32,000 nucleotides of DNA from Flavobacteriaceae bacterium (lineage in GTDB: Bacteria > Bacteroidota > Bacteroidia > Flavobacteriales > Flavobacteriaceae), in contig OZ245049.1 in the NCBI GenBank assembly GCA_965224465.1, forward strand, positions 1,770,001 to 1,802,000. Reading direction: 5' to 3'. Positions within the stretch are counted from its first letter, which is position 1; each line of letters opens with the position of its first letter. The notes under the pieces are model-generated. The model was not told the origin of the DNA. It made no database searches and saw only the letters and a list, made by a program, of their open reading frames with translations. Below are positions 1-32,000 of this stretch, piece after piece. The position numbers were made by a program, and so were the translations under genes.

Positions 1-310
1 CAAATACAGGCCCCAGAGACGGCTCTCTTAAAACCACCATAGCTTGCTCACCTATTTGATTTAATCCTTCCGTTAAACCGATAGAAACCGTAGTTTTTCC
101 TTCCCCTGCAGGTGTAGGTGTCAAAGCAGTTACTAATACAAGGTTGTTATTTTTAATCTTTTCTTCGTCAATTAAATGCAATGGCAATTTGGCTTTGTAC
201 TTTCCATACATTTCCAAATCATCTTCATCAATATTTAATTTTTCAGCAATATATTTAATGTGTATCAGCTTTTTATTTTGCGCTATTTCAATATCACTCA
301 GGTGCTTCAT
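1..310 (-). CDS. fhs: Formate--tetrahydrofolate ligase, N-terminal part (continues beyond window start)
   Basis: Not in the ORF track because it is truncated. Reverse translation from the ATG at 310-308 gives [15 protein letters not shown]...YGKYKAKL...[23 protein letters not shown]...[10 protein letters not shown]. This has the characteristic Fhs N-terminus and the [10 protein letters not shown] nucleotide-binding motif. Confidence 0.9.
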
Positions 311-511
311 AAATAAGTCGTTTTAATATATTTTTATAAAAATGAATGACTTTAATTTGACTCCCGATAAGCACACAATAAAACATGCGAAAATTTCTAA
401 AAATTAAAAATTGGGATCCTAAAATCATGACAACAAATATAGTAAAAACAGCCCTTTGAAACGACATAAAAATTTACATAAGAAAATAAGCTGATAAAAA
501 CACTAAAACTA

Positions 512-542
512 TTGGCTTTTGCAGTCTGAAATCATATATTTG
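512..542 (+). promoter_or_regulatory. Candidate Bacteroidetes-type promoter for secDF (-33 TTG at 512-514, -7 TATATTTG at 535-542)
   Basis: Matches TTG-N20-TAnnTTTG and lies 43 nt upstream of the secDF ATG. Confidence 0.35.
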
Positions 543-584
543 CACGTTTCTTACAAATTTTAAGATTTAATAAATAAGATTATA

Positions 585-3500
585 ATGCAGAACAAAGGAC
601 TTATCAAGTTATTCGCTATTCTATTTGGAATAGTAAGTTTATATCAATTATCGTTTACTTATTTTACAAATGGTGTTGAGAATAAAGCAAAGGTTTACGC
701 CACAACTCGAACAGAGGATGGGAAAAAACTAGCAGACCTAGAAAGAAAATATTTGGACTCCGTTTCAAATTTAACTATCATTAATTTAGGCTTCTCTCAA
801 TTTAGCTATAACGAAATTAAAGATAAGTCGATCAACTTAGGGTTGGATTTAAAAGGAGGAATCAATGCTATATTACAAGTATCCGTAAAAGATATTTTAA
901 TTGGTTTATCTAACGAATCTAAAAACGCAACTTTTAACGAAGCATTAGCAAAAGCTACGGAGCTTCAAAAAAGAAGCAACGAAACATTTTTAGACTTGTT
1001 CTTCCAAGAATTTAAAACCTTAAGTGCAGGTAAAGTCAAATTAAGTGACCCAAGCATCTTCGGAAATAAATCTTTGCGTGAGAAAATAAACTTTAAGATG
1101 TCTAACGCAGAAGTACAACCTATCATTGAGTTAGAAGTTACAGGATCTGTAAACACTGCTTTTGAGGTATTGCGTAGTCGTATTGATAAATTTGGAGTTA
1201 CACAGCCAAACATTCAACGTATTGGACAATCTGGTCGTATCTTAATTGAATTACCTGGTGCAAAAGACATAGAGCGTGTACAACGTTTATTGCAAAGCAC
1301 TGCGGAATTACAATTCTGGGAAGTATACACCAATCAAGAAATTCAAAACTTTCTATTCCAAGCAAACACTGTAATTGAAGCATCTTTAGTTCAAGAAGAA
1401 GAAGAAGAAGACACTACAAGTCCAGAAAAATCGAAAGAAGATGAACTGGAAAATTTATTAGGAGCTGATACTGATTCAACCACCGTTAAAAAAGCAAACA
1501 ACTTATTTTCTATATTCTCTCCGAACATCGCACAAAGTGCTGCTCAATTGAGTTCTGTTATAGGAAACGCCGCTGTTTCTGACACTGCTAAGGTAAACAA
1601 GTACCTTGCAATGAAAGACGTTAGAACATTATTACCTAACGAATTAAAATACGTAAAGTTTTTATGGGATGCCAAGCCATTCACAGGAACGCTAACTACA
1701 GGTGAAAAGAAAGAAATGATCAACCTTTACGCGATCAAATCTAACAGAGAAGATATAGCTCCAATAGAAGGAGATGTAATTGATGACGCTTCTCAAACTT
1801 ATGACCAATACGGTTCTAGTCCAGAAGTAAGTATGACTATGAACTCTTTAGGGACTAAGTTATGGGCTAAAATGACAACAGAAAATGCAGGTAAATTTGT
1901 AGCAGTAGTTTTAGATAACTACGTATACACTGCACCACATGTAAACGACCCTATTACCACTGGACGCACTTCTATCTCTGGAGGAAGCATGACTGTCACA
2001 GAAGCACAAGATATTGCAAACGTATTAAAAGCGGGTAAATTACCTGCTGCTGCACATATTATACAATCAGAAGTTGTTGGACCATCATTGGGACAAGAAG
2101 CCATTGATAGTTCTTTATTATCATTTGGTTTGGCACTTATATTAGTATTGCTTTGGATGGTATTCTACTACGGTAAAGCAGGAATGATGGCAAACATAGC
2201 ACTCGCAGTGAACCTGCTGTTTATCTTTGGAATCTTAACCTCATTTGGGGCGGTATTAACATTGCCTGGTATTGCAGGGATTATCTTAACCATAGGGATG
2301 TCTGTAGATGCAAACGTAATTATATTTGAACGTATTAAAGAGGAATTAGACAAGGGACGTGGATTGCTAGAATCTATTTCACATGGATTTAGTGTGAAAG
2401 GAGCTTTATCTGCCATTATTGATGCCAATATAACAACCTTATTAACTGGGGTTATCTTATACATGTTCGGAACAGGACCTGTAAAAGGATTTGCGTATAC
2501 TTTAATTGTAGGTATTATCACTTCATTATTTACAGCTATTTTTATCACTCGTTTATTAGTTGACTGGTATGCTGCAAAAGGAAAGAAATTCACCTTCACT
2601 ACAAACATAACCAAAACATGGTTTAGAAATGTACATGTAGATTTCTTAAAGAAAAGAAAAATAGCCTATATCGCTTCTGGATTATTCATCATGGCTGGTT
2701 TGGTATCATTATATACCAATAGCTTAAACTATGGTGTTGATTTTGTAGGAGGACGTTCTTATGTAATTAAGTTTGACAAAGCTGTGAAACCAACAGACGT
2801 ATCTAACGTATTAAAAGATGCTTTTGGAAGTTCTCCTGAAGTAAAAACATACGGTGATATTAGCCAGTTAAAAATTACTACTAAGTATAAAATTGACGAG
2901 GAAGGAAATAAAATTGACGAAGAGGTAATGAATATCTTATTCACCAATTTAAAACAATTTATGCCAGAAGGAACCGACTTAAAAACCTTTACAGGAGGAT
3001 TTGACGGACAAAAAATTGGTATAATGAGTCGTATTAAAGTAGAACCAACCATTGCTGATGATATTAAAACATCTGCAAAATGGGCTGTCTTTGGATCTTT
3101 ATTCTTTGTATTCTTATATATCTTATTCCGTTTCCGTAAATGGCAATTTAGTTTAGGTGCAGTTGTCGCCGTATTCCACGATGTATTAGTGGTAATGGGA
3201 GTATTCAGTATCTTTTACAAAATCTTACCATTTGACATGGAAATTGGACAATCGTTTATTGCGGCAATCTTAACTGTAGTAGGATATTCTCTGAATGATA
3301 CTGTGGTAATTTTTGATAGAATTCGTGAGTTTAGCGGATTGGAAAAAACAGGGAATTTTGGAGAGATTGTAAACAAAGCATTGAGCAGTACATTAGGACG
3401 TACTATAAACACATCTTTAACTACCTTAGTTGTACTTTCTGCAATCTTCTTCTTTGGAGGAGACTCTATCAAAGGATTTATGTTTGCATTGATTGTAGGG

Positions 3501-3590
3501 GTTGTTGTAGGTACCTACTCCTCTTTATTTATTGCGTCACCAATTATGTATGATACGATAAACAAAATAAACAAGGACAAAAACAAATAA
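585..3590 (+). CDS. secDF: Protein translocase subunit SecDF (fused SecD and SecF)
   Basis: 1001-aa ORF. It has an N-terminal TM helix, a large periplasmic domain and two 6-TM blocks. SecD/SecF motifs include LGLDLKGG, VGPSLG, SVDANVIIFERIKEE and GYSLNDTVVIFDRIRE. Confidence 0.95.
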   Translation: MQNKGLIKLFAILFGIVSLYQLSFTYFTNGVENKAKVYATTRTEDGKKLADLERKYLDSVSNLTIINLGFSQFSYNEIKDKSINLGLDLKGGINAILQVSVKDILIGLSNESKNATFNEALAKATELQKRSNETFLDLFFQEFKTLSAGKVKLSDPSIFGNKSLREKINFKMSNAEVQPIIELEVTGSVNTAFEVLRSRIDKFGVTQPNIQRIGQSGRILIELPGAKDIERVQRLLQSTAELQFWEVYTNQEIQNFLFQANTVIEASLVQEEEEEDTTSPEKSKEDELENLLGADTDSTTVKKANNLFSIFSPNIAQSAAQLSSVIGNAAVSDTAKVNKYLAMKDVRTLLPNELKYVKFLWDAKPFTGTLTTGEKKEMINLYAIKSNREDIAPIEGDVIDDASQTYDQYGSSPEVSMTMNSLGTKLWAKMTTENAGKFVAVVLDNYVYTAPHVNDPITTGRTSISGGSMTVTEAQDIANVLKAGKLPAAAHIIQSEVVGPSLGQEAIDSSLLSFGLALILVLLWMVFYYGKAGMMANIALAVNLLFIFGILTSFGAVLTLPGIAGIILTIGMSVDANVIIFERIKEELDKGRGLLESISHGFSVKGALSAIIDANITTLLTGVILYMFGTGPVKGFAYTLIVGIITSLFTAIFITRLLVDWYAAKGKKFTFTTNITKTWFRNVHVDFLKKRKIAYIASGLFIMAGLVSLYTNSLNYGVDFVGGRSYVIKFDKAVKPTDVSNVLKDAFGSSPEVKTYGDISQLKITTKYKIDEEGNKIDEEVMNILFTNLKQFMPEGTDLKTFTGGFDGQKIGIMSRIKVEPTIADDIKTSAKWAVFGSLFFVFLYILFRFRKWQFSLGAVVAVFHDVLVVMGVFSIFYKILPFDMEIGQSFIAAILTVVGYSLNDTVVIFDRIREFSGLEKTGNFGEIVNKALSSTLGRTINTSLTTLVVLSAIFFFGGDSIKGFMFALIVGVVVGTYSSLFIASPIMYDTINKINKDKNK

Positions 3591-3614
3591 CACACATACA
3601 CTTTATAATACAAT

Positions 3615-3644
3615 AACCGTTTTGATACATCAAGACGGTTTTTG
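3615..3644 (+). terminator. Intrinsic terminator after secDF
   Basis: AACCGT-N14-ACGGTT hairpin followed by TTTTGTATTT. Confidence 0.6.
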
Positions 3645-3699
3645 TATTTCAAATTAGCAAGTATAGATGGAAATCATTTTCATCTTAACAATTGATTAT

Positions 3700-3707
3700 T
3701 AACTTTG
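3700..3707 (+). promoter_or_regulatory. -7 box TAACTTTG upstream of hpt-adk
   Basis: Matches TAnnTTTG 16 nt before the ATG. No clear -33 TTG. Confidence 0.3.
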
Positions 3708-3722
3708 TAGCAAAGTAACAGA

Positions 3723-4838
3723 ATGAGTATAATAAAACTTCACGATAAATATTTCAAACAATACATCCCTGCAGAAAAACTGCAAACTGTCATCAAAAAA
3801 ATGGCACATGATATAGGGAGAGAATACCAGAACGAAACCCCCATTTTCATAGGAATCTTAAATGGTTCTTTTATGTTTGTGGCGGATTTTATTCGAGAAT
3901 ACCCAGGGAATTGTGAAGTTTCATTTGTAAAATTAGCCTCTTATACAGGTACATCATCTACTGGAGCAGTGAAGCAGCTAGTAGGTGTAAACCAAGATTT
4001 AGAAGGACGCATCGTCGTAATTCTAGAAGATATCATAGATACGGGGAACACCCTAGAGGAAATCTATAAAATATTTAGTGACAAAAAAGTAAAACAATTA
4101 AAAATTGCTACACTTTTCTTTAAACCAGATGTATTTAGAAAGGAATTGCCAATAGACCATATTGGTCTCTCAATTCCTGATAAATTTATTGTAGGTTATG
4201 GATTGGACTACGACAATCTCGGAAGAAATTTTGGCGCAATTTACCAACTAACAACAAAGCCTAAAATGAAAAACATTGTATTATTTGGACCTCCTGGAGT
4301 TGGAAAAGGAACTCAGGCAGCCATACTAAAAGAAAAATACAATCTAGTCCACATATCGACTGGAGATATTTTTCGAGACCACATTAAAAGACAAACCGAA
4401 CTTGGTAAACTAGCACAATCTTTCATGGATTATGGAAACTTTGTCCCTGACAATGTAACCATAGATATGTTAGAAACCGAAATTGAAAAAAATCCAGATG
4501 CACATGGATTTATTTTTGATGGATTCCCTAGAACTCCTACCCAAGCAATCGCCTTGGACAAATACCTTACAGAAAAAGGGGAGCTTTTATGTGGAATGGT
4601 AGCTCTTGAAGTTCCCGAAGATCTATTAGTAGAGCGTATCTTAGAGCGCGGAAAAACAAGTGGAAGACCAGATGATCAAGACGAAGCTAAAATTAGACAT
4701 CGTTTTCATGAATACCACACAAAAACAGAGGTCTTAAAAGATTTCTATTCCGAACAACATAAATACTTTGGAATTGACGGAGTAGGAGAAGTAAACGAAG
4801 TTACCGCAAGATTAAGCAAGGTAATCGACAATATATAA
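3723..4838 (+). CDS. Bifunctional hypoxanthine phosphoribosyltransferase / adenylate kinase (in-frame fusion)
   Basis: Residues 1-176 have the HPRT fold with PRPP loop VVILEDIIDTGNT and GYGLDYD. A 5-aa linker TTKPK follows. From M182 (ATG 4266) there is a full short-type adenylate kinase with P-loop GPPGVGKGTQ and FDGFPRT. No stop codon separates the two halves. Confidence 0.9.
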   Translation: MSIIKLHDKYFKQYIPAEKLQTVIKKMAHDIGREYQNETPIFIGILNGSFMFVADFIREYPGNCEVSFVKLASYTGTSSTGAVKQLVGVNQDLEGRIVVILEDIIDTGNTLEEIYKIFSDKKVKQLKIATLFFKPDVFRKELPIDHIGLSIPDKFIVGYGLDYDNLGRNFGAIYQLTTKPKMKNIVLFGPPGVGKGTQAAILKEKYNLVHISTGDIFRDHIKRQTELGKLAQSFMDYGNFVPDNVTIDMLETEIEKNPDAHGFIFDGFPRTPTQAIALDKYLTEKGELLCGMVALEVPEDLLVERILERGKTSGRPDDQDEAKIRHRFHEYHTKTEVLKDFYSEQHKYFGIDGVGEVNEVTARLSKVIDNI

Positions 4839-4856
4839 TCCAAAATCACACAACAT

Positions 4857-4899
4857 AAACTGTTTAATTGTACCTTTGTGCCATTAAACAGTTTTTTTT
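4857..4899 (+). terminator. Intrinsic terminator after hpt-adk; its loop carries the obg -7 box
   Basis: AAACTGTTTAAT ... ATTAAACAGTTT stem followed by a T-run. TACCTTTG (4871-4878) lies in the loop. Confidence 0.7.
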
Positions 4900-4911
4900 A
4901 ATTTTACGACA

Positions 4912-5904
4912 ATGACAGAAGGGAATTTTGTAGACTATATAAAAATACATGCATCTTCAGGGAATGGAGGTCAAGGATCCATGCACTTGCATCGGGAAAA
5001 ATACATAGATAAAGGAGGTCCCGATGGCGGAGACGGAGGACGTGGTGGACATATTATTGTTCGTGCCGAACCTAATTCTTGGACCTTATTTAACTTGAAA
5101 TTTAGACAGCACTTTAGAGCTGAACATGGTGGTTCTGGCGGAAAATCTGAAAGCACAGGAAAACAAGGAAAAGATATTTATATCGATGTTCCATTAGGAA
5201 CTATTATAAGAGATGGTGATACTCAAGAAATAATTTTTGAAATCACTAAAGAAAACACAGAACAAATATTACTCCCAGGAGGAAAAGGAGGAAGAGGAAA
5301 CGCCCACTTTAAATCACCTACAAATCAGACCCCTAGATATTCTCAACCAGGAATAGATGGACAGGAAGGTTGGTATCAACTAGAATTAAAAGTATTGGCT
5401 GATGTTGGTTTGGTTGGATTTCCTAATGCAGGAAAATCAACACTATTATCTGTGTTAACTTCTGCAAAACCAAAAATTGGAGATTATCCATTTACCACAT
5501 TAAAACCTAATTTAGGGATTGTAGAATACAGAGGCTACAAGTCGTTTATAATGGCAGACATCCCAGGTATTATAGAAGGTGCAGCAGAAGGAAAAGGATT
5601 AGGACATTACTTTTTAAGACATATAGAACGGAACTCTACCCTACTCTTTTTAATTCCTGCAGATAGTATGGACATCATAAAAGAATACGAAATACTTCTA
5701 AATGAATTGCGTCAACACAATCCAGAATTAATGGACAAGCAGCGTTTATTAGCCATTTCTAAATGTGATTTGTTAGATGATGAGTTACAAGAAGAAATTG
5801 CCAAAGAATTACCAGAAGGTATTGAAACTATTTTCATATCCTCGGCAATCAACAAAGGAATGGTAGAATTAAAAGATAAACTATGGGCAACCTTGAATGA
5901 TTAA
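4912..5904 (+). CDS. obg: GTPase Obg/CgtA
   Basis: Glycine-rich Obg fold ([16 protein letters not shown]). G1 [10 protein letters not shown]3 [10 protein letters not shown]4 SKCD. Confidence 0.95.
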
Positions 5905-6383
5905 TTTTTAATTATTATAGGAAGTGTAAACGTACTGGAAACAGGAATTGCACGCTTAATAGCAGGTTGAATTAAAGGTATACTATCCGCACATTGGATG
6001 AACATGGCTTTAATTTGACCTAATTTTTTGGAGTTCCCTGTAGATAAAGGCAACATACTTATAACACCTTTATTCGATATATGCAATTGTATGATTAAAG
6101 TATCATTTATAGTTTCCGCAGACGAATAATGAAACCCATCTACACACTCCCTGATATAATTCATCAATATTTCCTGAGAACATTTCCACTGAGCATCTTT
6201 TGATGCCAATTCAGAACACGCTGGATACATCGGATACACATCCACTTTTTTTAGATCAACAATCGTATCCATAACAACAGCCGTCTCAACAGACCTAAGT
6301 CCAGTACTTTCAAAATAAGTACAACTAGACAAACAGGGTAAAAACAATATAAATCCGAGTATTCGATTCAGCATGAGTATCAA
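5901..6383 (-). CDS. Lipoprotein with TonB C-terminal-like domain
   Basis: Signal peptide with lipobox LSSC. It shows a [10 protein letters not shown]...KC...[13 protein letters not shown] pattern like the TonB_C module at the end of the 8180-9706 protein. Its stop overlaps the obg stop by 4 nt (convergent). Confidence 0.6.
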
Positions 6384-6680
6384 TTTCTATGTGAAATTAC
6401 AACAAATTGTGTAAACAATCAACAAAACAAAATCTCACTCCTCTAAAGCATTCTGTCACAATACTTTCAATATTCAAAAGGCATGCCTTTTGAATACACC
6501 TTAATTTACGGACGAGCACTTTTTTTAAAAAACGAATCCCTCAATTACAAGCAAACTCTTTAAGTAATAATGTAGATTTTAAAATAACGATCATAAAAAA
6601 CTTTCTTAAATTACTATTTAGAAATCAGGCTGTTTTATGTATTCTATTGATGGGGAATAAATGGACAACCAACATTTATT

Positions 6681-6837
6681 ATACCAAATACATTTCCACG
6701 TGACAGTTTAGAAATGGAATTATTTTTTATTTTAGCTAGGCGATAAATGGGTAAATAGCCTTAACTATCGTTCTATTTTCAACAACGATAGAACGTCAAA
6801 TGAACTATTTATATCGGTTATTTTACATTGTAATTGG
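6681..6837 (+). mobile_element. MITE copy A (about 157 bp, full length, GG subfamily)
   Basis: ATACCAAATACATTTCC...TTTTACATTGTAATTGG. It has imperfect terminal inverted repeats of about 28 nt and an internal hairpin CGTTCTAT/ATAGAACG. It aligns with 8 other copies in the window. Confidence 0.8.
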
Positions 6838-6886
6838 CATTACCCTCTCATTTAGAATTATATTTGGTAGAAAACGAGCTGCTAAA

Positions 6887-8134
6887 TTAGTTTTTCTTCA
6901 AAGTGCCCTTTAAGAATAAACCCTTCGTAATATCCTTTATTTGTTGTTTTGCATAACGTGTCATCTCTACATCATTTGACGCAAAACGATCGATATATTT
7001 TTTATATAAATCCAATGCAACATTCTTATCTTTATAATATGCCTCTGCTGTCACAGCCCATTGGAACAAGCCTTTATAAAACCTCCGACCACTATGATAA
7101 GATTTCTTATAATAGCGAATTGCCTCTTTAAAGTTCTTTTCTTCTTGAAAAATAGTTGCATATAAAAACTGAGGAGCACTAAAATCCGGATCAGCACCAA
7201 GCAAAGACATCATCAACAATATCTTAGCAGACTTTAGCTCCTTTTTCTTATAGTATACATTTGCCAATTTATAAGCATATTCCATACTACTCCTATCCAT
7301 TTTAACCGCTTTAGCATAATATACTTGAGCACTATCCAATTGTTCCATTTTCTCAAAACAAGCCCCTTTCAAACTATTAATAGCAGCATTTGAGAACCCA
7401 AGACTGTCCATTTTCTGAATCAAAACCAGACTTTGCTTATAATTTTTATACTTATACAAAAACAAAGCCTTTAGTTGCAGGAAATTCAAATGCTCCCCGT
7501 CCAACAACAGCCCTTTGTTAATAAATAATTGAGTGGAATCCTTAAAGCGTAGCGACTTGTAAAACTTAGCCAACTCAAAAATACTAGACAAGTGTGCTGT
7601 GTCTTTTTTATAAGCATCTAAAAACAACTCTCCTGACTCAAAAAAACGACCTTTCTTTTTTAATATTTTCCCCAATTGATAGCAATAAAACGGATTTGTA
7701 CTATCTTTTTGGATCAAAAACGCATACATTTTCACCGCTTCCTTTGTTTTACGCGTGCTTTTATACAGGCGCGCTAATTGACTTGCAACTACTAAATTTG
7801 AAGAATCTTGTACAAAAATTTTTTCGTACAAGTGAATGGCTTTTTTTGCCAGTCCTGCTGCATGGTAACTTCTCGCTAACTTTAAACTTAAGACGTCTGA
7901 CGGAGTCAATTCAAACGCCTTTTTATAATTATAAATTGCTTTATTATAATGCCCAATTTGATGATAAATAACGCCCATTTCTGTAAAATCACTGACTGTT
8001 AAGACCTTCTTTACATCCAACTCCTTCAAGCGTAATTGGTAATCTCCTTGTACAAAATATTCTTGTTGTATTGCCCCCTGTGATAGCATACTTGTAACAT
8101 ACAAAAACACAACAAACCGACTTATTATTTTCAT
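6887..8134 (-). CDS. Secreted TPR-repeat protein
   Basis: N-terminal signal peptide followed by repeated 34-aa A/Y/L-rich TPR-like units (AIxxYKKA, AxxLYEK and similar). Confidence 0.7.
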   Translation of the reverse strand: MKIISRFVVFLYVTSMLSQGAIQQEYFVQGDYQLRLKELDVKKVLTVSDFTEMGVIYHQIGHYNKAIYNYKKAFELTPSDVLSLKLARSYHAAGLAKKAIHLYEKIFVQDSSNLVVASQLARLYKSTRKTKEAVKMYAFLIQKDSTNPFYCYQLGKILKKKGRFFESGELFLDAYKKDTAHLSSIFELAKFYKSLRFKDSTQLFINKGLLLDGEHLNFLQLKALFLYKYKNYKQSLVLIQKMDSLGFSNAAINSLKGACFEKMEQLDSAQVYYAKAVKMDRSSMEYAYKLANVYYKKKELKSAKILLMMSLLGADPDFSAPQFLYATIFQEEKNFKEAIRYYKKSYHSGRRFYKGLFQWAVTAEAYYKDKNVALDLYKKYIDRFASNDVEMTRYAKQQIKDITKGLFLKGTLKKN

Positions 8135-8179
8135 ACTATTATTTTATTATTGAACCTTCTAACAAATCAACTACACCTT

Positions 8180-9706
8180 TTAAACCACCTTAAACACAAT
8201 AGGAAGAGAATATTTCACCCCTACAGGTTTCCCCTGTTGTAATCCAGGAATCATTTTTGGAAGTAAATTTATAACTCTTATTGCTTCTTCTTCAAGTAGC
8301 TTATGTGGTCCTCTTGACCTCACCGTATCCACATTCCCCTCTTTATCAATAGAAAACATGACGAAAATCTTTTTAATACCAGGTTGCAATGCTAATTCTT
8401 TACTTAAACTTACATTAAAGAATTCTTTTACATGTGCATCTATTTTTTGTGACAAACAACGTTTCTGATCTTCGACATCTTCACATCCAGGAAACACTGG
8501 CACTTGTTCTATCACAGAAAACGCCAAATAATCTTCTGTTTGATTGGCTATTTTATCTCTTTCATTTTTTCTACTATCATCCGCAGCACTTCGATTGTTT
8601 GTCATATACTGCTTATCAACATAAAAATGCCACACACGTTTTCCTTCAGGGCTCATTTTTAATACTACTTCACTTCCATTTGTCATAGAACCCTCCCCTT
8701 TCCATTTTTTTATAAACTTAATTTCCGAAGCAGACATGTCTTCTGCACGTATAAGCGCTCCTTTAAAATCAGCTCCAATAAAAATATGGAAATCACCACT
8801 GGAAATTAGTTTCCCTTGATTTTCTTTGGCTTGATTTACTATATTTTGAACAGCTACTTCTTTATCACAAGAAACATAGAGCAACATGCTAAACATAACA
8901 GGAATCAGTATTAAGTATTTTAATTGTTTCATCTTTCTAGATTTGATTTTTGTAATCATTATAATGCGTTTTTTTAATAATGAATGTTTGCAAAACGAAC
9001 TTACAAACGAACTATTTTCTACGTTAAATGTATGGGCTAATAAATTGTTAAAATAATGTTGCTTGTTTGTGTGTTTTAATACTTCTGCATCTGATAAGTA
9101 CTCATGCACTTCGGTAATTCTATGTTGAAAAGCATAGGTTAATGGATTGAACCACATACAAATTTTCAAAAGCTCAAACACCAATAAATCCAACGTATGC
9201 AACTGTTTACTATGAACTAATTCGTGCTGAACAACTTGTAAATAATTATCATCAGCTAATTTTTGATGAATAAAAATATATCTAAAAAATGAAAAAGCAG
9301 TTTCATTTTCTAGCAACAATACAAGGCTATGGCTTTTCTTTTTAACAACCTTACTAGATTGTAACAAACTCAGGATATGATATAGTTTTATAGCAAATAT
9401 AAAACCGAACACCCCAACACCTATATAAAAAAAGTAGCCCAAATAATTTACAGATTGATATACCTCTAAGGTCTCTATCACCGCTTGTGGATTCAGAACT
9501 ACCTTCGGTAATTGATACACAACATCGTTGGGTACTATGTATTGTAAACTGGTGAATTGAACAAACGGAATCAAAAAAGAAACGATAGGAGTTCCTAACA
9601 GATACCATCGGTTGTATTTAAAAAAAGTTTCCTTTTGCAGAAATAAATCATAAATCCCCAAAAACAATGCTTGAATAAAAACGACTTGTACTATATAATT
9701 TATCAT
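8180..9706 (-). CDS. BlaR1-like M56 family membrane metallopeptidase with C-terminal TonB_C domain
   Basis: N-terminal TM helices, HExxH site (VQHELVHSKQLH), and a C-terminal VPVFPGC...KC...GKPVGVKYSLPIVFKV TonB_C-like domain. It lies downstream of a BlaI-type repressor gene. Confidence 0.8.
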   Translation of the reverse strand: MINYIVQVVFIQALFLGIYDLFLQKETFFKYNRWYLLGTPIVSFLIPFVQFTSLQYIVPNDVVYQLPKVVLNPQAVIETLEVYQSVNYLGYFFYIGVGVFGFIFAIKLYHILSLLQSSKVVKKKSHSLVLLLENETAFSFFRYIFIHQKLADDNYLQVVQHELVHSKQLHTLDLLVFELLKICMWFNPLTYAFQHRITEVHEYLSDAEVLKHTNKQHYFNNLLAHTFNVENSSFVSSFCKHSLLKKRIIMITKIKSRKMKQLKYLILIPVMFSMLLYVSCDKEVAVQNIVNQAKENQGKLISSGDFHIFIGADFKGALIRAEDMSASEIKFIKKWKGEGSMTNGSEVVLKMSPEGKRVWHFYVDKQYMTNNRSAADDSRKNERDKIANQTEDYLAFSVIEQVPVFPGCEDVEDQKRCLSQKIDAHVKEFFNVSLSKELALQPGIKKIFVMFSIDKEGNVDTVRSRGPHKLLEEEAIRVINLLPKMIPGLQQGKPVGVKYSLPIVFKVV

Positions 9707-9736
9707 ACCTTTTATTTTTTTAACAGGGAATCATTA

Positions 9737-9873
9737 ATACCAGTATATTTAATAGAATCATTTTGTATTAATTCTAGGTAAAAACCTAAGGATAGCCTTA
9801 CCTATCGTTCTATTTTTAGTAACTAAAGAATCAAAATGTCTAATTTACGGCGGTCATTTGGATACGTTTTTTG
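9737..9873 (+). mobile_element. MITE copy B (degenerate), between the blaI-like gene and the M56 sensor gene
   Basis: The central block GATAGCCTTACCTATCGTTCTATTTTT is nearly identical to copy A. The ends (ATACCAG... and ...TTTTTTGG) are eroded. Confidence 0.55.
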
Positions 9874-9906
9874 GAGAGTAAAACAAATGCGCCAACAAAA
9901 AGGCAT

Positions 9907-10284
9907 TTATTCTGAAGTCTTTTCGTCCCCAATCATTTTTAAAATAGCATCCAACTCAGACATGTCTACTTTATTTTTTTTAACAAAAAATGAAACCATA
10001 CTTTTAAAAGACCCCTCGAAATAGCCATCAACAAGCTTGTGTAAAGATTGATTGCTATAAACTTCTTTTTCTACTAAAGGATGATAAACATAGCCTCTCC
10101 CTTTGGCTGTATGTCCAACAAATTCTTTTGTTTCCAAAATTCTAATAATAGTAGATACGGTGTTGTACGCCGGCTTAGGATCTGGTAACTCAACAATTAT
10201 TTCTTTTACCGAAGCCGATTTCAACTCCCATAATACTTGCATAAATTGCTCTTCTGCCTTTGTTAATTGCTTGGTTTTTTCCAT
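9907..10284 (-). CDS. BlaI/MecI/CopY family transcriptional repressor
   Basis: 125 aa. Winged-helix N-terminus (LTKAEEQFMQVLW...SVKEI...YNTVSTIIRILETKEFV) typical of penicillinase repressors. It pairs with the M56 gene. Confidence 0.85.
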   Translation of the reverse strand: MEKTKQLTKAEEQFMQVLWELKSASVKEIIVELPDPKPAYNTVSTIIRILETKEFVGHTAKGRGYVYHPLVEKEVYSNQSLHKLVDGYFEGSFKSMVSFFVKKNKVDMSELDAILKMIGDEKTSE

Positions 10285-10304
10285 AAGTACCTGATTTTGT
10301 ATCG

Positions 10305-10344
10305 CAAATATAACTAAATAATTAGTTAAAACTAATTATTTAGT
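10305..10344 (-). promoter_or_regulatory. blaI-like promoter -7 box plus 14-4-14 perfect palindromic operator candidate
   Basis: The minus strand reads TATATTTG at 10312-10305, 21-28 nt before the ATG. Directly upstream is ACTAAATAATTAGT-TAAA-ACTAATTATTTAGT (10313-10344), a perfect dyad. Confidence 0.55.
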
Positions 10345-10424
10345 TAGAAAATGTTTCAACAAGAATTGCACAACAACTATAATTAAACGATTTTTGGCAT
10401 TCATTCAGTATATAAAAAAAAGAG

Positions 10425-10928
10425 ATGGATATATTTTTAGCAATTTCAGGACTACTTCTTACCTTTATAGGAATAATAGGTGCTTTTTTACCCATACTTC
10501 CGGGGCCATTGACTGGTTGGTTCGGTTTATTACTATTACACTTAACAGATACCGTCCCAATGAATTGGGTGTTTTTAGGGATTACACTTGCCGTATCCAT
10601 ACTTATTTGGATATTGGATTATATTATCCCTGCCATGGGAACTAAAAAATTTGGAGGTAGTAAATACGGGGTTATTGGAACAACTGTAGGTCTAATTATA
10701 GGACTGTTCACCCCTATTCCTTTAGGATTCTTAATCGGAGCATTTGTGGGAGCTTTTGTGGGGGAACTAATTTATGATCACAAAGATAAAGCACGAGCTA
10801 CCAAAGCTGCATTTGGCTCATTTCTAGGTTTTTTAACCTCTGCATTTCTTAAATTTAGTGTCGCTATAGTATTTGTAATTTTGTACATCGTTAAATTATG
10901 GGAATATCGCGAGCTGTTTATACTATAG
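10425..10928 (+). CDS. DUF456-type small membrane protein
   Basis: 167 aa with 4-5 TM helices. LPILPGP and GTKKFGGSKYG motifs are characteristic of DUF456. Confidence 0.75.
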   Translation: MDIFLAISGLLLTFIGIIGAFLPILPGPLTGWFGLLLLHLTDTVPMNWVFLGITLAVSILIWILDYIIPAMGTKKFGGSKYGVIGTTVGLIIGLFTPIPLGFLIGAFVGAFVGELIYDHKDKARATKAAFGSFLGFLTSAFLKFSVAIVFVILYIVKLWEYRELFIL

Positions 10929-10974
10929 GTAGTATATTTAGTTGAAACATATAGACCTTGCATAAAGCAGTTAC

Positions 10975-11117
10975 AGCAACAACGTTTCCCAGTGACGGCT
11001 TTGAAATGGAATTATATTTTGTTTTAGCTACACAGGAATTCTAAAGATAGCCTTAGTTATCGTTCTATTTATATCAACAAAAGAAGAAAAACCCATCATT
11101 TTACATCCGTTAATTGG
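10975..11117 (+). mobile_element. MITE copy C (diverged)
   Basis: CAACAACGTTTCCCAGTGACGG...GATAGCCTTAGTTATCGTTCTATTT...ATTTTACATCCGTTAATTGG. Confidence 0.7.
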
Positions 11118-11420
11118 AGCTGTTTATGAAACCCATTCAAAACTGGATACAGAAACCAGAATTTAAGAATTACGAAAAATATTTCCCTTACAATTCCTGA
11201 AAATATTTCCGGTAATAATATTCATTTTTGGAGCGTCAAGCAATGGAATAGAATTAAGAAAATTAGTAGGATTAGATCATTATAAAAGATGCCAGTAGAC
11301 TTAACAGCCTTGCCCCTAATACACAAAGTATACTTTTAAAAAATAGTTTTTAATGTAGAAATAGCATTTTGGAGAATTAACCCCTCCATAAAGGAGATCA
11401 AAAACCTGATTTTTACGCAT

Positions 11421-11524
11421 AAAAAAAGCGTCCCGGTTTTTCGGGAAGCTTTCCATTGGTTTTTTCAAACCGTGACATTTTTCAATGTCAAACAACACAA
11501 CTAAACCAAGAAACTAATCTTGGG
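11421..11524 (-). ncRNA. Candidate orphan small RNA (about 100 nt)
   Basis: Minus-strand -7 box TATATTTG (11536-11529) with a TTG 22 nt upstream. Three hairpins follow: CCAAGA/TCTTGG 11506-11523, TGACAT/ATGTCA 11473-11490, and GGTTT/AAACC. A GC-rich hairpin plus a T7 run (11452-11421) ends it. No credible ORF. Confidence 0.35.
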
Positions 11525-11722
11525 AAGGCAAATATACGCCTATTTCTGAAACCACCAGCAATAATTAACTTTTATTTTTAAAAACAAACAGCTACAAGAT
11601 GCAATATCTTAGGTCGCACACCCCTATTACGGAATAAAGCTATCAAAAAAAAACAATTTTCAGAAATACGTTTAATCTCAAATAGAAATCCAATTTTAAA
11701 GTACATTTTATGATATAGATTG

Positions 11723-11730
11723 TATCTTTG
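11723..11730 (+). promoter_or_regulatory. -7 box TATCTTTG upstream of lysS
   Basis: Matches TAnnTTTG 36 nt before the ATG. Confidence 0.35.
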
Positions 11731-11765
11731 GCAACTATTAGTAAATAACATTAAAATTTAGTAAC

Positions 11766-13469
11766 ATGCAGTTATCAGCATTAGAAATTGTACGAAGAGA
11801 GTCGCTACAGAAACTACGTGACTTGGGCATAAATCCATTTCCAGCAGCAGAATTTAAAACCACCGCAACTATAGCTGCGATAAAGAAGGATTTTGATAAG
11901 TTTGAGGGAAAGAAGGTCATATTAGCTGGACGTTTGATGAGTCGACGTATTATGGGAAAAGCTTCCTTTGCTGAATTAAAAGATGCTTCTGGTCGTATGC
12001 AAATTTACATCAACCGAGATGAAATTGCTCCAGAAGAGGATAAAACGATGTACAATACCGTATTCAAAAAATTATTGGATATGGGAGATATAATAGGAAT
12101 CGAAGGAGAAGTTTTCAAGACCAATGTAGGAGAATCATCTGTTCGAGTAAAAAAATTAACGTTATTAACCAAATCATTAAGACCACTCCCTGTAGTTAAA
12201 ACAGATGCAGATGGTAACGTACACGATGCCTTTTCTGATCCAGAAACTCGCTACCGACAACGCTATGTAGATTTGATTGTAAATGACCACGTTAAGGAAA
12301 CCTTTATCAAACGTTCTAAAATCACGAGTTCTATGCGTGAATTTTTCAACAAAAGAGGATATTTGGAAGTAGAAACACCTATTTTACAACCTATCCCTGG
12401 AGGTGCCGCAGCACGTCCGTTTATCACCCACCACAATTCGTTAAACATGCCATTGTATTTGAGAATAGCCAATGAATTGTATTTAAAAAGATTGATCGTT
12501 GGAGGTTTTGATGCCGTTTTTGAGTTTGCAAAAGACTTTAGAAACGAAGGTATGGATCGCACCCATAATCCAGAATTTACAGTAATGGAATTGTATGTAG
12601 CCTATAAGGATTACAACTGGATGATGAACATGACAGAAGAACTGTTAGAAAAAATATGCATTGACTGTAATGACACTTCTGAAGTAATGATAGGAGAACA
12701 TAAAGTGAGTTTTAAAGCACCTTATGCACGTATTCCTATCTTACAAGCCATTAAAGATCATACAGGATATGACGTTGCAGGATTGGATGAATTCCAATTG
12801 CGAGATATTTGCAGAAAACTAAATATGAACGTGGATGAAACCATGGGCGTAGGAAAATTAATTGATGAATTGTTTGGTGAAAACTGTGAACGTCATTATA
12901 TCCAACCTACTTTTATTACAGATTACCCAAAAGAAATGAGTCCTTTAACCAAGGAGCACCGAGACAACCCCGCTTTGACGGAGCGTTTTGAGCTAATGGT
13001 AAATGGTAAAGAATTGGCAAATGCTTATTCTGAATTGAACGACCCTATAGACCAACGTGAACGTTTTGAAGCACAAATGTCCTTATCAGAAAAAGGAGAT
13101 GACGAAGCTATGTTTATTGACCAAGACTTTATCCGTGCTTTAGAATACGGAATGCCTCCAACCTCTGGTATCGGAATTGGAATAGATCGCTTGGTAATGT
13201 TTATGACCAACAATGCCTCCATTCAAGAAGTATTGTTCTTCCCTCAAATGAAACCAGAAGTACTAGCAACACAAACTGTCGAACTTTCAGACGAAGGTAA
13301 AGCCGTTTTAAAATTAGTAGAAAAAGCGGAAAAAATAGTGTTGGCAGAATTAAAAATAGCTGCTGATTTATCCAATAAAAAATGGGATAAAACCATCAAA
13401 GAATTGACGAAGAACAAGGTTGTTAAAGTAGAAAAAAACAACGAAGAATTGTTTGTAACTTTGGCTTAA
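11766..13469 (+). CDS. lysS: Lysine--tRNA ligase (class II) with about 65-aa C-terminal extension
   Basis: OB-fold N-terminus. Class II motifs include FRNEGMD and GIGIGIDRLVMF, with ELNDP and ERFE nearby. An extra tail follows FFPQMKPE. Confidence 0.95.
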   Translation: MQLSALEIVRRESLQKLRDLGINPFPAAEFKTTATIAAIKKDFDKFEGKKVILAGRLMSRRIMGKASFAELKDASGRMQIYINRDEIAPEEDKTMYNTVFKKLLDMGDIIGIEGEVFKTNVGESSVRVKKLTLLTKSLRPLPVVKTDADGNVHDAFSDPETRYRQRYVDLIVNDHVKETFIKRSKITSSMREFFNKRGYLEVETPILQPIPGGAAARPFITHHNSLNMPLYLRIANELYLKRLIVGGFDAVFEFAKDFRNEGMDRTHNPEFTVMELYVAYKDYNWMMNMTEELLEKICIDCNDTSEVMIGEHKVSFKAPYARIPILQAIKDHTGYDVAGLDEFQLRDICRKLNMNVDETMGVGKLIDELFGENCERHYIQPTFITDYPKEMSPLTKEHRDNPALTERFELMVNGKELANAYSELNDPIDQRERFEAQMSLSEKGDDEAMFIDQDFIRALEYGMPPTSGIGIGIDRLVMFMTNNASIQEVLFFPQMKPEVLATQTVELSDEGKAVLKLVEKAEKIVLAELKIAADLSNKKWDKTIKELTKNKVVKVEKNNEELFVTLA

Positions 13470-13499
13470 TTACAAGGCGAAAATTACATTTTAAAACTT

Positions 13500-13549
13500 A
13501 AGACTTAAAGCAGGTACTCTTATTCCTACCTGCTTTAAGTCTTTTTTTT
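13500..13549 (+). terminator. Strong intrinsic terminator after lysS
   Basis: 17-bp stem AAGACTTAAAGCAGGTA/TACCTGCTTTAAGTCTT followed by a T8 run. Confidence 0.85.
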
Positions 13550-13760
13550 GCAACTAATTTCTATGTTTTTTCGTTTCTAAATAAGTTCAATGCGTTTTTT
13601 TAAACAAAAGGAGACCTTTTAGATAATACAGATAGTGAAGCTAAATGCAGATTAGGGGTACTGAATGGGAAAAACAAGCTAGAAAGCGCTTTGCCTACTT
13701 TATAGTATTTGACAAAAAAGAAGTTACAGGTTCTTATATACATGCCTTTTTTTCAATGTT

Positions 13761-14714
13761 GGCTAACTCGTCTTTTGTCATGTTTTCTGTTTGAATAAAG
13801 TTAATACTTTTTTTATTCAGACAGCGTTGAGTTTACAGTCCCTTAACCTACTATGTAAACTATTGATGTGCTGAATATGATAAGTCCCTTTGACCCGTTG
13901 GTTTTTACTACTGTTTAAAACATGATGCTCTAAATGAAAATCCTTACTAAACCCAGTAAAATTACGGTGTCCATCTGAACAAAATACGGTTCTATTATCT
14001 ACCATGCTTCCGATAGTGTTTTTTATATTACCCTTGGTAATCCTGGACATATTTGTAAATTTAGACACGCATAGTTCTGCTCTATCTTGGCTTGTTAATA
14101 CCGTTGCGTATTCTTTTGTTATACCTGCTCCCTTCTTTTCGGATCTACTTCTGGGAGGTCTATATACACACTTTTTACCTTTTTGACTGTGTAAATAAAA
14201 GGCCTCATCACTCTCGGTGATTCCTTTGAAATGACCTGTGGTTTCTTGGAACATAGCAGACAAAAAACGATGACGCCATCTAAATGCCGTCCCTGGATCT
14301 ATGGAAAGATCCTTTCCTGTTTTAACCAAACTTAAATTCAATTCAAGTGTTTTTAAAAAGGCAGGTATGCGTTGCTTTTTGTGTATCCCAGCTAGCCAAC
14401 TGCCGGTAAATTCAGTAAAAGTACGTTTGCAATCTTTACATTTATAACGCCTGCTGTTTTTATCTACACCTGCTTTTATATAGTGATAGCCATTGCTAAA
14501 AGGGCATTCACCCCTTCTGTAATCTAAAGCATTCCCTCTTATTTTAATAATGTCTACATAACTTCCTGATTTGCAAAGAGACTGAAATTATTTAAGCAAA
14601 ATATCCTGCTTAGTTACATCTAGACAGTCAAAATATTTTAAAATACCTGAACTACCCATCATGATTCTGTTTTTCAGCAAATTACGAGATAAAACGCTAT
14701 TTACAAGTTGAGCC
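13761..14714 (-). mobile_element. Decayed IS1595-family (ISPna2-group-like) insertion sequence
   Basis: Imperfect terminal inverted repeats GGCTAACTCGT (13761) and GGCTCAACTTGT (reverse complement, ending at 14714). The internal transposase reading frame is interrupted. No matching target duplication was seen. Confidence 0.65.
13817..14662 (-). pseudogene. IS1595-family transposase, disrupted
   Basis: The frame from ATG 14662 has an in-frame TAA at 14590-14588 (codon 25). It then continues through a Zn-ribbon (CPF...YKCKDCKRTF), TAFRWRHRFL, ITESDEAFY and HIQHINSLHSRL. It ends early at KLNAV, where family members continue as FNGVATKYL. Confidence 0.7.
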
Positions 14715-14939
14715 AAATTTAACCAAAATCAAATAATGAGGTTGCGTGTAGCTTCTGGTTTGCCAAATATTCAAAAAGGTGATGTTAGTAATTTTAATTT
14801 TTTAATACCACAAAAAGAAGAACAACAAAAAACAGCCACTTTTCTATCATCCATAGATACATCTATAGACATTATGACTAATCAAATTGATGATTCAGTA
14901 ATGTTTAAAAAAGGGTTGTTGCAAAAAATGTTTGTGTAA
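14715..14939 (+). pseudogene. hsdS: Type I R-M specificity subunit (HsdS) C-terminal fragment
   Basis: ...GLPNIQKGDVSNFNFLIPQKEEQQKTATFLSSID...KKGLLQKMFV is the conserved end of an HsdS target-recognition domain plus the C-terminal helix. Homology starts exactly at the IS boundary. Confidence 0.75.
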
Positions 14940-14976
14940 ATTGTCATTCATAATTAAAGATCTATAATTGGTTATA

Positions 14977-15114
14977 TTGCGCCTATATTTTTAATACAAA
15001 GGTCATTTGCGCCTAATAATTTTGCTTTACGCCTGTATTTTATGTATTTTGCGCTTGTATTTTTTAAATTATGTCAAATACCGCTCATTTTTTATTTTTT
15101 GCGCCTACTTTTAA
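14977..15114 (+). repeat. Five direct copies of the TTGCGCCTnTATTTT box
   Basis: Boxes start at 14977, 15007, 15027, 15049 and 15099, giving spacings of 30, 20, 22 and 50 nt. The last box lies inside the annotated 5' end of the fic ORF. Confidence 0.7.
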
Positions 15115-16636
15115 TGGTTTGGTTTTACCTATAAAAGGGTATATGGTAGGTTATACCGCTATTATACATAAGTTACGACTTGCTGTACCTATAAGCAAGC
15201 CTATTGCTATAATTTCATTGAATACAAAACGCCTTAAAAATGATGATTTTTTAGTATTGCCAAAAAGTTATCTAGTAAAAGATGTCGTACAAAATTCAGA
15301 GATTGAATCCTTATATAATCATTTAGTATTTGCATTAAAATATGAAGGTGTTCATTTATTAGTATTTAGCGCTATTACAAAATATTATTCAAAAGATGCA
15401 TTAGTACAATTATTAAGCATAGAACCAACAGGGCAATACTCAAGAAGAATGTGGTTTTTAATAGAATGGCTTTTACAAAAAGAACTAAAAGCGATTCCAA
15501 ATCTTGCTAATAAAAAAAGTTATGTTTCCGTAATAGATACAAAATTGCAATATGCAGTTGCAGGTATAAAGTCATCTCGACATCTGGTCATAAATAATCT
15601 ACCAGGAACAGTCCATTTTTGTCCATTAATCAAAAAGACAGAAAAACTCGAGAATTATATTTTACAAAACTTAAAAAGTAAAAGGATAGAGACGCTAAAA
15701 GGGTTTAAAAAAGACTTATTACAGCGTACAGCAGCCTATTTATTATTAAAAGATTCAAAGGCATCATTTACCATAGAAGGCGAAAGTCCTAAGAGTAAAC
15801 GAACGGCACGTTGGGGAAAAATAATTGGGCAAGCAGGAGCAAAAAGGCTGAACCAAGAAGAATTGATACGGCTACAACAAGAGCTTATAGAAAATTCACG
15901 TTTTGTAGCAATGGGGTTTCGTAAAAAAGGTGGTTTTGTAGGTGAGCATAATCGTACCACTGGCGAACCTATACCAGAGCATATATCTGCAAAATGGCAA
16001 GATATAACACGATTAACAGAAGGTTTAATAGATACCAATACAATTTTAGCCAACAGTGATATAGATGCTGTATTAGCCGCAACAGTCATTGCTTTTGGTT
16101 TTGTTTTTATTCATCCGTTTGAAGATGGTAATGGACGTATTCATCGGTATTTGATTCACCATATTTTAGCAGAAAAAAAGTTTACCCAGCAAGGGCTTAT
16201 TTTTCCTGTTTCTTCTTCTATTTTAGACCATATTGTAGATTATAGAAATGTATTGGAACACTATTCTCACAGTATATTAGATTTTATAGATTGGAAAGAA
16301 ACGAAAGGGCACAATATTGACGTATTAAACAATACGATAGATTATTACCGCTATTTTGACGCTACCAAACAAGCAGAGTTTTTGTATGATTGTGTAAATG
16401 ATACTATAGACAACATCATTCCTCAAGAAATAAATTACCTTCAAAAATATGACGAATTTAAAAATTATGTAGAGGAAGAGTTTGAGATGCCAGATAGTAT
16501 AGTTGCTTTATTAGTTCGATTTTTAGAACAAAATGATAGTAAACTATCAAAAAGAGCAAAAGAAAAAGAATTTTCAATGTTAAATAATGATGAGGTTAAT
16601 CGAATTGAAGAAACGTATCATCAAATTTTCAATTAA
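15071..16636 (+). CDS. Fic family protein (probable AMPylase) with intramolecular inhibitory motif
   Basis: Canonical Fic motif HPFEDGNGRIHR (16112-16147). A SxxxEG inhibitory-helix motif SFTIEG (15764-15781) lies N-terminal to it. 521 aa, though the start could be the internal M24. Confidence 0.85.
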   Translation: MSNTAHFLFFAPTFNGLVLPIKGYMVGYTAIIHKLRLAVPISKPIAIISLNTKRLKNDDFLVLPKSYLVKDVVQNSEIESLYNHLVFALKYEGVHLLVFSAITKYYSKDALVQLLSIEPTGQYSRRMWFLIEWLLQKELKAIPNLANKKSYVSVIDTKLQYAVAGIKSSRHLVINNLPGTVHFCPLIKKTEKLENYILQNLKSKRIETLKGFKKDLLQRTAAYLLLKDSKASFTIEGESPKSKRTARWGKIIGQAGAKRLNQEELIRLQQELIENSRFVAMGFRKKGGFVGEHNRTTGEPIPEHISAKWQDITRLTEGLIDTNTILANSDIDAVLAATVIAFGFVFIHPFEDGNGRIHRYLIHHILAEKKFTQQGLIFPVSSSILDHIVDYRNVLEHYSHSILDFIDWKETKGHNIDVLNNTIDYYRYFDATKQAEFLYDCVNDTIDNIIPQEINYLQKYDEFKNYVEEEFEMPDSIVALLVRFLEQNDSKLSKRAKEKEFSMLNNDEVNRIEETYHQIFN

Positions 16637-16639
16637 AAT

Positions 16640-16950
16640 AACTACACAACCCGAACAAATATTAGAAAATAATTTGCTTTCTCAATTACAAAAATTGGGT
16701 TACAAAAGTGTTGTCATAAAAGATGAAACTGATTTATTGGAAAATCTAAAAAGTCAATTAGAAATTCATAATAAGATAACGCTCTCCTCGCAGGAGTTTA
16801 AGTAGGTATTAAACTATATCAACAAAGGCAATATCTTTGAGCTCGCCAAAATATTAAGAGATCGTGTTCCTTTTATCAATGATAAAGGCGAACACAAAAC
16901 CGTAGAACTCATCAACCAAGTACATTAGTGTAAAAACGAATTTCAGGTTA
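16640..16950 (+). pseudogene. hsdR: Type I restriction enzyme R subunit (HsdR) N-terminal fragment
   Basis: ...EQILENNLLSQLQKLGYKSVVIKDETDLLENLKSQLEIHNKITLSSQEFK*VLNYINKGNIFELAKILRDRVPF...INQVH*CKNEFQVTQQ. There are two in-frame TAG codons (16803-16805 and 16926-16928, the latter where family members have W). It is truncated at MITE copy D. Confidence 0.75.
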
Positions 16951-17100
16951 CCCAACAACATTTCCAAGAGACCGTTTAGAAATGTAATTATATTTTTTAG
17001 CTAAGCGAAAAATGGATGGATAGCCTTGCTATTGTTCTGTTTTTCAAAAATGCTAGCACGTAAAATAAACTATTTATATCGGCTGTTTTGGATTGTAATT
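16949..17100 (+). mobile_element. MITE copy D (GT subfamily), abutting the hsdR fragment
   Basis: TACCCAACAACATTTCCAAGAGACCG...AAATAAACTATTTATATCGGCTGTTTTGGATTGTAATT. Confidence 0.8.
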
Positions 17101-17215
17101 TATTAGGCCATGCCTCTCCGAAAACCACAGAGTTTTACACCAAGACCATCGAAATTAACAATAAAAAAAATATTGGATCGCTTAAAAAGCGAAAAAAATT
17201 GAATACTTTTAACAA
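17100..17215 (+). pseudogene. Tyrosine recombinase C-terminal remnant (copy 1)
   Basis: It reads LLGHASPKTTEFYTKTIEINNKKNIGSLKK, which contains the LLGHxSxxTTxxYT motif with the catalytic Tyr. No upstream recombinase body is present, because the MITE end is immediately 5'. Confidence 0.6.
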
Positions 17216-17325
17216 AAAACCAATACATACCCGAAACTATTATAGACACAACGGAAATAACGTCAAGTTTTGGAAGTTTATTGATGATATATGGGTGTTA
17301 CAAAATATTAGAAAACAAACATAAT

Positions 17326-18513
17326 ATGGCTTGGATTGAAATAAAAGGCTATCCTAACACAAGAATGAAAATCAAACTCCCTGAAGTAGTGGGAATTGAG
17401 GCAATTGAATGTATTACTAACTTAGATAAAGGTTCTGACAATAAAGGTGTTGGAGGAGTTTTAAAAGGTTTTGTTTACGGGAAAGAATACGAATTCAAAA
17501 TAAGCAAATATTACAAAGACCGATTACTTTCTGACAAAATAAAAAAAGAAATAGTTTGGGAATATGAATATGTTAATGATGACGGAGAAGTTATTAATAT
17601 TATTCAAAAAGAATACTCTGGAGATAAATTTCAACTAAAAATAGAAAACTTAAAAATGCTTGGTAAAAATATTTGCATTTATTGTCATTTGAAAAATCAA
17701 GAATCAGGTGCTTCAATAAGTAAATTTTGCCATAATAGATTTAGATTTTTTGACAGGAAAGCAATAGAAAATGAACTAAATAAAAGAAGAAGTAATCCTG
17801 AATTAGCAAATCAAAGTAGAACACCAACTTGTGGAATGGCTTCCATATTCTATATTTTAGCAAAAAAAGATTTTGATAACTATCAAAACTTCATACTTGA
17901 TTTACATCAAACCGGTATTGCTAAATGTAACTCATATGAAGTTGATGTTTCTAAATGTGATCATTTATTAGAAATAAATCCCGTTTTAGACATTTTATAC
18001 CCAGCATTGTATGGTAAAAAAATGCCATATATTGATTGGATTCCTTTTTCTTGTATTAGAGACTTAGAAAATAATTTACCTATAAGTTATAATGGAAAAA
18101 TGAGCCAATCTTCATTAGATGAGTTTTCTGGAGCTACATTACCCCACGAGATAGAAAAATTAATGAAAAAGCTTTTAGGTTTCAAAAAAATTATAAATGA
18201 CACTAATCTAGTTTTCAATAAAGATAGCCAAGCTTTTGGTGAGATATCTGCTAGAGAATTAAAGAAATTACAAGATTTATATTTAGACGGATATAATATA
18301 TGCTTATTTATTAACACAAATATGATAAGCAATAAAGAGTCTGGAATTTTGTCGACAATTGAACATTGGGTTGTTTTTGAGGGAATTATTGGTGGAACAA
18401 TTAGTTGGGATGAATATGATTTTAAAGTATTTACTTGGGGTGCTATAGAAGATGTTATTGTTAATCCTGAATCATTCAGGTCAAATTATTATGGTTATGT
18501 TGCAGGTAAATAA
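17326..18513 (+). CDS. Papain-fold (C39-like) Cys/His peptidase-domain protein, candidate effector/toxin
   Basis: The start is set at ATG 17326 because homology with the cassette-2 leader ends exactly there. There is no signal peptide. Q-x5-TCGMAS has the candidate nucleophile Cys at 17830-17832, and IEHWVVFEG has the His at 18364-18366, followed by D/E residues. The N-terminal ~140 aa form a separate domain predicted here to be beta-rich. Confidence 0.6.
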   Translation: MAWIEIKGYPNTRMKIKLPEVVGIEAIECITNLDKGSDNKGVGGVLKGFVYGKEYEFKISKYYKDRLLSDKIKKEIVWEYEYVNDDGEVINIIQKEYSGDKFQLKIENLKMLGKNICIYCHLKNQESGASISKFCHNRFRFFDRKAIENELNKRRSNPELANQSRTPTCGMASIFYILAKKDFDNYQNFILDLHQTGIAKCNSYEVDVSKCDHLLEINPVLDILYPALYGKKMPYIDWIPFSCIRDLENNLPISYNGKMSQSSLDEFSGATLPHEIEKLMKKLLGFKKIINDTNLVFNKDSQAFGEISARELKKLQDLYLDGYNICLFINTNMISNKESGILSTIEHWVVFEGIIGGTISWDEYDFKVFTWGAIEDVIVNPESFRSNYYGYVAGK

Positions 18514-18922
18514 AAAACTTATTTATATTTTTTTAATCATACAATTATTAAGTTGTAATAAAAAAAATAAGAATTGTGATTTACAAGATGCTATTCTTCA
18601 AAGAATAATTTTAAAAAATTTTAAAAAATCTAGTTTAAAAACCCTTTCTATAAATAAAGAAAAACAAGATTATCTTTTAAAAACAGACCCTAATAGTTCT
18701 TATGCTTACATTCAACTAACTCCTCTTATTTTTAGAGAATTGAAAAAAGGGAAAACTTTGTTTACTATTAATGACTCATTGAATTATACTATTTCTGAGA
18801 TAAAAACAGACTCTATTATGAGACAAACTATGGTAAATGAATTTAAAGATTGTATTTTGGTGTCCTATAAAATTAATGATTCTTTAATTTATCATCATCA
18901 GAAAATAATTATAAATCGATAA
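18497..18922 (+). CDS. Small lipoprotein, candidate cognate immunity protein
   Basis: MLQVNKKLIYIFLIIQLLSCNKK has a signal peptide with lipobox LLSC. The start overlaps the upstream gene's stop (18511-18513) by 17 nt. The 142 aa are very AT-rich. Confidence 0.55.
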   Translation: MLQVNKKLIYIFLIIQLLSCNKKNKNCDLQDAILQRIILKNFKKSSLKTLSINKEKQDYLLKTDPNSSYAYIQLTPLIFRELKKGKTLFTINDSLNYTISEIKTDSIMRQTMVNEFKDCILVSYKINDSLIYHHQKIIINR

Positions 18923-18933
18923 AAACGTTTTGT

Positions 18934-19203
18934 AATCGAGTAGACGGCTCCAACAAACATAGCTGGAAGGCGCCTCTCACACCACTGTACATACGAGAAC
19001 TTCGCTCATTCATTTAATTACAAGTATAAAAACACTTCTAATTCTCATGAACCTATACGGAGGTGTAAAAAATTAAAGTCTTTATATTATTGACATCCCA
19101 TTTCTTATTGATTTTTACCGAAAAATCATGAGGTAACGTAAAAAAACAAGGAGACAACAGTTTTAACAAAAAGTATTTCGAATTGATTTTTTCGAATTCA
19201 ATA
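18934..19203 (+). repeat. Conserved inter-cassette 3' module, copy 1
   Basis: Aligns with 21749-21814 plus 22117-22357, for example AATCGAGTAGAC..CTCCAACAAACATAGCTGG.AGGCGCCTCTCACACCACTGTACATACGAGA and ACTTCGCTCATTCATTTAATTA... It starts 11 nt after the cassette stop codon. No ORF. Confidence 0.8.
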
Positions 19204-19357
19204 ACACCAAATACATTTCCAAGTGACGGATTAGAAATGTAATTATATTTTTTTAGCTAAGCGAAAAATGGATAGATAGCCATCGCTATCGTTCTATTTT
19301 TTAACAACGCTAGCACGTAAAATAAACTATTTATATCTGTTGTTTTGGATTGTAATT
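19204..19357 (+). mobile_element. MITE copy E (GT subfamily)
   Basis: ACACCAAATACATTTCCAAGTGACGGATTAGAAATGTAATTATA...GATAGCCATCGCTATCGTTCTA...TGTTTTGGATTGTAATT. Confidence 0.85.
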
Positions 19358-19446
19358 TATTAGGCCATGTCTCTCCAAATACAACTGAGGTTTACACGAG
19401 GACCATTGTCATAAACAAAAAGAATATAACACTCTTGAAAATTTAA
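19357..19446 (+). pseudogene. Tyrosine recombinase C-terminal remnant (copy 2)
   Basis: It reads LLGHVSPNTTEVYTRTIVINKKNITLLKI*. It has the same junction with the MITE end as copy 1. Confidence 0.6.
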
Positions 19447-19584
19447 AAAAATTAGATATCTTTAACAAGAAAATAACTAGCCCCTCATCCAATTAATAGG
19501 GATAACGGATTAGCGTCAACTTTAAGACTGGTGTTTTCGATATATGGGAGTTGTTGTAATACATTACAGAAAACAATATACTAA

Positions 19585-21738
19585 ATGAAAAAAAGCGAGA
19601 AAATTATAATTACAACTATTCTATCTCTTTTTCTTGGAGTTTTAATATTCGGACATCATTTTACTACCCCGCTATTAATTAGCACATCTATTCTAAGTCT
19701 TTGCTACATCGTAGGTGGATTTTATTTTTTAAATTATCAAAATGACAAAGACAAACTAAATATAATAGCAGGAATAATTTTAGGCTCTGCTCTTGGTGTT
19801 TTCACATTTACGTTATGGCTTCCAGTATCTGTTTTCCGTAAGATTTTAGTATCCATAAATATCATGTTTTCGATTCTATTAATTGGATTTTGGATTTATA
19901 AAAAACATAATTTTAATAAAAAACTTAAATATATACTTTTCAGGTCTATAACTATAGCTGTTTTTACTTCATTTTTCTCTTTATCTAGCGTTCATTTTAA
20001 CGCATACAGGAATCTATTATTAAGAATGCTTACTCCTGATTCTAATCTGTCTAATAACTTATTAATGTTTGAAAAAACAGGTGAGTATAACGACTTTATG
20101 AATTTAAAAAAATATGACTTAGCTATTGTTAAAGCCAAAGAAGCAATCTTATGTGGCAAAAAACGGAAAGATTATGACACTTTATATTATCAAGATTTCT
20201 CTGGAACTTATAAATATTTATCAAATGCTTATATAGCAAATGGAGATAAGTTTTTCGATAAAAATGACTTTAAGAATGCTTTATCTAATTATATAAAAGC
20301 AGACAGCGTTTTAACACATAAAGAACATAAGCCTAAATACGTGAAATCAACAAAAACATATATTTACTGGAATCATTATAATCTATTATTAACATATAAT
20401 AAGCTTTTAGATTATGACAATTATGATTCTGAACTTGATTATTTAGTTGATAATTATTTAAAAGTTAAAGACACTTGTGATATCGACTATCATCATATAT
20501 TAAAAAACGCATCTAGTAATTATTACACTCGCTCATATTACAGTGATGCAATAGACCTAAATAAAATGTCTTTAATTATTTTAAATCAAGACAGTGTTAA
20601 TAATATAGATTTATTTAAGAGCACCTATGTTCGATTAATTAAAAATTATTTAATTACTGACAGCACCGAAACCGCAAAAAAATATTTAAAAAAATATGAA
20701 AAAATAACTTCAAATAACGACTGTCGATATCTGTTTTACAAAACTAGAATTCTCCAAAAAGAAAACATTAAAGAAGCTTTAGAGATTGCTAAAAAAACTA
20801 GCGAATGTTTTGAACAAGCAAACAAACCTTTAAGTTTGTATGCTTCAAATCTATTATTACTAAAATTAGAACTTGAAAACTCAAATTACAAGAACTTTGA
20901 AAAGCAACTAAAAATTACTCAAGATTTAATTTCACAAACTAATAATAAAAGATATAATCAATCATTTATAGATGAATTATTAGGTTATTATAATTCTATA
21001 AAGGGTAATTATATTAACTCAAAAAAGTACTATATAAAAGCTCTTAATAATCCTAAAAATTTTGAAGGAGTCCAAAAAAAATCACTTGAATTAAAAATAG
21101 CACAAATAAATGACGAGCTAGATATTAATTATGATAAAAAGAGCCTTAACTTAAATATTCTGAATTTTTTGTCAGAGCATGAGACCAATTATCCAAGCAC
21201 TACGACTTTTCATAACAATTTAGGGAACATTAACATTGGATTCAATTCAAAACTATCTGATTCTATTTTTAAAGTAACGATTGAATGCCATAAAAGATTT
21301 GGAATAAACAAATCTGCTCAATTAGGAATCGCTTACAATGGTCTAGCAACAACTCAATTACATCGTAAAAAGTACAAAAAATCTGATTCCTTATACTTAA
21401 TTGCTATTAAAAACCTAGATAAATTTTATGGTAAACAACAAAATGTAAATCAACTTATATGTTATTTAAATATTATTGAGTTAAAGTTAAATCAAAAAAA
21501 ATATGATACAGGTTTAGATTTCTTAGAAAAAGCCCGCTTAACGAAGCTAAATTGCTTCAATAAAGAAGTAACAATATATGATGCATATCTACTAAATTTA
21601 GAAGGGGATCTAATTAGAGTGAACAAAAAAAACAAAACTCTATCAACTGACAAATACAATCAAGCATTAGATATAGCAAAGAATTATTTTAATGATACTC
21701 ATAGATTTATAAAAAAACTCAAGAATAAAATACAATAA
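19585..21738 (+). CDS. Multi-pass membrane protein with long TPR-like helical-repeat C-terminal region
   Basis: 717 aa. About 5 hydrophobic helices lie in the first ~140 aa. Y/N/K-rich repeats of about 34-40 aa with A/L/Y periodicity follow. The sequence is extremely AT-rich and no catalytic motif was recognised. Confidence 0.6.
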   Translation: MKKSEKIIITTILSLFLGVLIFGHHFTTPLLISTSILSLCYIVGGFYFLNYQNDKDKLNIIAGIILGSALGVFTFTLWLPVSVFRKILVSINIMFSILLIGFWIYKKHNFNKKLKYILFRSITIAVFTSFFSLSSVHFNAYRNLLLRMLTPDSNLSNNLLMFEKTGEYNDFMNLKKYDLAIVKAKEAILCGKKRKDYDTLYYQDFSGTYKYLSNAYIANGDKFFDKNDFKNALSNYIKADSVLTHKEHKPKYVKSTKTYIYWNHYNLLLTYNKLLDYDNYDSELDYLVDNYLKVKDTCDIDYHHILKNASSNYYTRSYYSDAIDLNKMSLIILNQDSVNNIDLFKSTYVRLIKNYLITDSTETAKKYLKKYEKITSNNDCRYLFYKTRILQKENIKEALEIAKKTSECFEQANKPLSLYASNLLLLKLELENSNYKNFEKQLKITQDLISQTNNKRYNQSFIDELLGYYNSIKGNYINSKKYYIKALNNPKNFEGVQKKSLELKIAQINDELDINYDKKSLNLNILNFLSEHETNYPSTTTFHNNLGNINIGFNSKLSDSIFKVTIECHKRFGINKSAQLGIAYNGLATTQLHRKKYKKSDSLYLIAIKNLDKFYGKQQNVNQLICYLNIIELKLNQKKYDTGLDFLEKARLTKLNCFNKEVTIYDAYLLNLEGDLIRVNKKNKTLSTDKYNQALDIAKNYFNDTHRFIKKLKNKIQ

Positions 21739-21748
21739 TAACGCACTA

Positions 21749-22357
21749 CAATCGAGTAGACAACTCCAACAAACATAGCTGGCAGGCGCCTCTCACACCA
21801 CTGTACATACGAGAGGAGAGTTTTATTTTAAAAAAACCAGTGGAGCTGATAACGTATAGCTACTTGTAAAAAGGTATTGAAAAATAATTTTAGTAGTATT
21901 GATAATGTTACATCGGAGGATGTCTTTTATGCAGTATATATGTTCAAAAGCTGCGAGAATAGGAACGACCTTAGGAGGGACGCGCAGTTTTGGATATGGT
22001 TTTTAAGAAGGCTTTTTTGCCGCCTTAAAAAATACCTCATAAAAGTCTCCTTTTTTGGTTCGTTTTTTGGAGAAGCAAAAAATGAACATACAGGATAAAA
22101 TGACGTCAATGGTAGAACTTCGCTCATTCATTTAATTATAAGTATAAAAACACTTCTAATTCTCATGAACCTATACGGAGGTATAAAAAATTAAAGTCTT
22201 TCTATTATTGACATCCAATTTCTTATTGATTTTTACCGAAAACCCATGAGGTAACGTAAAAATAAGGAGTCAACAGTTTTAACAAAAAGCACCTGATTTT
22301 TTACCGACAAAACGGTTAATAAAAAGTATTTAGAATTGATTTTGTCGAATTCGTGTA
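21749..22357 (+). repeat. Conserved inter-cassette 3' module, copy 2 (carries 302-bp and 37-bp insertions)
   Basis: Same sequence as 18934-19203 but interrupted at 21815-22116 and 22290-22326. It starts 11 nt after the cassette stop codon. Confidence 0.8.
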
Positions 22358-22513
22358 ACACCAAATACATTTCCAAGTGACGGATTAGAAATGTAATTAT
22401 ATTTTTTAGCTAAGCGAAAAATGGATGGATAGCCATCGCTATCGTTCTATTTTTTTAACAACGCTCACACGTAAAATAAACTATTTATACCGGCTGTTTT
22501 GGATTGTAATTGG
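22358..22513 (+). mobile_element. MITE copy F (GT subfamily)
   Basis: ACACCAAATACATTTCCAAGTGACGGATTAGAAATGTAATTATA...GGCTGTTTTGGATTGTAATTGG. Confidence 0.85.
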
Positions 22514-22674
22514 GACAAGAAGCTAAACCAAAGAAAAAGCATAAAAACCAACCAGCTCAGAGACTTTACAAATAAACAATTCCTCAAGAAATATTTTAGA
22601 GAGAAAAGACATACACGCGTCTAAATGGCTCGATTATTGAAGTGTGAGCAGGATATAATGAATTTATTTTTATC

Positions 22675-23895
22675 ATGAAAAAACTGCTATATTTTCTATT
22701 CCTAACCCCTTTTATTCTTGTAACATGTAAGTTAGAAAAGGAAACATCTATAAAAAAAAGGGCTACACATGTGGGTACATACCAAGGTATTTTACCCTGT
22801 GCCGATTGTCTAGGAATTAAAACAACCATCGAACTCACAAAAAACAACTGTTATGTTTATACTACAGAATACCTAGATAAAAAACCAAATATTTTTGTAG
22901 AAAAAGGAAATTACACCTTAGACAAAGACATTCTTAATCTCCCTTTAAGTAATCAGGAAATTCTACACCTAAAAATTAAAGAAAACCAACTGATATACTT
23001 AGGCAGAGATACCATTGTAAACACAGGGTCTTTGGCTGCCTTTTACATCTTAAAAAAGCAAGTATCGAATAACACTACGTTTAGTGGTAGTTACAAAACA
23101 GAAACTAAAACAGGAACTAGCCCCCTAACATTAAGTATAGAAAAAAAAGACGACACATATTCCGTACATATAACAGGTACTAAAACAAAAGACACCTGTA
23201 ATTTTTACGGACAAGGATTTGTTAAAAACGACACCCTTTTCTTGAGTAAATCTCCAAAGAACAAACGCATTTCAATAGCAATAACAGCAGTCAAAAACAA
23301 CAATGGTCTGCACATATCCTCAATAAAGCCTGAGGGACAATTTGCTTTGACGCACTACTGCGACGACAAAATATCCATCGCAGGAACGTACCTGAAATTT
23401 GACGAAGCCTTTCTTATAACAAAAAAACAAGTCGGAATGTTCAATCCACAAATGAGCATTGAAGACATTCTAAACAGACTTCCTGCTGATCAAGTTAAAA
23501 AAAAAGTTGGTCATGGAGAGTTTAAAGATGATCTTTATGATGATTATGAAATTTACGACACCGAGCACAAACTATTAGTGACCATAAGTCCAAAAAAACA
23601 AGGAGATACCCAACAAAAAATAAACCGTATCACTATTCAAAGTCAGTTGTATCAAACAGTCAAAGGAATTAATAAAAACACTACTTATGGAACTGTTGAA
23701 CAAGCGTATTTTATAGACAAAATAGTCCCAACAAGAACACATATCATTTTAGAAATAAAAAGTATAAATGCCTGGCTAAGCATCTCTAAATCAAAATTAG
23801 AAAAAGGATGGTGGGATGCAAACAAAAAAACCATTGACACCCATAAAATCCCAAAATCAGCAACAATAGATCAATTCTACATTTGGTGGAATTAA
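22675..23895 (+). CDS. Lipoprotein with NlpE-like N-terminal domain
   Basis: Signal peptide with lipobox LVTC. YQGILPCADCLGIKTTIEL resembles the NlpE N-terminal CxxC motif. The remaining ~300 aa are uncharacterised. Confidence 0.6.
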   Translation: MKKLLYFLFLTPFILVTCKLEKETSIKKRATHVGTYQGILPCADCLGIKTTIELTKNNCYVYTTEYLDKKPNIFVEKGNYTLDKDILNLPLSNQEILHLKIKENQLIYLGRDTIVNTGSLAAFYILKKQVSNNTTFSGSYKTETKTGTSPLTLSIEKKDDTYSVHITGTKTKDTCNFYGQGFVKNDTLFLSKSPKNKRISIAITAVKNNNGLHISSIKPEGQFALTHYCDDKISIAGTYLKFDEAFLITKKQVGMFNPQMSIEDILNRLPADQVKKKVGHGEFKDDLYDDYEIYDTEHKLLVTISPKKQGDTQQKINRITIQSQLYQTVKGINKNTTYGTVEQAYFIDKIVPTRTHIILEIKSINAWLSISKSKLEKGWWDANKKTIDTHKIPKSATIDQFYIWWN

Positions 23896-23974
23896 TATCT
23901 ACGACCAAATACTCTGCTTAATATAAAGCTGAGAAAAACCTTTTTCTCAACAGACGGTTATACACGAAATCACC

Positions 23975-24007
23975 ACCGCTAAATTTAAAAACTTAGCGGT
24001 TTTTTTA
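23975..24007 (+). terminator. Intrinsic terminator after the NlpE-like gene
   Basis: ACCGCTAA-N10-TTAGCGGT followed by a T7 run. Confidence 0.75.
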
Positions 24008-24060
24008 TGCCTGTTTTTTAAAAAGAGCTAAAAACACCGAGCCTACATTCTTCCACAAAA

Positions 24061-24163
24061 CAATTACAATCCAAAATAAACTATCTAAATAGATTATTTT
24101 ACGTTCTAGCGTTGTTAAAAAATAATTCCATTTCTAAACCATCACTTGGAAATGTATTTGATA
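24061..24163 (-). mobile_element. MITE copy G (103 bp, internally deleted form, inverted orientation)
   Basis: The reverse complement reads CAAATACATTTCCAAGTGATGGTTTAGAAATGGAATTATTTTTTAACAACGCTAGAACGTAAAATAA...TTTTGGATTGTAATTG. It lacks the ~49-nt central block TAGCTA..GATAGCC..GTTCTATTTT. Confidence 0.8.
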
Positions 24164-24292
24164 TAATTAGTGCTTTGCGAGCAATTCAAAAAGACCTACA
24201 ATTACCACGTCCCTTTAACAAATAATTAAGAGTCTACACGCACACTTTTTTTTAAATTGCATCTATAAAAATCTGATATCAAATAAAGCAAT

Positions 24293-26785
24293 ATGAAGTT
24301 CACCCTAATCACCAAAATTCTAGCATTTATGCTCATTTTTGGAATCACCAGTAACATTGATGCGCAACGCAAAAAAAAGCGTAAAAAAAAATCAAAAACA
24401 GAAGTCGCTGCCCCCAAACCTAAAAAAGGAGCTATACAAGCTTACAGTAAGGTAATCACAAAAAAAACAATCACGGATGAAGGCTTGTTTAAAGTTCATA
24501 GGAATGACGAAAAATATCTTTTCGAGATTCCTGATAGTTTATTAGAACGAGAAATGTTAATGGTTACTCGTATTGCAAAAACTGCTTCAGGAATTGGCTT
24601 TGGAGGAGGAAAAACCAATACACAAGTATTAAGATGGCAAAAAAAAGGAAAAAAAATTGTATTACGAGTAGTTTCGTATGCGGTGGTAGCCAATGATTCT
24701 TTACCTGTACACGAAGCCGTTGTAAATTCAAATTTTGAAGCTATACTTTACACCTTTCCAATCAAAGCATTTGGAAAAGATTCTACTTCTACAGTAATTG
24801 ACGTTACCGATTTATTTTCTAAAGACGTCAAAGCCATTGGTTTCCCTGTAAGACAACGTAAACACTACAAAATATCTTCTTTAAACAGTCAAAACTCGTT
24901 TATCGAAAGCATAAAAAGTTACCCCTTAAATATAGAAACACGTCATATAAAAACCTATAACGCATCCGCTGCACCATCCAATAGAAGCACAGGAAGCATC
25001 TCTGTAGAAATGAGTAACTCTATGATTTTGCTGCCAAAAACACCTATGAAACGTCGATTTTTTGACGAGCGTGTGGGCTGGTTTACTTCAAGACAAACAG
25101 ATTATGGGCAGGAAGCACATAAAAGTAAATCAATAAAGTTCTTAGACCGATGGAATTTAGAAGTTAAAGATGAAGATCTTGAAAAATTCAAAAGAGGAGA
25201 ACTGGTAGTTCCTAAAAAACAAATTGTTTATTATATAGACAGAGCTACACCAACAAAATGGGTGAAATACATTAAACAAGGCATCGAAGATTGGCAAGTA
25301 GCCTTTGAAGCAGCAGGTTTTAAAGAAGCCATTATTGCTAAAACACCTCCTACAAAAGAAGAAGATCCAGATTGGAGTCCAGAGGATGTTCGCTATTCCG
25401 TAGTCCGTTATTTGGCATCTCCTATTCCAAATGCCAATGGACCTCATGTAAGTGACCCTAGATCGGGAGAAATTTTAGAATCTGACATCAACTGGTATCA
25501 CAATGTGATGACTTTATTACACGACTGGTATTTTATACAAACAGCTGCTATAAATCCAGACGCTCGCGGAAATGAATTTAAAGACGAAGTAATGGGAAGG
25601 TTAATTCGTTTTGTATCATCACACGAAGTAGGACATACCTTAGGTTTACCTCATAATATGGGAAGTAGCTGTGCGTATACCGCAGAGAATTTACGTAGCG
25701 CTGCATTTACCAAAGAATTTGGAACAGCACCTTCTATTATGGACTATGCGCGTTTCAACTATATAGCGCAACCAGAAGACAAAGGAGTTGCCATGATGCC
25801 AGAAGTAGGAATTTATGACAAATACGCCATCAGTTGGGGATACAGACCCATTCCTAACACGACAGAATCTGAAGAAAAACCAACTTTAGACGCATGGATT
25901 TTAAAACATGCAGGAGATCCTTTATATCGTTTTGGACAACAACAATCTGGAGAAGTAATAGATCCGAGCTCTCAAACAGAAGATTTGGGATCAAACGCAA
26001 TCATCTCTAGCCAATATGGAATTGCCAATTTAAAACGTATTGTACCTAAGTTGGAAGAATGGACTTCAGAAAAAGGAGAGAATTATGACAATTTAAAAAC
26101 CATGTACGGGCAAGTAATAATTCAATTTGGTCGATATATGGGACATGTTACGGCTAATATTGGAGGTGTTTATAAACATACAAAAACCAGTGACCAAGCA
26201 GGAGCTGTATACACCTATGTATCTAAAGACCATCAAAAAAATTGTTTGAAATTTATTCAGTCAGAATTGTTCAAAACACCACTTTGGCTATTGGATGACA
26301 CTATTTTTAATAAAATAGAATATTCAGGAGCCATTGAACGTATTCGTAAATTACAAGTAAAATCGTTGCATGCTATTTTAAGTATTACACGCATGGCGCG
26401 CTTGATAGAAAACGAAGCTAAAAACGGTTCAAATGCATATACTTTAGCTGAAATGATGAGCGACTTACGAAAAGGGATTTGGAAAGAAATATACACTGGA
26501 AAAACATCCGATGTATACCGTCGTAACTTACAACGTGCTTATGTGGAAGAATTAGGTCGTTTAATGACTTCCAAAAGTGTCCAAAAAGGTTCTAATTACC
26601 GAGGATACCGAAAAACCACGGCAGTAAACACCAATCAATCTGATATTAAAGCAATGGTTAGAGGCGAATTAAAACGCTTGCAGCGCGATGTTAAAAAAGT
26701 GATGTATACTGGAAATACAACTACTAAATATCATTTACAAGACATAGAAGAACGTATTGATTTGATTTTACACCCGATTAAATAA
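24293..26785 (+). CDS. Secreted zinc-dependent metalloprotease (met-zincin type)
   Basis: 830 aa with a signal peptide, a lysine-rich linker and the HEVGHTLGLPHN zinc site. Confidence 0.85.
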   Translation: MKFTLITKILAFMLIFGITSNIDAQRKKKRKKKSKTEVAAPKPKKGAIQAYSKVITKKTITDEGLFKVHRNDEKYLFEIPDSLLEREMLMVTRIAKTASGIGFGGGKTNTQVLRWQKKGKKIVLRVVSYAVVANDSLPVHEAVVNSNFEAILYTFPIKAFGKDSTSTVIDVTDLFSKDVKAIGFPVRQRKHYKISSLNSQNSFIESIKSYPLNIETRHIKTYNASAAPSNRSTGSISVEMSNSMILLPKTPMKRRFFDERVGWFTSRQTDYGQEAHKSKSIKFLDRWNLEVKDEDLEKFKRGELVVPKKQIVYYIDRATPTKWVKYIKQGIEDWQVAFEAAGFKEAIIAKTPPTKEEDPDWSPEDVRYSVVRYLASPIPNANGPHVSDPRSGEILESDINWYHNVMTLLHDWYFIQTAAINPDARGNEFKDEVMGRLIRFVSSHEVGHTLGLPHNMGSSCAYTAENLRSAAFTKEFGTAPSIMDYARFNYIAQPEDKGVAMMPEVGIYDKYAISWGYRPIPNTTESEEKPTLDAWILKHAGDPLYRFGQQQSGEVIDPSSQTEDLGSNAIISSQYGIANLKRIVPKLEEWTSEKGENYDNLKTMYGQVIIQFGRYMGHVTANIGGVYKHTKTSDQAGAVYTYVSKDHQKNCLKFIQSELFKTPLWLLDDTIFNKIEYSGAIERIRKLQVKSLHAILSITRMARLIENEAKNGSNAYTLAEMMSDLRKGIWKEIYTGKTSDVYRRNLQRAYVEELGRLMTSKSVQKGSNYRGYRKTTAVNTNQSDIKAMVRGELKRLQRDVKKVMYTGNTTTKYHLQDIEERIDLILHPIK

Positions 26786-26804
26786 GGTGACAACAACTTA
26801 ATCC

Positions 26805-26880
26805 TATAATGTCGCATTATATGGTTTATTTTCCACAACCAATTTGTAAAAAATAAACCATATAATGATGCGACGTTACA
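26805..26880. repeat. Long imperfect palindrome (about 27-bp arms, 16-nt loop)
   Basis: TAATGTCGCAT-TATATGGTTTATTTT ... AAAAATAAACCATATAATGATGCGACGTTA, with a single 3-nt bulge. Confidence 0.7.
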
Positions 26881-26928
26881 AAAACAAATGGGTCTTAAAA
26901 TTATCCATTCCAACCCCTTATATTACTA

Positions 26929-27082
26929 ATACCAACATTTTCAAGTCACGGTTTAGAAATGGAATTATTTTATGTTTTAGCTAGGCGGAAAATGGATGGA
27001 TAGCCTTATTGTTCTATTTTTTAACAACGCTAGAACGTAAAATAAACTATTTGTATTGGTCATTTTGAATTGTAATTGGTAT
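26929..27082 (+). mobile_element. MITE copy H (GG subfamily), flanked by TA on both sides
   Basis: ATACCAACATTTTCAAGTCACGG...GTTCTATTTTTTAACAACGCTAGAAC...CATTTTGAATTGTAATTGGTAT. Confidence 0.8.
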
Positions 27083-27113
27083 CATTAGTTAGCGTGGTAC
27101 AAAACAGGATTTA

Positions 27114-27160
27114 AAGAAAAACAGCGCATTCCTTTTAGCAAGGAATGCGCTGTTTTTTTT
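27114..27160. terminator. Bidirectional intrinsic terminator between convergent genes
   Basis: AAAAACAGCGCATTCC-N8-GGAATGCGCTGTTTTT, with an A-run on one side and a T-run on the other. Confidence 0.85.
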
Positions 27161-27321
27161 ATAGAATAATGGTGCTTTAAAATCGAAATTATAAAAGCCT
27201 TGACATCAACATTAAATGATCGATATAAACGACATCTACTGTTTAAAAAACATGCCAATACACGTCCGACCCTAAACATAAGAATCTCTGTCCGTATAGC
27301 AAAGCACACTTTCCAATGTAC

Positions 27322-28923
27322 TTACGCCTTCTGCCCCAACGAATCCATCAAAGCACTAATACGTTCTTTATCTATATTGTATTTCAAGTCAAAAGAAGAT
27401 TTATCTGGAAACTGTTCAATCATAATAGTAGAAGAAGGAAAAGCAAAATCTACACCCAATTGTTTTGCGAATTTCAATATTTCTAGATGAAAATCGTGTT
27501 TAGAAGCTTGTTCTATCCCCCATTCCAATTGAACAAAATATAGATTAACCAAAATAATTAAAGCAAAATCTCCAAAGCCTGTAAAGGCAACATTGTATGC
27601 GTCTTTTCTAGTTGAAGGATGGTTTTTTATAATAAGTTCTACCCCTTTTACAAAAGCATCTACCAATTCTGGTGGCGTATCATAACGCAATCCTAACTCT
27701 GTTTTATAGCGTCTAAAAGCTCTCAAGCCTTTATTATTCACCACTATTTCAGACAATGTACTGTTTGGAATCTGATACACGGAGGTGTCAGCTGCTCTCA
27801 CAGTAGTAGATCTAAATCCAACAGTTTCGACGGTCCCTACAACTTCCCCTGCTTCTATCCAATCTCCAATATGAAATGGTTTATCCAAGAAAATCATAAA
27901 CGTACCAATCAAGTTTTTAACCGTGTCTTGCGATGCCAAGGCAAAGGCTAAACCCCCAATAGACGCCCCTGCAACAACTGTTCTTGGATCCAACCCTAAA
28001 ATGGTTAAAAATCGTAAGAAACCAAAAAACAAGACCAATCCTAATAAGAACTTATGTAAAATAGGCACCAATTGATCATCTAGTTTCCCATGAGTTTTTG
28101 CAGCATAAGTTCGATAGATACTCATCACAACTTTTACCAAATTCAAGAATACATAAATCCAAAACACGGTAATAACGATATTGAGACCTATGAACAAGAA
28201 ATGATTGACATCTAGGCTAAATTGAATCGAAGGCAATATCATTTTTATAAAAGCCATCAATAAAAGCAAGGCTATAGGTCTTGCTAATTTCCGAAGGGAG
28301 TCTGTGATGTCTTTATTAGTACTATGACTAATAACAAGATGAATCCGTTTTAAGAAGAAAAACAAAATCCTGTGCAGCAGGTAAAACAATCCCCAACAAA
28401 TCAACAGTAATAATCCCAAAGCGATATATTGCCATATTTTTATACCAAATAAAGAGTGATATCCCGCATTTGGTATAAACTTCTTTACATAAGTAGCATA
28501 CCATGGAAAAGTAGCATCATACAAGGACTCTGTATCCCGAATGGTTTCTTTCGAGTACAGCCAAATACTCCCAACTTTCTCCAAATATATTTCAGGAATA
28601 TCCTCTGGAAACAATACATAACGCTTTCCTCCACCAAACATTAAAGAATCTTTATACATAGAATTGTGTGGTACTCTAGAAAAGTCAACCATCAATCCTT
28701 TTCCATCCATAATGGCTTTTATCTTCTTAACCACCTCTATAGCATCTTCTTTATCAAGACCTTGCACCGTTTTTGCTGCTTTTTCTGGCTGATACGAATC
28801 TGGTTGTAAAAAATATAAATGTGTATTTATTGTACTATAAGGGCTTGTCAAATCGACTTTTACAGGTTCTTGAGCAAACAAAAAACTTGTCGCTAATACT
28901 ATGAGGTAAAGAAATTTATTCAT
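27322..28923 (-). CDS. Mechanosensitive ion channel (MscS family) with N-terminal periplasmic domain
   Basis: 533 aa with a signal peptide and multiple TM helices. The conserved MscS beta-domain is GDWIEAGEVVGTVETVGFRSTTVRAADTSVYQIPNS. Confidence 0.85.
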   Translation of the reverse strand: MNKFLYLIVLATSFLFAQEPVKVDLTSPYSTINTHLYFLQPDSYQPEKAAKTVQGLDKEDAIEVVKKIKAIMDGKGLMVDFSRVPHNSMYKDSLMFGGGKRYVLFPEDIPEIYLEKVGSIWLYSKETIRDTESLYDATFPWYATYVKKFIPNAGYHSLFGIKIWQYIALGLLLLICWGLFYLLHRILFFFLKRIHLVISHSTNKDITDSLRKLARPIALLLLMAFIKMILPSIQFSLDVNHFLFIGLNIVITVFWIYVFLNLVKVVMSIYRTYAAKTHGKLDDQLVPILHKFLLGLVLFFGFLRFLTILGLDPRTVVAGASIGGLAFALASQDTVKNLIGTFMIFLDKPFHIGDWIEAGEVVGTVETVGFRSTTVRAADTSVYQIPNSTLSEIVVNNKGLRAFRRYKTELGLRYDTPPELVDAFVKGVELIIKNHPSTRKDAYNVAFTGFGDFALIILVNLYFVQLEWGIEQASKHDFHLEILKFAKQLGVDFAFPSSTIMIEQFPDKSSFDLKYNIDKERISALMDSLGQKA

Positions 28924-28959
28924 GTGATATATTATGGTTTCAACTACTATTTAGGGAAT

Positions 28960-31113
28960 TTATCTTCTGTTTTTACTATAGGTATTTCTCGATTTTTTTC
29001 GGTTTTTATTTCTAGGCACTTTTCCCTCTTCATCGTGTTGGTTTTTAGCCTTTTTCAGATCTACTCGTTCAAACGAATTACTTTTTACTTTAACACGTTT
29101 CCCTCTAGAGCTTCTCACTTCTTCTTGTTGAGGACGAGCATTTCTAATTTGTACACGTTCAAATTTCTTAACCGACTTCTGTTTCTTGCCTCTTTTGCCT
29201 CTTATTTCTTGAATTTCGTCAATCGTATCGTCAAACGTATTTTTAACTTTCGGATGGTTTCCTTTTTTGGAATACCCACTTTCTGGAAGCAATCGCTTTA
29301 ACAAATCTGATCGCCCTACTTTTCGCAAGGTATTACGAATCCAATCTGCATTTTCTTTTTTGTACCAAAAGAAAAATCTATGCTGTTCATCTTTTTCTTT
29401 TTTAGACCTCGGAGTATAGGTCTTTTTTAAGGTATACGGATGGTATCCGCTGTAATAAATAACCGTTGCTACAGTCATTGGCGTTGGTGTAAAACCTTGC
29501 ACCTGCTCTAATTTAAAGCCCATATCTTTGGTTTCAGCAGCCAAATTTGCCATGTCTTCCAATTCACTTGCTGGGTGACTGGATATAAAATACGGAATCA
29601 ATTGTAAGTTTAATTTCTTACGAATATTAATCTTATCAAAAATAGCTTTAAACTGATGAAAATTGGAAAATGATGGTTTACGCATCAATTTCAATACCGG
29701 ATCTGAAGTGTGTTCAGGAGCTACTTTTAAACGCCCTGAAACGTGCTTTGTTAAGACTTCTTCTGTATACTGAAGCAATTCTTTTTCATCTGCATTTTTA
29801 TTGAATTCAGGCACCAACATATCATACCTAATTCCACTTCCAATAAATGATTTTTTAATCTTAGGGTGCTTGTCTACCGCCTTATAAATCTCCGTTAAAG
29901 GCGCATGAGAAGTATCCAAGTTACTACATATAACAGGGTTGATACAAGAAGGGGCTACACATTTATCACATATAGACTGTATCTTTCCTTTCATTTGATA
30001 CATATTCGCAGAAGGACCTCCAATATCTGACAAATAGCCTTTAAAATCAGGCATATTTGCTACTTTATCTACTTCTTTTAAAATAGACTCTTTACTCCTA
30101 CTGGCTATAAATTTTCCTTGATGTGCAGAAATAGTACAAAAACTACAACCTCCAAAACATCCTCTGTGTATATTGATTGAAAATTTAATCATCTCATAAG
30201 CAGGAATAGGCCCTCTTTTATTGTATTTTGGATGTGGTAATCTCGTATATGGCAAATCAAAAGATCCGTCTATCTCCTTCTCCGTCATTGTAGGGTATGG
30301 AGGATTAATTACCAGGGTTTTATCTCCTATGTTTTGCAGCAATCTATTTCCGAAAATCTTATTAGATTCTTGTTCTATTGTTTTAAAATTCCCTGCAAAA
30401 ACCTTTTTACTTTTTAAACAGGCTTCATGGGACGCTATCCATTTTTCTTCCCATTTATCACGAACAGGAATCTCCATCCCTTTATCTTGTAAATAGGCTG
30501 TTTGGGCAATTGTTTTTAGACTAGAAAAAGAAGCCCCGTTTTGTAATTGCTTTACAATTTCACGCAAGGGTTGTTCTCCCATTCCATAAACCAACATATC
30601 TGCTTTGGACTCTGAAAGGATATTTGCTTTTAATTGATCACTCCAATAATCATAGTGTGTAACACGTCTTAAAGAAGCTTCTATCCCTCCAATTAGCACA
30701 GGAACATCTGGGAATTTTTCTTTTAATATTCTACTATAGACTTCTGTGGCATAATCAGGTCTAAACCCTTTATCTCCATTAGGCGTATAAGCATCTTTAT
30801 CTCGTTGTCGTTTACTTGCAGTATAATTACTCACCATGGAATCCATTTCTCCAGCGGTAACCGCAAAAAACAAACGAGGAGTCCCCATTTTTGTAAAATC
30901 CTGTAAATTATCATGTACACTTGGCTGAGCTACAATTGCAACTCTAAGTCCGTAGCTCTCCAATATTCGGCCAATAACTGCGGGTCCGAATGAAGGATGA
31001 TCTACGTATGCATCTCCACTGAACAAGATCACATCTAGTGCGTCCCATCCTCGTAATTTGACCTCTTTATTTGTGGTTGGTAACCAATCTGAAAGTCTAA
31101 GTTGTTTCTCCAT
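28960..31113 (-). CDS. ygiQ: YgiQ family radical SAM protein
   Basis: 717 aa. Radical-SAM cluster motif CFGGCSFC. The UPF0313-type N-terminus is LPTTNKEVKLRGWDALDVILFSGDAYVDHPSFG. It has a basic K/R-rich C-terminal tail. Confidence 0.85.
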   Translation of the reverse strand: MEKQLRLSDWLPTTNKEVKLRGWDALDVILFSGDAYVDHPSFGPAVIGRILESYGLRVAIVAQPSVHDNLQDFTKMGTPRLFFAVTAGEMDSMVSNYTASKRQRDKDAYTPNGDKGFRPDYATEVYSRILKEKFPDVPVLIGGIEASLRRVTHYDYWSDQLKANILSESKADMLVYGMGEQPLREIVKQLQNGASFSSLKTIAQTAYLQDKGMEIPVRDKWEEKWIASHEACLKSKKVFAGNFKTIEQESNKIFGNRLLQNIGDKTLVINPPYPTMTEKEIDGSFDLPYTRLPHPKYNKRGPIPAYEMIKFSINIHRGCFGGCSFCTISAHQGKFIASRSKESILKEVDKVANMPDFKGYLSDIGGPSANMYQMKGKIQSICDKCVAPSCINPVICSNLDTSHAPLTEIYKAVDKHPKIKKSFIGSGIRYDMLVPEFNKNADEKELLQYTEEVLTKHVSGRLKVAPEHTSDPVLKLMRKPSFSNFHQFKAIFDKINIRKKLNLQLIPYFISSHPASELEDMANLAAETKDMGFKLEQVQGFTPTPMTVATVIYYSGYHPYTLKKTYTPRSKKEKDEQHRFFFWYKKENADWIRNTLRKVGRSDLLKRLLPESGYSKKGNHPKVKNTFDDTIDEIQEIRGKRGKKQKSVKKFERVQIRNARPQQEEVRSSRGKRVKVKSNSFERVDLKKAKNQHDEEGKVPRNKNRKKSRNTYSKNRR

Positions 31114-31490
31114 CGCTGCAAAAATACGTTAAAAACCTTTATAACTGCTCTTTAGGTGAACTTTTTGATTGTATTTTGTTAATCTACTGGGCGTCAAACT
31201 GATTCTGAGCCCTTGACAAAATTTGAACACTCAAAGTTTAGTATTCAAAACGCATCTATAGCAAAGAGCTATATATAAACAAGCCGACACAAATCACACT
31301 TGCAACATTTTACAGTACTTCTTTTTAGTTTATATCATCCCTAAAAGATAAAACAAAATATCCTATCCGCTGCTTTTAGCGCATATCCCAAAACCATGTT
31401 AAAATCAATTAATTACAAACAACCAATTAAACCTTTTGGGTATTTATAGGTCAAAGAAGCAAAACCAATATAAATTTAAAACATAAAAAA

Positions 31491-31958
31491 ATGAAAAAAT
31501 TAATCGGAACCATCGTACTTGTATTTGCTATCACTGTTCATGTAAATGCACAAGAAGGAATGATGAGAAAAAAAATGAACCATCCTAATTTTACGCCAGA
31601 ACAACAAGCGACACTACATACTAAAAGAATGACATTGGCTTTGGATTTAACAACCAGTCAACAGCGTGAAATACAAAAAATTAATTTAAAAACAGCTGCA
31701 GACAGAAAAGTAATGAGCGCTAATTCTAAAAGTACCAGAGGGAGTCAAGCTCAACTTACTGATACTCAAAAATACGAGAAAGCCATCGCGAGATTAGATA
31801 AAAGAATTGCTCATAAAGCACAATTAAAAACAATTTTGAGTAAAGATCAATACGAAAAATGGTCAACATTCCAAGGTCAAAAAATGAGAAAACACGGAAA
31901 AAAACATGGAAGAAAAGGATCAAATCGCATGAAGGGTATGCACAAAATGAATCGCTAA
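31491..31958 (+). CDS. Periplasmic Spy/CpxP-like (LTxxQ motif) small basic protein
   Basis: Signal peptide ending VNAQ. It has LTTSQQ and LSKDQ helix motifs and a K/R/H-rich tail. Confidence 0.55.
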   Translation: MKKLIGTIVLVFAITVHVNAQEGMMRKKMNHPNFTPEQQATLHTKRMTLALDLTTSQQREIQKINLKTAADRKVMSANSKSTRGSQAQLTDTQKYEKAIARLDKRIAHKAQLKTILSKDQYEKWSTFQGQKMRKHGKKHGRKGSNRMKGMHKMNR

Positions 31959-31965
31959 CAATGAA

Positions 31966-32000
31966 CACCAATTACAATCCAAAATGACTGATTTAATAGT
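31966..32000 (-). mobile_element. MITE copy I (right end only, cut by window edge, inverted orientation)
   Basis: CACCAATTACAATCCAAAATGAC is the reverse complement of the canonical right end ...CATTTTGGATTGTAATTGGTG. Confidence 0.65.

Follow-up and report, generated by a model that had tools for sequence, protein, structure and literature searches.

A dispersed family of whole-length hairpin elements, probably MITEs bracketed by TWA repeats, in a marine member of the Flavobacteriaceae

Nine copies of a non-coding repeat of about 155 bases were recovered with a covariance model and nhmmer in one 32-kb window (the whole stretch of DNA analysed, 32,000 nt) of a 5.24-Mb genome. The repeat is very probably a family of MITEs, short non-coding DNA transposons that would depend for their movement on a DDE transposase supplied in trans from elsewhere; the family is new, and the kind of element is well known. 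The first-pass annotation had proposed a dispersed inverted-repeat element built like a bacterial MITE, and this is supported. The flanks of the copies are unrelated to each other, and further copies occupy other loci in other genomes. The duplication at its borders looks, judging from the flanking bases, like a 3-bp TWA of the Tourist and IS5-superfamily style rather than the TA of IS630 elements.

All nine copies listed by the first-pass annotation are present, at its positions or a few bases off, and their placement between genes or next to gene fragments is upheld as well (copy D, for example, lies between hsdR and tyrosine-recombinase fragments):
6682 to 6839, plus strand: copy A, 158 nt, full length, with TACC...GGCA as termini
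9737 to 9873, plus strand: copy B, degenerate, core at 9753-9842, within the blaI-blaR1 spacer
10974 to 11123, plus strand: copy C, full length, diverged, right terminus degenerate
16951 to 17100, plus strand: copy D, full length, GAAATGT subfamily, right terminus without its last 4 nt or so
19205 to 19357, plus strand: copy E, full length, GAAATGT subfamily
22359 to 22515, plus strand: copy F, full length, GAAATGT subfamily, termini CACC...GGGA, flanks TAA and CAA
24058 to 24163, minus strand: copy G, inverted, about 50 nt gone from the interior, both arms retained
26930 to 27081, plus strand: copy H, full length, termini TACC...GGTA, flanks TAA and TCA
31964 to 32000, minus strand: copy I, right arm only, clipped by the window edge

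The bit scores of copies A to H come from a search of the window with covariance model R1, run with filters off. Copies D (16947-17106, 169 bits), E (19202-19363, 181 bits) and F (22356-22517, 175 bits, 94% identical to E) were matched over their whole length, as were A (6679-6841, 160 bits; nhmmer E-value 4e-44), H (26924-27083, 157 bits) and C (10971-11133, 135 bits), the last showing 52-73% identity with the other copies in the identity matrix. Copy G (24056-24166, minus strand, 84 bits, E = 3e-14) was found also through the inverted-repeat pairs I1-I10. Copy B, which lacks about 17 nt of its left terminal repeat, was matched in its internal part only (9753-9842, 33 bits, E = 2e-4), and it was detected too by nhmmer (E = 7e-9) and by a local alignment, which scored 94 where the null gave 34 +/- 6. 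Copy I reached 20.8 bits (E = 0.24, model positions 127-164) in a default-filter search and is absent from the filters-off list; pair I11, in which 36 nt match the right end of H in inverted orientation at 83%, supports it better than the covariance score. The E-values of the nine copies reach about 1e-33 at best. The two-anchor pattern TTAGAAATGKAATTAT-N85-115-ATTGTAATT matches A, D, E, F and H and had no match in 100 shuffles, and the 16-mer by itself, two mismatches being allowed, occurs at 7 sites against 0.36 expected. The proposed split into a GAAATGT (D, E, F) and a GAAATGG (A, C, G, H) subfamily is real in the alignment.

Full copies measure 150-160 nt, with about 30% G+C; across the window and the other genomes the lengths range from 150 to 183 nt, deletion derivatives aside. 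The termini read 5'-YACCAAWTACATTTCCAAGTGAC...TTTTGGATTGTAATTGGTR-3', and in the copy at locus L001 of another genome the terminal repeats YACCAAWTACA / TGTAWTTGGTR match perfectly for 12 nt. The inverted repeats had been described as ends of about 28 nt; the terminal letters quoted for them match E and F, but this extent is too small, because the two halves of the element can pair almost end to end and a single strand folds into a long imperfect hairpin with the apical stem GATAGC/GCTATC. The hairpin consists of 54 pairs, in which 87.6% of the cells are paired compared with 43-47% when the partners are slid, and its terminal stem, helix 1, is 85% paired over nine copies. Changes on both sides were seen at 11 pairs, internal helices included (shuffles 3.7 +/- 1.7; 0 of 500 reached 11), and in the diverged copy at L054 the two termini have altered together, ACA to AAA on the left and TGT to TTT on the right. 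Both ends are retained in the deletion derivatives, namely G (about 106 nt) and the copy at L005 (62-66 nt), which consists of the two terminal arms only, and the copy at L070 is an insertion variant with 22 additional nt in the apical loop. The element lacks coding capacity: stretches without a stop codon reach at most 32-41 aa and are not conserved among the copies.

Copies at non-orthologous sites were found in the MAG NORP150 (L001, L005) and on JGI metagenome contigs (L054, L070). The flanks are unrelated for A, B, C, G, H and I in the window and for these four copies elsewhere; D, E and F are the exception. When public genomes and metagenomes were scanned with exact patterns, very few copies were returned, so that the distribution is poorly sampled. 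The element belongs to an uncultured marine clade of the Flavobacteriaceae. A spurious 66-aa ORF overlies the copy at L001. Pairwise identity among the copies is 79-94%, from which it follows that the family is old, and no sign of current activity was seen in these identities.

The absence of the element at syntenic loci was confirmed in five related genomes, which share about 80% nucleotide identity and the gene order with this window and carry no copy at the sites of A, B, C, H or I; the loci of the relatives (L002-L004 and L006-L011, about 150 kb) are free of copies altogether. The blaI-blaR1 spacer, the site of B, is 200 nt long here and 47-57 nt in the relatives, copy C lies within a stretch of about 310 nt missing from L006 and L002, and the site of H is empty in the same two loci. 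The differences in spacer length are close to the size of the element.

Copies D, E and F sit in a decayed defence island and have flanks in common. The left flank of D is an N-terminal fragment of hsdR ending in TTA, and its right end adjoins a C-terminal fragment of a tyrosine recombinase (translation LLGHASPKTTEFYT), the right flank at 17101-17167 being 85% identical to that of E (family D5). The left flank of copy E recurs at F, and its right flank recurs at D (families D4, D8, D10, D13, D5; translation LLGHVSPNTTEVYT):
18910 to 19199, plus strand: left flank L of E, families D8 (85%), D4 (96%), D13 and D10
19358 to 19450, plus strand: C-terminal pseudogene fragment of a tyrosine recombinase adjoining E, translated, family D5 (85%)

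A second copy of flank L stands 5' of F at 21726-22352, split by a block of about 300 nt (21815-22113), and a paralogue of the recombinase fragment adjoins D at 17101-17190. The order in the island is element, int', gene A, L, element, int', gene B, L, element, where genes A and B are unrelated and copy F closes the inserted island on the right. Such common flanks point to duplication or recombination and not to three insertions; the local density is therefore inflated by segmental duplication, and the nine copies do not represent nine independent events.

Perfect 3-bp TWA direct repeats bracket the 5'-YACC...GGTR-3' termini in 5 of the 7 intact copies on which the call of the duplication is based, TTA/TTA in A (6679-6681 and 6840-6842) and L070 and TAA/TAA in L001, L005 and L054; the other two are one mismatch off (F TAA/CAA, H TAA/TCA). 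A MITE of the IS630/Tc1-mariner type, in which the element would be CCAA...TTGG and would have inserted at TA with duplication of this dinucleotide, was suggested by the first-pass annotation from the TA on both sides of copy H. This observation is correct, TA stands directly outside CCAA/TTGG on both sides also in L001, L005 and L054, and TA duplications are found in many bacterial MITEs of such size (Correia, RUP, ERIC). It is nevertheless the weaker reading, and we regard it as unlikely. The dinucleotides adjoining CCAA/TTGG are TA/CA in A, CA/GA in F and CA/TG in L070; the last pair consists of inverted complements and so behaves as part of the terminal repeat, while a 3-bp TWA fits more copies. 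Furthermore, the conserved T-W-A beyond TA on both sides would need a target preference, and the middle base is the same left and right, a direct and not an inverted repeat, in 5 of 5 clean cases. The intergenic DNA of the relatives is too diverged, at about 80% nucleotide identity, to provide a base-exact empty site, so that the duplication may still be a 2-bp TA with a strong flanking preference. The 5'-TWA-3' duplication of 3 bp is the signature of the PIF/Harbinger group, which is related to bacterial IS5 and whose Tourist-type MITEs favour AT-rich targets (PMC4482050, PMC2213677).

It is highly improbable that the repeat is primarily a structured RNA module, that is a repeated sRNA or a 3'-UTR hairpin stabilising or processing mRNAs, whose fold is selected and whose mobility is secondary or extinct. 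The compensatory changes along the whole-length hairpin, internal helices too, would agree with it, as would the forward strand folding better than its complement in 10 of 10 copies tested and the arm-to-arm transition mismatches being G.T 57 times on the forward strand and 17 times on the other, yet this wobble bias is mostly inherited from one master sequence. H (past the stop codon of the Met-zincin gene and ahead of the terminator hairpin, about 27110-27166), L005 and L054 stand between the stop codon of a gene and its terminator and are probably transcribed; the orientation to the flanking transcript is mixed, however, sense in C, H and L054 and antisense in A (47 nt 3' of the stop of a TPR gene), G, I (6 nt past the stop of a DUF4890-like gene), L001 and L005. 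Loss of the interior with retention of the termini, the flanking direct repeats, the empty orthologous sites and the free decay of copies, as in B and C, speak against an RNA module too. No Rfam family matches any copy, and in the comparison with Flavo-1 (RF01705) proposed by the first-pass annotation no copy matched at the gathering score or at E <= 10; the sole weak Flavo-1 match (24741-24791, 22 bits where the gathering score is 42) lies inside the Met-zincin gene. Flavo-1 is likewise flavobacterial, structured and non-coding. Local segmental duplication as the only source of the copies, with no dispersed mobile element behind them, is refuted as an account of the whole family. The 85% identity of the right flanks of D and E, the 85-96% identity of about 290 nt left of E and F and the subfamily of their own fit this explanation, and for the D/E/F trio it holds; the flanks of A, B, C, G, H and I, amid conserved housekeeping genes, are unrelated, and the four copies in other genomes are at unrelated loci.

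The only transposase remnant of the window is the following:
13817 to 14341, minus strand: IS1595-family transposase fragment

Its ends are unlike those of the element. The first-pass annotation had noted no transposase in the window able to mobilise the repeat; transposase sequence is in fact present. Neither an autonomous element with matching termini nor an IS5-superfamily parent with matching terminal repeats was found in the window or in the compared loci of other genomes, and no Y1-transposase gene occurs in the window. The YACCAA... termini are not known to resemble IS5-family ends.

For the MITE family the most likely course would begin with insertion at TWA (TAA or TTA) with 3-bp duplication, a signature of IS5 and PIF/Harbinger (Tourist-MITE) elements, and such insertion would make AT-rich stretches past stop codons and 5' of terminators both preferred and tolerated. 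The family would have expanded in the lineage leading to this genome once that lineage had split from the sequenced relatives, and would have decayed since. The defence island may afterwards have been reshaped by homologous recombination and duplication among the copies, which would have truncated hsdR and an integrase gene and doubled flank-element-flank units. That the element is more than selfish DNA, by one of two routes, seems rather doubtful. The single-stranded form of one specific strand, either an ssDNA intermediate of transposition or a processed RNA, could be the functional species, an idea that stems from the end-to-end hairpin, whose interior too shows compensatory changes, and from the steady G.T wobble excess on one strand. 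Alternatively, the element might be a recombination scaffold for swapping defence-island cassettes, as the island copies separate unrelated genes bearing the same left and right flanks.

Several known repeats invite comparison. Correia elements (NEMIS) of Neisseria are non-coding and about 155 nt long; their terminal inverted repeats measure about 26 nt, and an internal deletion gives a variant of about 105 nt. They lie densely between genes, are often co-transcribed with the neighbours, have no transposase of their own, end in TATAGTGGATTAA... and duplicate TA. The label Correia-like, given by the first-pass annotation, is apt for size, terminal repeats and the deletion variant of about 105 nt (G), but not for the TA duplication: the size classes are similar, whereas the termini differ from the Correia terminus given above, the phylum is different and TWA is the better reading. 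Moreover, Correia elements pair at the termini only, and here the arms pair over the whole length. ERIC (IRU) elements of Enterobacteria are imperfect palindromes over their whole length of 127 nt in transcribed intergenic regions, with indel length variants which are paralleled here by the L070 insertion and the G and L005 deletions; their sequence and host are unrelated, and they have been reported with TA targets. REP/RAYT repeats (clustered palindromes of 20-40 nt with a RAYT gene and no duplication) were rejected, the present element being about 155 nt long with terminal and flanking direct repeats. Tourist/PIF elements share the TWA duplication (5 of 7 intact copies here) and are eukaryotic. 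The Porphyromonas gingivalis MITEs BrickBuilt, MITE239, MITE293 and MITE700, whose terminal repeats match IS5-family ISPg elements (PMC4596501), are also non-autonomous inverted-repeat elements of Bacteroidota; they differ in their terminal repeats (e.g. GAGACCTTCGCA), longer or variable duplications and known parent ISs, and BrickBuilt contains a minisatellite, unlike this family.

Outside Porphyromonas the MITEs of Bacteroidota are poorly catalogued, and the combination of a Tourist-like TWA with a whole-length hairpin in marine Flavobacteriaceae is a new data point on the spread of IS5-superfamily derivatives in bacteria. In practical terms such repeats fragment assemblies, give rise to spurious small ORFs and lengthen 3' UTRs. 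They also supply homology for deletions and duplications, and in the defence island they mark the breakpoints of the truncated hsdR and integrase genes. The role of a major shaper of this genome, which the first-pass annotation ascribed to the element, is an extrapolation. The elements total about 1.2 kb, that is 3.8% of the 32-kb window, and this density, if true genome-wide, would be exceptional for a bacterium.

The nine-copy repeat family that the first-pass annotation had observed in the window (copies A-I of a non-coding inverted-repeat element) was confirmed to be real. It was recovered by a repeat search of the window, the two-anchor pattern TTAGAAATGKAATTAT-N85-115-ATTGTAATT matched copies A, D, E, F and H with no match in 100 shuffles, and the lone 16-mer with up to two mismatches occurred at seven window sites against 0.36 expected. 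The covariance model of the element (R1), which was built on seven copies and run filters-off across the whole window, gave six full-length matches at 135-181 bits, together with G, the copy with an internal deletion, at 84 bits and B at 33 bits (E 2e-4). Copy I was missing from this list; in the default-filter search its edge-truncated right arm reached 20.8 bits (E 0.24). The nhmmer results were consistent with R1 and gave B at E 7e-9. The summed length of the copies is about 1.2 kb, that is 3.8% of the window. The terminal sequences and the GAAATGT and GAAATGG subfamilies were found as they had been described. Further decayed copies were sought in the other spacers of the window, and nothing was detected beyond a doubtful signal at 3588-3725, which was rejected as the length of that spacer is unchanged in relatives.

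Full copies are 150-160 nt long with about 30% G+C, have the termini YACCAAWTACATTTCC...GGAWTGTAWTTGGTR and lack a conserved open reading frame. Their halves are complementary over nearly the whole length, and the structure, as counted on nine copies, comprises 54 pairs in six helices, with 87.6% paired cells against 43-47% when the partners were slid by 1-3 columns. Changes on both sides were found at 11 pairs, compared to 3.7 +/- 1.7 in shuffles, and none of the 500 shuffles reached the observed value; they are not confined to the terminal stem but occur in the internal helices, too. In the most diverged copy (L054, on a JGI contig, about 60% identity to the others) the termini have altered in concert, the left one from CCAATTACA to CCAATTAAA and the right one from TGTAATTGG to TTTAATTGG. 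The apical loop of L070, likewise from a JGI contig, is longer by 22 nt. About 50 nt of the interior is missing from G, and the L005 copy of MAG NORP150 is only 62-66 nt long, consisting of the two terminal arms and a few joining bases; retention of the ends at the expense of the middle is expected where function resides in the ends, as it does in a transposon.

The identity between window copies is 79-94%, the top pair being E and F, which have also flank in common. L001, the other NORP150 copy, is about equidistant from the window copies (82-85%), and no other copy is as good a palindrome, 47 of its 54 pairs being Watson-Crick. The pattern looks like that of an old burst whose master was close to L001 and whose products are now decaying. 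Two of them, B and C, are degenerate, and nothing suggests any present-day activity.

The window comes from the chromosome of a member of the Flavobacteriaceae with low G+C and carries secDF, hpt-adk, obg, a TPR gene, blaR1/blaI-like genes, DUF456, lysS, Met-zincin, mscS and radical-SAM genes. The closest relatives available for comparison belong to uncultured Flavobacteriaceae from marine or subseafloor habitats (the NORP MAGs NVSY01, NVSD01 and NVRM01, JAESRX01, and JGI metagenome contigs), having the same gene order and about 80% nucleotide identity across the shared genes. Element copies were absent from the syntenic loci of five related genomes, consequently the sites of A, B, C, H and I are empty in those relatives, which are too diverged to give a base-exact empty site; this agrees with the first-pass reading of a dispersed element. 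The blaI-blaR1 spacer is 47-57 nt in the relatives and 200 nt in the window, and the DUF456-lysS spacer of the window has about 310 extra nt around C. Outside the window, L001 lies 11 nt past the stop of a 1008-aa gene, and L005 lies 15 nt past a Met-zincin stop, where the related locus L002 aligns across the site without the element. L054 and L070 are situated on long JGI contigs, at sites unrelated to those of the window.

Two further features of these spacers were recorded. In all five relatives the 158-aa ORF is separated from the TPR gene by the gene of an AraC-type (HTH_18) regulator. In the window (6384-6886) copy A occupies a shortened spacer at this place, and when the spacer around A was searched, no trace of such a regulator gene was found. 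Between the DUF456 gene and lysS, the minus-strand block 11417-11590 is near-invariant across species whose genes share only about 80% identity. A minus-strand intrinsic terminator (GCTTCCCGAAAAACCGGGACGC followed by T7) stands at its end. The block is without an Rfam match and is a candidate for an unannotated conserved small RNA.

The triplets outside the 5'-YACC...GGTR-3' termini form direct repeats, as listed below.

Three bases flanking the element termini, left / right
A: TTA / TTA
L070: TTA / TTA
L001: TAA / TAA
L005: TAA / TAA
L054: TAA / TAA
F: TAA / CAA
H: TAA / TCA

A left TAA facing a right TTA, the form which an extension of the inverted repeat would take, never occurs among the tabulated copies. 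The first-pass annotation had proposed an IS630-type TA duplication around CCAA...TTGG, and the TA flanks on copy H, which had hinted at it, are present as described; A, F and L070 do not fit, and in L070 the dinucleotides in question, CA and TG, are reverse-complementary and hence part of the terminal repeat. Because of the direct-repeat triplets and the failure of the TA model in these three copies, we prefer a 3-bp TWA duplication over TA as the likelier reading, not as a proven one. A TWA target also accounts for the position of many copies a few bases past TAA stop codons. TNA-type duplications of 2-4 bp are made by the IS5-family subgroups IS1031 and IS427, too. A TWA duplication characterises PIF/Harbinger elements and their Tourist MITEs, relatives of bacterial IS5 (PMC4482050, PMC2213677).

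In the related locus L006 the Met-zincin gene follows directly after lysS, and in L010 and L011 the two are separated by nothing more than a short NlpE gene. The window has instead an inserted island at about 13.5-22.6 kb (13500-22600), missing from the relatives, with the following features.

13817-14341, minus strand: IS1595-family transposase fragment
14736-14939: hsdS C-terminal fragment
15071-16636: Fic protein, matching the PADLOC candidate PDC-S24 (2e-180)
about 16640-16930: hsdR N-terminal fragment
17101-17190 and 19358-19450: the 3'-terminal ~30 codons of a tyrosine recombinase gene (int'), two copies 85% identical, each beginning exactly at a truncated right element end
17281-18922 and 19585-21738: two genes of 24-29% G+C without family hits

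We read it as a decayed defence island. Copies E and F have a left flank of about 290 nt in common (families D8, D4, D13 and D10; 85-96% identical), while D and E share a right flank of about 70 nt (family D5; 85%), which is the C-terminal end of the tyrosine recombinase (LLGHxSPxTTExYT); the left flank of D is the truncated hsdR gene. With L and L' standing for the common left flank, the order is D, int', gene A, L, E, int', gene B, L', F, where paralogy of the two cargo genes was rejected on comparison, genes A and B being unrelated. D, E and F do not represent three separate insertion events. The simplest account would be that the element entered an integrase gene as well as other sites, and that recombination and duplication between copies came afterwards. 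It had been correctly noted that copies sit at gene-truncation points, since D adjoins the truncated hsdR and D and E adjoin the cut recombinase ends; these points are most likely products of element-mediated rearrangement.

Other repeats were also seen in the island. An 89-nt repeat at 18910-18998 and 21726-21814 lies over the 3' ends of the two unrelated genes, its second copy containing the hairpin CCTCTC-N16-GAGAGG, and neither copy has an Rfam match. A non-coding block of about 300 nt (21815-22113) interrupts the repeated left flank upstream of F and is missing upstream of E; counterparts about 85% identical are located elsewhere, downstream of the Met-zincin gene, in two related metagenome contigs, L006 (~12760-13100) and L007 (~7020-7360). 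Its small ORF is broken by a 1-nt indel, which makes an RNA, or a further small mobile block, the likelier reading.

H, L005 and L054 are each placed after the stop codon and ahead of the terminator hairpin of a gene, and judging by this location they are probably co-transcribed; A and I are similarly placed. The forward strand folded better than its complement in ten of the ten copies tested, and in a structure-free alignment the arm-to-arm transition mismatches were G.T on the forward strand in 57 cases versus 17 on the other strand. Since the copies are related, this bias is largely one inherited property. Furthermore, C, H and L054 are sense to the neighbouring transcript and A, G, I, L001 and L005 are antisense, thus a function at the mRNA level does not explain the asymmetry. 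The apical stem was flagged weakly, on both strands, by a sigma-70 promoter/terminator scan whose model is uninformative for Bacteroidota.

Exact-pattern scans of public genomes and metagenomes yielded few copies. The two-anchor scan of the genome-contig collection, which is without the window's own genome, gave one match, NORP150, and an internal pattern found nothing in the first metagenome scan. Scans with the 19-nt left terminus CAATTACATTTCCAAGTGA returned 106 metagenome and 11 viral-contig matches, almost all coding and chiefly in the KMSKS region of class I aminoacyl-tRNA synthetase genes; L070 was the only true element among them, and L054 was retrieved through a chance in-gene match which the diverged copy happened to be near. 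The dozens of false matches (L012-L117) arise because CAATTACATTTCCAAGTGA is the reverse complement of the KMSKSLGNVI-region codons, and it should be kept in mind that pattern scans with this terminus attract synthetase genes. On the metagenome contig L015 (5840-5870, minus strand as read) a right-terminus-like sequence and the left terminus are abutted across TAA, AATTGGTA-TAA-TACCAATT, also read as AATTGGTA-TAA-TACCAATTACATTTCCAAGTGA; this was judged to be a chance match or a very diverged relic, though it may also represent a pair of decayed copies or what is left of an end-to-end junction. The window and the related loci compared with it yielded no partner transposase.

No copy gave an Rfam match, whether at the gathering score or with the cut-off relaxed to E <= 10. 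Weak Rfam matches near 27110-27166 belong to a terminator hairpin, and an identity with Flavo-1 was dismissed, as the copies are unmatched and the weak Flavo-1 match falls inside a gene. The element belongs neither to Flavo-1 nor to another Rfam family; its architecture is like that of the Correia and ERIC elements, and its duplication is like that of Tourist/IS5-type MITEs. MITEs are already known in Bacteroidota, from Porphyromonas, with IS5-family parents (PMC4596501). The earlier interpretation was correct in kind but wrong in its details, and our verdict is that the element represents a new family of an already known type, the MITE.

Follow-up and report, generated by a model that had tools for sequence, protein, structure and literature searches.

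Remains of a probable integron-like gene-capture system around two gene cassettes in a Flavobacteriaceae genome

In a Flavobacteriaceae genome (contig OZ245049.1), two unrelated coding segments lie in tandem, framed by copies of the same non-coding sequence. This arrangement raises the question of whether a dedicated capture system placed the segments there, and what the shared sequence is. We analysed the array in a window, which is a stretch of 32,000 nucleotides of this contig. A sequence-only reading of the window had described the shared sequence as a 0.65-kb inter-cassette module in an architecture that it did not recognise as a described system.

Extent and content of the two cassettes

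The repeats framing the two segments lie where that reading had placed them, and their similarity is far above chance as judged by z scores against shuffled sequences. The MITE-like repeat is 91% identical between copies A and B and 96% between B and C (z > 44), the recombinase tails of A and B are 77% identical over ~115 nt (z = 19) and the distal leaders 67% (z = 7.3), and the post-stop blocks P and Q are each 95% identical between copies B and C. Copy A has no post-stop block, and copy C has neither tail nor leader. As had been noticed, the cassette DNA is more AT-rich than its surroundings, with 24-29% GC in the array and 33-39% in the flanks. The interval between lysS and the metalloprotease gene, which the sequence-only reading had proposed to compare among strains, indeed differs in content: it measures 10.8 kb here, whereas the corresponding 3.2 kb of the closest relative hold unrelated genes.

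The boundaries of the exchanged DNA had been put at the start codon and at a point just past the stop codon. Homology is indeed lost in the coding regions, of which the first 120 nt show no similarity (z = -0.3), but the alignment does not run up to the ATG: significant A-B similarity stops 29-31 nt 5' of it, at GGGTG|TT (17297|17298 and 19553|19554). The last 30 nt before the ATG match only marginally between A and B (z = 1.9; 16 of 300 shuffles equal), and because the same 30 nt travel with the cassettes in other genomes, they are part of the cassettes. Downstream, homology resumes after the stop codon as claimed, though after 12 nt (18935 and 21751) and not after 11; the ~11 nt following each stop show no similarity between cassettes 1 and 2, and the shared A at 18934/21750 is the final cassette base. 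Each cassette extends from G|TT to ...TA|AC, and these boxes take the place of the start and stop codons as boundaries.

Cassette 1 (17298-18934, plus strand) starts with TTACAAAA and ends in the R''-like remnant AACGTTTTGTA|(AC), and cassette 2 (19554-21750, plus strand) starts with TTGTAATAC and ends in AACGCACTACA|(AC). The first and last ~10 nt of each cassette are reverse complements. For cassette 1, the reverse complement of the 3' end (AC restored as in locus L005) reads GTTACAAAAC against GTTACAAAAT at the 5' end, a match at 9 of 10 positions (the first nine); for cassette 2, GTTGTAGTGCGT stands against GTTGTAATACAT. Copies in other genera have 85-88% DNA identity and identical breakpoints: cassette 1 is 85% identical to loci L002-L004 over exactly 17298-18935 in unrelated contexts, and cassette 2 is 87.7% identical to Lacinutrix algicola (L021) over exactly 19554-21751 in another context.

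The first ORF of cassette 1 (17326-18513, plus strand, 395 aa) has homologues that carry PF17642 (TssD/Hcp) or PF14107 (DUF4280; PAAR) or sit inside T6SS loci; one of them (P0009) is flanked by Tle1-type effectors on one side and by tssC/tssF on the other. A gene of 139-145 aa is always found 3' of these homologues, as is the lipoprotein-like second ORF here (18452/18497-18922, plus strand). From these relationships, cassette 1 is predicted to be a T6SS-type effector (the toxin) and immunity pair, so that the toxin-cassette idea of the sequence-only reading holds for this cassette only. Cassette 2 encodes a 717-aa protein with N-terminal TM segments and TPR (19585-21738, plus strand), which is not a toxin module and has homologues of 79-86% amino acid identity in Winogradskyella and Tenacibaculum. 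An effector and immunity pair that moves between genomes and is also found in T6SS loci or fused to Hcp/PAAR recalls the orphan effector-immunity and polymorphic-toxin arrays of Rhs, CDI and T6SS islands. In contrast to those, the array offers no shared coding 'handle' for homologous replacement, its boundaries are non-coding boxes and its second cassette is not a toxin module.

Identity of the shared non-coding sequence

The 0.65-kb module is a composite of mobile-element debris around two real cassettes and not one functional unit. Its parts are a minus-strand 3' stub of a group II intron (domains V-VI), a ~160-nt repeat, the last ~35 codons of a recombinase gene and a putative attI-like leader that ends in GATATATGGGT G|TT.

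The dead recombinase end noticed by the sequence-only reading is real. The lineage A tail (17101-17213, plus strand; ~35 codons containing LLGHASPKTTEFYTKTIEINNKK) is Xer/IntI-related (phmmer E = 4e-9), shares 73-91% nucleotide identity with the 3' ends of ~80 intact 368-aa genes and is 79% identical to locus L064 over 214 nt. The lineage B tail (19358-19446, plus strand; LLGHVSPNTTEVYTRTIVINKKN and the stop) is 80% identical to the 3' end of the intact gene of L029. These two 3' remnants of ~35 C-terminal codons are all that the window holds of the recombinase, and no intact gene was found in it. Most of the 80 metagenome loci retrieved carry an intact gene of 368-372 aa, L027 has a longer remnant (Pfam Phage_integrase, 51.6 bits), and an intact relative on a Chryseobacterium plasmid (L108) is named 'site-specific tyrosine recombinase/integron integrase' by PGAP. 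The proteins combine Phage_int_SAM_4 with Phage_integrase and match integron-integrase models in part. TIGR02249 scores 169-185 bits (cutoff 265) with the intact relatives, in two stretches that leave model positions ~180-241 unmatched, which is where the IntI-specific insertion lies. The alignment to IntI4 (2a3v) is likewise split; no such insertion was found in either alignment, and the scores are below every NCBIfam cutoff.

Downstream of the tails lie leader A (17214-17297, plus strand), ending in GATGATATATGGGTG|, and leader B (19447-19553, plus strand), ending in GATATATGGGAGTTG|. An ending GATATA(T/C)GGGT G|TT is conserved in the window (twice), L064, L027 and L029, with cassette-specific sequence after GGGTGTT, and alignment with these relatives suggests G|TT as the crossover point. 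The leader is probably an attI-like site at which the first cassette joins, and tail and leader together can be read as what is left of a recombinase gene and its attI-like site.

The post-stop segment is structured, with a hairpin that shows compensatory changes relative to locus L001. Copy B (18935-19205, minus strand) comprises domain VI, domain V and ~130 nt of decayed internal sequence; it has no 5' end, and the intron 5'-end motif sought in it is absent. Copy C consists of domain VI with the 3' half of domain V (21751-21814, minus strand; 95% identical to copy B and 77% to L020) and a second part (22114-22359, minus strand; 95% to copy B, with one ~24-nt indel). Between them lies a 299-nt insertion (21815-22113), a repeat that is present neither in copy B nor in L001 and is 86% identical over 190 nt to L029 2155-2342(-). 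The pattern AATCRAGTAGAC..GCCTCTCACACCAC retrieved loci L018-L020, and L020 has a full minus-strand intron (Rfam Intron_gpII 42.2 bits with a gathering score of 40, D1D4-3 135.6 bits, and a match to D1D4-1), whose encoded protein has RVT_1 and GIIM (RT/maturase) and no endonuclease domain. Window positions 18934-18995 are 79% identical to L020 122-184 (E = 5e-7), and the copy B stub is 77% identical to L001 over 168 nt. An Rfam search of the window stubs gave no group II intron match, and the link to L020 comes from blastn/nhmmer. Domain V of copy B has a ~55-nt hairpin in place of its loop, a variant common to the window and MAG NORP129. By its likeness to L020, the segment can be identified as an antisense group II intron truncated to its 3' end.

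One junction, ...A|ATCGAGTAG, is shared by both window copies and by L057, L106, L108 and L005. In the relatives, the introns are antisense in an ...A|AC box, on the bottom strand, between gene and attC-like site, and many copies are ORF-less or truncated derivatives. The group IIC-attC introns of integrons are endonuclease-less, insert into the site on its bottom strand, against the direction of cassette transcription, and so come to lie between gene and site (Leon, Quiroga, Centron & Roy, PMC3001079). The likeness to these introns (S.ma.I2 and relatives) lies in all these traits and is drawn from insertion site and domains; the differences are the Flavobacteriia host, the ...A|AC box of a non-IntI system as target and the many ORF-less or truncated copies. 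An endonuclease-less intron lineage probably homes into the bottom strand of sites at ...A|AC, which places introns between gene and site and antisense to the cassettes.

The ~160-nt repeat, called a MITE and part of the module in the sequence-only reading, turned out to be a genome-wide repeat with at least nine copies in the window. Copy A (16950-17100, plus strand) has a truncated hsdR N-terminal fragment directly to its left, copy B (19206-19357, plus strand) aligns with the other copies, and copy C (22360-22512, plus strand) ends the array with no recombinase tail; further copies lie outside the array at about 6673-6835, 9780-9836 (partial), 10971-11115, 24061-24168(-), 26924-27078 and 31953-31988(-). 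Alignment of nine copies shows defined ends (ACCAAATACATTTCC ... GGATTGTAATTG), with neither TIR nor TSD obvious. Internal hairpins form when the repeat is folded, and the syntenic regions of the closest relative do not contain it; interspersed intergenic repeat is the better name for it.

Arrays and attC-like sites in relatives

In the metagenome loci and on the Chryseobacterium plasmid, the recombinase gene heads an array of co-oriented ORFs downstream of it, and recombinase and cassettes are on one strand in all loci examined and in the window. The cassettes are separated by ~150-nt palindromic attC-like sites (AAC...GTT), for which HMM searches gave 59 and then 98 matches, all on the recombinase strand. 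AAC and GTT are invariant, and the sites have a conserved internal hairpin. Compensatory changes were found in 8 of 13 pairs of the arm helix, of which 91.4% of the cells are paired, a value reached in none of 500 shuffles (slid controls 29-54%). The complementarity of the ends is cassette-specific (9.07/12, against 4.69 ± 0.55 in shuffled pairings and 3.9/12 within one module), and the bottom strand folds better as ssDNA in all three modules folded. The cargo of the Flavobacteriia arrays is mostly of unknown function and includes RM systems, Mrr-STAND, a beta-lactamase-fold protein, LRR proteins and a T9SS-tailed protein; multi-gene cassettes occur (effector with immunity; a C-R-M restriction-modification system).

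The window holds no complete attC-like site, and the module HMM has no match in it. Its sites were destroyed by the intron, and what is left are their first ~12 nt as R''-like remnants, which together with the cassette 5' ends fit the model. In L002, L005 and L021, the sites behind these cassettes (the 'X element') follow the same boundary logic, also with no match to the module HMM. On the strength of the ~12-nt remnants, the leader and the relatives, the window can be assigned to the same system. The integron-type cassette logic proposed by the sequence-only reading is supported by boundaries, end complementarity and the arrays of relatives, more strongly than from the window alone.

Two probable dead platforms and the alternatives

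We consider it highly probable that two tandem platforms of a Flavobacteriia gene-capture system, integron-like (rAID-like) in kind, have decayed in this region; the lack of the IntI-specific insertion in the recombinase is in line with this reading. The intact system, as found in relatives, consists of a ~368-aa Xer/IntI-related recombinase, a same-strand attI-like leader (...GGGT G|TT) and co-oriented cassettes, each ending in a ~150-nt imperfect palindrome that starts with ...YAAC and ends with ...AAC GTT. As the ~12 nt that open a cassette (after G) and the ~12 nt that close it (before AAC) are reverse complements, an excised circle would rebuild one fully paired site. Recombination would accordingly take place at G|TT, with a single strand in folded form as the most likely substrate. 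Folded-strand recombination is proposed by analogy, because the recombinase scores below the NCBIfam cutoffs and is without the insertion on which IntI depends to recognise attC. In the window, two platforms with different recombinase lineages would have kept one cassette each. Both attC-like sites would have been struck by the intron, which later lost its 5' part, and of both recombinase genes the last ~35 codons would remain, joined to the genome-wide repeat. Homologous recombination among the debris would then have spread a block of intron stub, repeat and first ~12 nt of the tail, giving the 0.65-kb module. The join between tail and repeat falls on one and the same nucleotide in both platforms, for which a crossover in the conserved tail or a target specificity of the repeat has to be assumed in addition. 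Without a recombinase acting in trans, the array would now be unable to move.

A sub-case of this explanation, possible though we give it somewhat less than even weight, is that the region simply belongs to the rAID family, with the recombinase family, intergenic motifs and interbacterial-defence cargo of Bacteroidales rAID-1. The rAID of gut Bacteroidales contain AT-rich genes, repetitive conserved intergenic sequences and antagonism-linked cargo and have 'hallmarks of integrons' (Ross et al. 2019, 10.1101/471110; 10.1101/2025.05.03.651265), and the likeness lies in these features as described there; rAID are further marked by a recombinase homologous to BF9343_RS08045 and by cargo of orphan immunity genes. 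The operational definition of rAID names a tyrosine recombinase at the head, short genes in one orientation, conserved motifs between them and low GC. The last three are found here, in a window array of two cassettes of which the first is T6SS-related, and the recombinase is intact in relatives and present in the window as two 3' remnants. However, recombinase homologues of >50% identity are reported only from Bacteroidales (10.1101/471110), whereas the present loci belong to Flavobacteriales (marine metagenomes, the Flavobacteriaceae genome and the Chryseobacterium plasmid). Their cargo is much broader and not mainly immunity genes, and cassette 1 retains a complete effector and is not an orphan immunity gene. 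Added here are crossover boxes (AAC|GTT), a complementarity of ends that is specific to each cassette, a hairpin of ~150 nt that shows covariation and the targeting of sites by introns; we found none of these described for rAID in the accessible text of 10.1101/471110 and 10.1101/2025.05.03.651265.

Homologous recombination between abundant repeats (MITE-like, intron stubs) in a variable island, with sharp boundaries due to selection on coding sequence, would dispense with a site-specific system and is improbable as the whole explanation. In its favour, the repeat is very frequent, the interval as a whole is an exchangeable island and both recombinases are dead. Between copies B and C, intron stub and repeat together are 95-96% identical, which points to a recent duplication or to gene conversion, and homologous recombination probably shaped the last steps. 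Yet this leaves unexplained that both cassettes start directly behind the G of a conserved GGGTGTT, that the two ends of each are reverse complements, that copies in other genera without these repeats have identical breakpoints, and that the tails come from a recombinase family that heads arrays with attC-like sites.

Very unlikely is the remnant of a classical integron with IntI and canonical attC. Integron and array share a recombinase, an adjacent attI-like site (in the window twice, L064, L027 and L029, its function predicted from position), imperfect palindromes at the cassette 3' end bounded by R''/R' boxes (...AAC / GTT...) with G|TT crossover position, better folding of the bottom strand and cargo of mostly unknown function with defence and toxin genes (CALINs included in the comparison); the recombinase domains, partial model matches and the PGAP name also agree with it. 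Against it stand the TIGR02249 scores and the split IntI4 alignment. The IntI integrase has an additional domain (Messier & Roy 2001, as cited in PMC4889954), which the intact relatives lack. The sites are longer and more uniform than attC, with the conserved internal hairpin and end complementarity of ~12 nt, and cassettes may hold several genes. In integrons the integrase is usually divergent from the cassettes, whereas here it is co-directional in all loci examined and in the window.

That the whole 0.65-kb module is a functional recombination or regulatory unit, or the post-stop element a plus-strand structured RNA (3'-UTR, sRNA), is hardly credible: the repeated order of parts and the structured, compensated hairpin fit it, but each part has its own identity and distribution, the ~150-nt sites of intact arrays contain none of the four parts and copy C tolerates the 299-nt insertion, which largely refute the former, and no plus-strand Rfam family matches the latter.

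The locus departs from the sequence-only reading in that its architecture probably matches the published definition of rAID in Bacteroidales and parallels integrons with IIC-attC introns. We found no description of such a system for marine Flavobacteria in the literature searched, and the arrays point to integron-like gene capture being common in them. With confidence evenly divided, we propose that Flavobacteriia possess a widespread IntI-independent cassette system, in which an Xer-like recombinase without the IntI insertion would capture circles at G|TT through ~150-nt folded attC-like sites, and which has its own lineage of site-homing group II introns. If true, this would hold the key to the mechanism of rAID; alternatively, integron recombination would have been invented a second time in parallel, or would have an ancestor-like relative in this system.

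Cassettes framed by a composite repeat

Two unrelated coding segments in the window are framed by three copies (A, B and C) of a composite repeat, an arrangement that the sequence-only reading had described essentially correctly. Pairwise alignment gave identities far above those of shuffles: the ~160-nt repeat, there called a MITE, is 91% identical between copies A and B and 96% between B and C, the recombinase tail is 77% identical between A and B (z = 19) and the distal part of the attI-like leader 67% (z = 7.3). The post-stop blocks of B and C are 95% identical. The upstream homology had been said to run to the ATG; it covers the repeat, the tail and the distal leader, but in the final ~30 nt ahead of each ATG the match against shuffles was only marginal (z = 1.9). 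In the same alignments no similarity was found between the coding starts of the two cassettes or in the ~11 nt after the two stops. Replacement via a shared coding handle, the logic of polymorphic-toxin arrays that had also been offered, was rejected because the two coding regions lack similarity. The array DNA is AT-rich, as had been noted (24-29% GC compared with 33-39% in the flanking genes).

Cassette 1 (17298-18934) contains two genes. Homologues of ORF1 are fused to TssD/Hcp (PF17642) or DUF4280/PAAR-like domains, others lie between Tle1-type effectors and tssC/tssF, and a 139-145-aa gene is always found 3' of them. Because of these fusions, neighbours and the constant partner, cassette 1 is predicted to be a T6SS-type effector and immunity pair. 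Its DNA recurs in three metagenome contigs (L002-L004) at 85% identity over exactly 17298-18935 and in unrelated context. Cassette 2 (19554-21750, ORF 19585-21738) encodes a 717-aa protein with TM and TPR segments that has homologues of 79-86% amino acid identity in Lacinutrix, Winogradskyella and Tenacibaculum; at the DNA level it is 87.7% identical to Lacinutrix algicola (L021), and the match is confined to 19554-21751. As the matches in independent genomes are confined to the cassettes, both have the same kind of breakpoints, at about -30 and +12. The cassettes are real mobile units, and the cassette-type logic proposed from the sequence was right.

A paralogue of the cassette 1 effector (P0002, 395 aa, 80% identical) is present elsewhere in the same genome, on the contig that carries the window. 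ORF2 is present in the protein collection, and ORF1 is absent from it under either start. A broken integrase adjoining the cassette 1 homologue in L002 was set aside as a member of another family (C-terminus ..TRHKSLEGLENYL..). In L021, a terminator hairpin (AACAGCCAAAACATAT.TTGTTTTGGCTGTTTT) is duplicated on both flanks of the whole insert.

Upstream of the array lies a decayed defence island (13817-16948), comprising an IS1595-type transposase remnant (13817-14341, minus strand), an HsdS fragment (14736-14939), a 521-aa Fic-domain gene (15071-16636) and an N-terminal HsdR fragment (16587-~16948) cut off by the ~160-nt repeat. Downstream, an NlpE-domain lipoprotein gene (22675-23895) is part of the variable island, since it is missing from the closest relative, and the region upstream of this gene (within 22513-23895) contains ..ACATACACGCGTCTAAATGG, with a loose likeness to the 3' end of the attC-like sites described below. 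It was weighed as a third cassette; its ends match at only ~6/12 positions, and it may be a degraded one. A 100-nt tRNA-Lys(ttt) called by ARAGORN inside the cassette 2 ORF (20851-20950, minus strand) is implausible and almost certainly a spurious call in AT-rich coding DNA. Rfam searches of the window, including a 321-nt slice, gave nothing relevant at gathering and E-value thresholds.

Intron stubs and interspersed repeats between the cassettes

The ~0.65-kb module that had been taken as a unit consists of debris: an antisense intron stub, a genome-wide repeat and a recombinase remnant. At least nine copies of the ~160-nt repeat, earlier regarded as part of the module, are scattered over ordinary intergenic DNA of the 32-kb window (6673-6835, 9780-9836, 10971-11115, 16950-17100, 19206-19357, 22360-22512, 24061-24168 on the minus strand, 26924-27078 and 31953-31988 on the minus strand). 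This corresponds to ~1 copy per 3.5 kb, with one orientation predominating. Alignment of the copies showed defined ends and no obvious terminal inverted repeats. The repeat has internal hairpins (ACATTTCC..GAAATGT and GATAGCC..GCTATC), and a short variant of ~108 nt exists. It was not found in the syntenic DNA of the closest relative, the metagenome-assembled genome NORP129 (L001), it matched no Rfam family, and a 21-mer from it had no match in viral contigs. The repeat is genome-wide and not a component of any cassette system.

The block following the cassettes (18935-19205 and, interrupted, 21751-22359) was considered as a plus-strand structured RNA or att site, a reading dropped once full introns had been found. 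An exact 22-mer of the block matched only NORP129 among GTDB representative genomes. In Aquimarina muelleri (L009), L005 and NORP129 a profile of it identified copies 10-20 nt past the stops of numerous accessory genes that share one orientation, and a degenerate pattern identified three contigs of the viral collection, one of which (L020) has a complete intron, encoded on the opposite strand. Rfam scored this intron at 42.2 bits for Intron_gpII (gathering score 40), 135.6 for group-II-D1D4-3 and 46.6 for D1D4-1, and its 420-aa ORF contains RVT_1 and GIIM domains without an endonuclease domain. Window positions 18934-18995 are 79% identical to domains V-VI of the L020 intron (E = 5e-7). From this likeness we take the post-stop element to be a group II intron stub that lies antisense to the cassettes and retains the 3' end. 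In the window copies a ~55-nt hairpin, shared with NORP129, replaces the domain V loop, which accounts for the failure of Rfam to detect these copies. The intron 5' end was searched for and has no match in the window. The stub of copy C carries a 299-nt insertion at the domain V loop (21815-22113); 190 nt of it are 86% identical to intergenic DNA of L029 (2155-2342, minus strand), so that it is probably another small mobile repeat.

In A. muelleri (CP196409) a ~13-kb array (7400-20800) lies between pterin-4a dehydratase and yebC, with at least six cassette ends that each carry an intron 3' stub (TssD-toxin with immunity, HigBA, HTH with Fic, transglutaminase and others). At least two of these stubs retain the intron 5' end as well and are ORF-less mini-introns. 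No recombinase was found within 21 kb, and a 41-nt tandem repeat in five copies is present at 7000-7269. For annotation, where sequence directly after stops is conserved in these genomes, it frequently belongs to an antisense intron stub.

The recombinase family and its intact arrays

Among 1.8 billion representative proteins the 41-aa tail matched five short ORFs (best E = 4e-9); the best match lies inside an Xer-like pseudogene with a decayed 5' part, and the leader after it resembles that of R_A, the remnant of copy A (17101-17213). Queried by themselves, the 32-41-aa tails had no match in Pfam or PDB, a 20-mer of the tail had none in viral contigs and a 23-mer spanning the repeat-tail junction had none in metagenomes. 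An alignment-based metagenome scan yielded 80 loci, most with an intact recombinase gene of 368-372 aa, so that the dead recombinase end recognized by the sequence-only reading has intact counterparts. R_A is 73-91% identical at the nucleotide level to the 3' ends of intact genes and 79% identical to L064 over 214 nt, leader included; R_B, the remnant of copy B (19358-19446), is 80% identical to L029. The intact proteins contain Phage_int_SAM_4 and Phage_integrase domains and score below the cutoffs of both the XerA model (183-195 bits, cutoff 220) and the integron integrase model (169-185 bits, cutoff 265), whose IntI-specific insertion region they leave unmatched.

Located ~130-150 nt upstream of the intact recombinase, and always divergent from it, is a conserved 115-120-aa ORF (L037, L039, L065, L091-L093 and others; for example L065 6758-7114, minus strand, no Pfam match), which might serve the platform in regulation or as an accessory factor. 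A tyrosine recombinase on Acinetobacter plasmids (H5-H12) shares 52% identity with the Flavobacteriia recombinase over residues 133-360 of the latter, which is unexpectedly close for such distant hosts. Upstream of the decayed recombinase of L027, positions 588-764 encode a 58-aa peptide with a double-glycine-type leader (..NELKNINGG/KYYYG..), followed by a small secreted protein; this looks like a bacteriocin-like cassette.

Downstream of the intact recombinase lie arrays of co-oriented ORFs. About 21 contigs stop within ~220 nt of the recombinase stop codon, as expected if the downstream content varies between strains. Modules of ~150 nt are repeated between the ORFs, and HMMs built from them found 59 and then 98 sites, every one on the recombinase strand; the same HMMs had no match in the window, L002, L005 or L021. 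In an alignment of 35 modules the start (..AAC A..) and the end (..C GTT..) are invariant. The module arms form 13 pairs (97% paired), with compensatory changes in 8 of them, and the whole structure is 91.4% paired, a value reached by none of 500 shuffles, with slid controls at 29-54%. In three of three modules the bottom strand folds better as single-stranded DNA. When the 12 nt after GTT at the cassette start were compared with the 12 nt that precede AAC at the cassette end, taken in reverse complement, the match was 9.07/12, compared with 4.69 ± 0.55 for shuffled pairings (maximum 6.79 in 2000) and 3.9/12 for the two boxes within one module. We regard this as the most telling evidence on the arrays; it is the signature predicted for units that circularise and recombine at G/TT.

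A second conserved 3' module type, here called the X element, follows the same cassettes in other genera (L002 9830-10000, 11600-11806 and 13429-13500; L005 11590-11790; L021 10155-10440). Its sequence (..AAC A..GTATA.AAAAA.ATAGGGCTTTT..) includes a GCCAAAT..ATTTGGC hairpin, and it has the same boundary logic as the main attC-like type, yet is missed by the HMM of that type.

Origin of the locus and relation to known systems

The window agrees with the structure of these intact arrays base for base. The leaders of window copies A and B and of L064, L027 and L029 align through ...GATATA(T/C)GGGT GTT and diverge beyond. Cassette 1 starts with TTACAAAA (17298) and ends with ..CGTTTTGTA (18934), and its uninterrupted versions read GTTTTGTAAC AAGGTATA in L005 and GTTTTGAAAC ATTGTATA in L002. 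Cassette 2 starts with TTGTAATAC (19554) and ends with ..CGCACTACA (21750), the uninterrupted version in L021 being CACTACAAC. The site of an unrelated cassette in L091 starts with AACGCACTACAACATTGTGTATAATTAATTGC, near-identical to that of cassette 2 in L021. Comparison of interrupted and uninterrupted ends places the intron inside an R''-like (..AAC) box at ...A/AC. The same junction was found in L057, in L106, where the cassette is a C-protein/endonuclease/methylase system with ends that are complementary too, and in a Chryseobacterium plasmid (NZ_CP041688 of Chryseobacterium sp. SNU WT5), which has the order recombinase, six co-oriented genes and antisense ltrA.

R_A is nearer to L064, and R_B to L029, than the two are to each other, which points to two different platforms as their sources. 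The repeat junction and the first ~12 nt of the tail (TTAGGCCATG) are nevertheless common to both and set them apart from their relatives, and the blocks of intron stub and repeat in copies B and C are 95-96% identical. The simplest history we infer for the module has two steps. Introns would have homed into both sites, with loss of their 5' parts and a repeat-associated truncation of a recombinase gene; the block would then have spread as homologous recombination or gene conversion acted on the conserved tail and on the debris. Comparison of the lysS-metalloprotease interval with NORP129, proposed as a check on cassette content, revealed different content: synteny is kept on both sides and the metalloprotease is 87% identical, whereas the interval is 10.8 kb in the window and 3.2 kb, with unrelated genes, in NORP129. 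The locus most likely represents two dead platforms, side by side, of an integron-like system that also resembles rAID (recombinase-associated acquired interbacterial defence); among marine Flavobacteriia this system is common and apparently still active.

Group IIC-attC introns enter attC on the bottom strand, against the direction of cassette transcription, and come to lie between the gene and that site (PMC3001079); the intron here is likewise antisense and separates gene from site. The rAID systems of Bacteroidales are defined by short genes of one orientation with conserved motifs between them and by a tyrosine recombinase. They show 'hallmarks of integrons' (10.1101/471110; 10.1101/2025.05.03.651265) and have been reported solely in that order (10.1101/471110). 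Integrons in Bacteroidota have been reported by surveys (PMC8618304). No definition of rAID recombination sites was found in the available texts, and no description of the Flavobacteriia system, its sites or its introns in the searchable literature, the coverage of which is incomplete.

Integron-type recombination is thought to need an IntI-specific domain that reads folded attC hairpins. The arrays described here carry the full set of sequence signatures expected of this mechanism, namely AAC/GTT boxes, covarying hairpins, circle-compatible ends and even dedicated site-homing group II introns, yet their recombinase is without that domain. The interest of the locus is substantial and lies chiefly in its consequences. 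If this reading is true, the origin and minimal requirements of cassette capture become directly testable, the rAID defence arrays of gut Bacteroidales would gain a concrete mechanistic model, and the old proposal that attC-homing introns help to create cassettes would gain new material. It would also account for the transfer of toxin/immunity, restriction-modification and other accessory genes, as exactly bounded units, between marine Flavobacteriaceae.

Follow-up and report, generated by a model that had tools for sequence, protein, structure and literature searches.

The two overlapping genes described here are probably an antibacterial effector-immunity cassette from the toxin repertoire of a type VI secretion system (T6SS) of Bacteroidota subtype iii, whose effector would act as a cell-wall hydrolase in the periplasm of target cells. 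They lie in a window of 32,000 nucleotides, the whole stretch of Flavobacteriaceae DNA that was analysed. The features of the locus are collected in Table 1.

Table 1. Positions of the effector-immunity cassette, its domains and key codons, and the flanking repeats in the window.
Feature	Position	Strand	Description
Effector gene	17326..18513	+	ATG 17326 to TAA 18511-18513; 395 aa, two domains, without signal peptide
N-terminal all-beta domain	17326..17730	+	Residues 1-135; secondary structure of the model all strands
C-terminal papain-like (clan CA) cysteine hydrolase domain, predicted toxin domain	17731..18510	+	Residues 136-395; domain model
Gln163 codon, CAA	17812..17814	+	Predicted oxyanion-hole residue; invariant in 33 and 67 sequences
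Cys169 codon, TGT	17830..17832	+	Predicted nucleophile; invariant in 33 and 67 sequences
Asp237 codon (DWI motif)	18034..18036	+	Invariant in 33, nearly invariant in 67 sequences
His347 codon, CAT (HW motif)	18364..18366	+	Predicted general base; invariant in 33 and 67 sequences
Immunity-candidate lipoprotein gene	18497..18922	+	141 aa; 17-nt overlap with effector stop; lipobox LLSC
Mobile two-gene cassette	17298..18935	+	Stretch shared in blastn; 28 nt before effector ATG to 13 nt after lipoprotein stop
Upstream flanking repeat	16952..17167	+	Dispersed core of ~145 nt, then recombinase fragment; repeat families D2, D3, D5
Downstream flanking repeats	18910..19424	+	Repeat families D2-D5, D8, D10, D13; from alignment and translation

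The effector and lipoprotein ORFs are real genes, not chance ORFs, because a protein homology search finds 49 homologues of the effector, with E-values down to 1e-241, and dN/dS against three orthologous pairs is low for both (0.13-0.23 for the effector, 0.22-0.31 for the lipoprotein). By these ratios both genes are under purifying selection, with function apparently retained. The initial annotation described a 395-aa protein that lacks a signal peptide; this holds, as no hydrophobic stretch is present at the N-terminus, and the protein contains NQSRTPTCGMASIFYIL and STIEHWVVFEG, with Cys169 at the codon assigned to the nucleophile. The separate N-terminal domain is also present, although at ~135 rather than ~140 aa. 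For the overlapping lipoprotein ORF, the ATG (18497), the effector stop (18513) and the lipobox were given correctly, but the product has 141 aa, the 142 codons counted earlier including the stop. The overlap is counted from this ATG; a further in-frame ATG lies at 18491, and the mechanical ORF begins at 18452. The lipoprotein reads MLQVNKKLIYIFLIIQLLSC..., a standard lipoprotein signal, and its lipobox Cys is encoded at 18554-18556.

The AF2 model of the whole effector is confident (pLDDT 87.4, pTM 0.85). Foldseek with this model matched the N-terminal sandwich alone, and the C-terminal domain was therefore modelled separately (pLDDT 89.8, pTM 0.90). The top matches of the C-terminal domain are staphopain, calpain cores, C1 peptidases, bleomycin hydrolase and AvrRpt2-like proteins, and nearly all of the top 50 PDB matches belong to clan CA. 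The matches are weak, none with E < 1e-3 and with TM-scores of 0.3-0.45; staphopain C (8oig) has E 4e-3 and TM 0.45 on the target, and the calpain cores have TM 0.42-0.44 on the query. Neighbours in BFVD, likewise weak matches, are almost all papain-like cysteine peptidases. On the model, the C-terminal domain is predicted to be a papain-like (clan CA) cysteine hydrolase, structural matches being weak. The papain-fold arrangement proposed earlier stands to that extent, the structure search that had been suggested as a check returning clan CA enzymes almost throughout for this domain. The weakness of the Foldseek matches counts against the proposed function, as does the fact that no peptidase-family sequence model was matched.

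When 67 diverse relatives are aligned, no columns but those of Gln163, Cys169 and His347 are invariant. All three are also invariant in an alignment of 33 homologues, and the conservation asked of the catalytic Cys and His holds in both sets. Their placement is that of clan CA enzymes. Gln163 is six residues ahead of Cys169; in papain, the oxyanion-hole residue is Gln19 and the nucleophile Cys25. In the AF2 model, Cys169 is the first residue of a helix (169-181), and His347, which follows the Cys in sequence, opens a strand (347-354). The canonical Asn/Asp after His347 is not conserved in the 33-sequence alignment, where the residue ahead of the conserved TWG motif is F, Y, V or W; this too counts against the proposed function. 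The sole conserved acidic residue in both alignments is Asp237, which sits between Cys and His in sequence and may be the third catalytic residue or bind the substrate.

The N-terminal domain is modelled as an Ig/FN3-like sandwich and carries the conserved motif LDxGSxNDGxG...YGKxYxFKV; its conserved columns in the 33-sequence alignment are G36, S37, N39, G48 and W78. Against the PDB, the whole-protein model gives weak FN3/PKD/Ig matches alone for this part (best E = 1.6e-3). The N-terminal domain accompanies the C-terminal domain in every case among the proteins collected. Many of the listed relatives, which come from about 1,900 cluster representatives retrieved with a whole-protein query, share the C-terminal domain alone.

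Single-protein searches of Pfam, NCBIfam and PDB sequences matched no family; a PNK3P match at E = 0.002 was treated as noise, as it falls short of its cutoff and spans 50 residues. Profile searches with the 33- and 67-sequence alignments matched no Pfam family and no PDB chain, and no Pfam or NCBIfam model, solved structure or publication was found for the C-terminal domain. The initial annotation had offered a C39-like/papain-fold peptidase or an amidase effector. The papain-like part of this agrees with the structural neighbours, weak as they are, but the Pfam models for C39, NLPC_P60, CHAP and Tae4 have no match. The last three are absent from Pfam scans of the effector and its relatives. 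The C39 models (Peptidase_C39, Peptidase_C39_2) match none of about 100 family members scanned, at E up to 1 for the 33-sequence set, up to 10 for P0062-P0064 and P0057, and up to 0.001 for the 67-sequence set, and membership of the C39 family was rejected on this basis. Profile searches of all PDB sequences for solved C39 or Cpe1 chains gave no peptidase.

At 50% identity, the effector family falls into about 1,900 clusters. Its members are found in Bacteroidota, Yersinia, Klebsiella, Serratia, Pantoea and Salmonella, and sequence composition suggests that further phyla are represented; a Tenacibaculum homologue is on a plasmid. An N-terminal TssD/Hcp domain is present in homologues P0005, P0028, P0038, P0045 and P0057, the last being an Aquimarina muelleri protein that clusters with P0004, a relative 71% identical to it; Flavobacterium pectinovorum is among the carriers of an Hcp fusion. 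Two other homologues (P0007 and P0032) carry DUF4280, which is PAAR-like. Fusions among the 67 diverse relatives are to DUF4280 (five), TssD (three), eCIS core (two), VgrG (one) and RHS (one). Stand-alone forms of 393-397 aa occur in several genomes. One of these, P0035 (393 aa), lies in a Chryseobacterium locus with the order tssD, vgrG, DUF3289, lipoprotein, P0035, small membrane protein, with a large DUF4280 toxin further on, and the 89%-identical pair adjoins a VgrG/SUKH-3 island. These fusions and the P0035 cluster back the earlier proposal of an interbacterial effector. The links to Hcp, VgrG and PAAR are those of homologues; the window copy has no fused delivery domain, and Pfam on all larger ORFs found no type VI secretion gene in the window, in agreement with the earlier remark that it holds no secretion-system genes. 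Both absences count against the T6SS reading.

The same observations bear on a role outside competition, in which a regulatory partner would accompany a cell-wall hydrolase or a protease of housekeeping or phage type. Wall hydrolases with the papain fold are common, and peptidoglycan-binding domains are found in a few relatives. Such a role is nevertheless exceedingly improbable: lacking a signal peptide, the protein has no way into the periplasm of its own cell, Hcp, VgrG, PAAR-like, Rhs and eCIS domains are found fused to its relatives, and the cassette is mobile, low in GC and patchily distributed.

At 12 of the 13 distinct loci, the toxin gene is followed by one for a small protein of the envelope. 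The products are eight lipoproteins, one signal-anchor protein and three polytopic membrane proteins, the last in three clades (L008, L011 and L017); the eight include the lipoprotein next to the Yersinia homologue (lipobox LSAC), which is unrelated to that of the window. A lipoprotein of the same family as in the window follows the toxin gene with the same overlap in five distinct loci (L001, L006, L007, L009 and L010, which equals L015), and is also found after the toxin gene at L004, L005 (distant) and L021. A lipoprotein of this family also comes next to Hcp-fused relatives, without overlap. A protein search gives seven close homologues of the lipoprotein, and in its family C27 and C119, beyond the lipobox, are invariant together with the motif INDSLxYxIS. 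Toxin and immunity identities are 89/65%, 80/61% and 71/55%, the immunity protein being the more diverged in three of the four pairs compared; in the remaining pair (P0003/P0053) both are equally diverged, at 76-77% identity. The adjacent gene, kept synteny and co-divergence of an effector-immunity pair are all seen. The lipoprotein most likely protects the producer as an immunity protein, and its earlier nomination is supported by both the same-family lipoprotein in the five overlapping loci and the unrelated Yersinia lipoprotein. That an envelope protein is the neighbour even in Yersinia points to action of the toxin in the periplasm. The polytopic neighbours would also fit a membrane-proximal substrate and are counted against a cell-wall target.

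A periplasmic site distinguishes the proposed effector from cytoplasm-acting C39-like protease toxins of the Cpe1/EvpQ/TsaP type (T6SS/CDI), which would attack an essential cytoplasmic protein and for which the lipoprotein would not be the immunity protein. These and Tox-PLC39 resemble the present family in having a papain-fold Cys/His toxin domain, PAAR/VgrG/Rhs carriers and a specific immunity gene directly downstream. The Tox-PLC39 class, likened here by its description alone, was predicted in silico in Bacteroidetes with T6SS, PVC and RHS associations that match the fusions reported above (PMC3482391). One relative has the UniRef name 'Peptidase C39-like domain-containing protein', which the Pfam scan did not reproduce, and the C. 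rodentium CdiA-CT toxin (8ssk) is among the weak Foldseek matches. A toxin of this type is very unlikely, however, as neither C39 models nor PDB chains of any kind are linked to the family by sequence, the domain is about twice the size, ComA and LahT are outside the top 50 structural matches, and 8ssk aligns at an rmsd of ~18 A. Cpe1 cleaves cytoplasmic GyrB and ParE, and its immunity protein Cpi1 was characterized as soluble and as binding Cpe1 directly (PMC12136450), whereas the neighbour here is a lipoprotein or membrane protein, an association with the envelope that is conserved across phyla.

Like Tae1/Tse1-Tsi1, Tae2, Tae3 and Tae4-Tai4, the effector would be a Cys-His papain-superfamily hydrolase without a signal peptide. 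Tae effectors are delivered by the T6SS, act in the target periplasm and have a small periplasm-facing immunity gene adjacent, and the same is proposed here. A link of the family to the cell wall is suggested by peptidoglycan-binding fusions in relatives (PG_binding_1 in two, PG_binding_3 in one and OmpA in one of the 67), and the cell wall is therefore the most likely substrate. These fusions are few (4/67), which is counted against it; P0151 begins with a LysM-like segment, read by eye and without a model match. The family differs from the Tae effectors in having no match to the NlpC/P60, CHAP and Tae4 models, in a catalytic domain of about 260 aa with a large helical insert rather than about 130-160 aa, in the conserved beta-sandwich that precedes this domain, and in its structural neighbours, which are staphopain-, calpain- and C1-type proteases, not NlpC/P60 enzymes.

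The toxin could share this delivery and site yet have a substrate other than peptidoglycan, such as phospholipid acyl esters, the lipid or peptide part of a lipoprotein, lipid II, or a periplasmic or outer-membrane protein. The small polytopic neighbours of the three clades would suit such a substrate, lipoprotein immunity is also typical of lipase effectors, the domain is much larger than small amidase effectors, and its best neighbours are proteases. A precedent is Tox-Act1, a papain-fold phospholipase that is toxic in the periplasm and for which a lipid target was argued from the membrane association of its immunity protein; with TseH it shares with the present pair a papain-superfamily Cys-His toxin and membrane-associated immunity (PMC12994826). 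In Tox-Act1, however, the catalytic order is permuted (His43 before Cys151), and permutation marks lipid-directed NlpC/P60 enzymes, whereas here Cys precedes His in the canonical order. A Tox-Act1-like permuted NlpC/P60 enzyme was rejected for this reason, and the effector family has no DUF4105 or DUF6695 match. With four relatives carrying peptidoglycan-binding domains and none a lipid-binding domain, a substrate other than peptidoglycan seems unlikely.

In blastn, the cassette matches L001/L002/L003 at 85% over 1,640 nt and has shorter matches to L006 and L007, with no homology beyond its two ends. As a mobile cassette of 1.64 kb, the pair lies in an island of low GC that is rich in repeats. 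The co-oriented genes from 17326 to 23895 have a GC content of 24-31% against 33-39% in flanking sequence; the pair is followed by a gene for a TPR membrane protein, in which a tRNA-Lys call was regarded as spurious, and by one for an NlpE-domain lipoprotein. Long direct repeats flank the pair and these next two genes, in keeping with the earlier description of the pair as one cassette of an array. The repeat that follows the cassette (18910-19199) recurs after the next gene at 21726-21814 and 22114-22352, and the upstream repeat is present a second time at 19207-19424, there with a degenerate fragment of a recombinase and a terminator-like hairpin at 19275-19290. LDCNLLGHASPKTTEFYT (17088-17170) reads in translation as the C-terminal end of a tyrosine recombinase. 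This and a second C-terminal fragment (19342-19440) are the recombinase traces; no intact recombinase is present, and Pfam on the larger ORFs found no Phage_integrase ORF in the window. The island also holds IS1595 and HsdR-like fragments. The ~145-nt repeat core is also found between housekeeping genes elsewhere in the window, which makes it a repeat dispersed in the genome rather than a site specific to the array. The repeats match no Rfam family at either gathering or permissive thresholds.

The island resembles the rAID-1 arrays of Bacteroidales (bioRxiv 10.1101/471110) in its low GC, repeated intergenic sequence, traces of a tyrosine recombinase and type VI-related cargo, and has at least two co-oriented low-GC genes with repetitive intergenic sequence. 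It differs in lacking an intact 5' XerD-like recombinase, in containing one toxin-immunity pair before the two genes that follow, and in the dispersal of its repeat core. Membership of rAID-1 was rejected on the recombinase and the repeat core.

The exact bounds of the homology and the setting among recombinase and IS fragments in an island of low GC agree with the orphan module that the initial annotation had envisaged. In a stronger form, the window copy would be a silent module displaced from a full-length Hcp-fused toxin gene and kept undelivered, as a recombination reserve or as an acquired defence through its immunity gene. The copy is far from any T6SS gene, among IS1595, HsdR-like and tyrosine-recombinase fragments and long repeats; its closest named relative (A. 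muelleri) is Hcp-fused, a diverged second pair (P0002/P0055) is apparently on the same 5.24-Mb replicon, and the repetitive intergenic sequence and low GC recall the rAID-1 arrays (bioRxiv 10.1101/471110). This is unlikely, however, given that the effector ORF is intact and under stronger purifying selection than the immunity gene, and that the array has one toxin-immunity pair instead of a run of immunity genes and no intact recombinase. The stand-alone form recurs in several genomes, once inside an hcp-vgrG operon, and is therefore a regular cargo effector.

With the window copy taken as a delivered effector, the following mechanism is proposed. The effector, having no export signal, would most likely travel as cargo on the Hcp tube or the VgrG/PAAR spike and be fired into neighbouring Gram-negative cells. 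In the target periplasm, with Cys169 as nucleophile, His347 as base and Gln163 in the oxyanion hole, it would hydrolyse an essential component of the envelope, most likely a peptide or amide bond of peptidoglycan. The beta-sandwich would belong to the toxin module and may bind substrate or aid loading. Translation of the lipoprotein gene is probably coupled to that of the effector through the overlap. The lipoprotein, membrane-anchored, periplasmic and probably disulfide-bonded, would bind and block the toxin in the producer and its kin. The pair would move as a single cassette, which in this genome would have come to rest in a horizontally acquired, repeat-rich island away from T6SS genes.

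A wider reading, speculative and in our view improbable, is that the family is a distinct, undescribed papain-like branch characterized by the non-canonical catalytic arrangement Gln-Cys...Asp...His plus a dedicated beta-sandwich, with an envelope target beyond the usual cross-link and with cassettes shuffled between sites in Flavobacteriia by recombinase/IS91 elements. The acidic residue would be supplied by the insert between Cys and His, and the target might be a lipoprotein, lipid II or the lipoprotein-wall tether; a target other than the cross-link would explain why the immunity protein is a lipoprotein in some clades and polytopic in others. Tyrosine-recombinase/IS91-type elements would leave the long repeats, giving integron-like toxin cassettes outside Bacteroidales.

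If the predicted effector-immunity function is true, a toxin domain of very wide occurrence would receive a name and an active site. [quoted passage not shown] The occurrence of lipoprotein and polytopic immunity partners among related toxins would be a natural experiment on substrate specificity. A contact-dependent toxin with its cognate immunity protein is already well known, and the gain would be one of breadth, not of principle: as a weapon family the pair is new and credible, but the kind of system is not new.

The effector ORF and the lipoprotein ORF that overlaps it are both real genes: a protein search returns 49 effector homologues (best E = 1e-241), and against three orthologous pairs the effector has a dN/dS of 0.13-0.23 and the lipoprotein one of 0.22-0.31. 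The same type of search gives only seven close homologues of the lipoprotein. The 395-aa protein was initially annotated as lacking a signal peptide, and its N-terminus indeed has no hydrophobic segment; the Gln and Cys proposed within NQSRTPTCGMASIFYIL and the His within STIEHWVVFEG are all present. The overlapping lipoprotein is likewise found, starting at ATG 18497 with an overlap of 17 nt and an N-terminus, MLQVNKKLIYIFLIIQLLSC..., that is typical of a lipoprotein signal, the lipobox being LLSC; its length is corrected from 142 to 141 aa. Further in-frame ATGs for this ORF lie at 18491 and 18452.

Coordinates of the effector-lipoprotein cassette, the repeats and the surrounding island in the window
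Feature	Position	Strand	Remarks
Effector ORF	ATG 17326 to TAA 18511-18513	+	395 aa, from sequence
Gln163 codon	17812-17814	+	within motif NQSRTPTCGMASIFYIL
Cys169 codon TGT	17830-17832	+	within motif NQSRTPTCGMASIFYIL
His347 codon	18364-18366	+	within motif STIEHWVVFEG
Lipoprotein ORF	ATG 18497 to 18922	+	141 aa; frame differs from effector
First-type direct repeat	16952-17167, 19207-19424, 22361-22511		repeat alignment
Second-type direct repeat	18910-19199, again 21726-22352		repeat alignment
Tyrosine recombinase C-terminal fragments	17088-17170, 19342-19440		open frame LDCNLLGH(A/V)SP(K/N)TTE(F/V)YT
Dispersed repeat, ~145-nt core	6679-6835, 9780-9836 (partial), 10971-11115, 16952-17100, 19207-19357, 22361-22511, 24122-24138 (- strand), 26924-27077
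Low-GC island	13500-24300		between lysS and Met-zincin gene; three repeat-bounded units
IS1595-type transposase fragment	13817-14341	-	upstream of cassette
Fic-domain protein	15071-16636		521 aa; upstream of cassette
Truncated ORF	16587-16805		72 aa; resembles type I restriction R subunit N-terminus by eye, without model support
717-aa protein	19585-21738		N-terminal transmembrane segments, weak TPR matches
406-aa protein	22675-23895		NlpE N-terminal domain

The HMM searches proposed in the initial annotation assign no family to either protein: neither exceeds any model threshold in Pfam-A or NCBIfam, and neither matches a PDB chain by sequence. Scanning each of 33 effector homologues singly still yields no family, and profiles of 33 and 67 effector sequences match no PDB chain. 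An AlphaFold2 model of the whole effector, built with the 33-sequence alignment, is confident (pLDDT 87.4, pTM 0.85) and has residues 1-135 all-beta and residues 136-395 alpha+beta. Foldseek with the whole model recovers the N-terminal sandwich only, through weak FN3/PKD/Ig matches. The C-terminal domain modelled separately (pLDDT 89.8, pTM 0.90) has neighbours that are almost exclusively papain-like cysteine peptidases, including staphopain C and A, calpain protease cores, bleomycin hydrolase, IdeC, a Josephin-type clippase, PeiR and the C1-family enzymes Lpg2622, Pd_dinase, ficin and cathepsins; in BFVD they are Peptidase_C1, AvrRpt2-like and calpain-like proteins. Since all of these matches are weak (best E 4e-3, TM-scores 0.3-0.45), the model supports the papain-like fold class that had been proposed, and no particular family within it.

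In the model Cys169 begins a helix (169-181) and His347 a strand (347-354). Gln163 lies six residues N-terminal of Cys169, and the Gln-to-Cys spacing in papain is likewise six. These three residues are the sole invariant columns among 67 diverse relatives, so the Cys and His on whose conservation the first reading had been made to depend are both retained. The Gly that follows Cys169 is near-invariant, as are Asp237 (DWI), Trp348 and the Trp in a TWG motif. The canonical Asn/Asp C-terminal of His347 is not conserved, and Asp237 is the only candidate for a third catalytic residue.

The relatives link the protein to contractile injection. The first protein search revealed an N-terminal TssD/Hcp domain (PF17642) in four homologues and the PAAR-like domain DUF4280 in two. 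The closest named relative, P0057 of Aquimarina muelleri (525 aa, clustered with the 71%-identical P0004), is annotated by NCBI as 'type VI secretion system tube protein TssD' and has this domain at residues 2-135. A profile search run exhaustively over 1.84 billion cluster representatives gave 1,903 matches with E ≤ 1e-3, of which 1,216 have E ≤ 1e-10; among those listed, many cover the C-terminal 260 residues alone. Pfam domains in the 67 diverse members include DUF4280 (five), TssD (three), eCIS core/DUF4157 (two), RHS repeats (one) and a full VgrG (Phage_GPD + DUF2345 + T6SS_Vgr; one). Such fusions are characteristic of polymorphic toxin domains that contractile injection systems deploy, and they agree with the interbacterial effector originally suggested. 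P0035, a stand-alone 393-aa homologue in Chryseobacterium, lies inside a tssD-vgrG cluster (tssD, vgrG, DUF3289, lipoprotein, P0035, 126-aa membrane protein, 267-aa protein, 1353-aa DUF4280 toxin), and a VgrG/SUKH-3 island adjoins the 89%-identical pair in locus L001. Stand-alone forms such as the window copy are thus predicted to be regular cargo effectors. Homologues of the C-terminal domain also occur on enterobacterial plasmids, where they are annotated merely as hypothetical proteins; one on a 2.7-kb Klebsiella pneumoniae plasmid (L019, 284-1904) is apparently split into two ORFs, and Serratia, Pantoea and Salmonella houtenae are also among the matches.

In five distinct loci a member of the lipoprotein family lies 3' of the toxin gene and overlaps it out of frame as in the window: L001, L006 (Hyunsoonleella MAG), L007 (A. 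muelleri), L009 (Chryseobacterium ureilyticum) and L010 (Flavobacteriaceae MAG; one locus with L015, counted once, carrying a DUF4280 fusion). Its members have a near-invariant lipobox Cys, two further invariant Cys and the motif INDSLxYxIS...C.L..YK.NDS. Toxin genes with an Hcp fusion in A. muelleri (L004), in Flavobacterium pectinovorum (L005) and on a Tenacibaculum finnmarkense plasmid (L021) have more distant family members 3' of them. On Yersinia pseudotuberculosis IP31758 plasmid p_153kb (L020, 6536-8102), the gene after the one for a 392-aa homologue (motifs Q...C, DW and HWVVWEG) encodes an unrelated 128-aa lipoprotein (LSAC). In three clades a small polytopic membrane protein takes the place of the lipoprotein (L008 11082-11321, L011 11139-11510, L017 9210-9590), as though a single toxin family had exchanged its type of immunity protein. 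Altogether a small envelope-targeted protein is immediately downstream in 12 of 13 distinct loci, and this pairing of a signal-less toxin with a periplasm-facing partner across phyla is the usual hallmark of effectors that act in the periplasm and of their immunity proteins. The lipoprotein therefore keeps its place as a candidate periplasmic immunity protein. It has diverged further than the toxin in three of four pairs compared (toxin/immunity identity 89/65%, 80/61% and 71/55%); in the comparison with P0003/P0053, toxin and lipoprotein are equally conserved at 76-77%. A second, diverged pair, P0002/P0055, appears to be present on the source replicon (effector 80%, lipoprotein 61% identical).

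Nucleotide homology to other genomes is confined to exactly 17298-18935, indicating that the pair forms a 1.64-kb unit; it lies between long direct repeats, in keeping with one cassette of an array. Two first-type repeat copies run on into a fragment that reads as the C-terminal box of a tyrosine recombinase gene; just its final ~30 codons remain, and the window holds no intact recombinase. A rAID-1 array is ruled out by published criteria (bioRxiv 10.1101/471110) because an intact 5' recombinase is missing from the locus. The second copy of the second-type repeat is split by a ~300-nt insertion (21815-22113) relative to the copy at 18910-19199. GC content is 24-31% at 16 to 23 kb versus 33-39% in the flanking housekeeping genes. 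The repeat-bounded 717-aa and 406-aa genes are not obviously toxin-related; a 100-nt tRNA-Lys called by ARAGORN inside the 717-aa ORF (20851-20950, - strand) is probably a false positive, judging by its length and location.

The ~145-nt core adjoins housekeeping as well as island genes and, since it also lies between housekeeping genes, is a dispersed genomic repeat and not an array-specific recombination site. A 17-nt core motif occurs seven times in the window versus 0.4 expected. The repeat holds a terminator-like hairpin (GATAGC-N4-GCTATC) with a T-run after it, and its RNA form has a much more stable fold than shuffled sequence (z = -4.7). It matches no Rfam family, is absent from 12 related loci (L001-L012), and may represent a MITE/REP-like element or a module at transcription-unit boundaries. 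In L001 the 89%-identical cassette sits between its own ~110-nt direct repeats (9840-9960 and 11650-11770) and is also flanked by a fragmented integrase; the motif TATATTTAGCTAAG, common to this repeat and the window repeat core, could be a promoter or insertion site. In L021 (plasmid CP116296 of T. finnmarkense, a salmon pathogen; 154 kb; 2108-9771), two tandem IS91-family transposase/tyrosine recombinase pairs directly adjoin the TssD-fused homologue and its lipoprotein, and such elements are a possible vehicle for these cassettes.

In the best-supported reading, the protein would be a cargo effector of T6SS-iii: with a predicted Cys169/His347/Gln163 active site it would hydrolyse a component of the envelope in the periplasm of the target, and the lipoprotein, probably translationally coupled to it, would neutralise it in the producer. 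This mode of working resembles that of Tae-type amidase effectors with their periplasmic immunity proteins, although the window effector fails Tae sequence-model tests. Peptidoglycan is favoured as the substrate, because peptidoglycan-binding domains occur in four relatives (PG_binding_1 in two of the 67, PG_binding_3 in one, OmpA in one) and because the catalytic order is canonical, whereas lipid-directed NlpC/P60 toxins have a permuted order (PMC12994826). The relative P0151 also begins with a segment that is LysM-like by eye, with no model match. A membrane-proximal substrate is a serious rival to peptidoglycan, as the immunity proteins of some clades are polytopic membrane proteins and the apparent swap may hint at it. 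Cytoplasmic action like that of Cpe1 is unlikely: the C39-like protease toxins share the fold class, but the window effector fails C39 sequence-model tests and the neighbours of the toxin gene are envelope-targeted. The window copy is intact and under purifying selection; it has no fused delivery domain and, as the lack of secretion-system genes in the window had indicated, is far from any T6SS gene, and its deployment may or may not occur. Literature searches on T6SS effectors and papain-like toxins yielded no paper on this toxin family. It may correspond to Tox-PLC39, an in-silico class that shares its phyla and its T6SS, PVC and RHS associations (Zhang et al. 2012, PMC3482391). The toxin family is uncharacterised and widespread; the type of system is itself well understood.
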